Assembly (NCBI GenBank): GCA_964607945.1
Contig: CAZSNX010000002.1
Location: forward strand, 1 to 35,372
From: an uncultured Candidatus Obscuribacterales bacterium
GTDB lineage: Bacteria > Cyanobacteriota > Vampirovibrionia > Obscuribacterales > Obscuribacteraceae
Direction of reading: 5' to 3'
DNA: 35,372 nucleotides
Shown here: positions 1-35,372 of the stretch, piece by piece
Layout of the letters: each line of letters begins with the position of its first letter
Position numbering within the stretch: the first letter of the stretch is position 1
Notes under the pieces: generated by a model
Told to the model about the DNA's origin: nothing
The model's input: only the letters and a program-made list of their open reading frames with translations
Databases searched by the model: none
Program-made: the position numbers and the translations under genes

Positions 1-2429
1 CGGCCTTTCGCCTGCTCCTGCAGATTGCTTAGCTCCGCTTCTTGACCGACCAGGTTGGTAACCAAATCCGGTTGAAACAAACTGGCAATCTGGTTGGTTT
101 CGTAGTTGTTGCCGTTGGCAGTGGATGGGGCTGATTCCGGAGCCATGACCACGCTCATGTCATGTGTATAAGGAGGCGGGCTGTCAAGAAAAACTCCCAT
201 CGAAGAGGCCAGCGTCAAAGTATGGTGCTCGATCAGAAATTTGCCGGAGCGATCGACGAGCGCTCCGAATGGCAAGTTGAACAATACGCCGTCCGGAAGC
301 ACAACCACTGTTTGGTCGGGATTATCCGGCAGCACTGCGCGCACAGCTTCCGGCAAGAGCTCCTGGTAAAGCTGCTGCAAAGTGCGGCGCTCCACTTGCG
401 CATCCGGCTTGGTGGCTGAAAGCAAGGATGAAACCTGCGGTTGCAGCTCTGCCCGACCGACGGCGAGCTTAGTTGCACTAAGCCGGCCTGACTGATCGAT
501 TGTAAATACGATTGTCGAATGCGGCCCCACCAAGTAATCCAAGACTACTGCGTGGTTAGTCTGAATCCCCTTCACGATGTCTTGATAGCTGACCGTTACC
601 GGTGCAATCAATCGAGCCAGCGCTCGGTTTGTCGATGCAAGTTGTTTGAAGCGGACCAGCCAGTTTTGCCAATCCTTCAAGAGCTTATCGGGAGTTGTGT
701 TTGTTTCGGCAGCGTGCAAGTGAGCTCTTTGATTGACCAGGTCGTTAAAAATGTCCCGGTCGTAAGGCTTCACCTCACCACCCTGTCTCAACCAGTCATT
801 GATGAAGGATTCTTCTTTCAATTGTTCGGCGGTTAGCAGTGCCTGTTCTACCAAGCCCTGTGATACCAGTAGCGATACTAGTTGTTGTCCGAGGTCTTCG
901 CGCGGGGTTGGGAATCCTATCCGCTCCGGTGACGCGAACCAGCCAGCCTGTGGTGAGCGGAAGTAGGACAATGCGCTATTCAACGATTCTCTGGCTTGCT
1001 GCTGCTGTCCAAGCGACAACTGCAAAGTGGCCAGATTGGTATAGTCGCGCCAGAGGGCGGCGTCATCATTGATCTTTTCGCTGACCGTAATGCCTGCTCT
1101 CAAATACTTCTCAGCTTCGGGAGGGTCTTGAAGATTGAGGCTTACTTCGCCAATAGCCGCATAAACGCGACCTTCCGTCAGATTGTCTTTTCTTTTCTTT
1201 AAATAAGGGAAGCAAGCAAGCAAGTGCGCTTTGGCATTGCGATTATCATTGTTGCGTGACTCTGCCGCTGCCAGATTTTGAAGCATGACCATAGCGAAAA
1301 AGTCTTGCTTGGGCTGCACCATCGAGACCATCTCGAGCGCTTGGGTGATCAGCTGTGCACCTCTGGTGTAGTGTCCATCCAGCGTTTCGATGCAGCCATA
1401 AGTGTTAAGTACTTGTGCTTGCTCGATCGGCGTGCCTTTGGTTTTCAGAGATCTCAGCGCGACTTCCATTACCGCCTTGGCTGGAAGTAGGTCGCCGCTG
1501 CCAGCCAGTGTGTGGGCATAGCCTGCTTGCAGTCTGGCGATCGCCAGTTCGTTCGGCGACTTCAAATAGAGCAGCTCTTCATAGGTCTTGCGAGCGTTGG
1601 CATACTCACCCAAGTTGTATTGAGCGATTGCCAGAGCTGCCAGGGCTGCCGGCACCAAAGCCTTGTCTTTTGTCTGGCGGGCGAGCTCCAATCCTTTGTT
1701 AGCTTCTTCCTGCGAGGCTACCAGCCAGCCGAGCTCACGCATCATGCCCGATAGCGAGATGCGAGTTTTAACCGATTCGTCGATGTTGCCAGCCTGCTCA
1801 TAATAAGAGCAAGCACCTTGATAGAAACGGATCGCTTCCTTGATCTTCATCATTTTGACCAGGACGGTTCCGGAAATAGTCATCACTTTGGCTGCTTCGG
1901 CGGCGTCATTAGTGCCGAATTGCGTAAATGATTTCAAAGCTTGATCGAGCTGATTGGCTGCCCAGACAGGGTTGTCCATCATGAAGTAGGCTTGAGCCAG
2001 AGCTACTCTGGCTTTACCGAGCGATTTCTTGTCGCCGGATTCCGCAAGCATCTCGATTGCATTTTCGCCCAGTTCTTTTGCCTTGGTGGCTTGACCACGC
2101 TGCAAATAGAGTTCGCACATCAATGTCAGAGCGCGTCCCTGTCCGTCGGCATACTTCATTTCAAGCGACATGCCGTAAGCTTCTTGAGTCTTCACCAGAG
2201 CTTTGTCGACTTCACGCTTTTCCATGAGTTTTCTGGCATCGGCTTCGAGCTGAAGAACCTTATCTATGGTCTCCGGAGTTTGCGGAATCTCCGGCGCTGA
2301 TGGAATCGGAATCTGGGTTGCCGGTTGATCAGCCGCTAATGTGCTTATCGCCGTATTGCCGATTAAAAGCGCAAGCGAAAGACAAGCGATGCTCATTTTT
2401 CGAGGTGAGAACCAGATGTGACTCTTCAA
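1..2429 (-). CDS. TPR-repeat / CHAT-domain protein with N-terminal signal peptide; 3-prime end runs off the window start
   Basis: My own reverse-strand translation is open from 2429 (TTG preceded by GGAAGG at 7 nt; in-frame ATG at 2396) down to position 3. It is missing from the ORF track because it has no stop in the window. The N-terminus MKSHIWFSPRKMSIACLSLALLIGNTAISTLAAD looks like a signal peptide. It is followed by many TPR-like helical repeats (for example AQAYFMMDNPVWAANQLDQALKSF and IAQYNLGEYANARKTYEELL). The distal part (VVVLPDGVLFNLPFGALV) resembles the start of a CHAT domain. All plus-strand ORFs at 162-2300 are short and overlapping, as expected for antisense frames. Confidence 0.7.
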   Translation of the reverse strand, partial: MKSHIWFSPRKMSIACLSLALLIGNTAISTLAADQPATQIPIPSAPEIPQTPETIDKVLQLEADARKLMEKREVDKALVKTQEAYGMSLEMKYADGQGRALTLMCELYLQRGQATKAKELGENAIEMLAESGDKKSLGKARVALAQAYFMMDNPVWAANQLDQALKSFTQFGTNDAAEAAKVMTISGTVLVKMMKIKEAIRFYQGACSYYEQAGNIDESVKTRISLSGMMRELGWLVASQEEANKGLELARQTKDKALVPAALAALAIAQYNLGEYANARKTYEELLYLKSPNELAIARLQAGYAHTLAGSGDLLPAKAVMEVALRSLKTKGTPIEQAQVLNTYGCIETLDGHYTRGAQLITQALEMVSMVQPKQDFFAMVMLQNLAAAESRNNDNRNAKAHLLACFPYLKKRKDNLTEGRVYAAIGEVSLNLQDPPEAEKYLRAGITVSEKINDDAALWRDYTNLATLQLSLGQQQQARESLNSALSYFRSPQAGWFASPERIGFPTPREDLGQQLVSLLVSQGLVEQALLTAEQLKEESFINDWLRQGGEVKPYDRDIFNDLVNQRAHLHAAETNTTPDKLLKDWQNWLVRFKQLASTNRALARLIAPVTVSYQDIVKGIQTNHAVVLDYLVGPHSTIVFTIDQSGRLSATKLAVGRAELQPQVSSLLSATKPDAQVERRTLQQLYQELLPEAVRAVLPDNPDQTVVVLPDGVLFNLPFGALVDRSGKFLIEHHTLTLASSMGVFLDSPPPYTHDMSVVMAPESAPSTANGNNYETNQIASLFQPDLVTNLVGQEAELSNLQEQAKG

Positions 2430-2800
2430 AATAGGACCTTCCGTAGTGTCTGTGGAATCGGGTCGATCGTTCGTGCCGTGCGAATGCTTTGGCTCAGCAA
2501 ATCATTCGCTCTGGCTAACAACTTGATAACGGGATTGAAAGCGACCCGGGGGATACGACTTTTCGTCCACCAATTTTCTCTACTCAAGTGGCAGAGTTCA
2601 ACTAATATGGGCAAATTATAAGGTTGCTAAGGTCTTGGAGCCGATGCGGATCGTTGTCAATTGATGAGCCTGGAGCGCGATGAAGGCAATTAAGCAGCGA
2701 CAACTTAGACTTATTAAATAGAGACAGACCGAACAGGGATATAATTTCTGGAGCTGCTGAAGCTGAAAGCATGCTCAACCAAGCCGAAAGAGGAGGGTTC

Positions 2801-3277
2801 ATGACAACTTTTGTTAGCAAGACATTGCTTGCGTCGCTTACCATACTGGCGATTGCTTGCCCGGCTCCTAGCTGCGCCTCGGACACTACTTTGAGCGGTC
2901 ATGCCTCCAAGACGACCGCTAAGACCGGCGGTGTCAAGCAGTATCTTGCCGAGCATCCGAAAGTGCGTGGTGCCGCCGTTGGTGCTGGAGTGGGAACCGC
3001 CGCCGGAGCAGTGACCGGACTCTTGAGCGGTAAAGGTATTATGCGCGGCGCGGCGATCGGTGCCGGCGCTGGAGCGGGTGTCGGTGCTATCTCCGCCAGC
3101 AAGACGATGAAGAATCATCCGATTGTCAAAGACACTGCCGTTGGTACACTGGCTGGACTCGGGCTCGGGATGGCCGCCAGCAAGGGTCACGGGACGGCCA
3201 AGACTTCGGTCAAAGCCGCAGCCGTCGGCGGTGCGCTCGGTCTCGGTCTGGGCTACCTCAAAGACAAAGTAAAGTAG
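2801..3277 (+). CDS. glycine-zipper (YMGG / 17-kDa-antigen-like) secreted protein, possibly a lipoprotein
   Basis: ATG at 2801 is preceded by AGGAGG (2791-2796). The signal-like N-terminus is MTTFVSKTLLASLTILAIAC, with a weak lipobox. Gly/Ala zipper runs follow (GAAVGAGVGTAAGAVTG, GAAIGAGAGAGVGAI, GLGLGMAA, GGALGLGLG). Confidence 0.6.
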   Translation: MTTFVSKTLLASLTILAIACPAPSCASDTTLSGHASKTTAKTGGVKQYLAEHPKVRGAAVGAGVGTAAGAVTGLLSGKGIMRGAAIGAGAGAGVGAISASKTMKNHPIVKDTAVGTLAGLGLGMAASKGHGTAKTSVKAAAVGGALGLGLGYLKDKVK

Positions 3278-3281
3278 CAAG

Positions 3282-4946
3282 ATGAAAACTCGCGCCCAGT
3301 CTTTGCAGATTGCTTCTACCCGAGAGTTCGATCTGGCAGTGGTAGGCGGTGGCATCGCTGGAGCAGGAGTAGCTCAAGATGCCGCTTCTCGAGGCTTGTC
3401 CGTAATCGTCGTGGAAAAGGAGGATTTCGCCTCCGGCACCTCCAGCAAAACGACCAAGCTGATTCATGGCGGACTTAGATATCTCGAGCAATTCCATTTT
3501 AAACTAACCAGAGAGCTGTGCCACGAACGCGGATTGCTGGAGCAGCTCGCTCCGCATTTGGTTCGGGACTTCAGTTTCATCATGCCGCTGGTAAAGGGCA
3601 GCCCGTTTTTTTCCTTGAAGGCGGAAATTGGGCTGACTTTGTATGATCTGCTTTCCTGGTCCGTCTCTGGTGCTCGCCACCACCGTCGGCTGTCGCAAAA
3701 GGAAGTGCTTGATTCCGTGCCGGCTCTCAATCCACAAGTCTTTTCCGGTGGGTTGAGATTTCACGACTGTATTACAGATGATTCCCGCATGGTGCTGGAG
3801 GTAATCAAGTCAGCTTGCAGTGAAGGGGCGCTGGCTATCAATTACATGGAAGTCCAGGGCTTCGAGCAAGCGGAAGGCAAAGTGCGGGCAATTAAGTGTC
3901 GCGACAGATATTCCGGTCAAGAGTTGACGATTAGCGCGAAAGCATGTGTAAATGCCACCGGTGTCTGGTCTGATCAGCTCTATGAAATGCTGGAGCCGGC
4001 CTGGAAAAGTCATGTGCAGCCTTCCAAGGGAATTCACATCATTGTTCCGGCTTCGGCCTTCGAAACGAATACAGCGTTGTTTTTGCCTACGCGCGACGGA
4101 CGGTACGTGTTTGTGGTTCCCTGGCAGAGAGCGTTGATGGTAGGCACCACCGATCGACCTTATTCCGGTTCGCTTGAAAGACCGCTACCGGACAGAGATG
4201 AGATTGATTACTTGCTGTCTGTCATCAACGGATTTACTGACACGCACAGGCTGAATCGCAGTGACATCATCGGTTCATTTGCCGGCTTGAGACCGCTTGT
4301 CCAACCGGAAACAACCAGCTGCGACACTAACAGTCTTTCGCGCGAGCACGTTATTTTCGAAGGCCCGGGCGGAGTAATCGGGCTCAACGGCGGCAAGCTG
4401 ACCAATTATCGGCTGATGGCGGTGCAAGTGATGGAGCTTGTGGCGAAACAGCTTCCTGGTGTCGACTTGAAAGGGTCTCGCACCAAGAGAATGATGCTGG
4501 GCGGATTTAAGGACAAGGCTGATTTCCTCGCGCAAACCGCAGCAATTTCGGCCAAGGCTCGCCGGCTTTCAATCGAGCCTGCGACGCTCGATCATCTGAT
4601 TGCCAGCTACGGATCGGAAGCGGCATTGATTGTCGATATAGTGGAAGCCGACTCTACTTTGAATCAGAGGATTTGTCCTGATTTCCCGCCGATTTTGGCG
4701 GAGGTGCCGTTTTGTGTTACTAACGAGATGGCAGTATCACTGGAAGATCTGCTCATGCGCCGTCTCAGGCTGGGCATCCTTCACCAGCGGCAATGTCTGG
4801 ATGCGGCCCCGAAGGTCGCTGAGTTAATGAGCTTGGCGCTTGGTTGGGACAGTGCTCGCACATCATATGAATTGGCTGGACTCGAGCGCAGTCTAAGAGA
4901 TCATATGGACCTCGTCGGCGACTTGAGTCCGAGCCATCCGTCGTAG
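3282..4946 (+). CDS. glpD: FAD-dependent glycerol-3-phosphate dehydrogenase
   Basis: 554 aa. N-terminal FAD fold DLAVVGGGIAGAGVAQDAASRGLSVIVVEKEDFASGTSSKTTKLIHGGLRYLEQ is typical of GlpD/GlpA. The length is consistent with a C-terminal DAO_C domain. Confidence 0.85.
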   Translation: MKTRAQSLQIASTREFDLAVVGGGIAGAGVAQDAASRGLSVIVVEKEDFASGTSSKTTKLIHGGLRYLEQFHFKLTRELCHERGLLEQLAPHLVRDFSFIMPLVKGSPFFSLKAEIGLTLYDLLSWSVSGARHHRRLSQKEVLDSVPALNPQVFSGGLRFHDCITDDSRMVLEVIKSACSEGALAINYMEVQGFEQAEGKVRAIKCRDRYSGQELTISAKACVNATGVWSDQLYEMLEPAWKSHVQPSKGIHIIVPASAFETNTALFLPTRDGRYVFVVPWQRALMVGTTDRPYSGSLERPLPDRDEIDYLLSVINGFTDTHRLNRSDIIGSFAGLRPLVQPETTSCDTNSLSREHVIFEGPGGVIGLNGGKLTNYRLMAVQVMELVAKQLPGVDLKGSRTKRMMLGGFKDKADFLAQTAAISAKARRLSIEPATLDHLIASYGSEAALIVDIVEADSTLNQRICPDFPPILAEVPFCVTNEMAVSLEDLLMRRLRLGILHQRQCLDAAPKVAELMSLALGWDSARTSYELAGLERSLRDHMDLVGDLSPSHPS

Positions 4947-5019
4947 AAATGCTGCCGATTCTCAAAATTGAAAGGGTTTTGCGCTCGCGGCCTAAGTGTC
5001 GCTTATGGTGGCGAGCCTC

Positions 5020-5982
5020 TCATAAGGTCGCTTCTGTAATAGGACCCCGCTCTTTGAGCTGTTCGACCCACCACCGGTGAGTTAAGGTCAGTCCTTGGTC
5101 GAATTCTGTCTCTGCTTGCCAGCCTAACTTTGCAAGTGCTCTTGCCGGACTGCCGACGTATCTCATTACTTCCTGGGGTCTGTAGTTCAACTTGCCAAGC
5201 CCGAGCTCGCCCTTGTAATCACAGAGATCCGCGACTTTTTTGATGACATCTTTTATCTTAAACTCCTGACCTGAGCAGATGTTGAAGATCGAGCCGGCAA
5301 GCTCAGGATGATTCAGGCACTGAATCATGGCGGTTGTCAGGTCGTCGATGTAGACGAAATCACGGGTCTGTTCACCCGCTGTCAGCTCGGGCGATTGCCT
5401 GTTTAAGTAGGACTCGAAGAGATAAGGCAGCAATAGCTTTCGCTGACCCGGTCCAAACACAACCGTTGGCCTCAAGATAATTACCGGCAGTCCGAAACTT
5501 CGCCATGCCGACAGCAAGAACTGCGTGGCGGAAATCTTAGCGGCGGCATAGGTGGAAATTGCAGAGGTTGCTTGCTCTTCGTCGAAAGGCACCGGGCCGT
5601 TGCCATATTCCTCGGCCGTGCCGATGTGCACTACCAGTGGTGCGCCACATGCAAGCGCTGCGGAAGAAAGGTTAATCACCCCGCCCAGGGTTGACTCCGC
5701 TTGGGCCGTAATGCTCGCTGCCGATCGGTCTCCGCCGGCGCAGGCTGCCAGGTTGACGACTATCTCCGGTTGAAACTCGCTCAGCAGCTGCATCATTCGG
5801 TTCTTGTCGGTTACATCCAGCCGTTGCCAGAAAGTCTGTCCGGTATTGTCAGAGCTCTGGTCTCCGATGCCGCGAGTGGTGGCGCAAACTCTGGCGCCGC
5901 ACTTAGCCAGACGCCTGACCAGGTGCTGCCCGATGAAGCCACCAGCGCCGGTGACGAGCACTCTTTTGCCGGCTCCTGCCAT
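5020..5982 (-). CDS. NAD-dependent epimerase/dehydratase (extended SDR), sugar-nucleotide modifying
   Basis: Rossmann motif KRVLVTGAGGFIGQHLVRRL and catalytic YAAAK (YxxxK). I chose the start at M27 of the track ORF (ATG 5982-5980), which overlaps the rfbF stop in a TGATG arrangement. Confidence 0.75.
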   Translation of the reverse strand: MAGAGKRVLVTGAGGFIGQHLVRRLAKCGARVCATTRGIGDQSSDNTGQTFWQRLDVTDKNRMMQLLSEFQPEIVVNLAACAGGDRSAASITAQAESTLGGVINLSSAALACGAPLVVHIGTAEEYGNGPVPFDEEQATSAISTYAAAKISATQFLLSAWRSFGLPVIILRPTVVFGPGQRKLLLPYLFESYLNRQSPELTAGEQTRDFVYIDDLTTAMIQCLNHPELAGSIFNICSGQEFKIKDVIKKVADLCDYKGELGLGKLNYRPQEVMRYVGSPARALAKLGWQAETEFDQGLTLTHRWWVEQLKERGPITEATL

Positions 5983-6770
5983 CACCAGACAACCCAGGGG
6001 GCTTGTCCGGATTGCCAGAGTTGGGTCAACTGCACCAGGTCGCGCATGGTGTCTACGCATTGCCAGAAGCCTTTGTGGTCGAAGGCCATTAGCTCGCCAG
6101 CTTCAGCCACTTTGGGTAGAACATCTCGCTCGAAGTTGCAAGCAGGATCGCTTTTGGCAAACGAGAAAATTCGCGGATCGAAGACGAAAAATCCGCCATT
6201 GATCGAACCGGAGCTGACGTTCGGCTTTTCACTGAACTCTTCCACGAGCCCATTCTTGATGCACAGCTCTCCGAAACGCGAGGGCGGTGAGACACCGGTT
6301 ACGGTGCCAATTTTTCCATGCGAGCGGTGAAACTTTACCAGCTCGGTCAGATCGATGTCGGAGACTCCGTCTCCATATGTGAGCAGCACTAAATCGCAGT
6401 CTGAGGCATACCGCTCAACCTGCTTGATTCTGCTGCCGGTTTCATTGTTCAATCCGGTATTGGCAAGTGTGACAGACCAGCCGTATTCCTCGCGCTTGTC
6501 GTGACAGGTGATCTTTTCACGCTGTCCCAGAGTGATAGTAAAATCACCGGCTAAGTAGTCGAAGTCTAGAAAATAGCCCTTGATAATCTCGCCCTTGTAA
6601 CCCAAGCAGATCACAAAGTCGTCAAAGCCGTGATGAGCGTATATCTTCATGATATGCCAGAGGAGCGGTCTGCCGCCGACCTCCACCATCGGTTTTGGCC
6701 GATACTCAGTTTCTTCTCGAAGCCTCATGCCTTGTCCGCCGGCAAGTATGATCACCTTACTTTTTGACAT
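5982..6770 (-). CDS. rfbF: glucose-1-phosphate cytidylyltransferase
   Basis: 262 aa. KVIILAGGQGMRLREETEYRPKPMVEVGGRPLLWHIMKIYAHHGFDDFVICLGYKG closely follows the RfbF N-terminal signature. Confidence 0.85.
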   Translation of the reverse strand: MSKSKVIILAGGQGMRLREETEYRPKPMVEVGGRPLLWHIMKIYAHHGFDDFVICLGYKGEIIKGYFLDFDYLAGDFTITLGQREKITCHDKREEYGWSVTLANTGLNNETGSRIKQVERYASDCDLVLLTYGDGVSDIDLTELVKFHRSHGKIGTVTGVSPPSRFGELCIKNGLVEEFSEKPNVSSGSINGGFFVFDPRIFSFAKSDPACNFERDVLPKVAEAGELMAFDHKGFWQCVDTMRDLVQLTQLWQSGQAPWVVW

Positions 6771-7458
6771 TCTTGTAATTCCACATATTTCGAAGGAACT
6801 CTGAAAGTGTTTCTAGTCGAACATTCGATGAGCCGGCTTTGCGCCGTCTGAAAACTACTGGCACCTCTTTTACTGATAACCCTAAGCGCGCGGCCTGAAT
6901 CATTATCTCCGCGTCGATAAACCAGTCGGTAGCCGTCAATCTAAGCCGCTCGTAAGCCGTTCTTTTGAGGACTTTCGGCTTGCCGTTGATATCGTCGCTT
7001 ATCTGGCCGAACATAACCGAAAACATTGTGTTGAAAATAGTAGAGACGATCAAACGCTGTATCCCATCTTCGCGACTGGTGCGTTTCGCTTTCACCAGGT
7101 CGTATGACGATGACAGCGACTCTGCAAAAATCTTTGCTACGTCAGCGGACTCTATCTGTTCGTCTCCGTCTAAGATGCCTATGATTGGACCGCGTGCAGC
7201 CGACAGTCCGGCAAGCAGTCCGCCACCGTAGCCCTGATTCTTTTGCAAGGCTACCAGTGAGATTTCGCTGAACTCCTCAGATAAGCGACGAGCGATTTCC
7301 GGTGTGTTGTCTTCCGGACCGTTGAGCACAAGCACCAGCTCGAAAGGTCGGCCGGAGAGCTCTTTCTTGAAGGCAGCCATCAAGTTTCGAGTGAGCGGCT
7401 CGACGTTTTTTTCTTCGTTGTAAAGGGTGATTACTGCTGAAAATGCCGCATCTTGCAC
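6757..7458 (-). CDS. family 2 glycosyltransferase (Dpm1/GtrB-like polyprenol-phosphate glycosyltransferase type)
   Basis: 233 aa. FSAVITLYNEEKNVEPL, ELVLVLNGPEDNT and ILDGDEQ (DxD) are typical of a GT2 catalytic domain. It overlaps the rfbF start by 14 nt. Confidence 0.75.
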   Translation of the reverse strand: MQDAAFSAVITLYNEEKNVEPLTRNLMAAFKKELSGRPFELVLVLNGPEDNTPEIARRLSEEFSEISLVALQKNQGYGGGLLAGLSAARGPIIGILDGDEQIESADVAKIFAESLSSSYDLVKAKRTSREDGIQRLIVSTIFNTMFSVMFGQISDDINGKPKVLKRTAYERLRLTATDWFIDAEIMIQAARLGLSVKEVPVVFRRRKAGSSNVRLETLSEFLRNMWNYKNVKK

Positions 7459-7594
7459 GTTGTTGAAGCTCTTTCGTTGATTCCGTCAGCGCCTGAGGAC
7501 AAACATTCTCCACCTAATCTACAACTTAATGCCCAATTGACAGTGCAACAAATCAAATTTGCCATCCCCGGCAACCGAGCTCGGTGTCGACACT

Positions 7595-8686
7595 TTATCG
7601 GTCGCCCCTGCTGCCGGTCTCAATGCCTGTGACTGTCTCCTCGCTTACTTTTTTTGCCATGCCTGCCAGCGTCCGGCTGTCGAAACTAGAAAAGGCTGAC
7701 CAGCTGTTCTTGTTGTGCCAGCGGACAACCGGTGCGGGCAGATTGGCTTTCGCGAACCATTCCTTTAAGTATTCTTGCGAAATGTAATACGCCACCGGTG
7801 TCACCAGGTGATCGAAGACAATGTGATAAACCTCCAGGAAATCGAAATCAGCAATGTAAGACAGATATTCCTGGTAGTAAAGGTGCGGCAAGAAGCTGAA
7901 TTTACGAGTCAGGCGTTGCCAGGGACGAGCGACTAATTTGGCCCAAAGATAAACTGGGCTGGCCAGTGTTGCAGATAGGAGCAAGAGCGCTTTTGTCGGC
8001 AGTTTGGAAGTAATCGCCTCGCGAAAAGGATTGACGAGATAAATGAGCCACCAATTGTTCTCCTTGCCGTAAACCCACACGGCAATAGAACCGTCATGCT
8101 TGAGCTTACCGGCAATCGACAGGAAGCCATCCATCGGTTTGGCCAGGTGGTGCAGCACTCCGACCGAAAATGCGAAGTCGAAAATCGGCTCGAACGGCAG
8201 GTTGGCTATATCTGCTTGAATAACGTGAACGTTGTGCTCGTGGCCGACATGCCGATAAGCGATATCGACCGCTTCGCCGATGTCTACGGCAAAAATCGCT
8301 TTCGCTTTGCTTGCTCCGACGATGCGCGCATGGCGTCCTTTGCCGCAACCGCCTTCGAGAATCAATTTGTTCTGAAAGAATTCGGCATCAACCGGGAAGA
8401 TCCAATCCAGAAATTGTTGTCGATAACGTTCGTCCAGGCGAGGGAATACCTTCCACGCTATTGCGAAGTTACGTCCGGTATGTAGATCGGTCGAGCTGCT
8501 CAACTTCTCCAGCACCATTCGAGGAACACCGCGCACAATCGGGTATTCTTGCTCACAGGAAGTACACTTGAGCTTACCCGATATGATCTCCTGCTTTTGA
8601 ACAGCATGATATTCGTGTTCTGGACAAAGCGAGAGTGTCGACCGGCAATTGGTGCAAACAAGATAATCGACGAGCTGCACTTTCAT
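7595..8686 (-). CDS. class I SAM-dependent methyltransferase with N-terminal Trm112-like zinc ribbon
   Basis: N-terminal CTNC...CTSC with YPIVRGVPRMV (Trm112-like). Motif I is ILEGGCGKGRHA. A hydrophobic C-terminal half follows. Confidence 0.7.
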   Translation of the reverse strand: MKVQLVDYLVCTNCRSTLSLCPEHEYHAVQKQEIISGKLKCTSCEQEYPIVRGVPRMVLEKLSSSTDLHTGRNFAIAWKVFPRLDERYRQQFLDWIFPVDAEFFQNKLILEGGCGKGRHARIVGASKAKAIFAVDIGEAVDIAYRHVGHEHNVHVIQADIANLPFEPIFDFAFSVGVLHHLAKPMDGFLSIAGKLKHDGSIAVWVYGKENNWWLIYLVNPFREAITSKLPTKALLLLSATLASPVYLWAKLVARPWQRLTRKFSFLPHLYYQEYLSYIADFDFLEVYHIVFDHLVTPVAYYISQEYLKEWFAKANLPAPVVRWHNKNSWSAFSSFDSRTLAGMAKKVSEETVTGIETGSRGDR

Positions 8687-8748
8687 AACCTAGAATCATA
8701 GCTCAATAAAGCCCGACCCGCGCCTGCCGCACTGGACGATGTAAATTC

Positions 8749-9786
8749 ATGAAAGAAAGTAAGCAGTTTCAAGTTTTGCTGACAGGTCAGCTTCCGGCCG
8801 ATCTTTTGCAGAAGTTGTCTGCAAGAGCAAATTTGACCCATTTGCCGCCGGCAGATTCCGGTTCGACTCAGGCGCTTTTGGAGGCGATTGCCGAATGTGA
8901 TGCAGTTGTCTCCTTCTTAAGTGAAAGGTTTTCGGACGATGTCTTGGCCCGGACGCCCAGATTGAAGTTGATTGCCAATGTGGCAGTCGGCTATGACAAC
9001 ATCGATGTGGAGTCTGCCAGCCGACGAAACATTCTGGTCACAAATACACCGGGAGTATTGGACGAAACTACTGCTGATCTGGCATTTGGACTATTACTAT
9101 CCTGCGCGCGCAGGATAGTCGAGGCCGACTGCTTCGTACGAAACGGAAATTGGTCGGGCTGGTTGCCGGATTTGATGCTCGGTGTCGATGTTCAAGGCAA
9201 GACTCTGGGAATAGTAGGATTCGGAAGAATCGGTAAAGCGATGGCAAGGCGCGCGCTTGGTTTCGGCATGAAAGTGCAGTATGCCGTCAAGTCGGAAGAC
9301 AAGAGGGTGGAGCTATCCGAGTTTGCGAATTGCAAGAGAGTTGCACTGGAAGAGCTGCTTTCAACGTCTGATTTTGTCAGCTTGCATTGCCCGCTTGCAA
9401 AGGATACTTTCCACCTGATCGGCAAAGCAGAGCTGGCAAGGTTGAAGCCCGGTGCGATTCTTGTCAATACTTCCCGTGGTGCGGTGGTCGATCAGAATGC
9501 TTTGATTTCGGCATTGCAATCAGGGCAGCTGGGAGGGGCGGGGCTCGATGTGTTCGAAGACGAACCGATTGTTCCAGCCGGGCTGATAGAATGTGAAAAC
9601 GTTGTTCTGACGCCTCATATCGGCTCGGCTTCAGTCGAGACCCGGTATAAAATGGCGGCGCTAGCAGTCAACGGATTGCTGACCGCTATCACCGGACAGT
9701 TGCCATCAAATGCGGTGAATCCGGAAGTCTGGCCGAGATTTGTCGAGCGGACAGCGATTGCGGGGTGTGTTGATGGCGGTCAGTGA
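8749..9786 (+). CDS. D-isomer-specific 2-hydroxyacid dehydrogenase (glyoxylate/hydroxypyruvate reductase-like)
   Basis: NAD-binding motif GIVGFGRIGKAMARRA, plus NTSRGAVVD and TPHIGSAS, which are typical of the family. Confidence 0.8.
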   Translation: MKESKQFQVLLTGQLPADLLQKLSARANLTHLPPADSGSTQALLEAIAECDAVVSFLSERFSDDVLARTPRLKLIANVAVGYDNIDVESASRRNILVTNTPGVLDETTADLAFGLLLSCARRIVEADCFVRNGNWSGWLPDLMLGVDVQGKTLGIVGFGRIGKAMARRALGFGMKVQYAVKSEDKRVELSEFANCKRVALEELLSTSDFVSLHCPLAKDTFHLIGKAELARLKPGAILVNTSRGAVVDQNALISALQSGQLGGAGLDVFEDEPIVPAGLIECENVVLTPHIGSASVETRYKMAALAVNGLLTAITGQLPSNAVNPEVWPRFVERTAIAGCVDGGQ

Positions 9787-11077
9787 GTCGACCAGACGAT
9801 TATTGTGGGCTGCCTATGCCGCTTTGATGATCTGTTGGTCCTTAAACGCTTATGGTTTGATCTCAACCTGGGTAAGAGAAAACACCTTATTTGCGCGCAA
9901 ACTGGACGGCAAGCCATGTGTCTCCGATTTCGTTCTGTACTACGAAGCGGCACAACTCGGACTTTCCGCTCGCCACAGCAGAATAAACATTTACGATCCC
10001 AAGATCCAAACGGAAGCGGTGGCGAAATTGACTGCACCGGTGGTGCCAGAGATGCCGTTTTTTATGCAATACCCGCCGCTTTTCTTTGCGTTATGCATTC
10101 CCTTTGCCTTCTTTCCGCTGGTATGGTCTTGGTTGCTCTGGTCGATTGCCGGGCTTACCAGCTTGCTTTTGGCCATCCAGAGCATCGCTTCGAAATCTTT
10201 GAGAAGATTCGGGCTCGTAATTGCTATCTTCGGCTGCGTTGCCAGCTATCCGGTCTGGCTGACAGTCGAGCTGGGACAGACCAGCCTGTTTCTAGTTGCA
10301 AGTATGTCTTTGTTCCTCTTGCTGATGAAAGGCCGGCGCTACTTCGAAGCTGGCTTAGCCAGCTTCTTGCTAATGGTTAAGGTGCAGTACTTTCCTTTCC
10401 TTTTCGTGGCGGGGTTTGCAGTTGGACGCTTACGATTCGCAGCCGGAGCGCTTATTGCTCTGATCTGTGCTCTGGTGGTTTCAGTACTTGTGCTTGGTTG
10501 GGAAAATTGTCTGGAATGGCCGCGGGTAATCTTGCATGCGGAGACCACCGCTCAATTTGGCGGAGTCAGTCCCGAGCACCAGCAAAATGTGCGCGGCATC
10601 CTCACTTTGCTCCTGAGCCAAGACACAGGAGCCGGCCGAATCGTGGCTCTGGTGTCGTTTGTGCTGGCGGTCGTTGCGGTGGCCTATCTCTGGACTAAAC
10701 CATTTTCGGACTTGTGCGTCAGAACAGCCTGGGCATTTCAGTTGAGCGCTTCGATCACTATCCTTACGATGCTGGTCTTCAGCCTGCACACGCATATTCA
10801 AGACTTCGTGCTGTTGGTAATTCCGTTCATTTGGCTCTGGAAAGCAGCTGAGGATCAAAAATTGGTAAGTCTAAGACAGCGCCGGATTTTGAAGACTCTC
10901 ATTTTGGCTTATCCGGCATTGAGCTGGATCTTCTATTTATTGCGCTTCGTGCCTGCCTTTCCGCTCCAGCCTTTTGCAATGTTTGCACTGGCAATTCTTT
11001 TTCAATTGCTTTCAATCTCATTCTGGCAAAGTCCCAAGCCCGAAGCGCCCGAGCTCCTGGTTGCGTCACACGATTGA
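9773..11077 (+). CDS. polytopic membrane glycosyltransferase, DUF2029/GT87-like (GT-C fold)
   Basis: It has many TM segments. The loop after TM1, SDFVLYYEAAQLGLS...INIYDP, resembles the DUF2029 signature (Df..yy.aa...g..lYd). I prefer ATG 9773 over the TTG 9740 in the track. It overlaps the upstream gene. Confidence 0.55.
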   Translation: MAVSESTRRLLWAAYAALMICWSLNAYGLISTWVRENTLFARKLDGKPCVSDFVLYYEAAQLGLSARHSRINIYDPKIQTEAVAKLTAPVVPEMPFFMQYPPLFFALCIPFAFFPLVWSWLLWSIAGLTSLLLAIQSIASKSLRRFGLVIAIFGCVASYPVWLTVELGQTSLFLVASMSLFLLLMKGRRYFEAGLASFLLMVKVQYFPFLFVAGFAVGRLRFAAGALIALICALVVSVLVLGWENCLEWPRVILHAETTAQFGGVSPEHQQNVRGILTLLLSQDTGAGRIVALVSFVLAVVAVAYLWTKPFSDLCVRTAWAFQLSASITILTMLVFSLHTHIQDFVLLVIPFIWLWKAAEDQKLVSLRQRRILKTLILAYPALSWIFYLLRFVPAFPLQPFAMFALAILFQLLSISFWQSPKPEAPELLVASHD

Positions 11078-11108
11078 GTCTTAAGCCGCGCCAATTAAGC
11101 GTTTGAAT

Positions 11109-11133
11109 CTCTCGCAGTCTAATTGAGCGAGAG
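11109..11133. terminator. hairpin in the convergent gap between the GT87-like gene and lgt
   Basis: CTCTCGC-(11 nt)-GCGAGAG forms a 7-bp stem. Weak. Confidence 0.2.
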
Positions 11134-11168
11134 TTGAGAATTCCTGAATTTCAATTGCATTCAAGCAA

Positions 11169-11975
11169 TTAGATTTGAGCTTTATCCGGCGGCAAGCGGT
11201 ATTTCATAATCAGCGCCGCAGTCGCGCCAAGCGTGAATAAAAGGCAAATTGCGCTCACTAAGATTGGGGCAGGATAGCCAAATAGCAATATGCTGTCGAC
11301 TCTGAGCATCTCAATTAGAAGTCTGCCGGTTGAATAACACGCCAGGTAGACAAGAAAAGTAAGTCCGGGATAGCGGTGTAATTTGTCAGCCAGCAAGAAA
11401 TACAGGACTGAAAAAATAGTGAGATCCCAAAGCGATTCGTATAGAAAGGTCGGGTGGAAGAAATCGTAGTTAAGATAAGCTTCCGGACGATTCTCGGGTG
11501 GGATGTATAGTTTGATCGGAAATTCCGGTGGAACCGGGCGTCCGAAGGCTTCCGAGTTGAAAAAATTTCCCCAGCGACCGAGTGCTTGTCCCAGCGGCAA
11601 TACTATTCCGCCGATATCGAGAAAGGTCAGGATCGGCATCTTGTGCAGTTTTAGATAGATAATCGCCGCCAAAACTCCGCCAATTAATCCACCGTGAATC
11701 GAGCCGCCGCCCTTCCAGGTGGCCAGGATATCCTCGGGATGCGAAACAAACGAAGACCAGCTCAGAGCCACGAAATACAAGCGAGCTCCCAGCACTCCGC
11801 CAATGAAACTTACCAGCGCCGCATTGACGCATTTCTCGGAGTCGAGTCCCCAGCGCCTTGCTACGCGCGAAGCAAAGAAGGCGGCCAACAGAAAGCCTAG
11901 CGCGATCATCACCCCGTACCAGCGGACTGTCACCGGGCCAAATTGAAACAGGATCGCGCCGGGAGATGCAAACAT
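11169..11975 (-). CDS. lgt: prolipoprotein diacylglyceryl transferase
   Basis: 268 aa. VRWYGVMIALGFLLA, HGGLIGG and GRWGNFFNSEAFG are typical Lgt motifs. Confidence 0.9.
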   Translation of the reverse strand: MFASPGAILFQFGPVTVRWYGVMIALGFLLAAFFASRVARRWGLDSEKCVNAALVSFIGGVLGARLYFVALSWSSFVSHPEDILATWKGGGSIHGGLIGGVLAAIIYLKLHKMPILTFLDIGGIVLPLGQALGRWGNFFNSEAFGRPVPPEFPIKLYIPPENRPEAYLNYDFFHPTFLYESLWDLTIFSVLYFLLADKLHRYPGLTFLVYLACYSTGRLLIEMLRVDSILLFGYPAPILVSAICLLFTLGATAALIMKYRLPPDKAQI

Positions 11976-12089
11976 AATCAGTCGAAATCAGAGCCTTCCG
12001 GGAATGACAAAATTCCCGCTTCGTTGCCGGGCATCAAAGAAGTATAACGGAGGACTGGACTACCATTGGACAGCCAAGCACTTAGTTTA

Positions 12090-12115
12090 GCGACCAATCG
12101 CCGGCCGGCGGTCGC
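12090..12115 (-). terminator. GC-rich hairpin between the small secreted ORF and lgt
   Basis: GCGAC-caat-CGCCGGCCGGCG-GTCGC, with a perfectly palindromic inner 12-mer. There is no U-tract. Confidence 0.2.
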
Positions 12116-12169
12116 TCCGCGATCTTGATAATAGTTTCAGGTTAAGCAACGCTACGCTTGTCCGCGTCG

Positions 12170-12454
12170 CTAGGGAGTCGGTTGGGTAGGCTTGTTCTGC
12201 GCTTTTCTGTCTTCTTCGTCCCGATTGGCGGGAAGATTCGGGTCGTGATACTCGTCATGAGGATCGCCGCCACGGGGATTAGGACCACGCGGATTGCTGC
12301 CGTAGGGGCCTGGCGCGTAGGGATCATAAGGTAGATCGGCTATCAAGACGGCGTCATTCGTCGACGCCGGAGCCTCAGAGGATACAGTCTGATTCTTTAG
12401 AACCGGTGTTGAAAAGACTGCCGATGCGACAATCAACGGAACAATGACGTTCAC
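12170..12454 (-). CDS. small secreted hypothetical protein (Pro/Asn/Asp-rich)
   Basis: GTG start is preceded by AGGGAGGA at 7 nt. The N-terminus MNVIVPLIVASAVFS is hydrophobic. Short NPRG repeats are present. No family recognised. Confidence 0.45.
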   Translation of the reverse strand: MNVIVPLIVASAVFSTPVLKNQTVSSEAPASTNDAVLIADLPYDPYAPGPYGSNPRGPNPRGGDPHDEYHDPNLPANRDEEDRKAQNKPTQPTP

Positions 12455-12554
12455 AAGTTGGTCCTCCCTACTGCCTCTACCAGGCGCTTACGTTAGAACT
12501 CAGATCGACTCGTAGTCAAGTTAAAATAGGAAAGCTTTTTCGAGGGGAAATGTC

Positions 12555-14006
12555 ATGGCTCGCAGTAAGTCGCGCTGGATTTGTCAGGAATGTGGTTTCC
12601 AGACCTCCCGATCGCTAGGGCGCTGTACTGAATGTAACAGCTGGAATTCACTGGTAGAAGAGCTCATACAGGACGAGCCCAGTTCTGCCCGCGCGCGCGG
12701 GCAGTTCAAGGCGAGTGCCGGCAGCAGCGGTCCACAGCCTCTCAATGCTGTCCCGATCACACATGAGCGCCGAATCGCCACCGGTCTTTGCGGTGTTGAT
12801 GATGTTCTGGGCGGAGGTTTGGTGCCAGGCTCAGTCGTTCTGCTGGCAGGAGATCCCGGTATCGGTAAGTCGACATTGCTGCTTCAACTATGCGAAATGA
12901 TGTCGCAAGCCGGTCCGGTCATGTACGTTACCGGCGAGGAATCCGCCCAGCAAGTCAGTTTAAGGGCCAAGCGGTTGGGTATAACCAGCAGTCGGATTCT
13001 GGTTGACTCCGAGCAGAATGTGCGCTCGATTGATGGACGAATCGCCGAAAGCGGAGCGCATGTTGTGATAGTAGACAGTATTCAGTCTGTGTACCATCCG
13101 GAGCTGTCGTCTGTTCCTGGCTCTGTTAGTCAGGTCAGAGAGAGTGCTGGCATTCTAGCGACAACCGCCAAGGCCAGTAATGTCGCCACCATTCTTGTCG
13201 GTCATGTCACCAAGGATGGTTCAATTGCCGGTCCGAGGGTGCTGGAACATATGGTTGACGTGGTGTTGCAATTCGAAGGAGAGCGGTCGCGCCAGTTGAG
13301 GGTATTGCGCGCGGTCAAGAATCGATACGGCTCGACGCAGGAGGTCGGTGTTTTCACAATGACCGAAAGTGGTTTGGCCGAAGTAGATAATCCAAGTGTT
13401 TTGTTCCTGGGAGATCGCTTGGGTAAGCTCGCCTACGAAAAGGCTCCCTCGGGCACAGCTGTAATAGCCGGCGGCGACAGCACAAAGGCTCTGTTGCTGG
13501 AGGTGCAGGCGCTGGTCGGGCCGACGCCTTTTCCGGGACCACGCCGGGTAGCCAACGGTTGGGATTCGAATCGGCTGCTGCAAATTCTGGCTGTGCTTGA
13601 ACGGCGAGTCGGTCTTACGCTCTCCAGATTTGATGTTTACGTCAATATCGTCGGTGGATTCGATTTCAGCGATCCGGCCGGAGATATGGGGGTAGCAGTC
13701 GCCGTGGCGACTTCATTCCTGGATAGATCGGTAGATCCTCGCTTGATCTGCATCGGCGAAATCGGACTGACCGGTGAAGTTCGCTCGGTCGGAGGATTGG
13801 AACGGCAAGTCAAAGAGGCCGCTCGTCTTGGCTTCAAGCGGGCGCTAGTGCCGAAGAGCAATTTACCGCTTTCCGCCAAAGTCGATCAAATCGAGGTAAT
13901 CGGCATAGAATACCTGGTGGAGGCCCTCGAAGCGGTCATGCCCGGTGAAAGTTTCTCATCGGGAGCGGCAAAAGAGGGAAGAGTGTCTACCACCGTTAGC
14001 ACGTGA
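12555..14006 (+). CDS. radA: DNA repair protein RadA
   Basis: N-terminal zinc finger CQECGFQTSRSLGRCTECNSW, Walker A GDPGIGKST, KNRYGST motif and a Lon-like C-terminal domain. Confidence 0.92.
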   Translation: MARSKSRWICQECGFQTSRSLGRCTECNSWNSLVEELIQDEPSSARARGQFKASAGSSGPQPLNAVPITHERRIATGLCGVDDVLGGGLVPGSVVLLAGDPGIGKSTLLLQLCEMMSQAGPVMYVTGEESAQQVSLRAKRLGITSSRILVDSEQNVRSIDGRIAESGAHVVIVDSIQSVYHPELSSVPGSVSQVRESAGILATTAKASNVATILVGHVTKDGSIAGPRVLEHMVDVVLQFEGERSRQLRVLRAVKNRYGSTQEVGVFTMTESGLAEVDNPSVLFLGDRLGKLAYEKAPSGTAVIAGGDSTKALLLEVQALVGPTPFPGPRRVANGWDSNRLLQILAVLERRVGLTLSRFDVYVNIVGGFDFSDPAGDMGVAVAVATSFLDRSVDPRLICIGEIGLTGEVRSVGGLERQVKEAARLGFKRALVPKSNLPLSAKVDQIEVIGIEYLVEALEAVMPGESFSSGAAKEGRVSTTVST

Positions 14007-15871
14007 AAGCCTATCAACCTTCCGAGGACTTGCAAAGATTGCTCGCATCGCTACCCGATGCGCCGGGCGTCTACTTCTTCAAAGATGCTTCCGGGGAGAC
14101 TATTTATATAGGCAAGGCGCTTTCCTTAAAGTCCAGAGTAAGGTCATACTGGAATACCAACTCCTGGCGAGAGAGACCGAAGCTGGCGGTAATGATACCG
14201 CGGGTGGAGAGTCTGGACACTATCATTACAAACTCGGAAAAAGAAGCGCTGCTTCTTGAAGCTACGCTTGTGCGCAAGCATATGCCTCGCTATAACGTTG
14301 CACTCAAAGACGATAAGCGCTATCCCTGGCTTGCCATCACCTATGGTGAGAGTTTTCCGCGTTTGATTATGGTGCGAGATCCGGTGAAGTTCCGGAAGGA
14401 GAGCAGCAAAGCGAAGGTGTTCGGGCCTTATGTCGAAGCCGGAGTGATGTGGCAGACAGTGCGGGCATTGCGCAAAGTGTTTCCGATGAGACAAAGGCGC
14501 ACGCCGCTTTTTAAAGATAGACCGTGCATGAACTTTCACATCGGCTTGTGTCTCGGTCCTTGCCAGAAGCTTGTGGCGGAAAGCTATTACGACAAGATGG
14601 TGCATCAGGTGGAGCTGTTTCTCTCCGGCCATCAAAACGAAGTGATTCGCGAGTTAAAGAAGGATATGGAGGACGCTTCGGAGCGAATGGATTTCGAACT
14701 GGCGGCTAAGATTCGCGATCGCCTTTTTTCCCTCGAGCGTATCATCGAGCGGCAGCAGGTTTTTTTCGAAGATCAGTCCATCAATTACGATGTCGTGGCA
14801 GAGGCGCATACAGACAGAGTCTTCTGTATATGCCTGTTGCGTATTCGAGAGGGCAAGCTGGTTTCGTCCGAAGCATTCCATTTTACGCTTGTTGAAAAAA
14901 CCGGGTATCAGGAGGCGTTTCAATCGTTTGCCGATCAGTACTACACGGGTTGCGAGTCGATAAACATTCCATCAGAAGTAGTGATTCAGCATAATCTGGA
15001 GGACATGGATGTTTTGTGCGATCTCTTGTCAGGGCGTGCCGGCCGGCAAGTGAAAGTATTGGTGCCGCAGCGTGGCAAGAAAGTAAGCCTCTTGGAAATG
15101 GCTCAAAAAAATGCTGCGCAAGCCCTGGAAAAACAGCTGGTGGATGACTCCCTGGCAGATCAAAAGGCGCTTGCCATCCTGGTCAGGCTTCAGGAGGAAC
15201 TCAAGTTGAGCAAGCCGCCAAGGCGGATTGAGTGCTTCGACATTTCAAACATTCAAGGCACGGACAACGTATCGAGCATGGTCGTATTTGAAAATGCTCA
15301 ACCGAAGCGGTCCGATTATCGTCACTTTAAAATTAAGAGCGTCGAGGGACAAGCAAACGACTTCGCTTCAATGGAGGAAACCGTCCATCGGCGATACCGA
15401 AGAGTGCTGGACGAAGACAAGACGATGCCTGATCTCATTATTATCGATGGCGGCAAGGGACAATTGAATGCTGCCGTGTCAGCACTTTCTGCCCTGGCGA
15501 TTGAAGATCAAGACATTATTGGCTTGGCTAAGAAGCAGGAAGAGGTCTATCTTCCAGGCAAGAGTGAGCCGATTCTGTTGCCACGCCGAAGTGAGTCCTT
15601 GTTTCTTTTGCAAAGGGTGCGCGATGAAGCTCACCGGTTTGCTGTTACTTTCCACCGGAAGCTAAGAGCCAAGCGCTCTATCCAGTCGGAGCTTGATAAG
15701 CTGCCAGGAGTCGGTGCGGCTCGCAGAAAGATTCTGCTTGACCATTTTGGCTCGCTCGACAGGATTAAGACGGCGACGCTCGACGAACTTAAATCTGTTT
15801 CCGGAATTCCGGCAACATTGGCGCAATCAATATATAATGCACTTTCCGGAGAAGGTAAAAGCGATTCCTGA
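14003..15871 (+). CDS. uvrC: excinuclease ABC subunit C
   Basis: GIY-YIG N-terminus GVYFFKDASGETIYIGKALSLKSRVRSY, a UvrBC domain, an endonuclease region and a C-terminal (HhH)2. The GTG start overlaps the radA stop (GTGA). Confidence 0.92.
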   Translation: MKAYQPSEDLQRLLASLPDAPGVYFFKDASGETIYIGKALSLKSRVRSYWNTNSWRERPKLAVMIPRVESLDTIITNSEKEALLLEATLVRKHMPRYNVALKDDKRYPWLAITYGESFPRLIMVRDPVKFRKESSKAKVFGPYVEAGVMWQTVRALRKVFPMRQRRTPLFKDRPCMNFHIGLCLGPCQKLVAESYYDKMVHQVELFLSGHQNEVIRELKKDMEDASERMDFELAAKIRDRLFSLERIIERQQVFFEDQSINYDVVAEAHTDRVFCICLLRIREGKLVSSEAFHFTLVEKTGYQEAFQSFADQYYTGCESINIPSEVVIQHNLEDMDVLCDLLSGRAGRQVKVLVPQRGKKVSLLEMAQKNAAQALEKQLVDDSLADQKALAILVRLQEELKLSKPPRRIECFDISNIQGTDNVSSMVVFENAQPKRSDYRHFKIKSVEGQANDFASMEETVHRRYRRVLDEDKTMPDLIIIDGGKGQLNAAVSALSALAIEDQDIIGLAKKQEEVYLPGKSEPILLPRRSESLFLLQRVRDEAHRFAVTFHRKLRAKRSIQSELDKLPGVGAARRKILLDHFGSLDRIKTATLDELKSVSGIPATLAQSIYNALSGEGKSDS

Positions 15872-15878
15872 GGCTTCT

Positions 15879-15986
15879 ATGCTCGAGTTCTTTCGGCGTC
15901 ATTACAAGGTAATCATCTGGATAATGATCGCCAGTTTCCTGGTAACTCTTATACCGTCGGTAATTTTTGTCATTCCTGGACAGTAA
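15879..15986 (+). CDS. possible 35-aa single-TM micro-protein
   Basis: ATG 15879 is preceded by GAGG at 5 nt. Product MLEFFRRHYKVIIWIMIASFLVTLIPSVIFVIPGQ has a basic N-terminus and one TM helix. It overlaps the start of the next gene. Weak support. Confidence 0.25.
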   Translation: MLEFFRRHYKVIIWIMIASFLVTLIPSVIFVIPGQ

Positions 15987-18645
15987 TGTGACCGCCGCAG
16001 ATCAGGAAAGCAACACTGATGTCAGGCAGGCGCTCAATTTCTCATTAGCGTTTTTGCTTTATTTATTGCTGGCGCTGGCAGTTGATTCGCCGTTCTTGTT
16101 TTTCGGCCAGAGTCTCTATCAAGCTGACATCACCTATAACATCGAGCCGGCCGCTCGATACATGCGCGAGGTCTGGCTGCAAACCGGGCGGGTGCCGCTC
16201 TGGAATCCCAGCGTCTTATGTGGTGCGCCGCAGTGGCAGTTGATCTGGCCGCTGTTCTATCTGCCGGGATGCGTATTTCTGGCGGCACCGTTTCCGCTTG
16301 CAACCGGGCTGTTCTTGCTGATTCATCAGCTAGCAGCCGGGTTCGCCGGTTTTGTCTGGCAGTACCGAAATCAGGAGATTGGCTGGGAGCAGCTAGCCTG
16401 GTTTCCGCCGCTTCTGTTTGGAGCAGTTTTTATGCTGTCAGGCTACATGGCCGGCAGCACCATCAATCTCAGTTTGTTTGCTTGTGCTGCCTGGATTCCT
16501 GCGGTGCTTTTAGTCATCGATCGACTGACACTTAGACCTCGCCCGTGGTGCATTGCGGTGCTCGGATTCTTGATCGGGTTGCAGATAACCGCCGGACGTC
16601 CGGAGATTTTTGGCTGTTCGCTGCTCTTGTATCTGCTCTATTGCTGGTTGAGAATTAGCCAGCAGAAACCAGGTCTTGCAAAATCAATCTTGATACTAAG
16701 CTCGATTTTAGGAGCAACGTTGCTGGGAATTCTCTTGTCGGCGGTAGATCTTCTTCCGATGGCGCAACTTGCCGGTCAAGCGCCTCCGGCCGGACAGCTG
16801 TTCACGCTTGCAATGAATTACTGGAGCGCCGGCTGGTTCGACTTCCTAGCTCTGGTGTTGAGCCAACCGTTCGGACCGATCAATATGGTGTCTTATCACT
16901 TCTATCCGACCTATCCCGGAAGCAGTCAATATCTGACCAGTATGTATCTGGGCCCGCCGGTGTTGACGGCGGCCGTTTGCGGGTTCGCTGACAGACGTTG
17001 GAGTCAACGGTGGTTCTGGTTGGCAATCCTGGTTCTGTTCGCTCTCTTGAGCGCTGGTGAATTCGGTCCGTTTTTAGGACTTGTTCATCAATTGATTCCT
17101 GAACAGATGCTCTTTCGCTTTCCGATCAAGCTGAGCGTTTTTGTTGTACTTCCCATCGCTGTTGCGGCGGCTGCCGGTGCCAGAGCTTTGCTGGACGGCA
17201 GCATAAATCGCCAAGCGCTATTTGTCGTAGGAACTCTCTGGTTCCTCTTTGTGATTGTCGCAATGTTACCGTTGCTGCATAACGACAATACTTTTCTAGG
17301 GTTGCTCGAGGCAAGCCCATTTGAACTTGCTGCGATTGGTCCGTGGCACCTGACCAGAGCGGGCCGCTTGACCGCGGAGTTATCAATTGCTGGCCTGGCA
17401 GGAATTCTTGCTTGTCTGACTTTCTTCCCTTTTTTCAGGCGTCGGTTTCGCAGGCAAGTCGCTGTGGCTGTCTTGGCAGTACTGTCGGTCGGGTTGCTAA
17501 TTGGCAATGCGGTCAATCATCTCTGGAACACGGTGGATGGTTCATTTTTTGAAGTCAAATCGGCGCTTGCCGAGCGACTGCAAAAGGATGCCGGTGCGAT
17601 TCATGGAGGATTTCGCGTCATGTCGTTGATCGGCGAATCCGATCTGGTGCCGCCGGTGGTGCATGAGTTGTCCGACTCCAAAGTCGATCCGGCCTACATG
17701 CAGTATGCTCGAATTGTGCTTATGCCCAACTGTGGTATCGACAGTGGTATTGCGCTGAGCAATGGAGTATCCACGGTACCCTCATGGCAGAGTTATTTCC
17801 TGTCTACCGGCATCTTGCCGAGAGCATCTGTCGGCAGCGGTCCGGCTCATCCGTCCGGCAAGTCCGATCTGCCGATTTATCGATACTGCCAGGCGACCAG
17901 CACTCTTTATCTTTTGACTGCTTCAAGCCGGTCAGTATCGCCGGAGCAGTCCGGAAAGAAGACTGCCGAGCCGCTTGCCTATCTGGATGGCTCCTTATTC
18001 AAGCTGCTTGAAGAGAATCCAGGGCTCAACTTGAGAGTCTATCGCGTAAGCCAGCCTCGACCGCGTATCTCATTTGCTGGCAAGATCAAGGTAGTCGCTA
18101 GCATGCAAGAGGCCCTGCTCGAGATCAACCGTTGTGATAAGACCGGATATAGCCCATTGAATGAAACTCTGATTGTATCTACTGCGCAAGTAACATCTGC
18201 GGGAGAGTCAGGTACCGACTTGCAACGATTCGCCACCACCGTGGAGGCGGTTGCCAATACAGCTCGAATAGGCATAGTCAGCCCTGGGAGCGCGGGGTTG
18301 CCGGTGCAGCCGGGTATTAGACCGGTCGAAACTGGGTCAGGAAAGTTAGAGCTGACTTCGGATAAAGCCGACAGTATAAGTCTATTGGCAGAGACCGGTC
18401 AGCGGGCGTTTGTCGTCTTGACCGACAGCTACAATCCTGGCTGGAAAGCTTATGACAACGGCAAGCCGACTGAAGTTTACCAGGCCGACGGATTGCTAAT
18501 GGCTGTACGAATCGAGCCAGGTAGGCATGAAATATCTTTACGGTTCGAACCGGATTCGGTCGTTTGGGGCAGCATGCTGAGCCAGGCAGGCTTGCTTTTG
18601 ACCGGTGTTCTCTTTCTAACGGGTGTGTTGCGCAATCTGCGATGA
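15967..18645 (+). CDS. large polytopic membrane protein, YfhO-like / GT-C-type putative glycosyltransferase
   Basis: 892 aa. It has more than 10 TM segments in the first ~530 aa, a large soluble domain, then a terminal TM (GLLLTGVLFLTGVL). This architecture is typical of the YfhO family. The start is uncertain (TTG 15967 or GTG 15988). Confidence 0.6.
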   Translation: MSFLDSNVTAADQESNTDVRQALNFSLAFLLYLLLALAVDSPFLFFGQSLYQADITYNIEPAARYMREVWLQTGRVPLWNPSVLCGAPQWQLIWPLFYLPGCVFLAAPFPLATGLFLLIHQLAAGFAGFVWQYRNQEIGWEQLAWFPPLLFGAVFMLSGYMAGSTINLSLFACAAWIPAVLLVIDRLTLRPRPWCIAVLGFLIGLQITAGRPEIFGCSLLLYLLYCWLRISQQKPGLAKSILILSSILGATLLGILLSAVDLLPMAQLAGQAPPAGQLFTLAMNYWSAGWFDFLALVLSQPFGPINMVSYHFYPTYPGSSQYLTSMYLGPPVLTAAVCGFADRRWSQRWFWLAILVLFALLSAGEFGPFLGLVHQLIPEQMLFRFPIKLSVFVVLPIAVAAAAGARALLDGSINRQALFVVGTLWFLFVIVAMLPLLHNDNTFLGLLEASPFELAAIGPWHLTRAGRLTAELSIAGLAGILACLTFFPFFRRRFRRQVAVAVLAVLSVGLLIGNAVNHLWNTVDGSFFEVKSALAERLQKDAGAIHGGFRVMSLIGESDLVPPVVHELSDSKVDPAYMQYARIVLMPNCGIDSGIALSNGVSTVPSWQSYFLSTGILPRASVGSGPAHPSGKSDLPIYRYCQATSTLYLLTASSRSVSPEQSGKKTAEPLAYLDGSLFKLLEENPGLNLRVYRVSQPRPRISFAGKIKVVASMQEALLEINRCDKTGYSPLNETLIVSTAQVTSAGESGTDLQRFATTVEAVANTARIGIVSPGSAGLPVQPGIRPVETGSGKLELTSDKADSISLLAETGQRAFVVLTDSYNPGWKAYDNGKPTEVYQADGLLMAVRIEPGRHEISLRFEPDSVVWGSMLSQAGLLLTGVLFLTGVLRNLR

Positions 18646-18650
18646 ACCTA

Positions 18651-18674
18651 TTTATTGCCCATTTTATTGCCCAT
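18651..18674. repeat. perfect tandem duplication of the 12-mer TTTATTGCCCAT
   Basis: Read directly: 18651-18662 is identical to 18663-18674. It starts 6 nt after the stop of the YfhO-like gene. Confidence 0.8.
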
Positions 18675-18696
18675 CGGCAAAAAATAAGACTACAAT
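18667..18696 (+). promoter_or_regulatory. candidate sigma70-type promoter for the 18796-rarA unit
   Basis: TTGCCC (18667-18672), an 18-nt spacer, then TACAAT (18691-18696). The -35 lies inside the second 12-mer repeat. Confidence 0.25.
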
Positions 18697-18795
18697 GTAT
18701 AGAGTTCGGAACCATCTGAATTCTATAAAGAGAGAGAGATAGATGAGTTTCGCTCCTGACCCTTAGGGATTTCAGGATTTGATGACGCGAGCCAG

Positions 18796-19155
18796 ATGAG
18801 TGAGCCAGATATGAGCGACAGACCGATTCCACGCGAAGAAGCGATTAAGCTTGAGGCGCAGAATTATCGCGAGCGTTTCAAACATCGGATGCTCGAGATT
18901 CAAAACCGCAAAGATAAGGCGCATGAGGTCTTACAACAGCGGGAAGAAGAGCGTCTTCGACAAGCTCAGTCATATCTCCTCGATTTAAATGGTAGAGCGA
19001 GTTTTCGCGACAGTGTCAGGACGAGAGCGCAGCAAGAGAAGGACGCTCAAGCTGAGTTGTTGAAGAAGCAAGGCGAGCTCTATCGCCAAAAGCTCCGACG
19101 CTATCTGCGCCCGGAAGATTTAGATGGGCTCGAAGGCGAGCCTGATCCAGTCTAA
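18796..19155 (+). CDS. hypothetical highly charged (Arg/Glu/Gln-rich) helical protein
   Basis: 119-aa ORF ending 5 nt upstream of rarA. Coiled-coil-like composition. No family recognised. Confidence 0.5.
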
Positions 19156-19160
19156 GTCGC

Positions 19161-20444
19161 ATGACTCATACCAAGTCTACTCAAGCACCGCTGGCAGATC
19201 GGATGCGTCCACGCTCGATCGACGAATTCGTCGGCCAAGAAAAGTTGCTGGCCGAAGGCGGCGTGCTCCGGCAGATGATAGACAGCGACCAATTGTATTC
19301 GTTTATCCTCTGGGGACCGCCTGGTGTCGGTAAAACTACGCTTGCTAGAATAATCGCCCAGCAAACCAACAGTAAATGGATGTCTTTCTCCGCTGTCACC
19401 TCCGGTATCAAGGAGATCAAGTCCGTGATGGCCGAGGCCGAAGCGTTCATGAATTTTGAAGGACGCAGGACAATCCTGTTCGTAGACGAGATCCATCGAT
19501 TCAATCGAGCTCAACAAGACGCTTTTCTGCCGTATGTCGAAGCTGGCACCATCGCTCTGGTCGGCGCTACTACCGAGAATCCATCGTTCGAGATCAATTC
19601 GGCCCTTCTGTCCAGGCTTAAGGTCTTCGTGCTGGCTGAGCTGACCGCTGAGAATCTTTTGTCTATCTTGAGCCGAGCGCTTACGGATAAGGAGCGCGGG
19701 CTGGGCAACGAAGGCTGCTCGGCTGGTGAAGATCAGTTGAAGTTTTTGGCGACCTACGCCTCCGGAGATGCGCGCACTGCGCTTAACAGCTTAGAGCTGG
19801 CTGTCATGCTGGCCAATCGTCAAGGTAAAACTGAGCTGTCCGACAATGAGATTAAGGCGGCTGTGCAGCAGGCCGTGCTCAAGTACGACAAGAGCGGGGA
19901 AAATCACTTCAATCTCATTTCAGCGCTGCATAAGTCGATTCGGAATTCGGATGTCGACGCCAGTTTATACTGGCTGGCGCGCATGCTGGAGGCTGGAGAG
20001 GACCCGCTTTATATAGCCAGGCGTTTAGTGCGTTTTGCCTCGGAAGATATCGGAATGGCGGCGCCACAGGCGCTCGGGCAGGCTGTATCGGCGATGCAGG
20101 CGGTGGAATTGATTGGCATGCCGGAAGGCAAAATCGCTCTTGCGCAGGCGGTGGTTTATCTGGCATATGCTCCCAAATCCAATGCGGTGTACATGGCGTA
20201 CAACGGTGCTGCCGGCGATGCTCTCAATACGATTCAGCATCCGGTGCCGCTGCATCTGCGAAATGCACCGACTTCACTGATGAAGGATCTCGGTTATTCC
20301 AAGGGCTACAAGTATGCCCATGACTATGACGAGGGAAAGGCCAACATGAAATGCCTTCCCGGCGAATTGTCGGACAGGCGCTATTACAAGCCAACCAAAC
20401 GAGGCTTTGAAGCCAAGCTCGGCTCTCAAAATTTGTCCGAGTAG
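19161..20444 (+). CDS. rarA: replication-associated recombination protein A (AAA+ ATPase)
   Basis: [16 protein letters not shown], Walker [27 protein letters not shown] and the MgsA C-terminal domain ([23 protein letters not shown]). Confidence 0.9.
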
Positions 20445-20469
20445 GAGCCGGCCGTCAGTCCGTCAGCGA

Positions 20470-21075
20470 CTAGCGCCTCCAGAACTGCCACCATTTTCTT
20501 GATCTGAACGCTTCCAGTTCGGATCGTGCTTCAGAAAGCATTTCAGCTAGTCTGGAGTTCTCTTCTTCGTTGACTCTCAGGAGCTCGTCCAGGAAATCAC
20601 AATCTACTTTTACTTTGGAAAGTGCATTGAGAAGATCGCGGCGCTCGAGTTGAGAGGCTTCGATATCCAATTCGAGCGATTTCAGTCGCTTGATTTCTTC
20701 TTCCAGCTCGGGAATTCTTTCGAGCGCAAAAGCTTGCGCTACCATGATCTGCTTGAGCGTGGAGTTTTGCTCCGTGAACTCCTGAAGCTTTTGAAGAACG
20801 GCAATCAGGCGCTTCTGCAGGTAAGTGTTCTCATGGTTGGCGCGGACAACTGCTTCCTGCTCTCTGAGCTTTTGCACGGCTTCCATTACTTGCCGGCGAA
20901 GACGTTGCTCTTTCGCGCGATTGACTCGAACATCCTCTCCGTCAGCCACCATCTCTGATGCCCATTTAAAGAGATCTTCGAGCCCTTCCAGAGCGATCGA
21001 ACTTTCGTGATTACTAAGGTTTCCAGGACCGGGATTAACGTCCCGTTTCATTGCAGAGATCTTGTGAGCTTGCAC
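20470..21075 (-). CDS. hypothetical coiled-coil protein with Trp-rich basic C-terminus
   Basis: 201 aa with heptad-like Leu/Glu/Arg/Lys composition, ending in RKWWQFWRR. The start is GTG 21075 or ATG 21051. It is divergent from the secretion-like cluster. Confidence 0.55.
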   Translation of the reverse strand: MQAHKISAMKRDVNPGPGNLSNHESSIALEGLEDLFKWASEMVADGEDVRVNRAKEQRLRRQVMEAVQKLREQEAVVRANHENTYLQKRLIAVLQKLQEFTEQNSTLKQIMVAQAFALERIPELEEEIKRLKSLELDIEASQLERRDLLNALSKVKVDCDFLDELLRVNEEENSRLAEMLSEARSELEAFRSRKWWQFWRR

Positions 21076-21443
21076 TTAAGCCCCCTTTCCAGCAACATAT
21101 CATAAAGCTATAGATCAATTTGTACAAACATTTTTTTGCCACCACCGGCGAAGATTTCTCTCAGGAGCCCAAAACGATCTGGCAGTAATGGTTTCGGGCT
21201 GGACAAAAGATTTGGCACTGGTCCATTGGTATTTATCGGAAATTACAGGGAGGTTGAACCGGAGACTCTCAGGTTGACCTCTGACCGAGCGGCGCGTGCT
21301 GAAGCTTTCATCCGAGTCCATTGGGAAAAACCGGGGGGACTTGCGTAGGACCACCCAAGACAGCGGCAGAATGACCGGATAGTCTACTCTTGCGCCGGCT
21401 TGTCTTCAGGTGAGGGGATGTCCGGAACCCGGAAAGAGAGCAA

Positions 21444-22178
21444 ATGACTAAGAAGAAACAGGCAGAACAAAAGAATTGCGGCAATCAGATCTTGTTTGCC
21501 GGCTTGGGTTTGGTTCTGGCTACTGTACCTTTTGCCTGTCCTGGCTCGTCTGTGCAAGCTCAGGGAATGCAGTCTCTGCGCAATCCGCTTATTCCGGGCG
21601 TGCCAAGCGCTGGCCCGATGGAACAAGCCCAGGAAGGCATGCCGCCGCCGCCGGGCGATGGCGATACTCCGATGCCGGTAACTCCGGGGCATGAAGGCAA
21701 CCCGTTGCCGCCGCCGTCGGCAGTGACCGTTCCGGCTACCAGCCCGCTCGACAAGAGTGAAGTCAACTCGGCTGTCGCACCATATTTGACGCCACCGCCG
21801 TCAACTCCCGGCCAGAACCCCGGCATGCTTCCCGGAACATTAAGCGGCTACAGACCGCCGGCACTGATGACTGAGGTGCAACCTCAAGGTGGTCTTCAAG
21901 GCAATGCACCGATCCATAAGTGGGATGGGCAGACGACCAGGGATTATGGTCTAGTCCGGCCGCGCGGTTCGCAATCGACCGACTTTGGGCGGCCGCTGGA
22001 TCAAGTATCTGTGGTTCGAACCAACAAAACCGAGGACGGGCCGCGTCCGATCGGGCAAAACGGGGCACCGATGCAGCCAAATCTGGGCGGTGCTCAACAA
22101 ACTTCAGACCTTTACGGCGCAAGGACTCTGTACAAAGGTGCGTACCTGCGTCCTGTCATGACTATTGCTCCTTATTAA
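21444..22178 (+). CDS. secreted Pro-rich protein, paralog A
   Basis: Signal peptide ends in VQAQG. The mature part starts with LRNPLIPG. It shares PPPSTPG..PG and STDFG.P blocks with the next gene and ends in ...TIAPY. Confidence 0.6.
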   Translation: MTKKKQAEQKNCGNQILFAGLGLVLATVPFACPGSSVQAQGMQSLRNPLIPGVPSAGPMEQAQEGMPPPPGDGDTPMPVTPGHEGNPLPPPSAVTVPATSPLDKSEVNSAVAPYLTPPPSTPGQNPGMLPGTLSGYRPPALMTEVQPQGGLQGNAPIHKWDGQTTRDYGLVRPRGSQSTDFGRPLDQVSVVRTNKTEDGPRPIGQNGAPMQPNLGGAQQTSDLYGARTLYKGAYLRPVMTIAPY

Positions 22179-22206
22179 CCCAGGCTTCCAGGAGGCCAAG
22201 TAAATC

Positions 22207-23175
22207 ATGTTGACCAAGATAATCACCAGGGTAGCAATCGGCTTAGCGGTCACCGCCGGAGTGTGGCACAGCGCAGGCTGTCAATCCGCCCACGCTCAAG
22301 GGTCGAGCACGCTGCGCGACCCGCTCATTCCTGGGGCTATCAGCTCCGCGCCGTTTTTCCCGGCCGCTGAAGGTCGACCGCCGGCTCCCGGCAGCGGACC
22401 CACGCCGGCACCGGTCATCCCCGGTCAGGGCGGGCCGCCGACGCTATTGCCCTGGATACCGGCTGTGCCGTCCAATCAGATCGATATCGGCTCGAGCGGA
22501 ATACCTCTACCATTTGGACCTCCGGTTGAAATGCCGCCGGGCGTGCTCGGTCCTTTGATGACCCCCTTTGTGCCTGCACCGCCCTCCACTCCTGGTGTAG
22601 ACCCGGGCATTTTGACCGTGCCGCCCTATGCTCAGACATTCAACCCATCGGCGCTGGCGCCGGTTGCTCCGCTCGGCGGCATTCCCGGTACCGGTGGTTA
22701 TAACACCACCATCCCGACAGTCCGTCGCGGCGGGCAGGAGACTCATCAGTGGGAGTTGCGCGGGCGCAACAGTTCGCTGATTGGCGGATTGGGCGACGGC
22801 AGCCAAGATCAAGTATCGCGTTTGGGTCCTTATACCGGTTGGGGCTTGCCGTTCGGCGTGCCGACCGGCAACGGGCTGCGCAACAACTCGATCGATCTAG
22901 GCGGCGGCATGCGCTTCGGTGGCGGTGAAGGTACGCCTATTTCAACCGGCTCATCCTTGCAGGATTTCGGCGACAGCGCCATGCGTAACGCTCCGATCCA
23001 GGGGCTGGGCGCTCAGCAGTCGTACGAATACGGGCAAGGCTGGCGCCGGATTCCGATGTACAGCAGCAAGTCGACTGACTTCGGCTTCCCCTACAAGCAG
23101 TTCAATGGCGCCAACATCGGCAACCAAAAAACAGGACAGCGCTTGAATCCTACCGCTGTGATCACCAACTTCTAG
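22207..23175 (+). CDS. secreted Pro/Gly-rich protein, paralog B
   Basis: AGGAGG RBS. The signal peptide ends in AHAQG and is followed by LRDPLIPG. It shares blocks with 21444-22178 and ends in ...AVITNF. Confidence 0.65.
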   Translation: MLTKIITRVAIGLAVTAGVWHSAGCQSAHAQGSSTLRDPLIPGAISSAPFFPAAEGRPPAPGSGPTPAPVIPGQGGPPTLLPWIPAVPSNQIDIGSSGIPLPFGPPVEMPPGVLGPLMTPFVPAPPSTPGVDPGILTVPPYAQTFNPSALAPVAPLGGIPGTGGYNTTIPTVRRGGQETHQWELRGRNSSLIGGLGDGSQDQVSRLGPYTGWGLPFGVPTGNGLRNNSIDLGGGMRFGGGEGTPISTGSSLQDFGDSAMRNAPIQGLGAQQSYEYGQGWRRIPMYSSKSTDFGFPYKQFNGANIGNQKTGQRLNPTAVITNF

Positions 23176-23182
23176 CCTGCCA

Positions 23183-23216
23183 GGGGGGATTCTCCCATTG
23201 CAGTGGGAATTCCCCC
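23183..23216 (+). promoter_or_regulatory. two-copy GGGAWTYCCCC motif (site A) upstream of gene 23294
   Basis: The sequence is GGGGGGATTCTCCC-N8-GGGAATTCCCCC. The ends of the two copies are 20 nt apart. A TAAGAT -10-like hexamer (23242-23247) lies 25 nt after the second copy. Confidence 0.45.
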
Positions 23217-23293
23217 GCTTTCCTCCAGCAGGCGCTTCTCGTAAGATTCCAGCATCGCTCCATCCCCAGGCAAACAAAATCGAAGCCACCAAA

Positions 23294-24079
23294 ATGAAAA
23301 CCCTCCTTCCCAATTCGAATAAGACAGTACGGACGCTAGCGTTCGTAGCTGCCACGGTTCTGTTGGCAAGCAGCAGTGTTGGTCAAGCAGCCAGCGCTCA
23401 GGGATATGCCAGCGGCCAGTCTAACTACTTTGCCTCGGCCGGCTCCGAGCAAGATTCGTTGTTGCCACCAGAAGTGGTGCCGCTGGATCCGGTCGCTGCC
23501 AATAAGCTAATGGAAAGTCAGGCGCAATCGAGAGCAGCCAATATCGATATTCCCGACATGCAATCGGCCCCTGGTATGGTCACGATGGACCAGCCTGGAG
23601 CCGGCATGCAAACCGCTCAAGATGCTCGCAAAGCGGCGTTCAACCAGTTGATGGGGCAGAACCAAGTCGCTCCGATCAACCGCTCGTATCAGCCGCAGAT
23701 GCCTGGCGGTCAGATGGGACCTGGCGGTTTCCCCGGCGCTCCTGGCGCCGGAAATCCGAATTTCCCCTATCAACCGCAAATGGCCAACAACTATCCCGGA
23801 CCGCAAGGCGGTGCGGGCGGGCAAACCGCTCAGTCCGGTTGGATGCAGCCCGGACAAGGTGGACAACAGACTCTTTCCGGTGGTGTGAAATACACCCAAC
23901 AAAGACGTGATATTCGCCGGGCCGGCTTGTCGAATGCCGTAAGTGCGGTCGCCGGTCTAGGCACGGGATTGTTCCTCGGCTCGCTGGTTTCGCGCTCTTA
24001 TTATTCGAACCCGGTCGGGCTCGGGATGATGGGGTTGGGAATGACGGGATTTGGCATACGAAATGGATTTAGGTTCTAA
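23294..24079 (+). CDS. secreted Gln/Pro/Gly-rich protein with C-terminal glycine-zipper hydrophobic tail
   Basis: I chose M33 of the track ORF: MKTLLPNSNKTVRTLAFVAATVLLASSSVGQAASAQG is a good signal peptide. The C-terminus is GLGTGLFLGSLV...GLGMMGLGMTGFGIRNGFRF. Confidence 0.6.
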   Translation: MKTLLPNSNKTVRTLAFVAATVLLASSSVGQAASAQGYASGQSNYFASAGSEQDSLLPPEVVPLDPVAANKLMESQAQSRAANIDIPDMQSAPGMVTMDQPGAGMQTAQDARKAAFNQLMGQNQVAPINRSYQPQMPGGQMGPGGFPGAPGAGNPNFPYQPQMANNYPGPQGGAGGQTAQSGWMQPGQGGQQTLSGGVKYTQQRRDIRRAGLSNAVSAVAGLGTGLFLGSLVSRSYYSNPVGLGMMGLGMTGFGIRNGFRF

Positions 24080-24083
24080 GCAT

Positions 24084-24806
24084 ATGAAAGTGATCATTCT
24101 CGCTCTAATAACCACAGCAGCCACCAGCGTTCTTGCAGTGCAAAGCGCGAACGCCGAGGGTCGCTCCGCCCGATTCGATTTCGCTCCCAACATGTGGAAA
24201 GTCGAAGGGGTGCGCGTGCCTCCCATCCAAGAAGCTCCGCATGCAGTCAAAAGCGGTGCCGTGCCTCATGGTGCAAGCTTCCTCGGTCTGTCTCCGCATA
24301 TGCTCACTAAGCCGGCGCCGGTTCATCAACCGGCAATGCCGCCGCAAGCGCAAACTCAAGTAGCGGCAAAACCGAGCTTCACTCGGACCGTACCGCAGAT
24401 AGCAGTGCCTAACACGCAATACAAGAACGAATTCGGCAAGGCCGGCAGTTTGAATCCACCGGTGGTGGCAAGTGCACCGCCTGCTGTTGCTCCGCCGCTG
24501 CCGCAGTCTGCCGGTCAGGCTCAATCGCTGCCGCCGATGTCGCAGCAAGCCGCACCGGCAAAGGCAAGCTATCCAGCCAAACCGCTAGTGGCTCACAATC
24601 GTACGTCCTCAGCCAGAAATGTGCACGGAGTGCTTAAGCATCGTAACGCACCGAGTGGGCTGGTTGCCGATGCCGGCAAGAGGATCGACAGTTATGGCAA
24701 CAACGGTTATGTTCCAGGTTCATTTCTCCCGGCCGCTTACACCGGCGATGGTTCAACTACTCAGACCGACGTACACGGTCGAGTCATGAGCCACAGATCG
24801 AAATAA
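24084..24806 (+). CDS. secreted Pro/Ala-rich protein
   Basis: ATG 24084 lies 4 nt after the upstream stop. Signal peptide is MKVIILALITTAATSVLAVQSANAEG. The body is Pro/Ala/Gln-rich and low in complexity. Confidence 0.55.
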   Translation: MKVIILALITTAATSVLAVQSANAEGRSARFDFAPNMWKVEGVRVPPIQEAPHAVKSGAVPHGASFLGLSPHMLTKPAPVHQPAMPPQAQTQVAAKPSFTRTVPQIAVPNTQYKNEFGKAGSLNPPVVASAPPAVAPPLPQSAGQAQSLPPMSQQAAPAKASYPAKPLVAHNRTSSARNVHGVLKHRNAPSGLVADAGKRIDSYGNNGYVPGSFLPAAYTGDGSTTQTDVHGRVMSHRSK

Positions 24807-24880
24807 GGCATCACTTCGTTTCTCAACTAATTGGCGCAAGGTCAATAGATCTCTAAACTGACAACCCTAGGAGGTTAAAA

Positions 24881-25312
24881 ATGGTAACCAGCATTAAATC
24901 AACCAGCAAGAAGATTATGTCTTCTCGCGCCTTCAAGGTTGCCTGTCGCGTGGGATTTCTCCTGGCTCCACAACTGGTCCTCATGGCCATCGGTGTTTAC
25001 GATCAAGTAGCACATGCCCAAGGGCTGGTGGGAGCTCCAGTAGACCCCCGCTACGGGCAATCAAATGAAGTAGGTCAGATGGCCGACTTCGGATATGACA
25101 CCGCACGTGACATATCCCGGGTCGTGACCGCGCTTTCGACAATTCCGTCCTCGATGGCGGGAATGAAGATCGCTTTCGGTCAACGTGACGGTGGTGAATC
25201 CGCCATGAACGTAGCCAAAGGACTCGGTATCGGATTCGGTGGACCGACAGCGGTTCACTTGATCGGAACGTTCGCCATCAACAACTTCGGCGGACTCGGC
25301 GGCGGTCTATAA
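24881..25312 (+). CDS. small two-helix membrane protein, candidate VirB2/TrbC-like pilin
   Basis: Strong SD (AGGAGG, 7-nt spacer). A long leader ends in AHAQG. The mature part is about 96 aa with two Gly-rich hydrophobic segments (ISRVVTALSTIPSSMAGMKIAFG and GLGIGFGGPTAVHLIGTFAI) separated by a charged loop (QRDGGES). It sits immediately upstream of the VirB6-like genes. Confidence 0.5.
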   Translation: MVTSIKSTSKKIMSSRAFKVACRVGFLLAPQLVLMAIGVYDQVAHAQGLVGAPVDPRYGQSNEVGQMADFGYDTARDISRVVTALSTIPSSMAGMKIAFGQRDGGESAMNVAKGLGIGFGGPTAVHLIGTFAINNFGGLGGGL

Positions 25313-25327
25313 CCGTCACCGCTTTTC

Positions 25328-25352
25328 GGGCCGGTATCTTCGATACCGGCCC
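25328..25352 (+). terminator. stable hairpin 16 nt after the pilin-candidate stop; possible attenuating terminator
   Basis: GGGCCGGTAT-cttcg-ATACCGGCCC forms a perfect 10-bp stem with a 5-nt loop. No U-tract follows, so it is not a canonical intrinsic terminator. Confidence 0.35.
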
Positions 25353-25362
25353 GAATCCTTCA

Positions 25363-25378
25363 GGGGGAATTTCCCCCC
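25363..25378. promoter_or_regulatory. single near-palindromic copy GGGGGAATTTCCCCCC (site B) upstream of VirB6-like paralog 1
   Basis: It has the same core as sites A and C. It lies between the post-pilin hairpin and gene 25494. Confidence 0.35.
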
Positions 25379-25493
25379 TCAAGTCGAAAGCTTCGGCACC
25401 AGTCAGAACTTCGAAGCAAGACTTCAAAAACTTTCCAAGCGGTTGTAGAGAGACCAAGCGTTTGCCGAAAGAGATGCTACCCACCTCGCAAAG

Positions 25494-28400
25494 TTGGATT
25501 CAACAGTGTTAGCCGACACTACTTGCATGATTCAATTTCTCTATCGGCTCCTGTGCGCCAGGATTTTTGATTCGACGCGCTTGCCTGCACTTTCTACCTG
25601 TAGAGTCGAAGTAAGAAAGAGTTCTTCAAGCAGAGCCGGTCGTGCACTGCTTGTAATGTTCTTGTTGTTGGCACCATACATTCTTTTGTCCGGCGCCGCT
25701 CTCGCTCAAACCGAGCCGCCCCAGCAGAAGGCCGGCGATACGCTGCCGATCGGGGCAGGCGATCTCGGAGCCGGCGATGATCTTTCGCCCAAGGCCAGCC
25801 GTACCGATCCGACCTCGAAGTATTACACTGATTCGCGAGCCGACACCAACCTGGTGACTCAGGAAGCCGAACAGAACAAAAATGGCGTCACCGAGATAGT
25901 TACGGATATGCTGAAAGGGCAGCTCGGCGAATACAACGACGTTTATTGGGGTCAGCACCAGTTCTGGTCGGATGATATTGTAAGCAACCTCTTTTCGAAT
26001 ATCGGCCAGCTGATTGGAAAATGGCTGACTGAGTTCATCGATGGCTGGGTAGCTGATACCGTTCAGTTCCTGACAGCCTTCCTTAGAATCTTCGTGCTCA
26101 ATCCCAACATCGCCGTCAACGGTTTGAACGGCAACGGGCAAGATGACATCTCACCTTATATCCGTCAAGCTGCCGATATAATGTATGGCATTGCGGTCGA
26201 CCTGCTGCTTTTGCTCTTTATCCTTTGCATTTGGAAGTATTGGGCTGAAGCCTCTTGGCGAGGCGGCGGCAACCTGATGGGTGCGGTCGGCAGATTGATC
26301 TTCACAGCCGGGCTGATGCTGGCTTGGCCGACCATCTATGCATTCGAGATTCAAATCACCAATGAGATGATCAAGGCCATCTATTTCAATTCGGCCGATC
26401 AGGTCGTGATGCTGGATGCCGCTATGGCTGCCGCAGTCAAGGGAGGCTTGATGGCGACGGCCGGAGGGCTGGCTCATGCCTTCGCACCGGTAATCTTTTC
26501 AGTGGCAGGTGGTGCTCTCGGCGGCGGTGCCGGCGGTCTGGTTTTAGGCACTGTTGGTGATATCGTGTCGTTCGCCGGGTTGCTTATCTACACCACCTTA
26601 GGTGTGGTGCTGATTACCGAGTTGGTCTATTTCCTGGTGCTAAAGGCGATTCAGACAGCGCTTCTGGTCGCTCAATACATGTTTGCGCCGATTTTTCTGG
26701 TGTTCTTCGCCACTCCCGATACCGAGTCGGTGACTTCCGGATTCGTCAAAGCATTCGTTGAAGTCAGTCTCTGGAATTTCGTCTGGATTGGACTGCTCAA
26801 GATCATGGTGATCGTCTTGTATTCCGATTTCAATCCCTGGGGCAAGATTATTATGGCTGTGGGCATTCTGCAGATCATGATTCAAGTGCCGGGCTTCCTT
26901 TCCCGAGCTCAAATCAGCCCGATGTCCGATTTCATTTCGGCCGGCTTGATCTCCGGCAGCGTGCTCAACGGCTTCAAAGCTCTGGGAATGGCGGCTACGA
27001 AACGCACATCTCAGCTGTTCGACTACATGTTCAATCAACAATACGCCGCGCGCGGATTGACGCAATCTACCGGTGCTGTGATGGCGACTTTGCCGACTCA
27101 GGCTGCTGACCCCAAACTGCTCAATCAAATCAGAGCGGCGGCTGTCGGCAAGTCTCTCGATGGCAGACCTGATACCGGTCCGGGCCGTCCGCCGGCGGCT
27201 CGCGGTGATGGCGCCCATTCACTGGCTGCGCCTGGTTTGACCGGGCTCAATGGACAGCAGCCGGAGACCGAACAGCAGAAACAGGCCCGCCTCGAGCAAG
27301 AGCGACAACAAAAGGCGCAACAGTATGCGGCCGTTTTGGCAGCTGCCAGAACCGGTACCGGTTTGCCGGCTGGTACGCAGCCCGTTGCTGGCGCCGCCGG
27401 AGTACCACTTGATGCCGCTGGCGGTGCCGGTGCTAATCTCAATGCTACCCCCGGAGTTAGAAATAATCTGGCGGCCGGTGCACTAGTCGGCGCCAGCGCA
27501 GGAATGGCAAGAGCGCTTTCGGATGCCGGGCTTCATCGCGGCGTGACCGATCCGCTCACGACCAATGTCGCACACGGGCTGCAAGGTGCCGGTCAAGCTT
27601 TCGAGAAAGGTCTGGACGAAAAGTTTGCGCACGGTGGTGCCGAAGGCGATGTAATCAATCCGGCACAACGATTCAATCATGCCGGTTATAAGTTCGTGCA
27701 GGCGAAGATAGCTGCTGTCGATGCCCGTACGTATAACGGCAACAGCATCGGCTTTTCCGATGACGGTCAGAACAAACTGGTTGGTGATGGACGCGGCAAT
27801 TTGAGGCATATGCGTGCTCGCAAAGGCGCCTCTGCCGAAGAAGTCGCGCATTTGGTGCTGGCCGGCGGCTTTACTGAGCTGTTCAAGGACGATTCGGAAG
27901 CTTTCGATGCTGCCCGGCAATCGGCTATTGATTCAGGCGAAGATGGTCCGAAAGGAATGTTCGAACGCATGGGCGCAGGCTTCATGGCGCATCAAGGCGG
28001 AACCTTCAAGCAAACGGCCAGAGCCAAGGAGCGCTTCGCCAAGTCGCTATTCAAGCATGCTGCTCTGGGCGCCGAGTCTTACGTAAGCGGTAAGCCCGGC
28101 AATGCCTACACTGAATATCTAAGAACACGTTTCGGAGATTGGAGCGCCAAAGACGACACTTGGGGTACTCATATCTTGACCGATGCGGCGTCACCGGAAT
28201 CGCCATGGAATCCAAAGTATGTCCCAGCAACGGAAACCGTGTTCCAGTCAGGCTTGCCGATCAACAACCAGAACCGCGCGGCTGCCGCCAACCCGTATGT
28301 GATGAAGCTGCCGGCCTGGCAGCGTAGAGCTGGTATCGTTGCCGTCTCCGGTTATTTGAAACAATTGGCTGATGCTCAATATCCGGATGCCGACGACTAT

Positions 28401-29438
28401 GTGCGCGACGCGGCGATTGGTCGGATGTCGCAACAAGTGGGTAATTCGGAGGTCGAAGCGGCCTATGCAATTCAGGTCGAATCGAACGGAGCCGATGTCA
28501 GTGTTCCGATCGTGCAAACTGTCGCTCAATTGAGCGAAGATCCACGCTGCAAGGATGCGGCTTCGGCATATCTCAATCTGCGTTCGCTGGTCGCTCACTC
28601 GTCGGGTGGCGGCACCCGCCGCGGCAACATAACGATTCAAGCGATGCTGCGGGATAGCGGCGGTGGTGGCGGGTCAGCGGCGCCGGTGCATCCAGGAAAT
28701 GTCCATATCCCAACCATCAATTCGCCGCCTCCGGTAGTTCAGCAGGATGCCGATATCGAGATTGTCGGCGGCGGTGGCGGCAGCGCCGATGGCAATCAGC
28801 CGGTACAAAGGCTGAGTATGGATGTTCCTCTCAACAATTCCGGTCAACCGCAAGTTCACACTGATACTCGTGTTCACGGTGGTGGCGCCGGCGGTGGTGG
28901 CGGCGTGCTCAACCAGAATGTCGAAGTGGAAGTACGTGGTGTGGGCGGTCAAGGACAGGCTCCCACCATCAGCCAGGGCGATATCGCCGGGGCCGTTGCC
29001 GGAGCCGGAGTCAATACGAGACCGCTTTACATGGCTGCTCAGATGATGCTGGATATGTACAACGCCGGCTTCAACGATTCGCAGATTCAAGACCCGAAAG
29101 TAGCCAACATCGCTACTCACTATTACAGTCAGGGTCAACCGCATATGCTCAGCACAGTAGCTGTTGCCGCTCGCGTCCTTGGCAACAACGATGTAAGCGC
29201 AGGCACCGTGCAGACGATTCAAACCATGATTGATGCCGGTCACAATCCCAACCAGATTCAACGTCCGGATGTATGGACGGCGGAAGCTTGTATCGCCAGA
29301 CAGCTCTACCCGACGCCGGCACAGGTGCGCCGATGGAGGCTGGATGAGCGCTTCAGCCCGCACAGAGGCTCGATGCTGCCGCCGAATCTGGGACGCAACG
29401 ATGGCCGACCCGATCCGCCCCAACATCGTGGCTCCTAA
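25494..29438 (+). CDS. giant VirB6/TrbL-like polytopic membrane protein with ~800-aa C-terminal extension, paralog 1
   Basis: 1314 aa. The signal-like segment ends in ALAQ-TEPP. About 8-9 TM segments lie at aa ~230-500. LLLLFILCIWKYWAEASWRGGGNLMGAVGRLIFTAGLML resembles the first TM, loop and second TM of TrbL/VirB6. A low-complexity linker and a conserved soluble C-terminal region follow. The start is uncertain (TTG 25494, ATG 25527, TTG 25581). Confidence 0.7.
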   Translation: MDSTVLADTTCMIQFLYRLLCARIFDSTRLPALSTCRVEVRKSSSSRAGRALLVMFLLLAPYILLSGAALAQTEPPQQKAGDTLPIGAGDLGAGDDLSPKASRTDPTSKYYTDSRADTNLVTQEAEQNKNGVTEIVTDMLKGQLGEYNDVYWGQHQFWSDDIVSNLFSNIGQLIGKWLTEFIDGWVADTVQFLTAFLRIFVLNPNIAVNGLNGNGQDDISPYIRQAADIMYGIAVDLLLLLFILCIWKYWAEASWRGGGNLMGAVGRLIFTAGLMLAWPTIYAFEIQITNEMIKAIYFNSADQVVMLDAAMAAAVKGGLMATAGGLAHAFAPVIFSVAGGALGGGAGGLVLGTVGDIVSFAGLLIYTTLGVVLITELVYFLVLKAIQTALLVAQYMFAPIFLVFFATPDTESVTSGFVKAFVEVSLWNFVWIGLLKIMVIVLYSDFNPWGKIIMAVGILQIMIQVPGFLSRAQISPMSDFISAGLISGSVLNGFKALGMAATKRTSQLFDYMFNQQYAARGLTQSTGAVMATLPTQAADPKLLNQIRAAAVGKSLDGRPDTGPGRPPAARGDGAHSLAAPGLTGLNGQQPETEQQKQARLEQERQQKAQQYAAVLAAARTGTGLPAGTQPVAGAAGVPLDAAGGAGANLNATPGVRNNLAAGALVGASAGMARALSDAGLHRGVTDPLTTNVAHGLQGAGQAFEKGLDEKFAHGGAEGDVINPAQRFNHAGYKFVQAKIAAVDARTYNGNSIGFSDDGQNKLVGDGRGNLRHMRARKGASAEEVAHLVLAGGFTELFKDDSEAFDAARQSAIDSGEDGPKGMFERMGAGFMAHQGGTFKQTARAKERFAKSLFKHAALGAESYVSGKPGNAYTEYLRTRFGDWSAKDDTWGTHILTDAASPESPWNPKYVPATETVFQSGLPINNQNRAAAANPYVMKLPAWQRRAGIVAVSGYLKQLADAQYPDADDYVRDAAIGRMSQQVGNSEVEAAYAIQVESNGADVSVPIVQTVAQLSEDPRCKDAASAYLNLRSLVAHSSGGGTRRGNITIQAMLRDSGGGGGSAAPVHPGNVHIPTINSPPPVVQQDADIEIVGGGGGSADGNQPVQRLSMDVPLNNSGQPQVHTDTRVHGGGAGGGGGVLNQNVEVEVRGVGGQGQAPTISQGDIAGAVAGAGVNTRPLYMAAQMMLDMYNAGFNDSQIQDPKVANIATHYYSQGQPHMLSTVAVAARVLGNNDVSAGTVQTIQTMIDAGHNPNQIQRPDVWTAEACIARQLYPTPAQVRRWRLDERFSPHRGSMLPPNLGRNDGRPDPPQHRGS

Positions 29439-29688
29439 AATTAGCTAGCTGGCTCCGAAGAGTTCGGCAGAGCGGCAAGATGAGTGCTGCCAGCCGTTTT
29501 TGGCGCTCCGGCAATTGAGTTGTTTGACGTCGGCTTACATCCCTATGCCGAAATCGACGGAAGCCGATAGTCAAAATCGTGCACAATTACACACTTACCA
29601 AAGTCGCCGGGCGCAATAACATTTAACTGTTGTTCCCTCCAACAAAATCAAGACCGCTTCACAGGCGGTTGGGCTGGCTTGTGTTCTC

Positions 29689-32600
29689 ATGAATAAAAGA
29701 TGGAATTTTTACGCTGGCATCGTCGGCCGAACAGATAGCCGCTCCGGCTTGGCGTTGTGCGCGCTATTGCTCGTTTTATTACCTTACTTTTGCCTGATTC
29801 CAGCATCCAATTCGCAGACCGAGCCGCCGGAGTCGGGCAATGCTTCGTCAAACAGTGCAAATGCAGTCTTAGATGATGGTTTGTCCGAGCAAGCGAAAAA
29901 GACTGATGCTACTGCCCGCTATTTTACCGATGCCGATCTCGAAACTTCGCTGGTACAGCAAGCCGCCGAGCAAAACAAGACCGGTGTGATTGAAGAAGTG
30001 GAGCGCCTTTTAAGAGGGGAGCTCGGCGTATACAACGATACTTACTTCGCGCTCCATCAATGGTTTTCCGACGATTGGGTAAGCAATCTCTTTGCCAATA
30101 TCGGGCAATTGATCGGTAAGTGGCTGACGGAATTCTTGTGTGGCTGGGTGGCGGATACGGTCAGATTGCTGACTGCGTTCTTGAAAATTTTCGTGCTCAA
30201 TCCCAATCTACCTGTCAACGGGATGAAGCAAGACGGACCATCGGATGATATCTCCAAGATGGTCTGCCAAGCTACTGATGTTATGTATGGAATTGCCGTC
30301 GACCTGCTCCTGCTGCTTTTCATTCTCTGCATCTGGCGATTTTGGGCCGATGCGGCGTGGAAGGGCGGCGGCAATCTGATGGGGTCTGTCGGGCGCTTAA
30401 TTTTCACCGCCGGGCTGATGTTGGCATGGCCGACTATCTTTGCCTTCGAGATTCAAATCACAAATGAGATGATAAAGGCCGTCTACTTCAATTCGGCAGA
30501 TCAACTCGCTCAATTGGATGTCGCACTGGCAGCGGCGGTCAAAGGTGGGCTGGTAGCGACGGCGGCCGGTATTGCACAGGTATTTGCGCCGGTTTTAGGC
30601 GCAGCGACCGGCGGTGCGCTGAGCGCCGAGCTCGGCGGTATGGTGCTGGGCACCGTCGGCGATATCGTGGCCTATGCCGGGCTGATAGTTTTCACTATCC
30701 TGGGCGTCGTCCTGATAGCCGAAATAATGTATTTCCTCATATTGAAAGGGATTCAAACCGGGCTGCTTACCGCCCAATATATGTTTGCGCCAATTTTCCT
30801 GGTCTGTTTCGCTACCCCTGATACCGAATCGTATGCCTCCGGTTATGTCAAAGCGTGGATTGAGACGAGCTTGTGGACTTTCATCTGGGTCGGACTGTTC
30901 AAAATAATGGTGATCGTCATCTACTCGGATTTCAATCCCTGGGGCAAGATTATTATGGCGATCGGCGTTTTGCAATTGATGATTCAAGTGCCGGGATTTC
31001 TTGCCAGAGCAATGATATCGCCGATGTCTGACTTCATTTCGGCCGGTCTAGTTTCGGCGATGGCGTTCAAGGGGTTGGCTACTTTAGCCGGTGTCGGTGG
31101 AAAGGCGATGAATCGCTTCACCAAACAAGTGGCGGAGTGGCCGGCGCAGTATCCGCTCGTTTCAAAGGCGGCCGATCTGAACCGGTTGCCTACAAATGCT
31201 GCAGACCCGAACTTATTGGCTCAGTACAGAACGGCTTCTGCCGCCAAACCGATGGGAGCTGCCGGCACCGCCGGCTCACTGGGTGGTCCGGGCGCGGCCG
31301 GCGCCATCGGTAGCTCCGGAGCTGGAATCAATACCGGCACTGCAATCAACACTCAAAATGGTGCCGCTCAACCGGTAGCCGGTCAAACTGGTGCCGGATT
31401 TGCAGCCGGTGGGCAAATGACTGGCGTGCCGCAAAGAAGAGGCTCGCTTGGTGGCGTTGGGGCAAATCCGGCGTTGACTCCTGCCGGTCAGCCGGAAACT
31501 GAAGAGCAGCGTCAGAAGCGTCAGGAGATGGAAAGACTGCAAAAGGCCTCTAAATATGCTGCTGCTCTCCAGCAACAGAAGCAGGGTATAGTCACCGGCG
31601 GTTCAGCGCCGGGAACCGCAAACTTTGCCGCGGCCGGCGCGCTTACCGGAGTTCGGGCCGGACTGGGACGGACGCTCTCGCCGGCTGGTGTTCAGCGCGG
31701 AATGGTTGATCCCACTACAACCGGTGTTCCCGACGACGTGCAAGGACAAGATTTCATTTCAGCGGGGCTTGACAGTCTGCCCGGCTCGAATCAGCCTGAA
31801 AAGAAAGCCACATTCAATGCCGCAGAACAGCTCAATCAAGCTTATTACAAGTTCGTCCAAGGAAAGATAGCGGCGGTAAACGCTCGCACGTACAACGGCA
31901 ACAGTATCGGCTATTCCACCGATGGAAAAAACAAGCTTGTCGGTGACGGCAAGGGCAATCTCCGGCATATGCGAGCGCGCAAAGGCGCGACACCGGAGGA
32001 GGTGGCGCATCTGGTGCTGGCCGGTGGCTTCACTGAACTCATGAAAGATGATGCCGAAGCGCATGATGCCGCCAGAAATGCGGCGATTGACTCCGGTGTG
32101 CTGGAGCCTGAGCGATTGGGAAGACCGGGCGGGCTGTCCGAGCGGATAGCAGCCGGTTGGATCGGTTACAACGGCGGCAGCTTCCGGGAAACTGCCTTGG
32201 CCAAACAACGGTTCAATCGGGCGATGTTCGAACAAGCTGCCACCGGCTCAGAAGCTTATGTCAGCGGCCAGGAAGGCAATGCTTACACACAATATTTGCG
32301 CACTCGTTTCGGTGAATGGACGAGCAAGGACGACACCTGGGGTGTCCACATGATGACCGATGCCTCGATTGCGGCATCGCCCTGGAATCCTACCTACATC
32401 GCTGCCACCGACTCGATCCTGCAAGGCGGCATGAAGATAGATGAGCGGAATCGTGCCGCAGCCGGCAATACGCATGTTTTGAAACTGCCTGCCTGGCAGC
32501 GAAAGACGGCCATCCCGGCTGTGGCTGCTTACGCCACTCAGTTGGCCGAAGCGCAGTTTCCCGGGGCTGATTCTACAATCATCGACTCGGCGGTGCTGGG

Positions 32601-33450
32601 CCTGGTGCAGCACTTGAGCCCTCATGAAGTCTCGGCAGCCAATGCTATCTATCTGGAAGCTGGTGTGGAAGGGCTGTCGGTGCCGATGGTGCAGACAGTG
32701 GCCAATCTCTCCCGGCTGCCTGGCTCCGGCAGCGCTGAAGATGTGTACAAGAGCTTGCGCAGCACGATGAATGTGGTGACCAGTGCGCGACCGAGGAGCG
32801 CCGGCGGCAGTTCAACTGTTCGTGTCCTTTATGATGAAGGCGGCGGCTCAGCTCCACCCCCACCTCCGGCAATCGATGGCAACTTTATCGACGGCGGGCA
32901 TAGTGCAGCCGGTGTAACTGATATCGAAGTTCGCCCGCTTGGCGGGTCGCCCGGAGATTACAGTTCACCGGTGCAGGAAATTCATGTCGCCTCAGGCGGA
33001 GGCTCGTCTGGTGTAAGTGTTGGTAGATTTGATATGCCGCCGGCACAAAATGCCAATTTGATCGAGCGAGCCAGTCAGGTGGTGGTGCGCATGTATGACG
33101 CCGGCATGAACGACAAGCAGATACGCGACAGTCGGGTTGCCGATCTCGCTCATCATTTCTACGATAACCATCCGCACATGATGCATGCGGTTTCAGTGGC
33201 GGTGGATTGCCTGCCGCCGGGCGAATTGGATGTCGAGTCGGTCCATACAATAAATGATATGTTGAGCTCCGGTTACAACCCCGGTCAGATTCACCGCGCC
33301 GAAGTGGAGGTCGCTCGACGCTTCCGCGGTCAAAATATTGACCCCTCTCCGCGAGCTGTTGCCAGCTGGAGACAACGAGCTTACAATGATCCGACCATGA
33401 ACTCCGCTCCGCCGTCCCCACGCGGGCGAAAAGATCGAGTCAACCAATAA
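29689..33450 (+). CDS. giant VirB6/TrbL-like polytopic membrane protein with C-terminal extension, paralog 2
   Basis: 1253 aa and collinear with paralog 1. By-eye alignment gives 64/72 identical residues at 30289-30504 against 26187-26402, and 71/84 identical at 31846-32097 against 27687-27938. Confidence 0.75.
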   Translation: MNKRWNFYAGIVGRTDSRSGLALCALLLVLLPYFCLIPASNSQTEPPESGNASSNSANAVLDDGLSEQAKKTDATARYFTDADLETSLVQQAAEQNKTGVIEEVERLLRGELGVYNDTYFALHQWFSDDWVSNLFANIGQLIGKWLTEFLCGWVADTVRLLTAFLKIFVLNPNLPVNGMKQDGPSDDISKMVCQATDVMYGIAVDLLLLLFILCIWRFWADAAWKGGGNLMGSVGRLIFTAGLMLAWPTIFAFEIQITNEMIKAVYFNSADQLAQLDVALAAAVKGGLVATAAGIAQVFAPVLGAATGGALSAELGGMVLGTVGDIVAYAGLIVFTILGVVLIAEIMYFLILKGIQTGLLTAQYMFAPIFLVCFATPDTESYASGYVKAWIETSLWTFIWVGLFKIMVIVIYSDFNPWGKIIMAIGVLQLMIQVPGFLARAMISPMSDFISAGLVSAMAFKGLATLAGVGGKAMNRFTKQVAEWPAQYPLVSKAADLNRLPTNAADPNLLAQYRTASAAKPMGAAGTAGSLGGPGAAGAIGSSGAGINTGTAINTQNGAAQPVAGQTGAGFAAGGQMTGVPQRRGSLGGVGANPALTPAGQPETEEQRQKRQEMERLQKASKYAAALQQQKQGIVTGGSAPGTANFAAAGALTGVRAGLGRTLSPAGVQRGMVDPTTTGVPDDVQGQDFISAGLDSLPGSNQPEKKATFNAAEQLNQAYYKFVQGKIAAVNARTYNGNSIGYSTDGKNKLVGDGKGNLRHMRARKGATPEEVAHLVLAGGFTELMKDDAEAHDAARNAAIDSGVLEPERLGRPGGLSERIAAGWIGYNGGSFRETALAKQRFNRAMFEQAATGSEAYVSGQEGNAYTQYLRTRFGEWTSKDDTWGVHMMTDASIAASPWNPTYIAATDSILQGGMKIDERNRAAAGNTHVLKLPAWQRKTAIPAVAAYATQLAEAQFPGADSTIIDSAVLGLVQHLSPHEVSAANAIYLEAGVEGLSVPMVQTVANLSRLPGSGSAEDVYKSLRSTMNVVTSARPRSAGGSSTVRVLYDEGGGSAPPPPPAIDGNFIDGGHSAAGVTDIEVRPLGGSPGDYSSPVQEIHVASGGGSSGVSVGRFDMPPAQNANLIERASQVVVRMYDAGMNDKQIRDSRVADLAHHFYDNHPHMMHAVSVAVDCLPPGELDVESVHTINDMLSSGYNPGQIHRAEVEVARRFRGQNIDPSPRAVASWRQRAYNDPTMNSAPPSPRGRKDRVNQ

Positions 33451-33598
33451 TCGAGTCTTCAAATTTATAAGTGAGCCAATCAGAGTTAGTTGGCGCAGAT
33501 GAGGCTATCCCTCACGCAGTGTTGCGATGCGTTGATTAATTCTTGCTTCCCGACTACGTATTTCCCCCACTAATTTGCCTGAAACGCCTATTAGCGAT

Positions 33599-33630
33599 GG
33601 GCATTCCCCCATGACCGTGGGATTTCCCCC
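33599..33630 (+). promoter_or_regulatory. two-copy GGGAWTYCCCC motif (site C) upstream of the zinc-ribbon gene
   Basis: The sequence is GGGCATTCCCCC-N8-GGGATTTCCCCC. The ends of the two copies are 20 nt apart. A TACACT -10-like hexamer (33656-33661) lies 25 nt after the second copy, the same geometry as site A. An extra partial copy, TATTTCCCCC, is at 33559-33568. Confidence 0.45.
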
Positions 33631-33708
33631 GATTCACCGCGGAAGATGCCGGCCATACACTATGGACACGTGAATTGGAAGCCACTCACGGACTGGCAGG
33701 AACCCATT

Positions 33709-34407
33709 ATGCAAGTCATCAAAGAGTTTAGCGTTCAACCTACATCAGTGGTCTGTCCGGCCTGCAATTCAATCTTTGCCACCCCGGCGCTGGTAACGAT
33801 GCCGAATGTCACGCCCGAAACTTTGATCGAGGCTGACCTGCACAGGGTGTTGCCTGATGCGGCGATTCGAGCTGCGCTGGTGGCGATGTGTCCGGCTTGC
33901 AGCTATACCTGGTGGATTACCGCATTCAGACCACATCTATTTAAGCCCGGTCTGGTTCCTCCCACACCGATTATCGACAGTCCTAAGAAGTTTGCTCATG
34001 CCGTTTTGACCGGCAGACAAAACGGTGCTCACAGCTTGGACCTGGCACTGTTGGCGTTGAACGGATGCTGGTGTGCGCGCGAGGCCGGACAGCCTCACGA
34101 GCGCTGGCTGGAGCTGGCCGGAGCCGAACTCGAGAAAGCTTTGAGAGATGTCGAATGGAATGGCAATCGTAGCTACTATCACTATGTCATGGGTGAAGTC
34201 TGCCGGCAGTCGGGAGAGTTCAAAGGTGCGGTAAATCAGTTAAATCTGGTCGGACCAGAGTCAATGTTGCCGAAAGAATTAGTGGAACGCCAGAAGGTGC
34301 AGGCGATATCCGGCGATGCCAAGCCGGCGGCGCTGCCACCGCATCTGGTGGAGCTCCTTTTCTGTCCGAGAGTGAAGCAGCAAGAAAGTTTGGTTGCTGA
34401 GGAGTAG
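33709..34407 (+). CDS. DUF2225-like zinc-ribbon protein with helical (TPR-like) C-terminal part
   Basis: CPAC...(about 40 aa)...CPACSYTWW matches the split zinc-ribbon layout I recall for DUF2225. I prefer the start MQVIKEF (ATG 33709, AGGAA upstream) over ATG 33646, because 33646 lies upstream of the putative -10 element. Confidence 0.55.
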   Translation: MQVIKEFSVQPTSVVCPACNSIFATPALVTMPNVTPETLIEADLHRVLPDAAIRAALVAMCPACSYTWWITAFRPHLFKPGLVPPTPIIDSPKKFAHAVLTGRQNGAHSLDLALLALNGCWCAREAGQPHERWLELAGAELEKALRDVEWNGNRSYYHYVMGEVCRQSGEFKGAVNQLNLVGPESMLPKELVERQKVQAISGDAKPAALPPHLVELLFCPRVKQQESLVAEE

Positions 34408-34415
34408 CCGGAGAG

Positions 34416-34754
34416 ATGGAAGATATCACACCGCTTAATCTTGAAGATCAACCAAAGCTGTTCGGATTGCGTTACGACCAGCTGATAGCAATCCTGGCCA
34501 GCTTGATCGTATCGACGCAACTTTATTCTTGGCTCAACCCCGTTCCGTTCGCCGGACACGATCTCCGGTTGGACATTGCTATCCTGATCGGAATGATTGG
34601 TCCTATTTATGCACTATTCACCCTAAACAACTCGGCAGCACATTGGGAAAATGTACTGAATTTCTTTCTTTCATCGAAAGTCTATATTCCGGGACCGGAT
34701 CCAAATCCGAATCGTTTTCTTCTTGACGAAGAGCTAGTTGACTTCAGCGAGTAA
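34416..34754 (+). CDS. VirB3/PrgI/TcpE-like small two-TM type IV secretion component
   Basis: 112 aa. PKLFGLRYDQLIAILASLIV resembles the (F)(G/N)LT.RQL motif plus TM1 of PrgI/TcpE-type VirB3 analogs. A second TM is DIAILIGMIGPIYALF. It lies immediately upstream of the VirB4-like ORF. Confidence 0.55.
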   Translation: MEDITPLNLEDQPKLFGLRYDQLIAILASLIVSTQLYSWLNPVPFAGHDLRLDIAILIGMIGPIYALFTLNNSAAHWENVLNFFLSSKVYIPGPDPNPNRFLLDEELVDFSE

Positions 34755-34759
34755 ACACA

Positions 34760-35372
34760 ATGGTAGCTTCAATTTCAAGACAACGTGCTAAAGAGAGCAA
34801 CCTTCTAGGCTTCATGCGCCGGACGAAGATTGACTCCGCCGACAGTGTCGGCATATCCAAGCTGCCGGCAATGGCGGTGCCAAGACCGCACGGCTCTGCC
34901 GCCGGATTAATCCCGATCTGGGACCTCTTCCAGGATGACAATTCAGGTCTGGGGGTGATCGTCCTTAAAGACGGAAGCTATCGTTGCTGTTTTGAAGTCG
35001 ACGGCGTTCACGTGAGCGGTTTCGATGAAGTACGGTTGGTCTCCTTGATGAACCACTTTACCGGCTTTCTCAATTCGATCGACACATCCGTTCAGCTCAC
35101 GATCGTCTGTCACAACATAAGCAAGAGAGAATATTTCGCACGCCATCCGGTAGAGGTAATTGATGATGAGTTTCTCAAATACGTCGCACGCTCTGTTGAA
35201 AACGATAAAGCATTTCTTCTCTCCAAGAACTTCATTCCAGAGCTCAAGTTCTACGTCACTTTCTGCTATCGCCCCCCGCGCGAAAAGCCAGCCAAGCAAG
35301 GATGGCTCGAAAGCACGCTCAGCCACATTCAAGATGTCTTCACAAATCAAGCCGCACGTCAGACGGTCGGGC
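34760..35372 (+). CDS. VirB4/TraE-like type IV secretion ATPase, N-terminal fragment; runs off the window end
   Basis: My own translation from ATG 34760 (5 nt after the upstream stop) is open to the window end and is not in the ORF track. GLGVIVLKDGSYRCCFEVDGVHVSGFDEVRLVSLMNHFTGFLNSIDTSVQLTIV follows the N-terminal pattern of VirB4-family proteins (dG.y...levdg.n.....e......f..fLnsl....iq). Confidence 0.65.
   Translation, partial: MVASISRQRAKESNLLGFMRRTKIDSADSVGISKLPAMAVPRPHGSAAGLIPIWDLFQDDNSGLGVIVLKDGSYRCCFEVDGVHVSGFDEVRLVSLMNHFTGFLNSIDTSVQLTIVCHNISKREYFARHPVEVIDDEFLKYVARSVENDKAFLLSKNFIPELKFYVTFCYRPPREKPAKQGWLESTLSHIQDVFTNQAARQTVG

Follow-up and report, generated by a model that had tools for sequence, protein, structure and literature searches.

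What kind of machine is encoded by the run of co-directional genes at the right end of this window (the whole 35,372-nucleotide stretch analysed here, from an uncultured Candidatus Obscuribacterales bacterium), and does it belong to the chromosome or to a mobile element? An earlier note on this DNA had proposed a type IV secretion (T4SS) or conjugation-like cluster of atypical composition. The genes seen here make up the left two-thirds of a cluster on the chromosome, ~22-24 kb long, and our preferred reading, held with slightly better than even confidence, is that the whole constitutes a complete conjugation-type T4SS of a distinct lineage, a domesticated and vertically inherited organelle for DNA export or conjugation rather than a roaming element.

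Layout of the cluster and its conjugation-type core

As had been claimed, a tightly spaced series of genes follows a housekeeping block (GlpD, RadA, UvrC, YfhO, RarA): the open reading frame (ORF) listing gives ten plus-strand ORFs from 21444 to the window edge, with spacings of 4-250 bp. The features are as follows.

20470..21075, minus strand: coiled-coil protein, 201 aa, divergent, at the left border; membership of the system uncertain
21444..22178, plus strand: P1, secreted Pro/Gly-rich protein, 244 aa, paralogue of P2; signal-like N-terminus, VQA/QG site
22207..23175, plus strand: P2, secreted Pro/Gly-rich protein, 322 aa, candidate envelope component with order-wide motifs
23294..24079, plus strand: P3, secreted Gly/Ala/Gln/Pro-rich protein with a glycine-zipper-like hydrophobic C-terminal tail; signal peptide, ASA/QG site
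24084..24806, plus strand: P4, secreted Ala/Pro-rich protein; signal peptide, ANA/EG site
24881..25312, plus strand: B2, pilin-like small secreted protein, 143 aa (46-aa leader, 97-aa mature part)
25494..29438, plus strand: G1, giant VirB6/TrbL-like protein, 1314 aa, start codon uncertain; domain map from 75 homologues
29689..33450, plus strand: G2, tandem paralogue of G1, 1253 aa, same domain order
33646..34407, plus strand: Zn, cytoplasmic DUF2225-family protein, zinc ribbon plus TPR-like C-terminal half; likely ATG 33709
34416..34754, plus strand: B3, small VirB3/PrgI-like membrane protein of 112 aa; gene 5 bp ahead of VirB4
34760..35372, plus strand: VirB4 ATPase; the window ends after 204 of its 930 codons

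The coiled-coil gene, whose product gave no match in the family search, lies upstream of P1 in the closest relatives only (L007, L009, L034). The composition of the cluster is atypical in its set of components and not in its nucleotides, as GC3 of its genes (0.48-0.69, mostly 0.55-0.62) is host-like rather than foreign when compared with the housekeeping block (0.55-0.62), and the raised GC at 22-24 kb is due to Pro, Gly and Ala codons. Within the window, Pfam and NCBIfam searches returned no VirB1, B5, B7-B11, coupling protein (T4CP), relaxase or integrase, and neither a tRNA nor a repeat boundary was found, in agreement with the earlier note; for the coupling protein and relaxase, however, this absence is true of the window and not of the system, as a T4CP and a candidate relaxase are encoded immediately beyond the right edge.

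The inner-membrane and cytoplasmic core comprises a VirB6/TrbL-domain giant, duplicated here, and a VirB4 ATPase. The truncated last ORF had been taken for a VirB4 N-terminus, and even as a fragment it matches TIGR00929 (E=8.6e-4). The full 930-aa protein, available from the exact-match contig L001, matches P-loop_TraG (1.1e-18) and AAA_10 (3.7e-9) and, among curated families, CD1110 (2.1e-46), TraC (1e-45) and VirB4_CagE (3.8e-37), with Walker A (GQPGEGKS) and Walker B (CIDE) motifs invariant in 12 orthologues. It nevertheless reaches the cut-off of no curated VirB4 subfamily. Comparison with the MPF_C cluster of Nostoc by BLASTP and phmmer gave no match for VirB4 or for any other protein pair, which rules out the cyanobacterial MPF_C type for this VirB4. 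The suggestion of a poorly described MPF type is borne out by these results, and we read the system as a hitherto undescribed variety of T4SS.

The giant proteins are, on profile matches and predicted structure, TrbL/VirB6 homologues, as had been suspected. Conservation across the 75 homologues delimits in G1 a signal or transmembrane segment (aa 52-70; ~7 transmembrane segments in all), a TrbL domain (~aa 120-540; 25851-27113) followed by a low-complexity linker, an all-alpha domain CD1 (aa 720-1020; 27651-28553) followed by a Gly-rich region, and a domain CD2 (aa 1176-1285; 29019-29348). In orthologues that share 56% identity with the window copy, the transmembrane domains exceed the gathering cut-off of Pfam TrbL_4 (28.0-28.3 bits against 27, E ~1.5e-6), and the top four Foldseek PDB matches of the AF2 model of the TrbL domain (pLDDT 55.6) are R388 TrwI/VirB6 chains (E=0.022, TM 0.46). 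The CD1 model (pLDDT 67.9) gave no fold match, and the CD1/Gly-rich/CD2 extension showed no detectable sequence or fold similarity in Pfam or PDB. G1 and G2 share 71% identity in their TrbL domains and 59% in CD1; most related genomes have a single giant gene (650-2500 aa), and two occur only in the window lineage, L004 and L006.

Between the VirB6 and VirB3-like genes, in 81 loci, lies the gene for the Zn protein. The zinc ribbon noted earlier is present (invariant C37, C40, C82 and C85, with the motif EADLHRVLPD, in the alignment), and orthologues give the protein a fuller identity: 22 of 24 match PF09986 DUF2225 (best 4.8e-8) and 14 of 24 TPR_2, the window copy by itself reaching E=0.3 against DUF2225. 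It may act as a cytoplasmic adaptor or assembly factor. B3 directly precedes VirB4 in each of 82 loci. A VirB3/PrgI reading of it finds weak support in its N-terminal PKLFGLRYDQL, in register with KI.FGL..RQL of annotated PrgI (hhalign P=0.0085), and in the order pilin-like, VirB6, VirB3-like, VirB4, which is that of Firmicutes clusters; it had no significant direct match, the PrgI match of one orthologue standing at E=0.14. The protein would act as VirB3.

Secreted proteins and the envelope

The four signal-peptide Pro-rich proteins described earlier each carry an N-terminal hydrophobic segment followed by a cleavage-type site (AxA/QG or AxA/EG), with 9-16% Pro. The motifs TLRxPLIPG and PSTPGxDPG recur in P1, P2 and their orthologues, all of which also have an aromatic residue at the C-terminus (MTIAPY in P1); P1, without a Pfam or NCBIfam match, keeps its place ahead of the T4SS genes in related loci. 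P2 bears the order-wide motifs RRGGQETHQW, IDLGGG and STDFGFPY and a C-terminal ...VITNF, and its comparison with L007 (pN 0.18, pS 0.63) gives dN/dS ~0.15. The P3 ORF is open from 23198 (likely ATG 23294) and has a further hydrophobic segment (aa 247-265, numbered on the long ORF); its orthologues, 28-54% identical, occupy the equivalent position in loci that extend that far. P4, open from 24051 (likely ATG 24084, 4 bp past the P3 stop), has orthologues directly upstream of the pilin-like gene in 34 loci. Family searches with P2, P3 and P4 were likewise without a match. In one genome an insertion of an IS and HigBA splits the P1-B2 genes from the rest of the cluster.

The pilin-like B2 has a leader ending in AHA/QG, and its mature part forms two weakly hydrophobic helices on either side of a charged loop (QRDGGES). 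In the alignment it is 78-96% identical order-wide, with an almost invariant mature part and unusually low synonymous divergence, and its position is that of pilin-like genes in Firmicutes T4SS clusters. Its description as a VirB2-like two-helix protein holds for the architecture and not for profile or PDB similarity, of which the searches found none. This ultra-conserved secreted protein may be a pilin or conduit subunit.

The Pro-rich proteins, B2 and the giants' C-terminal domains resemble nothing known, and the VirB2, VirB3 and VirB8 assignments found no statistical support in profile and structure comparisons. Conserved synteny is the one basis for regarding P1-P4 as candidate parts of the machine; together with the C-terminal regions of G1 and G2, predicted to be periplasmic or extracellular, they may supply the part spanning periplasm and outer membrane, in the role that VirB7/9/10 have in classical systems.

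Coupling protein, relaxase candidate and inheritance

The rightward continuation was read from L001 and 80 related genomes, the window's own genome being traceable only into the T4CP. The extension proposed earlier recovers the rest of VirB4, a VirB8-like candidate (a 212-aa bitopic protein that would act as VirB8) and a VirD4-type coupling protein (PF02534 2e-21, TraG-D_C 1.5e-8; best curated family CD1115, 9.8e-13), with a relaxase candidate in related loci. In 29 of the 63 loci, the deepest branches included, this last protein is encoded next to the T4CP; it scores 46.3 bits against PF13814 (Replic_Relax; cut-off 25.3), the family of the MOB_C class of CONJScan (PMC5357655). The MOB_C family has a PD-(D/E)XK fold, and its members have also been interpreted as transcription regulators (PMC3424549). 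A search for an oriT identified none. The system most likely exports relaxase-bound DNA: the relaxase would nick the DNA, the coupling protein would pass the relaxase-DNA complex to a VirB4-energised channel, and the DNA would be exported to a neighbouring cell or the medium.

The same parts could instead deliver proteins or mediate cell contact (predation, epibiosis, killing, adhesion), a role suggested for Patescibacteria and for Vampirovibrio, with Replic_Relax a regulator or relic, a possibility that we regard as real but distinctly less probable. In about half of the loci the relaxase candidate was not found within 6 kb after the T4CP, its place being taken by a serpin gene in the Obscuribacter clade; the large, variable and repetitive C-terminal regions of the giants and the lineage-specific secreted proteins suggest surface interaction. 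Against this, the T4CP is retained everywhere (63 complete copies), the relaxase candidate keeps invariant H, E, D and K residues of catalytic type in shallow and deep branches, and the 122 flank ORFs contain no recurring effector-like or toxin gene; O. phosphatis is not known as a predator. In favour of this role, the chromosomal, lineage-wide and vertical character of the cluster recalls the Patescibacteria T4SS, read as co-opted (PMC12102498), and the class relative V. chlorellavorus is a predator with a T4SS (PMC4451040), although the Vampirovibrio system is of another type, MPF_T.

A DNA-uptake (ComB-like) or other import machine built from T4SS parts is very improbable. VirB4-based uptake is known in ComB (Helicobacter) and Ced (Crenarchaeota), and outgroup VirB4 proteins give weak CedB/CedD NCBIfam matches, but the clade's own VirB4 gives no Ced match, and ComB-type systems lack the coupling protein and relaxase that are both present here.

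The cluster is carried by 104 species-representative genomes. It is single-copy, syntenic and chromosomal in at least 80 species-level Obscuribacterales genomes (80 loci were fetched, each from a different assembly), in keeping with the suggestion of a system adopted by the chromosome. Within the clade VirB4 is 71-97% identical, all full-length copies grouping together when clustered at 50% identity, and the nearest relatives outside the clade reach 28-32%; among 1.84 billion representative proteins no VirB4 relative lies between 32% and 70% identity, and a plasmid collection holds none above 26%. The cluster is under strong purifying selection, with saturated synonymous sites and pN of 0.08-0.20.

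Could it still be an active integrative and conjugative element (ICE), or a family of them, spreading horizontally within the order and vertical in appearance only? The full conjugation set (MPF, T4CP, relaxase) is present, flanks vary between major clades and IS elements lie near some loci, yet we consider this unlikely given the single copy per genome, the gap in VirB4 relatives, the lack of a tRNA or repeat boundary in the window, and the evidence on inheritance. The right, housekeeping junction is common to shallow and deep lineages (VirB4 identity 67-99%), an Opp-like ABC ATPase gene follows the relaxase in 20 of 20 loci where this is visible, and pairwise identities of VirB4 and this neighbour correlate (Mantel r=0.82, p=2e-4). 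Because of this shared junction, the divergence that tracks the ABC ATPase, the host-like GC3 and the lack of a recurring integrase or recombinase among the flank ORFs, the cluster is apparently a fixed chromosomal feature, vertically inherited across the order Obscuribacterales, as gauged by one conserved junction and one neighbouring gene rather than a species tree.

Kinship with known systems

The chromosomal T4SS of Patescibacteria/CPR (Quinonero-Coronel et al. 2025) is likewise lineage-wide, with a phylogenetically distinct VirB4, an affinity to monoderm-type (FATA-like) machinery and VirB2-like small proteins accompanied by VirB3-, VirB6- and VirB8-like proteins and a T4CP, and it is no typical mobile element either. 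The Obscuribacterales host, however, is a diderm cyanobacterial relative; its cluster often places a MOB_C-type relaxase candidate beside the T4CP, whereas relaxases are rare in CPR clusters, and adds the DUF2225 protein, the four Pro-rich proteins and the giant VirB6 fusion.

Monoderm systems (CD1110/CD1112/CD1115 of Clostridia; PrgH-I-J of MPF_FA/FATA) provide the best VirB4 and T4CP families and share the order pilin-like, VirB6, PrgI-like, VirB4 and the lack of VirB7, B9, B10 and B11. Scores are nevertheless far under the cut-offs (158.6 against 325 for CD1110, 47.7 against 250 for CD1115). In contrast to monoderm systems, the Obscuribacterales cluster has no cell-wall hydrolase gene, its VirB6 is 3-8 times longer, it is chromosomal and vertically inherited, and all its non-cytoplasmic parts carry Sec signal peptides, as a diderm envelope predicts and as the earlier note had remarked. 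The MPF_C cluster of Nostoc PCC 7120 (pCC7120alpha alr72xx; Guglielmini et al. 2013/2014) resembles it in its poorly characterised accessory proteins and comes from a host in the Cyanobacteria, of which the Obscuribacterales host belongs to the sister lineage, but it encodes a protein of the TrbI/VirB10 family and a MobV relaxase, neither of which occurs here.

Large VirB6-family proteins include TraG of the F plasmid and RvhB6 of Rickettsia, in which, as in the giants, an N-terminal polytopic VirB6/TrbL domain precedes a long C-terminal extension; the extension found here differs in having no detectable counterpart in Pfam or the PDB. The T4SS of the Neisseria gonococcal genetic island (GGI) is chromosomal, has a coupling protein and relaxase and exports chromosomal DNA, moving no plasmid; the island is F-type, horizontally acquired and strain-variable. 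It may serve as a functional analogue, although the Obscuribacterales cluster belongs to a different VirB4 lineage and is order-wide, and DNA export, known for the GGI, is here predicted. In the preferred reading, an order of non-photosynthetic relatives of cyanobacteria (Melainabacteria/Vampirovibrionia) would thus carry a DNA-transfer-type machine.

Gene content and rightward extension of the locus

The left 21 kb of the window is ordinary chromosome, as judged from an ORF and family scan, and is followed by ten plus-strand ORFs that run from 21444 to the window edge with intergenic gaps of 4-250 bp. No tRNA gene lies in the window, and promoter and terminator consensus matches scanned across it do not rise above chance. 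A foreign nucleotide composition of the cluster can be rejected, as its GC3 matches that of the housekeeping block.

Features of the window and of L001, the exact-match contig that continues it to the right
Left 21 kb: GlpD-type oxidoreductase, epimerase, methyltransferase, 2-hydroxyacid dehydrogenase, GT87 glycosyltransferase, RadA, UvrC, YfhO-like protein, RarA/MgsA
20470-21075 (-): coiled-coil protein, 201 aa, no family match, between RarA and the cluster
From 21444 (+): P1-P4, four Pro-rich secreted proteins
24881-25312 (+): B2, pilin-like protein, 143 aa
25494-29438 (+): G1, giant VirB6/TrbL-like protein
29689-33450 (+): G2, giant VirB6/TrbL-like protein
Between G2 and B3 (+): Zn, DUF2225 zinc-ribbon protein
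34416-34754 (+): B3, VirB3/PrgI-like protein, 112 aa
Right edge (+): VirB4, codons 1-204
L001, right of B3: complete VirB4 (930 aa), a 212-aa single-TM protein, start of a VirD4-type coupling protein (T4CP)

The coiled-coil protein is conserved at the RarA/cluster border only in the closest relatives. Within the housekeeping block, the 2-hydroxyacid dehydrogenase and GT87 ORFs (8749-11077) overlap by 47 bp with the TTG at 9740 taken as the true start, and the RadA and UvrC ORFs (12555-15871) by 4 bp, which suggests that the pairs are translationally coupled or that a start codon has been set wrongly.

Scanned directly against Pfam and NCBIfam, the ten proteins of the window gave nothing but a weak VirB4 match, the fragment alone reaching 8.6e-4 against TIGR00929. 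The extension was read from Logan contigs that encode a 112-aa protein identical in sequence to that of the window, L001 among them. Full-length VirB4 matches P-loop_TraG (1.1e-18) and AAA_10 (3.7e-9), and its Walker A (GQPGEGKS) and Walker B (CIDE) motifs are invariant; the VirB4-family ATPase with intact Walker motifs that a type IV secretion system (T4SS) requires is thus present, and automated annotation calls some copies a “VirB4 component”.

The earlier note, which proposed the VirB4 start at the edge, had reported neither a coupling protein nor a relaxase. This holds for the window itself, but a coupling protein and a relaxase candidate lie beyond its edge in relatives, and the extension brought the rest of VirB4 together with a T4CP. 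In L001 the visible start of the T4CP comprises an N-terminus rich in Pro, Met and Gly, TM segments and the Walker A motif APSGSGKTT; in a relative (L004/L005) whose VirB4 is 90% identical, the same gene encodes a 973-aa VirD4-type protein (PF02534, 2e-21; TraG-D_C, 1.5e-8). With 63 complete copies in related loci, all outside the window, the VirD4/TraG-type coupling protein required of a conjugative system is found. Before its first TM segment the T4CP carries an N-terminal extension of ~170 aa (L001:7559-8100; L004:13618-14150), whose Pro/Met/Gly-rich composition is reminiscent of the secreted P proteins.

In L004 the T4CP is followed by a 277-aa Replic_Relax protein (PF13814, 46.3 bits against a cut-off of 25.3). 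PF13814 represents the MOB_C class of CONJScan (PMC5357655) and has been assigned a PD-(D/E)XK nuclease fold (PMC3424549). Of the 63 loci, 29 have this relaxase candidate after the T4CP, the deepest lineages among them, and it has invariant H, E, D and K residues; since L001 ends inside the T4CP, the relaxase position of the window's own genome lies beyond view. Around the relaxase gene no oriT-like inverted repeats are conserved between loci, and those that occur look like terminators. Two further observations concern this end of the locus. A serpin gene (PF00079, 1.7e-89) replaces the relaxase candidate after the T4CP in the Obscuribacter clade (L045:8730-9881 and 20 other loci), and in the close relative L005 an IS21-family element (IstB and a Mu-type transposase; 9734-12029) sits just downstream of the relaxase candidate.

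Candidate channel and envelope components

The identification of the giant proteins as VirB6/TrbL homologues, put forward in the earlier note, is accepted here on both profile and predicted-fold grounds. Neither G1 nor G2 matches Pfam or NCBIfam directly, and a PDB sequence-profile search with the VirB6-like family gave nothing meaningful. Conservation across 75 homologues was used to map G1. A signal/TM segment is followed by a polytopic domain of ~420 aa (aa 120-540), which a low-complexity linker joins to the conserved all-alpha domain CD1 (aa 720-1020); a Gly-rich stretch then leads to CD2, a C-terminal domain of ~110 aa (aa 1176-1285). In the deepest branches (L066 and L085), the orthologous polytopic domains, 56% identical to that of G1, exceed the PF19597 TrbL_4 cut-off of 27 with 28.0 and 28.3 bits (E~1.5e-6). 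An AF2 model of the G1 polytopic domain is of low confidence (pLDDT 55.6); in a Foldseek search of 350,542 PDB chains its best four matches were all R388 TrwI/VirB6 (E=0.022, probability 1.00, TM 0.46-0.47). Two of the three homologue searches returned few sequences (22 and 4), and both AF2 alignments are limited in depth because proteins so long and of such low complexity are poorly indexed.

G2 is a tandem paralogue of G1 (TrbL domain 71% and CD1 59% identical). Most genomes carry one giant gene, of 650-2500 aa, the range coming mostly from repetitive low-complexity regions; the tandem duplication is confined to the window lineage and its closest relatives (L004, L006). A 472-aa protein 28% identical to the TrbL domain of the giant is encoded on an 8.3-kb contig (L088, Logan SRR28211901) on which no gene has a Pfam match, and this contig may represent another unrecognised T4SS-like cluster.

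The small proteins around the giants are assigned with less certainty. B3 lies directly 5' of VirB4 in 82 loci, and its size and hydrophobic segments suit VirB3/PrgI. Its motif PKLFGLRYDQL is in register with the N-terminal motif of annotated PrgI (hhalign against four PrgI-type proteins, P=0.0085), and one orthologue gives a weak match to Pfam PrgI (E=0.14); a PDB profile search with the family found nothing. A VirB3/PrgI-like identity is suggestive, not proven, and B3 could fill the VirB3 role. The 212-aa protein, which follows VirB4 in 79 loci outside the window, has a single TM segment at the N-terminus, and in its C-terminal half the sequence pattern runs from helices to strands. Weak profile hints to TraE (PF05309, E=0.031 in two members) and to the TcaA NTF2-like domain (0.16), together with an empty PDB profile search, leave it as a candidate for the VirB8 role.

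B2 has a 46-aa leader, an AHA|QG site and a 97-aa mature part of helix-loop-helix layout, and is encoded upstream of VirB6; layout and position resemble those of T4SS pilin-like genes, so that a pilin role may be proposed. Its helices are weakly hydrophobic, it matches nothing in Pfam, NCBIfam or the PDB, and hhalign gave no significant match between the family and a mixed set of T4SS pilin-like proteins (P=0.13). The mature part hardly varies across the order, and overall identity (78-96%) exceeds that of VirB4. When the window is compared with L007, L009, L016, L078 and L065, the pS of the B2 gene is 0.28-0.49, and up to 0.68, against 0.63-0.98 for the neighbouring genes of the same genome pairs; strong codon bias due to high expression, RNA-level selection or gene conversion could each account for the low values.

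The Zn protein carries four invariant cysteines, in two CxxC pairs that flank an invariant EADLHRVLPD. The window copy alone reaches DUF2225 at E=0.3 (profile positions 5-59), but 22 of 24 orthologues match this family (PF09986, best 4.8e-8), which places the Zn family in Pfam DUF2225, and 14 of 24 match TPR_2. Having no TM segment, it is a cytoplasmic zinc-ribbon/TPR protein and may serve as a cytoplasmic adaptor.

All four P proteins have signal peptides; P1 and P2, which are paralogous, share several order-wide motifs and an aromatic residue at the C-terminus. Neither Pfam and NCBIfam scans of P1-P4 nor Pfam scans of individual orthologues assigned them to a family. VirB7, VirB9, VirB10 and VirB11 were likewise matched by no cluster protein or orthologue in Pfam and NCBIfam. 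It may be that P1-P4, together with the extensions of the giant VirB6 proteins, span the envelope in place of the missing VirB7/9/10. The Firmicutes comparators place an SLT, CHAP or M23 protein after VirB4; the present cluster lacks this hydrolase of monoderm systems, no cell-wall hydrolase domain having been detected in any of its proteins. CD1 as the missing hydrolase is unsupported: its AF2 model (pLDDT 67.9, six sequences in the alignment) matched no fold (E>2). Neither CD1 nor CD2 of individual orthologues matched Pfam.

Distribution and inheritance

By the names that its homologues carry, the window belongs to Candidatus Obscuribacterales (Melainabacteria), a lineage sister to Cyanobacteria that does not photosynthesise. 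When each species was represented by one genome, 104 genomes held a close VirB4 relative. The 80 fetched loci come from 80 different assemblies, among them complete chromosomes and Ca. Obscuribacter phosphatis, with VirB4 identities of 71-97%, and the order P1-P2-P3-P4, pilin-like, giant, DUF2225, VirB3-like, VirB4, VirB8-like, T4CP is kept wherever a locus reaches. Among 1.84 billion 50%-identity representatives the full-length VirB4 of the clade stands as one protein, with its next relatives at 28-32% identity; the best plasmid VirB4 matches, from Myxococcus, Deinococcus, Firmicutes, Actinobacteria and Archaea, are 22-26% identical.

An integrative conjugative element would offer another explanation for a conjugation-like cluster on a chromosome, and it is unlikely, with no tRNA gene in the window, no integrase family found in three or more of 122 flanking ORFs and a right junction conserved in 20 loci. 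A gene for an Opp-like ABC ATPase comes next after the relaxase gene in 20 of the 20 loci where this position is visible. The census of 122 flanking ORFs yielded methyltransferases, ABC transporters, FUR, GNAT, ParA-like proteins, serpin and 3HCDH, and no recurrent integrase among the families found in three or more of these ORFs. Across pairs of loci, VirB4 identity (67-99%) correlates with that of the neighbouring ABC ATPase (65-99%; Mantel r=0.82, p=2e-4). Even in comparison with the nearest relatives, synonymous sites have reached saturation, and non-synonymous divergence is low. Taken together, the distribution, the synteny, the conserved junction with its correlated ABC ATPase, the flank census, GC3 and the divergence favour long vertical inheritance under purifying selection as the probable history of the locus.

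Several of the public MAGs that carry the locus (L012, L015, L021, L029, L007, L069, L078, L042 and L032) go under the titles Planktothrix, Drouetiella, Bryobacterales, Proteobacteria, Chloroflexota, Flavobacterium or Actinobacteria. The flanking genes of L029 and L069 are ~80% identical to those of the Obscuribacterales lineage, so that these taxon labels look wrong; the shared flanks of the Bryobacterales- and Proteobacteria-labelled MAGs point to mislabelling and give no evidence of transfer. In one further locus (L095:5385-9801, DAIDIP010000014.1), a ~4.7-kb block with a DDE transposase, a HAD hydrolase, a HigB/HigA toxin-antitoxin pair and two unknown genes parts the P1-B2 genes from the VirB6-VirB4 genes, both halves being intact.

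Relation to known systems and likely function

T4SS diversity is divided into eight mating-pair formation (MPF) classes, a scheme based largely on the plasmids and ICEs of bacteria in culture. Full-length VirB4 falls far below the cut-off of every curated family: CD1110 (2.1e-46, 158.6 bits against 325), F-type TraC (TIGR02746; 1e-45, 156 against 567), VirB4_CagE (TIGR00929; 3.8e-37 over residues 65-857, 127.9 against 643), Mbov_0397 (4.9e-33, 113.9 against 590) and TcpF (20.9 against 1100), with 16-25 bits for the TrbE and VirB4 equivalogs. Membership in MPF_FA/FATA thus fails on CD1110, Mbov_0397 and TcpF, and MPF_F on the TraC family. MPF_T fails on TIGR00929 and on VirB7-B11, which were not found. 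MPF_C is rejected as well, since neither VirB4 nor any other cluster protein matches the alr72xx cluster of Nostoc pCC7120alpha in BLASTP (E<0.5) or phmmer (E<1). MPF_T (VirB/D4) is the type reported in Vampirovibrio chlorellavorus (PMC4451040).

The nearest plasmid VirB4 proteins, those of Deinococcus and Myxococcus (about 1e-28), and the metagenomic outgroups L093 and L094 belong to clusters with different gene orders, in which VirB4 is the sole homologue apart from a weak T4CP match on the Deinococcus plasmid (E=2e-7). L093 (ENA ERZ25039480 contig_42101), with one of the nearest outgroup VirB4 proteins at 28% identity, holds an apparently chromosomal cluster of small pilin-like genes, VirB4, a 1237-aa protein and T4CP, adjoining ribonucleotide reductase and a GT87 gene.

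By its inner core and gene order the cluster is closest to the monoderm CD1110/PrgH-I-J type, and it probably works like a conjugative T4SS. In the literature searched, the system is not described. A new MPF class is a possibility and not a result, the placement being drawn from profile scores, pairwise matches and gene order.

The cluster encodes three T4SS parts, namely the energising ATPase, the VirB6 channel component and the coupling protein, to which many genomes add a MOB_C-type relaxase candidate, for which nicking is predicted. The most likely function would be to export DNA bound by the relaxase, from a fixed place on the chromosome, as conjugation-like transfer or DNA secretion. The main rival is a co-opted role in protein delivery or cell contact, of the kind proposed for the T4SS of Patescibacteria (PMC12102498); the likeness to that chromosomal, lineage-wide T4SS is one of lifestyle. 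It is conceivable, if rather doubtful as a whole, that the cluster constitutes a ninth, diderm-adapted T4SS class with a novel envelope part, a DUF2225 adaptor, the standing of an order-core organelle and a role in chromosomal DNA export. In this tentative joint reading, the envelope would be spanned by parts that have no known relatives, namely P1-P4, the near-invariant pilin-like subunit and the extracytoplasmic domains of giant VirB6; the organelle would have been inherited vertically since the origin of Obscuribacterales; and relaxase-driven export or exchange of chromosomal DNA would make it a built-in apparatus of sex or DNA donation and not a selfish element.

Obscuribacterales are a second whole uncultured lineage, after Patescibacteria, with a divergent T4SS fixed on the chromosome. 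The combination of a monoderm-like inner core with a diderm envelope, and with no recognisable VirB7/9/10, offers a test case for outer-membrane crossing. The locus also gives a functional context to orphan families, namely DUF2225, the Pro-rich proteins and the C-terminal domains of giant VirB6. Obscuribacter can be enriched from wastewater reactors, and the T4CP and MOB_C-type relaxase candidate that the locus retains open domesticated conjugation or DNA secretion to direct test in this organism.

Follow-up and report, generated by a model that had tools for sequence, protein, structure and literature searches.

Palindromic boxes beside sigma-70-type promoters as predicted elements of a T4SS regulon in the Obscuribacterales

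Introduction

Members of the Obscuribacterales, non-photosynthetic bacteria related to the cyanobacteria, are uncultured, and most of what is said about their lifestyle has been inferred from genomes. The window analyzed here is a stretch of 35,372 nucleotides from one such bacterium (contig CAZSNX010000002.1, positions 1 to 35,372, of assembly GCA_964607945.1); the assembly, called G000 below, comprises 769 contigs and 4.96 Mb at 52% GC and is 82% complete. Several of the intergenic regions in this window carry copies of a GGGAWTYCCCC element, in two places as a pair standing at a fixed distance upstream of a TAnnnT hexamer, and this raises the question of what such boxes do between these particular genes. 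A sequence-only reading of the window had proposed that they are sites for a class II activator, or for an alternative sigma factor or regulator dedicated to the gene cluster.

Our comparative analysis indicates that the boxes are conserved, order-specific promoter elements of a predicted T4SS regulon in the Obscuribacterales (Melainabacteria/Vampirovibrionia). We consider it probable, at roughly 0.7, that they are tandem sites for a dedicated and probably dimeric regulator, likely an activator, that would act beside sigma-70-type promoters. Below we describe the architecture of the sites and the genes that follow them, and then weigh this interpretation against the other roles that repeated palindromic sequences may play in a bacterial genome.

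Results

Architecture of sites A and C

All features of the window are given on the plus strand unless stated otherwise. Site A (23183-23247) consists of GGGGGGATTCTCCC (23183-23196), ATTGCAGT and GGGAATTCCCCC (23205-23216), followed after 25 nt by TAAGAT (23242-23247). Site C (33598-33661) consists of GGGCATTCCCCC (33599-33610), ATGACCGT and GGGATTTCCCCC (33619-33630), again with 25 nt before its hexamer, TACACT (33656-33661). The two-box architecture with a TAnnnT hexamer had been described from the sequence alone, and its letters and coordinates proved exact at both sites.

The boxes are built as near-palindromes of the form GGGA-WW-TCCC, to which two further C residues are added on one (outer) side, and the two sites differ in how the boxes are oriented. 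At site A, box 1 (GGGGGGATTCTCCCA, 23183..23197) is an inverted copy of box 2 (TGGGAATTCCCCC, 23204..23216), so that the pair reads as mirror images (GGGGGAWWTCCCA ... TGGGAWWTCCCCC), whereas box 1 (TGGGCATTCCCCC, 33598..33610) and box 2 (TGGGATTTCCCCC, 33618..33630) of site C are direct copies. One architecture is nevertheless common to both, namely two quasi-palindromic boxes with a period of 20 bp, a -35-like hexamer and TAnnnT, and when A and C are lined up on box 2 they agree over about 37 positions and beyond.

The region between box 2 and the -10 hexamer had been described as having no good -35. Both sites do have a -35-like hexamer, 2 nt 3' of box 2 and with a spacer of exactly 17 nt to the -10, and it is weak: TTTCCT at site A (23219..23224) matches TTGACA at 3/6 positions and TTCACC at site C (33633..33638), where most genera have TTTACC, at 4/6.

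If the -10 hexamers are placed at -12 to -7, the box centers fall at about -44.5 (box 2) and -64 (box 1), box 2 ends at -38, and transcription would start at about 23254, 40 nt 5' of the ATG at 23294, and at about 33668, 41 nt 5' of the ATG at 33709. The latter codon (MQVIKEF...) is the start of the gene after site C by comparison with its orthologues; the ATG at 33646 given in the open reading frame list lies 5' of the -10 and was rejected. With 33709 as the true start, the leaders come to about 40 nt at both A and C. A class II activator site is centered at about -41.5 and overlaps the -35, and on the start position assumed here box 2, at -44.5, abuts the -35 without overlapping it.

The T4SS gene cluster and its other boxes

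The genes around the sites are arranged as a minus-strand coiled-coil gene, two Pro-rich genes, site A, two further Pro-rich genes and a pilin-like gene, site B, the VirB6-like genes, site C, and then genes for a Zn-ribbon/TPR protein, a VirB3-like protein, a VirB4-like ATPase and onward. The first operon (21444..23175) encodes two paralogous Pro-rich proteins with signal peptides. The second, downstream of site A (23294..25312), encodes two secreted Pro/Gln-rich proteins and a VirB2-pilin-like protein of 143 aa that is 82-99% identical across species, and two giant VirB6-like paralogues (25494..33450) lie downstream of site B. The operon of site C (33709..35372) comprises the Zn-ribbon/TPR protein (DUF2225), the VirB3-like protein and, at the edge of the window, the N terminus of the VirB4-like ATPase, which matches an NCBIfam model (1.9e-46) and the Pfam TraG P-loop (1e-17); an apparent frameshift in this last gene turned out to be a run of N in the assembly. 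Past the window, the same operon continues with two further conserved genes, for a membrane protein of about 215 aa and a VirD4/TraG-type coupling protein (PF02534, 4.8e-15). Judged by these similarities, the cluster is a predicted complete T4SS-like set with pilin-like, VirB6-like, VirB3-like, VirB4-like and VirD4-like genes. Its gene order beside radA-uvrC-mgsA is kept in about 20 genera, and this synteny across many genera suggests that the cluster is chromosomal and vertically inherited rather than mobile.

Two more sites complete the set. Site P (21322..21385), a variant and the fourth box-promoter, lies 5' of the first Pro-rich gene and is made up of TGGGAAAAACCG (21322-21333), TGCGTAGGACCACCC (21342-21356), the -35 AAGACA (21357-21362), a 17-nt spacer and TAGTCT (21380-21385). 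Its box period of 20 nt is the same as at A and C, and the T that precedes GGGA in box 2 lies 38 nt from the -10 at P, A and C alike. Site P is kept in 16/17 genomes examined, where it follows the pattern AGTGGGAAAAACCG - N7-8 - (T/A)(G/A)CGTA - N5 - CACCC-AAGACA - N17 - TAnnnT, and four genera have the canonical box 1 (GTGGGAGAAATCCCAT) at this position. Box 2 of site P has a variant half-site, TCGTA/TACGA, which also takes the place of TGGGA/TCCCA in several of the unlinked sites and in some of the A sites.

Site B (25363..25378), 5' of the first VirB6-like gene, is a single palindromic box, GGGGGAATTTCCCCCC. In most other genera A-CTGACA/ATGACA-N17-TAAnAT, which amounts to a near-consensus sigma-70 promoter, comes after this one box; in the genome studied here and its nearest relatives the box is kept, and no recognizable -10 was found at the expected distance.

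Every operon of the cluster thus appears to have its own box-promoter, predicted at about 21385, 23247, 25378 and 33661. The sequence-only reading had divided the four Pro-rich genes into two transcription units, and this division was supported, as site A lies between genes 2 and 3 and site P lies 5' of gene 1; two units, split two and two, are the best reading of the predicted promoters.

Conservation of boxes and promoters

Sites A, B and C, including TAAGAT, were found at orthologous positions in another genome of the same genus and in a genus with a VirB6-like protein that is only 70% identical, as well as at most of 20 further loci. In about 20 genera, the boxes, the -35-like hexamer and the TAnnnT at its fixed distance are kept at orthologous intergenic positions. 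When 27 A and C sites drawn from 17 genomes were aligned, three positions of the -10 (T, A and the last T) proved invariant (27/27) and the GGG, CC and TGGGA columns of the boxes were conserved at 90% or more, with spacers that were unconserved.

A larger sample gave the same picture. Among 75 species loci around the pilin-like gene, assigned to Candidatus Obscuribacterales, Obscuribacteraceae or Melainabacteria, 66 had a full-length match, always on the gene strand. These matches comprised 58 distinct sequences, and their information content peaks at GGGGG, TCCCAT, TGGGAA, CCCC and TA..AT, with TGGGA and CCCC as the most informative columns of box 2; box columns reach about 1.6-2 bits versus about 0-0.4 bits in the spacers. 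This is the footprint expected of a transcription factor operator or activator site, in that the motif is kept while the flanking intergenic sequence has diverged. The downstream part, in turn, has the makeup of a sigma-70-type promoter, with TAnnnT, a 17-nt spacer to TTTACC or TTTCCT, and a same-strand gene 3'.

These conserved columns bear on the proposal that the boxes form an extended promoter for an alternative sigma factor, for example a group-3 SigF/SigJ-like protein that would read GGGAAT as an extended -10. The genome contains about 15 sigma-70-family genes, and the GGGAAT core resembles the J-Box (GGGaAtacT), which in Nostoc punctiforme acts as an extended -10 at promoters that depend on SigJ and has a conserved A(-11) and T(-7) (PMC6495340). 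In the boxes, however, the positions that define such a -10 are lost, with A(-11) replaced by A or T (GGGATTTCC, GGGAATTCC) and the terminal T by C, and B sites show no conserved -35-like element 5' of their single box. An alternative sigma factor would, moreover, leave the separate invariant TAnnnT 25-26 nt 3' of box 2 unexplained, and the boxes, 26-38 nt upstream of this -10, are beyond the reach of sigma region 4. Given -10 and -35 elements of the ordinary sigma-70 type with a 17-nt spacer, and boxes that lie too far upstream, we regard this proposal as quite unlikely.

Phyletic distribution

Genomes were searched with a sequence-only covariance model of the element (R1). Matches were present in 31/31 genomes of the family, typically as two strong matches per genome 6-10 kb apart, and genomes outside the training set gave E = 1e-8 to 1e-14 (G004, G008, G009, G012, G020, G021, G023 and G041-G046). 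In a class-wide search at E<=0.001, the element was found in 8/8 and 2/2 genomes of the two Obscuribacterales families sampled and in 0/50 genomes of the class's other eight families, which served both to establish the phyletic pattern and as a negative control. This distribution parallels that of the VirB6-like gene, which is present in 23/24 and 3/3 genomes of the two families and in none elsewhere in the class.

Folding of the sites as RNA

Palindromic sequence between operons might act in RNA, as a hairpin that terminates, attenuates or stabilizes read-through transcripts of the upstream operon. Both strands of A, B and C were folded. Site A, which begins 8 nt past a stop codon, does fold as a 14-bp interrupted hairpin (-32.8 kcal/mol, z = -2.3), and site B is directly preceded by a strong hairpin, GGGCCGGTATC-TTC-GATACCGGCCC (25327..25353; fold z-score -6.2), which lies 3' of the pilin-like gene and has no U-tract. 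Site C, on the other hand, folds no better than shuffled sequence (z = -0.07), a U-tract is absent after every box, and a terminator scan called nothing at the sites. Nor do the 27 aligned sites behave like a conserved RNA: only 78% of cells are paired, covariation is absent (0.084 versus 0.114 in shuffled alignments, with 499/500 shuffles scoring at least the observed value), and the A/T centers vary in such a way that complementarity is not kept. Two of the unlinked sites described below, on contigs C21 and C5, follow divergent genes, so that no upstream transcript would be there to terminate. Rfam gave no match at gathering score in the window and none around site A at E<=1.

An intrinsic terminator was ruled out by the absent U-tract, the non-folding site C, the lack of covariation and the divergent neighbors, and we consider any role of the boxes in RNA to be very improbable.

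Rarity of the element and unlinked sites

Allowing at most one mismatch, GGGAWTYCCCC has 12 matches in the window, compared with 2.3 +/- 1.7 in shuffled sequence, where 0/100 shuffles reached 12, and 11 of these 12 matches fall in site A, B or C. In the whole 4.96-Mb assembly there are 4 exact copies of GGGAWTTCCCCC, and no tandem pair is present outside A and C. When a position weight matrix (PWM) was derived from other genera alone, with the G000 and G001 rows left out, site A (69.7 bits) and site C (55.4 bits) ranked as the top two sites of G000. Seven sites of G000, A and C included, scored above 20 bits, whereas shuffled genomes reached at most 3.1 bits; the five others scored 21-37 bits, and all seven point into a downstream gene. 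R1 adds one further site on contig C83 and one on C214. At each site a same-strand open reading frame begins 30-110 nt downstream, and across genomes R1 yields 1-14 matches per genome at E<=1.

These counts speak to the possibility that the element belongs to the REP/MITE kind of dispersed repeat, which would be scattered in tens to hundreds of copies without regard to gene orientation, or that a mobile T4SS element uses it for recombination or as an oriT-type site. The sequence is indeed repeated and partly palindromic, and it stands in a T4SS cluster with a coupling protein gene, but there are fewer than 10 copies per genome, each oriented toward a gene and at a fixed distance to a -10; the cluster is vertically inherited, as the radA-uvrC-mgsA synteny indicates; and different genera have the element in front of the same unlinked orthologues. 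A repeat or mobility site is therefore the least probable of the explanations considered here, and hardly a credible one. The whole-genome motif search called for in the sequence-only reading was thus run, and it excluded REP-like scatter, as the few copies of the element all face a gene. The expectation that a regulator might be confined to the cluster fared less well, since about six further sites were found elsewhere in the genome, each of them 5' of a gene.

The genes that follow these unlinked sites, all with the element 5' and on the same strand, encode two paralogous proteins of 1227 aa and 1301 aa (contig C83), a 925-aa protein (C21), a 1041-aa protein (C5), a 375-aa protein (C214), a 78-aa protein (C545) and a TPR protein with a signal peptide, whose gene lies immediately upstream of rpoB (C65). 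The element stands 5' of the gene for the 78-aa protein in six genera, among which this protein is 79-85% identical, and 5' of the gene for the TPR protein in five genera. It was also found 5' of genes for large proteins that begin with MGD... or MGG... in G000 and in three other genomes (G024, G044 and G011). For the large MGD... proteins, neither a signal peptide nor a Pfam domain was found, and their predicted co-regulation with the cluster suggests that these leaderless proteins may be candidate T4SS substrates or effectors.

Candidates for the regulator

Pfam and NCBIfam searches detected no recognizable DNA-binding domain in the proteins encoded by the cluster, by adjoining genes or by the regulon. 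The DUF2225 Zn-ribbon protein was modeled with a pLDDT of 89.5, and its fold matches only TPR proteins; on this model, a part as chaperone or adaptor is more likely for it than DNA binding. For the 78-aa protein, the PDB gave no significant match (best E = 0.42), and the AlphaFold model was poor (pLDDT 50). The approximately 15 sigma factor genes of G000 all lie on contigs that have no regulon sites, and no Crp-family gene is linked to the cluster.

The eukaryotic NF-kappaB site is GGGRNWYYCC, and GGGAATTCCC is an ideal p50 palindrome, so that the 10-bp core of the boxes is identical to a site of this kind. We rejected an NF-kappaB-like factor, as no Rel-homology domain was detectable in the genome (best E = 0.14, which fell short of the cut-off), and we take the resemblance to be coincidental. 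A literature search likewise returned no bacterial report of the motif or regulon, and the papers that it found with GGGAATTCCC were mostly eukaryotic, chiefly on NF-kappaB. Searches on T4SS regulation in Obscuribacter yielded nothing beyond the Vampirovibrio genome paper, and those on DUF2225 nothing useful.

Discussion

Our findings suggest that the boxes are cis-regulatory promoter elements for a dedicated regulator, and this core of the sequence-only reading is now supported by comparative evidence in the form of conservation, fixed geometry and rarity. We infer that TAnnnT works as the -10, that the boxes are bound by a protein, and that transcription is activated as a result. A dimeric regulator would bind the two boxes, whose 20-bp spacing of about two helical turns puts them on the same DNA face, and once bound it would adjoin a poor -35 (TTTACC, TTTCCT or TAGACC) situated 17 nt from TAnnnT. 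There it might recruit or stabilize RNA polymerase with a housekeeping-type sigma factor, in the manner of class II and class I activators or of lambda cI at PRM. The result would be the co-expression of the four T4SS operons, the 78-aa protein, the secreted TPR protein and several large leaderless candidate substrates.

Control in the opposite direction is a less probable alternative. The boxes could be operators for a repressor or a dual-function regulator that might form a loop or occlude the alpha-CTD or -35 region and would keep the T4SS silent until a signal such as cell contact is received. Palindromic operators paired with a 20-bp spacing are a typical arrangement for repressor tetramers, the gap between box 2 and the -35 is no more than 2 nt, and a site B box that is followed by near-consensus -35 and -10 elements should need no activator. 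Against repression, no box extends into the -10 or the start site, and the -35 elements of the A, C and P types are poor (3-4/6 matches), which is the usual signature of activator dependence. We think the repressor or dual-function reading unlikely, and the position of the boxes together with the weakness of most partner -35 elements favors activation. A weak -35 is not universal, since the site B box adjoins a good -35 in many genera, and for this reason activation is best described as likely.

More tentatively, the boxes may be read by a lineage-specific DNA-binding protein of an unrecognized family, a notion that stems from the absence of annotated DNA-binding domains among the proteins linked to the regulon. 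In that case the regulon would take in a complete chromosomal T4SS, the 78-aa protein, the secreted TPR protein and at least five MGD... proteins, and could represent an effector translocation system with which these bacteria attack or exploit other cells. We put this broader scenario forward as possible, and as considerably less secure than the assignment of the boxes to a dedicated regulator.

Whatever the regulator is, the box yields a map of transcription units that can be tested, offers a short stretch of DNA as bait for a candidate regulator, and supplies a sequence rule by which co-regulated proteins, candidate secreted effectors among them, can be predicted for any Obscuribacterales genome. 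Should the effector translocation scenario be true, the box would be a ready-made effector finder for an uncultured order.

Comparison with known systems

CRP and FNR recognize the boxes TGTGA-N6-TCACA and TTGAT-N4-ATCAA, respectively. The arrangement described here resembles that of CRP/FNR at combined class II and class I promoters and that of lambda cI at OR2/OR1-PRM, in that two palindromic sites for a dimer are separated by about two turns of the helix, a weak -35 directly adjoins the proximal one, and an ordinary -10, TAnnnT, follows. In sequence, however, GGGAWWTCCC is unrelated to the CRP/FNR boxes or the cI operators, and in position the proximal center differs from that of a textbook class II site by being 3 bp further upstream than -41.5, with no overlap of the -35.

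As a regulon, the closest parallels are secretion regulons defined by a box, such as the PIP box of HrpX and the hrp box of HrpL in the T3SS of plant pathogens, the tra box of TraR on Ti plasmids, and the MxiE box. Here, too, a box at a fixed distance from the -10 marks the operons of an apparatus together with unlinked genes for putative substrates, and it is this occurrence on both kinds of genes that should make the box usable for effector prediction. The differences from the PIP, hrp, tra and MxiE systems lie in the sequence, the lineage and the machine, which in the Obscuribacterales is a chromosomal and vertically inherited T4SS with predicted substrates.

Within the same phylum in the broad sense, the J-Box (PMC6495340) shares with our boxes a GGGAAT core and an association with a surface-appendage regulon. 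The J-Box is itself the -10, however, whereas the boxes described here lie 26-38 nt upstream of a separate invariant -10, and with A/T and C at the equivalents of A(-11) and T(-7) they fall outside the definition of a J-Box or SigJ promoter. Set beside these systems, the mechanism is an ordinary one, a regulator-binding site upstream of a sigma-70-type promoter, while the motif and the regulon are new.

Box-promoters within the T4SS-like cluster

In addition to the other sites in the cluster, we found a variant fourth box-promoter (quasi-palindromic boxes upstream of a -35/-10 promoter) ahead of the first Pro-rich gene, site P at 21322-21385, with half-sites TACGA/TCGTA and the -35 hexamer AAGACA. 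It is kept in 16 of 17 genomes, and the offset from its box 2 to the -10 is 38 nt, as at sites A and C. Conservation within the cluster is by far highest for the pilin-like 143-aa protein (24881-25312), at 82-99% identity over 75 species loci, whereas its Pro-rich neighbors share just 26-60% identity in other genera.

A strong hairpin at 25327-25353 precedes the box of site B. In the stretch 25363-25410 and its counterparts, the palindromic box itself is retained in the genome carrying the window (G000) and in G001, G024, and G017, while in these same four genomes a recognizable -35/-10 is absent at the distance observed in other genera. The VirB6-like genes may be transcribed either from site B or by read-through past the hairpin.

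At site C (33598-33661), within 33646-33711, the listed start of the Zn-ribbon/TPR gene, ATG 33646, lies upstream of the predicted -10, and orthologues of the protein begin at the equivalent of ATG 33709 (MQVIKEF...). A frameshift in the VirB4-like gene was considered and rejected, as the apparent frame break is an assembly gap: the window ends at 35372 on a run of about 10 N within this gene (contig C2:35373-35382), and the G001 orthologue is a single 931-aa ORF. Past the VirB4-like gene, the operon of site C encodes a conserved single-pass membrane protein of about 215 aa, which had no Pfam match and would be VirB8-like by position only, and a VirD4/TraG-type coupling protein of 970-1060 aa with long low-complexity tails (both in loci L033, L034, L031, and L032 of other genomes, among others).

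Unlinked box-promoters

Outside the cluster, a TPR protein with a signal peptide, 630-740 aa long, is encoded behind a box-promoter in five genera (G000, contig C65:4825-6973; loci L066, L071, L078, and L080), and in G000 its gene is followed directly by rpoB, which has the same orientation. A 78-aa protein (MSMFQDPRDEE.LCQVLKAYVEEWGPENVIV...) shows 79-85% identity across six genera (C545 of G000; L067, L069, L075, L079, and L081), in every case with a box-promoter ahead of its gene (C545:619-671 in G000). Neither a family nor a PDB relative was found for it, and its AlphaFold model is poor (pLDDT 50).

Further box-promoters in G000, on contigs C83 (7661-7730 and 11549-11617, minus strand), C21 (5834-5904), C5 (2470-2538), and C214 (7277-7313), precede genes for large leaderless proteins of 375-1301 aa without a Pfam domain, relatives of which likewise stand behind box-promoters in other genera. 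Several begin with MGD... or MGE..., with a conserved GGAGG leader ahead of the start. We regard these proteins as candidate T4SS substrates. Separately, some of these proteins start with MG-x3-S/A, which appears to resemble a eukaryotic N-myristoylation signal.

Follow-up and report, generated by a model that had tools for sequence, protein, structure and literature searches.

Two adjacent giant genes on an Obscuribacterales (Melainabacteria) chromosome, here termed A and B, probably encode divergent VirB6/TrbL-superfamily subunits of a vertically inherited type IV secretion system (T4SS) of this order, with a C-terminal extension forming a cytoplasmic platform; we hold this explanation with moderate confidence. 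On this explanation, an oversized and divergent VirB6 belongs to a T4SS fixed across a whole order of non-photosynthetic cyanobacterial relatives, and the fold of its tail matches nothing known.

The analysed stretch of 35,372 nucleotides (the window) carries both genes on the forward strand, as well as all other features given below with coordinates. Gene A (25,494-29,438) encodes 1314 aa when read from the TTG start of the maximal ORF, and is orthologous to the only giant of locus L001 (66% identity); gene B (29,689-33,450; 1253 aa, ATG start) is a faster-evolving paralog with its own orthologs P0002, P0003, and P0004. Since similarity to orthologs starts near residue 37, the true start of gene A is probably 3' of the TTG at 25,494, the candidates being ATG 25,527 and TTG 25,581. 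An earlier note on this DNA described two adjacent collinear ORFs of these lengths; both exist as stated, and BLASTP aligns their products collinearly over the full length with 48% identity (E = 0). Neither copy is a pseudogene, both being free of stops and frameshifts, under purifying selection, and represented by orthologs in other genomes.

Every module listed in that note was recovered, in the same order, in both proteins, the hydrophobic module being predicted to have 7-9 transmembrane (TM) helices. In A, a signal peptide ending ALA/QTEPP is followed by a conserved N-terminal extracytoplasmic domain (approximately aa 74-221; 25,713-26,156), a polytopic TM module, the candidate VirB6-superfamily core (approximately aa 222-476; 26,157-26,921), a soluble domain, SOL (approximately aa 720-1030; 27,651-28,583), and a small C-terminal module, CT (approximately aa 1176-1290; 29,019-29,363). 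In B, these are a signal peptide or N-terminal anchor ending SNS/QTEPP (aa 1-43; 29,689-29,817), the extracytoplasmic domain with an invariant FVLNPN motif (aa 44-190; 29,818-30,258), the TM module of 7-9 helices with invariant K353, P368-x-F370, and a T377-P-D-T-E turn (aa 191-445; 30,259-31,023), SOL (aa 700-1020; 31,786-32,748), and a helical CT (aa 1115-1235; 33,031-33,393). The N-domain of both proteins is acidic and about 150 aa long. A low-complexity Gly/Ala/Gln/Thr/Pro linker of B (aa 501-699; 31,189-31,785) contains the helix PETEEQRQKRQEMERLQKASKYAA (aa 602-625); the corresponding pattern QPETE(Q/E)Q..R.E.ER.QKA..YAA is present in both giants and otherwise only in their closest orthologs (in total 4 of the 121 family members). 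A suspected internal repeat inside the C-terminal module was not significant.

The extension is functional, as the earlier note had suggested. SOL (about 320 aa) is kept in 119 of 121 homologs (CT in 40), its dN/dS is the lowest of any module, and AlphaFold predicts two confident domains (extension model: pLDDT 79.7, pTM 0.72; both domains mostly above 90, with SOL of B mostly above 90 and CT above 90). The dN/dS values, which are approximate because dS is near saturation (0.9-1.7), are 0.002 for SOL of A (against the L011 ortholog) and 0.018 for SOL of B, and 0.020 for CT of A; the TM module has a value of 0.035, and linker and spacer lie at about 0.12 (0.126 for the B linker). The predicted fold of B SOL consists of a small sheet of three strands and, after it, about 15 helices. 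Neither SOL nor CT has a Pfam or PDB relative, and Foldseek searches of PDB and BFVD yielded no structural analogue of either.

The duplication itself is old, rare, and retained. A and B fall into separate clades of a neighbour-joining tree (built without support values), each with orthologs from other genomes, and the survey of related genomes proposed in the note revealed tandem giant pairs in L003 and L011 as well; in total, the arrangement is limited to a few species. Both paralogs thus stem from an old tandem duplication kept under purifying selection, which points to sub-functionalisation: A and B may form mixed VirB6 assemblies or provide two alternative substrate or partner specificities.

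The genomic context is that of a T4SS, with the pair immediately 5' of VirB3-like and VirB4 genes. In the window, the cluster runs from four secreted proteins through p143, the giants, z253, and m112 to VirB4, and is collinear with L001, L003, and L005. The four signal-peptide proteins (21,444-24,806; maximal ORFs of 244, 322, 293, and 251 aa) are Pro/Gly/Gln-rich conserved members of the cluster; three of them have a C-terminal aromatic residue (…TIAPY, …VITNF, and …NGFRF) in what resembles an outer-membrane β-signal, and they may be outer-membrane components. The pilin-like p143 (24,881-25,312; 143 aa) consists of a signal peptide, a helix, a charged loop, and a Gly-rich hydrophobic helix; it shares 96% identity with its L001 counterpart, its median identity in the order as a whole is 86%, and its gene is tandemly amplified elsewhere to up to 4 copies. 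The soluble z253 (33,646-34,407), also a conserved member, has zinc-ribbon-like CxxC…CxxC pairs, with a faint DUF2225 match in relatives. It is followed by the VirB3-like m112 (34,416-34,754; 112 aa, two TM helices), which occupies the VirB3/PrgI position directly 5' of the VirB4 gene, and by the N-terminus of a VirB4-like ATPase, which the end of the window truncates (34,790-35,372; 89% identity to the L001 protein with AAA_10 and P-loop_TraG). In L001, L003, and L005, a VirB4 gene (AAA_10, P-loop_TraG, and VirB4_TrbE_N) is followed by genes for a 210-aa protein and a coupling protein, T4CP (T4SS-DNA_transf and TraG-D_C); in relatives, genes for a bitopic protein, for VirD4, and in some cases for Replic_Relax extend the cluster. 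The bitopic protein is VirB8-like in topology, and the VirB4 is deep-branching. Apart from the giants, the cluster encodes no polytopic membrane protein.

Under the favoured explanation, a cleaved or anchored N-terminus would put the conserved domain of about 150 aa into the periplasm, and the module of 7-9 helices would form, jointly with m112 and VirB4, the translocon of the inner membrane and the platform for pilus assembly, the role of VirB6 in R388. The C-terminus would then re-enter the cytoplasm, where a disordered linker of 200-1000 aa would tether two lineage-specific globular domains, namely SOL of about 320 aa and CT of about 120 aa, most likely as a platform that docks or regulates ATPases or substrate at the channel entrance. 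The remaining parts of the machine would be the pilin-like p143, VirB3-like m112, VirB4, the bitopic protein of VirB8-like topology, the VirD4-type coupling protein, and the four secreted proteins.

The earlier note had proposed a surface-exposed, target-contacting, or effector-like extension, which the predictions do not support. An N-out/C-in orientation, as in canonical VirB6, is favoured by the positive-inside rule (loop L1 is positive, L2 has a net charge of -2.05, L6 of -1, and the stretch past the last TM helix, with the strongest K/R cluster, of +1 to +2), by the K/R-rich tails in which the short, extension-less family forms end, by the N-terminal signal or anchor sequences of the VIT-VWA fusions in the family, and by the lack of disulfide covariation among SOL cysteines, where single cysteines are common (Fisher p = 0.37). 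The hhalign register also fits the final helices of TrwI, a member of a C-in family (topology cited in PMC7648143). Topology prediction was nevertheless divided: 7-9 helices are predicted and the charges favour C-in, but the stretch 316-357 can be read as one helix or two, and an 8-TM reading of the hydropathy profile would make the extension periplasmic. It is conceivable, although we consider it unlikely, that a VirB6-like core is kept while the extension lies in the periplasm or at the surface, bridging to the outer membrane or contacting or entering a target cell like the F TraG C-domain or the VirB6-3/VirB6-4 tails of Rickettsiales. VirB7, VirB9, VirB10, and a peptidoglycan hydrolase are all undetectable in the cluster, and the Gly/Ala/Pro/Gln linkers are compositionally similar to the four neighbouring secreted proteins. 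Moreover, the extended VirB6 proteins of Rickettsiales have been found surface-exposed despite similar expectations, the Anaplasma tails being accessible in trypsin shaving (PMC7648143), and the periplasmic C-domain of F TraG acts in mating-pair stabilisation (PMC4027160).

Sequence comparisons indirectly support a placement of A and B within the VirB6/TrbL superfamily as highly divergent members, and the link rests on one bridging sequence and one alignment of hydrophobic helices, because the giants themselves match no VirB6-type model. Neither protein has a match in Pfam, NCBIfam, or PDB; A, B, and all 19 close members lack a match to TrbL, TrbL_2 (PF19478), TraG_N, or NCBIfam VirB6 even at E <= 10; a profile search of PDB sequences missed the solved VirB6 chains; and a narrow profile compared with TrwI reached a probability of 0.5%. 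The AlphaFold model of the TM module has a pLDDT of 46. The bridge is the divergent family member P0477, which the TM profile detects at E = 1.4e-29 and which shares 30% identity with the L001 giant across 275 aa and scores 29.6 bits on Pfam TrbL/VirB6, above the gathering threshold of 25.9, in an overlapping region homologous to A and B; it is devoid of some Ala/Gly-rich helices of the giants, including TM3. In addition, hhalign of a broad profile with the TrwI family aligned 109 collinear columns (P = 0.018; reversed decoys 0.25 and 0.4) and paired residues invariant in both families: K353, P368-x-F370, and the T377-P-D-T-E turn of B with K170, P181-x-F183, and the Q-P-T turn of TrwI. Gene order and topology also fit VirB6. 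An improbable alternative is that the TM module is an unrelated lineage-specific polytopic protein (for instance a transporter, or one that anchors the soluble domains) recruited into the cluster as a functional analogue, as has been proposed for TraY in MPF-I systems. It would fit the missing direct matches and the negative narrow comparison, the confinement of the superfamily to one order (just 231 representatives among 1.84 billion proteins), and the orphan members outside any T4SS locus (L013, L030, L044, and others). However, P0477 and the TrwI pairing, which beats the decoys, speak against it, the giants match no transporter family either, and their position beside the VirB3-like and VirB4 genes is conserved.

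The cluster is an atypical T4SS that is passed on vertically throughout Obscuribacterales and keeps one chromosomal position, beside mgsA. It occurs in the same order in about 65 of 80 species-representative loci and usually adjoins mgsA, a flank found in at least 35 species; MgsA distances co-vary with those of the N-module (Mantel rho 0.61, p = 0.0005) and VirB4 (rho 0.43, p = 0.0005), and the GC3 of cluster genes equals that of flanking housekeeping genes. That the cluster is instead a mobile conjugative element (ICE), with the giants as ordinary cargo-independent transfer genes and conservation due to repeated insertion at a preferred site, is very improbable: T4CP and Replic_Relax at the distal end of L001 and L003, extra orphan copies and multiple loci in some genomes, and a RelB/YafQ pair inserted between the L011 paralogs are compatible with it, but the shared flank, co-divergence, and GC3 are against it, L005 is free of Replic_Relax, and the called genes of the window, L001, L003, and L005 revealed neither an integrase nor an att repeat or tRNA boundary.

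Canonical VirB6/TrbL proteins (PF04610; TrwI of R388, 342 aa; A. tumefaciens VirB6) are likewise polytopic inner-membrane proteins encoded near VirB3 and VirB4, with a periplasmic N side and a cytoplasmic C-terminus, as predicted here. They share with the giants a collinear stretch of about 110 residues including the membrane Lys, P-x-F, and the following P-T turn, and one family member exceeds the PF04610 threshold; in contrast, A and B lack a direct HMM match, are 3-4 times longer, and add Ala/Gly-rich helices, the N-domain of about 150 aa, and a C-terminal extension that spans about 750 aa and holds two folded domains. The Gram-positive TcpH (pCW3, 832 aa) and CD1112/PrgH-type (PF19478) systems have the same minimal order of small membrane protein, VirB6-like, VirB3-like, and VirB4, which is that of a CD1110-type element, and TcpH also has a long C-terminal tail. 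The T4CP scores best on clostridial CD1115, and VirB4 almost equally on CD1110 (157 bits) and its best model, F-type TraC (167 bits). However, the giants have no sequence match to TcpH or PF19478, the host is diderm, four secreted, possibly outer-membrane proteins are added, and the cluster has no detectable cell-wall hydrolase.

Patescibacteria also keep, as a whole lineage, a divergent T4SS on the chromosome, which is related to the conjugation machinery of monoderms and has a VirB6 often too divergent to detect (PMC12102498), but they belong to another phylum with another cell envelope, and a giant VirB6 bearing folded C-terminal domains is not reported from them. F-type TraG similarly combines an N-terminal VirB6-like membrane region with a large C-terminal domain of separate function (PMC4027160). 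That domain lies in the periplasm and serves mating-pair stabilisation and entry exclusion, in contrast to the predicted cytoplasmic position of the extension described here; the giants lack a TraG_N match, and no F-type components other than the TraC-like VirB4 were detected in the cluster. Bartonella Trw likewise shows tandem amplification of a pilin-like gene (trwL, as with p143) and of the VirB6-type gene trwI, with several TrwI paralogs per chromosome, but these are of ordinary VirB6 size. Trw, which is not known to have a coupling protein, serves erythrocyte adhesion, whereas the system described here retains its T4CP.

Finally, the Rickettsiales proteins (Anaplasma VirB6-1 to -4; Rickettsia RvhB6a-e) also belong to a vertical chromosomal T4SS with tandem virB6 genes beside virB3/virB4, an amplified pilin gene, and very long hydrophilic C-terminal extensions (PMC7648143). 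They are recognisable as VirB6, in an otherwise VirB-type (MPF-T) system, and their extensions are repeat-rich, strain-variable, and reported to be surface-exposed; in Obscuribacterales, in contrast, the tandem pair is found in only a few species, and the extension, predicted to be cytoplasmic, comprises two globular domains that are free of repeats and subject to very strong purifying selection.

Giant genes A (25494-29438, plus strand, 1314 aa, TTG start) and B (29689-33450, plus strand, 1253 aa, ATG start) are both intact and encode collinear proteins that are 48% identical from end to end, in agreement with the earlier note, whose order of modules was recovered element by element in both. 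The hydrophobic N-termini, ending in ALA/QTEPP (A) and SNS/QTEPP (B), are followed by an acidic N-domain of ~150 aa, a strongly hydrophobic block of 7-9 predicted helices (the TM module), a linker rich in Gly, Ala, Gln, Thr and Pro, and a C-terminal extension whose folded parts are a soluble domain of ~320 aa (SOL) and a small C-terminal module (CT). The linker helix QPETE(Q/E)Q..R.E.ER.QKA..YAA is a local feature that only 4 of the 121 family members have, two of them being A and B and the others their closest orthologs. Because similarity to the orthologs starts near residue 37, translation of gene A should begin downstream of 25494, probably at the ATG at 25527 or the TTG at 25581. A scan for promoters and terminators around the gene pair performed no better than on shuffled sequences.

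The most strongly constrained parts of these proteins are the two domains of the extension. SOL (residues 700-1020 of B) is present in 119 of the 121 homologs and CT in 40, and the proteins range from 1000 to 2500 aa because the linker varies in length from ~200 to ~1000 aa. Selection was estimated on ortholog pairs with the closest relative, the MAG SW_5 (locus L011), since A and B themselves, at 48% identity, are saturated; the contig end leaves the TM module of A without a value. The dN/dS ratio, approximate in its absolute values because dS is near saturation, was 0.002 (A) and 0.018 (B) for SOL, 0.035 for the TM module of B, 0.020 for CT of A (dS being saturated in B), 0.038 (A, last 63 codons only) and 0.126 (B) for the linker, and 0.089 (A) and 0.117 (B) for the spacer. 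Both copies are thus under purifying selection, and with both frames open the pseudogene reading is rejected, as the earlier note expected.

The AlphaFold2 model of SOL and CT, built on an alignment of 25 sequences, has a pLDDT of 79.7 and a pTM of 0.72, with both domains mostly above 90; SOL forms a three-stranded sheet followed by ~15 helices and CT a helical bundle. Foldseek searches with this model returned nothing in the PDB (best E = 2.1) or BFVD, Pfam and PDB profile searches with SOL and CT were empty, and scanning every alignment member against Pfam at permissive settings gave nothing recurrent for either domain. The low dN/dS, the wide presence of SOL and the confident fold therefore establish the extension as a real, strongly constrained functional module, as had been proposed from the sequence, with a fold not found in the libraries searched. 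An internal repeat in CT was not significant. The idea that SOL is a lytic transglycosylase, suggested by an 'AYNGG'-like motif, was dropped because Foldseek would have caught a lysozyme-like fold.

Assignment of the TM module is less direct. Neither Pfam, including its TrbL family (PF04610), nor NCBIfam gave a match for A, B or any of 19 close members of A1, the family alignment covering the TM region, even at E <= 10, and no VirB6 chain was found when the A1 profile was compared with the PDB. Apart from one match to a designed helical repeat that is due to composition, PDB sequence and profile searches with the TM and SOL/CT modules were empty, and a narrow profile of the family scored against the TrwI family with a probability of 0.5% (E = 0.11). 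The AlphaFold2 model of the module (19-sequence alignment) was kept out of the fold search because its pLDDT of 46 is too poor for fold comparison. Only 231 relatives were recovered when 1.84 billion representatives were searched exhaustively with a profile. By PF04610's own HMM the giants are formally not members.

A bridge to this family is provided by P0477, the TM piece of a divergent giant represented by three ORFs in locus L012. This protein, 30% identical to the single giant of the collinear relative L001, matches the A1 profile with E = 1.4e-29 over residues 8-73, 91-191 and 220-259, and alone among the 37 divergent members scanned it passes the Pfam TrbL/VirB6 model (29.6 bits against a cutoff of 25.9, E = 7.4e-7) over residues 39-174, a segment that overlaps its A1-matching region; the giants are thereby connected to PF04610 by transitive homology. 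Moreover, a broad profile (73 sequences, Neff 5.4) aligned with TrwI 141-262 over 109 collinear columns with a score of 26.3 (P = 0.018), as compared with 17.7 and 15.8 for reversed decoys, and paired residues invariant on both sides, K170/K353 and P181-x-F183/P368-x-F370 (TrwI/B), followed by a P-T turn. The genomic context is that of PF04610 proteins, a T4SS cluster with VirB4 and a VirB3-like gene nearby, and a CD1110-type element shows the same succession of genes, from a small membrane protein through VirB6-like and VirB3-like to VirB4. Taking the P0477 bridge, the broad alignment and the gene order together with the fact that the giants are the only polytopic proteins of the cluster, we consider it likely that the TM module belongs to a very divergent branch of the VirB6 superfamily, which is its best reading. 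The proposal that the giants are VirB6-type subunits with a functional extension was right in kind, though its VirB6 part has thin support from sequence. Seven other divergent members (P0427, P0435, P0460, P0470, P0472, P0481 and P0483) carry N-terminal VIT and VWA domains fused before the TM module and no C-terminal extension, a different decoration of the same membrane core.

The orientation of the extension was predicted from charge distribution. Charges in the first loops follow the positive-inside rule (L1 positive, L2 net -2.05, L6 -1), the strongest K/R cluster lies directly after the last TM helix, the short family members that have no extension end in short K/R-rich tails, and the VIT-VWA fusion members begin with a signal or anchor sequence. 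Judged from sequence, the giants probably have the canonical N-out/C-in topology of VirB6, which would place the extension in the cytoplasm. An eight-helix model with the C-terminus outside could be drawn, as the stretch 316-357 is readable as one helix or two, and extended VirB6 tails of Anaplasma were found to be surface-exposed (PMC7648143). The surface location advanced in the earlier note is, however, disfavored by the charge bias, the K/R-rich short tails and the unpaired cysteines of SOL; these cysteines showed no covariation (p = 0.37), and the idea of disulfide pairing was rejected. We propose that the extension would serve as a docking or regulatory platform, tethered on the cytoplasmic side of the channel entrance.

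In a neighbor-joining tree A and B fall into separate clades, each with orthologs from other genomes. The single giant of L001 is orthologous to A (66% identity, versus 49% to B), and B evolves faster, with 84% identity to its ortholog in L011 versus 94% for A. Tandem pairs also occur in the collinear relative L003 and in SW_5, the latter being the only one among 80 species representatives with two full tandem giants; a RelB/YafQ toxin-antitoxin pair has inserted between the A and B orthologs of SW_5 (L011:2629-3217), and the spacer in the window is just 250 bp (29439-29688). In a different subclade, one or two short paralogs consisting of the N-module only precede the giant. Orphan family members were also seen outside any T4SS cluster (L013:10001-11323, L030, L044, L064, L083, L087 and L088): a 440-aa short form sits between the leu and trp operons, and others are full giants, each an additional (second or third) copy in its MAG. 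On the 978-kb contig of L012 two tandem divergent giants (4527-7502 and 9291-12474), with no VirB4 within 10 kb, are each split into three ORFs for the N-domain, the TM module, and the linker with the soluble part; they are either pseudogenes or products of long-read assembly indel errors.

The left two thirds of the window hold ordinary chromosomal genes, encoding GlpD, sugar-nucleotide and glycosyltransferase functions, Lgt, RadA, UvrC, a YfhO-like protein and MgsA. As seen on the longer contigs of relatives, mgsA is followed by a coiled-coil gene that is transcribed divergently and then by the secretion cluster, in the order four signal-peptide proteins, a 143-aa protein (p143), the giant or giants, a zinc-ribbon protein of ~240 aa, a two-TM protein of 112 aa (m112, VirB3-like), a VirB4-family ATPase of ~930 aa, a ~210-aa protein, a VirD4-type coupling protein of ~1000 aa and, in some genomes, a Replic_Relax protein. 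The window ORFs from 21444 on correspond one-to-one to this cluster, ending with the first 194 aa of VirB4 (34790-35372, plus strand), an open frame 89% identical to the L001 protein. Since this frame is the VirB4 N-terminus, the 135-aa minus-strand ORF lying wholly within it (34943-35350) is almost certainly not a gene.

Several small proteins of the cluster deserve mention. The pilin-like p143 (24881-25312), without a match in Pfam or NCBIfam, is conserved more strongly than any other gene of the locus: the copies of the window and L001 are 96% identical, and the order-wide median identity is 86%, as against 78% for VirB4 and 73% for MgsA. Some genomes carry 2-4 tandem copies of it. Three of the four secreted proteins, all Pro/Gly-rich (21444-22178, 22207-23175 and 23198-24079), have C-terminal aromatic residues (…TIAPY, …VITNF and …NGFRF) resembling the β-signal of outer-membrane proteins, and the first two are paralogs with ~35% identity; the secreted proteins may form the outer-membrane part of a system that has no recognizable VirB7, VirB9 or VirB10. 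The zinc-ribbon protein of the window (z253, 33646-34407) contains two pairs of the CxxC type (CPAC…CPAC), and its gene keeps its place between the giant and the VirB3-like gene; its relatives show a faint match to DUF2225, and the gene is duplicated (z233 z233) in several genomes. The 210-aa protein between VirB4 and the coupling protein (L001:18189-18821 and orthologs, outside the window) matched no family and is bitopic: its single TM helix stands between a short N-terminus and a ~150-aa domain, the topology of VirB8. Finally, the 201-aa coiled-coil protein encoded between mgsA and the cluster (20470-21075, minus strand) is 67% identical to its L001 ortholog and keeps its position in ~40 species; it could regulate the system or be a structural partner in it.

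Almost all homologs of the giants come from MAGs of Candidatus Obscuribacterales/Melainabacteria; they are annotated as hypothetical and have no Pfam domain. A survey of the order, with one genome for each GTDB species, gave 80 loci for annotation, and ~65 of these loci shared the gene order of the window cluster; the succession giant, zinc-ribbon protein (z233), m112, VirB4 was found in the window and ~50 loci, and mgsA stood on the left of the cluster in at least 35 species. Percent identity to one reference alone proved underpowered as a test of vertical inheritance and gave mixed results, and Mantel tests on pairwise distances were used instead: MgsA co-varied with the N-module of the giant (rho 0.61, p = 0.0005) and with VirB4 (rho 0.43, p = 0.0005). 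The cluster genes do not differ from their flanks in GC3, and no integrase was found in the window, L001, L003 or L005. Because of the shared order, the mgsA flank, the co-variation, the equal GC3 and the lack of an integrase, the locus is read as a T4SS ancestral to the order and passed on vertically, in preference to a recently acquired integrative conjugative element; the site is fixed by mgsA and the cluster co-diverges with its flank. The typical cluster also appeared in MAGs labelled Proteobacteria, Bryobacterales, Oculatellaceae, Drouetiella and Planktothrix (among L018, L032, L043, L022, L037, L068 and L082), which are probably mis-binned or mislabelled assemblies.

The ATPase identifies the system as a T4SS without giving it a place among the eight MPF classes of Guglielmini et al. 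(PMC4027160). The L001 ortholog carries AAA_10 and P-loop_TraG domains; of the NCBIfam models, F-type TraC scores best on it (167 bits), with clostridial CD1110 close behind (157 bits); VirB4_CagE gives 126 bits, and every curated NCBIfam cutoff is missed. No plasmid VirB4 shares more than 25% identity with that of the locus, whose nearest annotated relatives lie on plasmids of Myxococcus and Deinococcus, within clusters that are just as unannotated. The HMMs of the two family alignments (A1 and A2) had no match in these plasmid clusters, R388 or pCW3. The T4SS of Vampirovibrio was described by Soo et al. as an A. tumefaciens-like conjugative system; we found no description of the Obscuribacterales system in the literature searched.

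An order-wide, chromosomally fixed T4SS with a very divergent VirB4, in free-living, non-photosynthetic relatives of Cyanobacteria, and with a candidate pilin more conserved than the adjoining housekeeping genes, suggests that the system serves a conserved function of the cell, for example in DNA exchange, adhesion or contact-dependent interaction; no such role in Obscuribacterales was found described in the literature searched. A far-reaching and rather unlikely reading is that the locus represents a ninth, previously unclassified T4SS lineage, domesticated as a core organelle and not a conjugation device, with SOL/CT as a new functional module that has no counterpart in described secretion systems and with A and B as two specificities. 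Under it, one possibility is that SOL/CT would be an enzymatic or gating domain controlling entry to the channel; another, by analogy with what was proposed for rickettsial VirB6 tails, is that it would be cargo released through the channel. What is notable here is the combination of a highly constrained extension of novel fold and the uncharacterized order-wide T4SS around the giants.

Among the core subunits of T4SSs, VirB6 is understood least, and its extended forms, known from Rickettsiales, F-type TraG and TcpH, have tails that are poorly explained. The A1 and A2 HMMs matched neither TcpH nor any other ORF of pCW3. The Gram-positive VirB6-like families (PF19478, NCBIfam CD1112) had no match in the giants; a homology search with clostridial CD1112 returned only sequences at least 88% identical, of no use as a reference profile, and PF19478 covers the CD1112 family. 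No TraG_N match was found in A, B or close members and, whereas the C-terminal domain of F-type TraG is periplasmic and acts in mating-pair stabilisation, the extension of the giants is predicted to be cytoplasmic. The Rickettsiales arrays consist of 4-5 tandem copies of a recognizable VirB6 beside virB3-virB4, with repeat-rich, variable tails; in contrast, the giants come in two copies, are not recognized by PF04610 and have non-repetitive, highly conserved tails, so the likeness is one of analogy only. The tail of the giants is thus not a variable repeat array but two confidently folding globular domains, the most constrained part of the protein, and because of this confident fold, strongest constraint and lack of a PDB or BFVD match, SOL/CT offers a clean target for learning what a VirB6 extension does.

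Follow-up and report, generated by a model that had tools for sequence, protein, structure and literature searches.

The window analysed here, a stretch of 35,372 nucleotides from an uncultured Candidatus Obscuribacterales bacterium, encodes two giant proteins which share a long conserved block. The initial annotation took this block for a folded, soluble domain that could be placed in no family. The locus raises the question of whether such a domain exists, whether it has known relatives and what it may contribute to the proteins which carry it.

A tandem pair of giant genes

The two genes lie next to each other on the plus strand:

25494..29438, + strand: giant paralog 1, 1314 aa from a TTG start (open reading frame list and translation)
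29689..33450, + strand: giant paralog 2, 1253 aa

A database protein of 1300 aa (P0003) is near-identical to paralog 1. The true start of this gene may lie a few codons downstream of the TTG. The two giants were found to be collinear and 48% identical overall (BLASTP E = 0), a similarity which stems from gene duplication and not from chance. Paralog 1 is laid out as a signal peptide, an acidic segment, a polytopic module, a linker, the domain, a Gly-rich linker and a C-terminal module. The positions of the main parts, and of the domain in paralog 2, are as follows:

25971..26993, + strand: polytopic hydrophobic module (aa ~160-500; hydropathy, helices), 'VirB6-like' by context only
26994..27653, + strand: low-complexity linker 1 (aa 501-720)
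27654..28610, + strand: conserved domain of paralog 1 (aa 721-1039; AlphaFold2, paralog identity, constant length)
28611..28988, + strand: Gly-rich linker 2
28989..29393, + strand: C-terminal helical module of ~130 aa, a separate domain
31819..32790, + strand: conserved domain of paralog 2 (aa 711-1034; AlphaFold2-confident; profile E = 7.6e-130)

Identity between the paralogs is 57% in the domain when every alignment column there is counted (185 of the 313 aligned pairs are identical), compared with 29% in the preceding linker and 20% in the following Gly-rich linker; the transmembrane (TM) module is 73% identical. The contrast drawn earlier between a conserved block and divergent flanking linkers is borne out by these values. 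The block is real and had been located correctly to within a few codons, and the motifs quoted for it (YKFVQ.KIAAV.ARTYNGNSIG, GNLRHMRARKGA, EEVAHLVLAGGFTEL, DAAR..AIDSG, NAYT.YLRTRFG, SPWNP and LPAWQR) are present in both ORFs. The earlier count of 71 identities in 84 residues is exact, with the best such stretch beginning at aa 732 of paralog 1 (YKFVQ...AIDSG).

Orthologues of both giant copies are present in other genomes, and the domain of paralog 2 falls within its own orthologue clade with a support of 100/100. The duplication is older than at least three lineages. In the window the giant is duplicated in tandem, with both copies kept.

The shared block as a folded domain

When modelled in isolation with AlphaFold2, the paralog 1 domain reached a pLDDT of 90.1 and a pTM of 0.81, with a confident core at aa 723-1037 (window 27660-28604). 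In an independent run the paralog 2 domain reached a pLDDT of ~90 within a 1200-aa model, its secondary-structure elements following the same order. The domain is mostly helical in these models, with a small three-stranded sheet. It is present, collinear and of constant length (318-333 aa) in all 45 full-length homologues, whereas the linkers vary five-fold (193-1096 aa for linker 1 and 74-320 aa for linker 2). Linker 1 lies mostly below a pLDDT of 50 in the paralog 2 model, save for one short helix. The extension of ~800 aa in the giants comprises two domains with confident folds and a pair of disordered linkers. The C-terminal helical module is conserved in most homologues (pLDDT ~86 in the paralog 2 model) and has no fold match in the PDB.

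The block is an autonomously folding, mainly alpha-helical domain of ~320 residues, and the proposal that it is folded and discrete is upheld. The opposite reading, in which there is no real domain but only low-complexity or disordered sequence conserved through recent duplication, draws on a single point, namely that the two copies are paralogs. It is refuted by the two high-confidence models together with the constant domain length, and it sits poorly with a duplication predating at least three lineages and with an identity of 26-48% across the order in which invariant motifs are kept; its probability is close to nil.

Within the domain of paralog 1 the following parts were distinguished:

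27660..27833, + strand: N-terminal alpha/beta sub-part, short helices and the three-stranded sheet (model residues 9-66)
27906..27938, + strand: invariant motif DAARQSAIDSG (D805, R808, D813, G815; alignments A2 and A3)
28014..28121, + strand: conserved helices with (near-)invariant columns T841, A844, K845, F848, G859 and Y863, then GNAYTEYL
28221..28289, + strand: 'PATE' helical hairpin, PATETVFQSGLPINNQNRAAAAN (aa 910-932; repeat HMM)

DSSP placed the strands at model residues 37-40, 47-50 and 56-61. The N-terminal sub-part is the portion most conserved between the paralogs (78% identity over aa 721-812), and it is missing or different in L033, the most divergent member of the family. The conserved core consists of DAARQSAID, TAxAK and GNAYTxYL, with N870, T873 and L876 assigned to the GNAYTEYL segment by residue-to-nucleotide mapping. 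Other single-pass proteins of Obscuribacterales have the 'PATE' motif in tandem repeats. When the repeats of P0161, P0167 and P0186 were used to build an HMM, it matched the PATE position of the domain and no other (E down to 3e-12), and an internal duplication relating the DAARQSAID helix to the PATE hairpin is therefore unsupported.

A new family restricted to Obscuribacterales

Searches of Pfam, NCBIfam and PHROGs with both giants, the neighbouring genes and 20 domain sequences (E <= 10) returned nothing consistent. Matches to DUF5812 (E = 0.14) and GH20b (E = 0.019, in one of the 20 members) were regarded as noise. Against PDB sequences, phmmer and a profile search with the domain gave a best E of only ~1-2, and the entries concerned (a gp41 construct, ATP synthase b and a phage sheath initiator) are chance matches. 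Foldseek with the domain model gave a best E of 2.4 in the PDB and 0.45 in BFVD, with query-normalised TM-scores of <= 0.21, and the 1200-aa model of paralog 2 found nothing below E = 1 in the PDB. The initial inability to assign the block to a family is thus shared by the sequence, profile and fold collections searched. In tblastn searches the domain had no match below E = 4 in plasmids, and the TM module had none in 72,556 plasmids.

The domain has 243 representatives among 1.84 billion proteins. All 29 confirmed genome loci come from MAGs of Obscuribacterales or Melainabacteria, three of these bearing a different label. It was detected in 89 of 96 and 3 of 3 sampled genomes of the two Obscuribacterales families, and was absent from ~200 sampled genomes in the rest of the class and from all 300 sampled elsewhere in the phylum. 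The domain represents a new family, restricted to the order Obscuribacterales, which could be registered, e.g., as a DUF.

It had been asked whether homologues occur only in fusion with VirB6-like modules, and this is not the case. Short single-pass proteins (~450-560 aa), and others, carry divergent copies; in the short single-pass paralogs the copy is degenerate, having lost DAARQSAIDSG while keeping the fold. The domain is thus not strictly bound to the polytopic module.

Conserved residues and a possible enzymatic activity

Alignments of homologues identified D805, R808, D813, K845, Y863, N870, T873 and S903 as invariant polar residues. A compact set of this kind could belong to an enzyme of undescribed fold, for example one with a VirB1 role in cell-wall remodelling or one handling nucleic acids or nucleotides, and no VirB1-like hydrolase was recognised among the genes of the surrounding cluster. 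However, neither fold nor profile searches linked the domain to lysozyme-like, SLT, CHAP, LytM or other enzyme families. Of the residue types suggested earlier for a catalytic search (His, Asp and Cys), Asp is found among the invariant positions (D805 and D813). Alignments A2 and A3 contain neither an invariant His or Cys nor an invariant Glu; at the Glu of 'GSEAYV', homologues have Gln, Ser, Ala or Thr. Moreover, the short paralogs drop the most conserved motif yet retain the fold. An enzymatic function is consequently considered unlikely. A lysozyme-like identity, brought to mind by the order of helix, three-stranded sheet and helices, was rejected because there is neither a fold match nor a conserved Glu.

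Gene cluster and membrane module

The giants are part of a syntenic chromosomal cluster which runs from a pilin-like gene through the giant, a Zn-ribbon protein, a VirB3-like protein, VirB4 and a ~213-aa protein to VirD4, in some cases together with a Replic_Relax protein; four secreted Pro-rich proteins are also among its products. The synteny holds in relatives and in the window, which reaches as far as the N-terminus of VirB4 and comprises, besides the giants:

24881..25312, + strand: pilin-like (VirB2-like) gene, 143 aa, directly upstream of giant paralog 1
33709..34407, + strand: Zn-ribbon protein, ~235 aa (synteny; weak zinc-binding match)
34416..34754, + strand: VirB3-sized gene, 112 aa (synteny)
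34790..35371, + strand: N-terminus of the VirB4 ATPase, which runs off the window (weak TIGR00929 match)

VirB4 and VirD4 of the cluster were both identified. The VirB4 N-terminus in the window is 89% identical to VirB4 of locus L001, which matches TraC/VirB4 models (E = 5.6e-49) and VirB4/TrwK in the PDB. The pilin-like protein has no family match of its own and is 96% identical to the syntenic gene in L001. Both proteins are unusually conserved across the loci compared (72-83% identity for VirB4 and 78-92% for the pilin-like protein in the other Obscuribacterales loci). The cluster is a vertically inherited chromosomal type IV secretion system (T4SS) cluster, and the T4SS-like machine is fixed in the Obscuribacterales chromosome. 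A literature search found no paper on a T4SS of Obscuribacterales; the system described for Vampirovibrio is an acquired Agrobacterium-like (T-type) one, with two of its three operons plasmid-borne.

The membrane module is polytopic, with five or more hydrophobic helices according to hydropathy and long predicted helices. It was modelled at a pLDDT of only 40-65 in paralog 2, and hydropathy and charge bias yield conflicting topologies with 6, 7 or 8 helices. Its description as 'VirB6-like' stands on gene context and polytopic character only. A match to the TrbL/VirB6 profile or to a solved VirB6 structure such as TrwI of R388 was not obtained: neither giant had any Pfam match at E <= 1, and a search of the whole genome with PF04610 at E <= 10 gave no matches.

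Since the domain occupies the C-terminal half of a protein of the secretion system and comes after a long linker, it might be taken for a delivered effector or toxin, i.e., a polymorphic-toxin-like payload released from the giant; F TraG, for its part, is probably processed. The payloads of polymorphic toxins differ from strain to strain and have partner immunity genes, whereas this domain is present at constant length in every full-length homologue, has another conserved module on its C-terminal side and lies upstream of conserved machine parts rather than immunity-like genes. Such a role is highly improbable.

Alternatively, the domain may be extracytoplasmic, either as a tethered substitute for a VirB5-type tip or platform protein or as a module contacting the envelope or a target cell in the manner of the periplasmic C-terminal domain of F TraG. 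The signal peptide and acidic N-terminal segment of the giant are in keeping with this, as are the absence of a recognised VirB5 homologue from the cluster, the faster evolution of the domain relative to the machine core and the Pro/Gly/Lys-rich tethers of up to ~1100 aa, which could extend over a long distance. In R388 VirB6 is mainly periplasmic and provides the docking site for VirB5 (PMC12857230), an arrangement which also favours this placement. However, none of the VirB5/TraC structures in the PDB matched the domain, and the charges after the last hydrophobic helix, as well as those in the short paralogs, favour a cytoplasmic location. An extracytoplasmic role of this kind is decidedly unlikely.

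Proposed role

The reading we lean towards is that the domain serves as a tethered, non-enzymatic interaction module of an 'extended VirB6'-type subunit of the T4SS cluster. The giant would be the 'extended VirB6' subunit of the system and the domain a protein-protein docking or adaptor head on a long flexible tether. The invariant DAARQSAID/TAxAK/GNAYTxYL surface of this head would be the binding site for a fixed component of the machine, and the 'PATE' hairpin may be a reusable binding element. The partner could be cytoplasmic (docking of the coupling protein or substrate) or periplasmic/external (platform, pilus or target contact). A non-enzymatic role is suggested by the lack of an invariant His, Cys or Glu, and an interaction surface fits because the domain, with a mean family identity of 44%, varies more than the TM module (78%), VirB4 and the pilin-like protein.

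Extended VirB6 proteins carry large hydrophilic domains towards the C-terminus, and reviews of the field regard the role of these domains as an open question (PMC12857230). Taken by itself, the family described here is one further domain of unknown function. For the extended-VirB6 question it offers a clean case, being compact and confidently modelled with sharp boundaries and few invariant residues, and it comes with naturally graded tether lengths and naturally occurring variants devoid of the core motif, while being nearly universal in one order. A bolder and very doubtful extension is that the domain takes the place of the VirB5-type tip or contact protein which the cluster lacks, in a lineage-defining, vertically inherited secretion or pilus machine that supports how these bacteria live and not the spread of plasmids. 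If so, a tether of 200-1100 residues would carry it to the envelope, the pilus or another cell, and the apparatus would be comparable to the chromosomal T4SS of Patescibacteria.

Comparison with known systems

VirB1-like hydrolases (SLT, CHAP, LytM, muramidase) have an accessory T4SS function and are often fused to membrane-anchored proteins, but the domain has neither a lysozyme-like fold match nor a conserved catalytic Glu or Cys (or the Cys/His pair of CHAP). A variable payload and a following immunity gene, the hallmarks of polymorphic toxins, are likewise not seen. VirB5/TraC proteins are, like the domain, mostly helical and a few hundred residues long; they associate with the VirB6 platform, and their role is unfilled in the Obscuribacterales cluster. 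The domain has no profile or fold match to them and is covalently tethered instead of being a separate secreted subunit.

Extended VirB6 proteins (F TraG; RvhB6 and Anaplasma VirB6-4; MPF_FA homologues of 700-900 aa) share with the giants a polytopic N-terminal module followed by one or more large hydrophilic, partly unstructured C-proximal regions. In the giants this takes the form of a large hydrophilic extension appended to the polytopic module and encoded in a T4SS cluster near VirB3/VirB4 and the coupling protein. The genes of extended VirB6 proteins also lie beside VirB3/VirB4, and those of Rickettsiales occur as tandem paralogs (PMC12857230; PMC7648143). However, neither the membrane module nor the domain has detectable sequence similarity to TrbL/VirB6 or TraG, and the giants gave no Pfam or NCBIfam match to the C-terminal (mating-pair stabilisation/entry exclusion) domain of F-type TraG, nor did the Obscuribacterales domain match plasmids by tblastn at the threshold given above. 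The domain family also differs in its confinement to Obscuribacterales, and the locus in being part of the chromosome, with synteny throughout the order, and not of a plasmid or ICE.

Patescibacteria offer a parallel in genomic setting, their chromosomal, non-mobile T4SS being required for their lifestyle. No homology of the domain to their proteins was seen, and Obscuribacterales are non-photosynthetic relatives of cyanobacteria with genomes of 3-9 Mb, but both groups have a lineage-wide chromosomal T4SS with a minimal VirB3/B4/B6/D4-type set and pilin-like genes (PMC12857230).

Gene cluster and the two giant proteins

The assembly holding the window comprises 4.96 Mb in 769 contigs and is 82% complete. 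The left part of the window carries housekeeping genes, namely those for a glycerol-3-phosphate dehydrogenase-type oxidoreductase, sugar-nucleotide enzymes, Lgt, RadA, UvrC, a YfhO-like membrane protein and MgsA/RarA. A co-directional cluster starts at ~21.4 kb (cluster span 21444-35372). Its first four proteins were without a family match and are followed by:

24881-25312, pilin-like gene, 143 aa
25494-29438, giant ORF (paralog 1), 1314 aa
29689-33450, giant ORF (paralog 2), 1253 aa
33709-34407, Zn-ribbon protein, downstream of the giants
34416-34754, 112-aa gene
34790 onward, N-terminus of a VirB4 ATPase

The start of paralog 1 is uncertain, as the longest ORF (from a TTG at 25494) gives 1314 aa compared with 1300 aa in the 99%-identical database protein P0003. 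An acidic segment precedes its membrane module (aa 109-188, window ~25818-26057) and has a motif of ~70 aa. In several genomes, small ORFs lying 1-3 kb upstream of the giant match this motif too (e.g. G196:C1:5006969-5007178 and 5007938-5008102). These ORFs presumably encode secreted Pro-rich proteins, and the sequence matches suggest that the motif may be a module common to several cluster proteins.

The two giants are collinear and 48% identical (E = 0). The initial annotation had described a conserved block shared by both, and all of the motifs that it quoted were found in each. Its claim of 71 identities in 84 residues was reproduced exactly by MAFFT pairwise alignment in the best 84-residue window (aa 732-815, YKFVQ...AIDSG). 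Regional identities also confirmed the extent of the block (paralog 1 aa 721-1039, window 27654-28610; paralog 2 counterpart at 31819-32790) and its contrast with the linkers.

Identity by region, between the two paralogs and as mean pairwise identity across the family
Region; paralog 1 vs 2; family mean
Membrane (polytopic) module; 73%; 78%
Linker 1; 29%; 25-29% (linkers)
Block aa 721-1039 (domain); 57%, 185 identities/313 aligned pairs; 44%
Gly-rich linker 2; 20%; 25-29% (linkers)
C-terminal module; 34%; 35%

The domain is present in its own genome only as these two tandem copies. In the domain tree paralog 2 groups with the database proteins P0011, P0012 and P0013 with support of 100/100. 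As P0012 and P0013 share contigs with paralog-1-type genes (P0005 and P0004), the duplication predates several lineages, with both copies retained.

A discrete domain of a new family

Searching 5.8 billion proteins by word index, with aa 715-1045 as the query, gave 49 proteins. Most are 1184-2298 aa long, and three records are shorter (822-931 aa), with a partial label on at least one. None has a name beyond "hypothetical", and where a taxon is given it is Melainabacteria or Obscuribacterales. In each of the 45 that were aligned the block spans 318-333 aa, whereas in the same proteins the preceding linker varies from 193 to 1096 aa and the following one from 74 to 320 aa. AlphaFold2 with the family alignment modelled aa 715-1045 of paralog 1 with a mean pLDDT of 90.1 and a pTM of 0.81, values falling below 50 at the termini only. 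In a second run, on aa 45-1244 of paralog 2, the domain reached ~90 with the same order of elements, while the linkers were mostly <50 and the membrane module no more than 40-65. The modelled fold runs from short helices through a three-stranded sheet (model residues 37-61) to approximately sixteen helices. The constant length against variable linkers and the two high-pLDDT models bear out the earlier reading of the block as a folded unit; it is a discrete domain on a flexible tether. The C-terminal module of ~130 aa (window 28989-29393 and 33049-33372) was likewise modelled with confidence, as a second, helical domain (pLDDT ~86), and has no PDB fold match.

No matches to the giants were detected in Pfam, NCBIfam or PHROGs, and 20 family members gave no consistent match to family libraries even at E <= 10. 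Against PDB sequences, phmmer and profile searches with the domain gave nothing below E ~1. In Foldseek comparisons the best E-values of the domain model were 2.4 (PDB) and 0.45 (BFVD), and no query-normalised TM-score exceeded 0.21; the 1200-aa paralog 2 model reached 1.0 at best against PDB. The initial failure to assign the block to a family was thus upheld in all of these searches; the domain is a new family and, judging from the model, its fold is possibly new.

Phyletic distribution

Profile A3, built only from domain sequences in the window and locus DNA, was run on 1.84 billion representative proteins and gave 243 matches at E <= 1e-3, of which 86 reached E <= 1e-30. When one genome per GTDB species was scanned for DAAR[QN][SA]AI[DE], 29 loci were confirmed, every one in Obscuribacterales or Melainabacteria MAGs; two Proteobacteria labels and one Drouetiella label among these are presumably mislabelled bins. 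Whole-genome searches found the domain in 89 of 96 sampled genomes of its own family and in 3/3 of the second family of the order, compared with 0 of ~200 in nine other families of the class and 0/300 among other genomes of the phylum. The domain is therefore specific to the order Obscuribacterales. The membrane module has an identical phyletic pattern.

Association with the membrane module

The initial annotation raised the question of whether the domain occurs only fused to VirB6-like modules. It does not, being found also in single-pass and other proteins. Matches lacking the membrane module are mostly fragments, but a second true architecture of ~450-560 aa exists (P0084, P0086, P0099), made up of a short tail at the N-terminus, a single hydrophobic segment rich in Ala/Gly and a divergent domain copy. 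These copies have lost DAARQSAID ... TAxAK, the core best conserved in the giants. A complete ORF for such a protein lies in a closed 6.7-Mb genome (G196:C1; L034:8258-9610, minus strand), an orphan among two-component regulators and away from any T4SS gene. A second orphan single-pass gene, whose degenerate domain copy also lacks this core, was seen at L035:7921-9612, a locus without T4SS genes. In P0111, P0117, P0119 and P0187 the domain is joined to other N-termini and to helical repeats at the C-terminus. For the first three, the N-terminal regions (Ala/Gly-rich hydrophobic segments) have domain-free homologues in the window's own genome (C167:2821-3570, C21:6016-6594, C516, C530).

Several genomes have divergent membrane-module copies within shorter open frames, and the two parts seem separable both ways. 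One copy (G178:C2:1182815-1183924) is 41% identical, in a ~650-aa frame without a domain match; others are 29-35% identical in frames of ~500-650 aa (possibly G057:C13:486294-487328 and G144:C41). The label "VirB6-like" is based only on gene context and polytopic character, and a TrbL profile had no match in the giant protein or the whole genome.

Conserved residues and a helical hairpin

Residues invariant in the most diverse alignment (paralog 1 numbering) are D805, A806, A807, R808, A811, I812, D813, G815, P819, G835, A844, K845, F848, G859, Y863, N870, T873, L876, G881, S903 and A912. Of the catalytic-type residues that the initial annotation proposed to look for (His, Asp, Cys), only Asp is among the invariant positions (D805 and D813); Glu is likewise absent from them, and H772 and H893 are kept in most members but not all. 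The helical hairpin PATETVFQSGLPINNQNRAAAAN (aa 910-932, window 28221-28289) is the motif of tandem arrays in P0161, P0167 and P0186, and a repeat HMM from these arrays matches the domain at the hairpin position only (E down to 3e-12). This recurrence as tandem repeats elsewhere favours, without proving, a binding or scaffolding function rather than a catalytic one.

The hairpin consensus, PAT[ED]xLxxxG-IPI-xxxxRAAAA, occurs in 2-6 tandem copies in small single-pass Obscuribacterales proteins, none of which was found in the window's own assembly. These and the short domain-bearing paralogs have a common N-terminal anchor (..AY.K....EHP, an Ala/Gly-rich segment and basic residues).

Synteny and the secretion machine

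In three distant relatives the gene order is MgsA, several unknown secreted proteins, the 143-aa pilin-like protein, the giant, a ~235-aa protein, a 112-aa protein, VirB4 (carrying AAA_10 and P-loop_TraG), a ~213-aa protein and VirD4 (carrying T4SS-DNA_transf), with a Replic_Relax protein closing the cluster in two of the three. MgsA adjoins the cluster in the three contexts examined, and YfhO-like and UvrC genes do so in at least one of them. The tblastn searches of cluster proteins against the 29 species-level loci recovered the same neighbours wherever the flank was long enough (identities of 72-83% for VirB4 and 78-92% for the pilin-like protein). Synteny of the whole T4SS-like cluster was seen in window 21444-35372 and in loci L001, L003, L004 and L007-L033. 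VirB4 matches the TraC-F-type (E = 5.6e-49), CD1110 family and VirB4_CagE profiles, all far below equivalog cut-offs, and also PDB VirB4 and TrwK. Profiles recognised no VirB5, B7, B8, B9, B10 or B11 in the cluster. The conserved neighbours and the identity of VirB4 and VirD4 make the domain part of a divergent T4SS-type machine, encoded by a conserved cluster syntenic across the order. Within it the domain changes faster than the machine core while keeping a fixed motif surface.

The cluster looks vertically inherited rather than mobile, and no plasmid record was found to contain the domain. Vampirovibrio acquired its T4SS, which is of the T type and has three operons, two of them plasmid-borne (PMC4451040). 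A literature search found no paper on a T4SS-type machine of Obscuribacterales.

Possible role and comparison with extended VirB6 proteins

The domain would act as a head for docking, or as an adaptor, within a subunit of the extended-VirB6 type. Charge distribution points to the cytoplasmic side: the segment that follows the last hydrophobic helix carries net positive charge (K+R 4.2 vs D+E 1.9), and in all eight anchors read from short paralogs and repeat proteins the hydrophobic segment has acidic residues ahead of it and Arg/Lys behind. A cleavable-looking signal peptide with the acidic N-terminal segment, the Pro/Gly-rich tethers and, by analogy, the R388 VirB6 structure point instead to a periplasmic location. 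In R388 VirB6 two N-proximal helices alone lie in the membrane, and the remainder forms a periplasmic pentamer where VirB5 docks (PMC12857230). The domain, at present a DUF, lends itself well to structural and interaction studies. According to reviews, what extended-VirB6 domains do "is not yet known" (PMC12857230); the giants are of this known kind of architecture, but the domain family appended to them is new.
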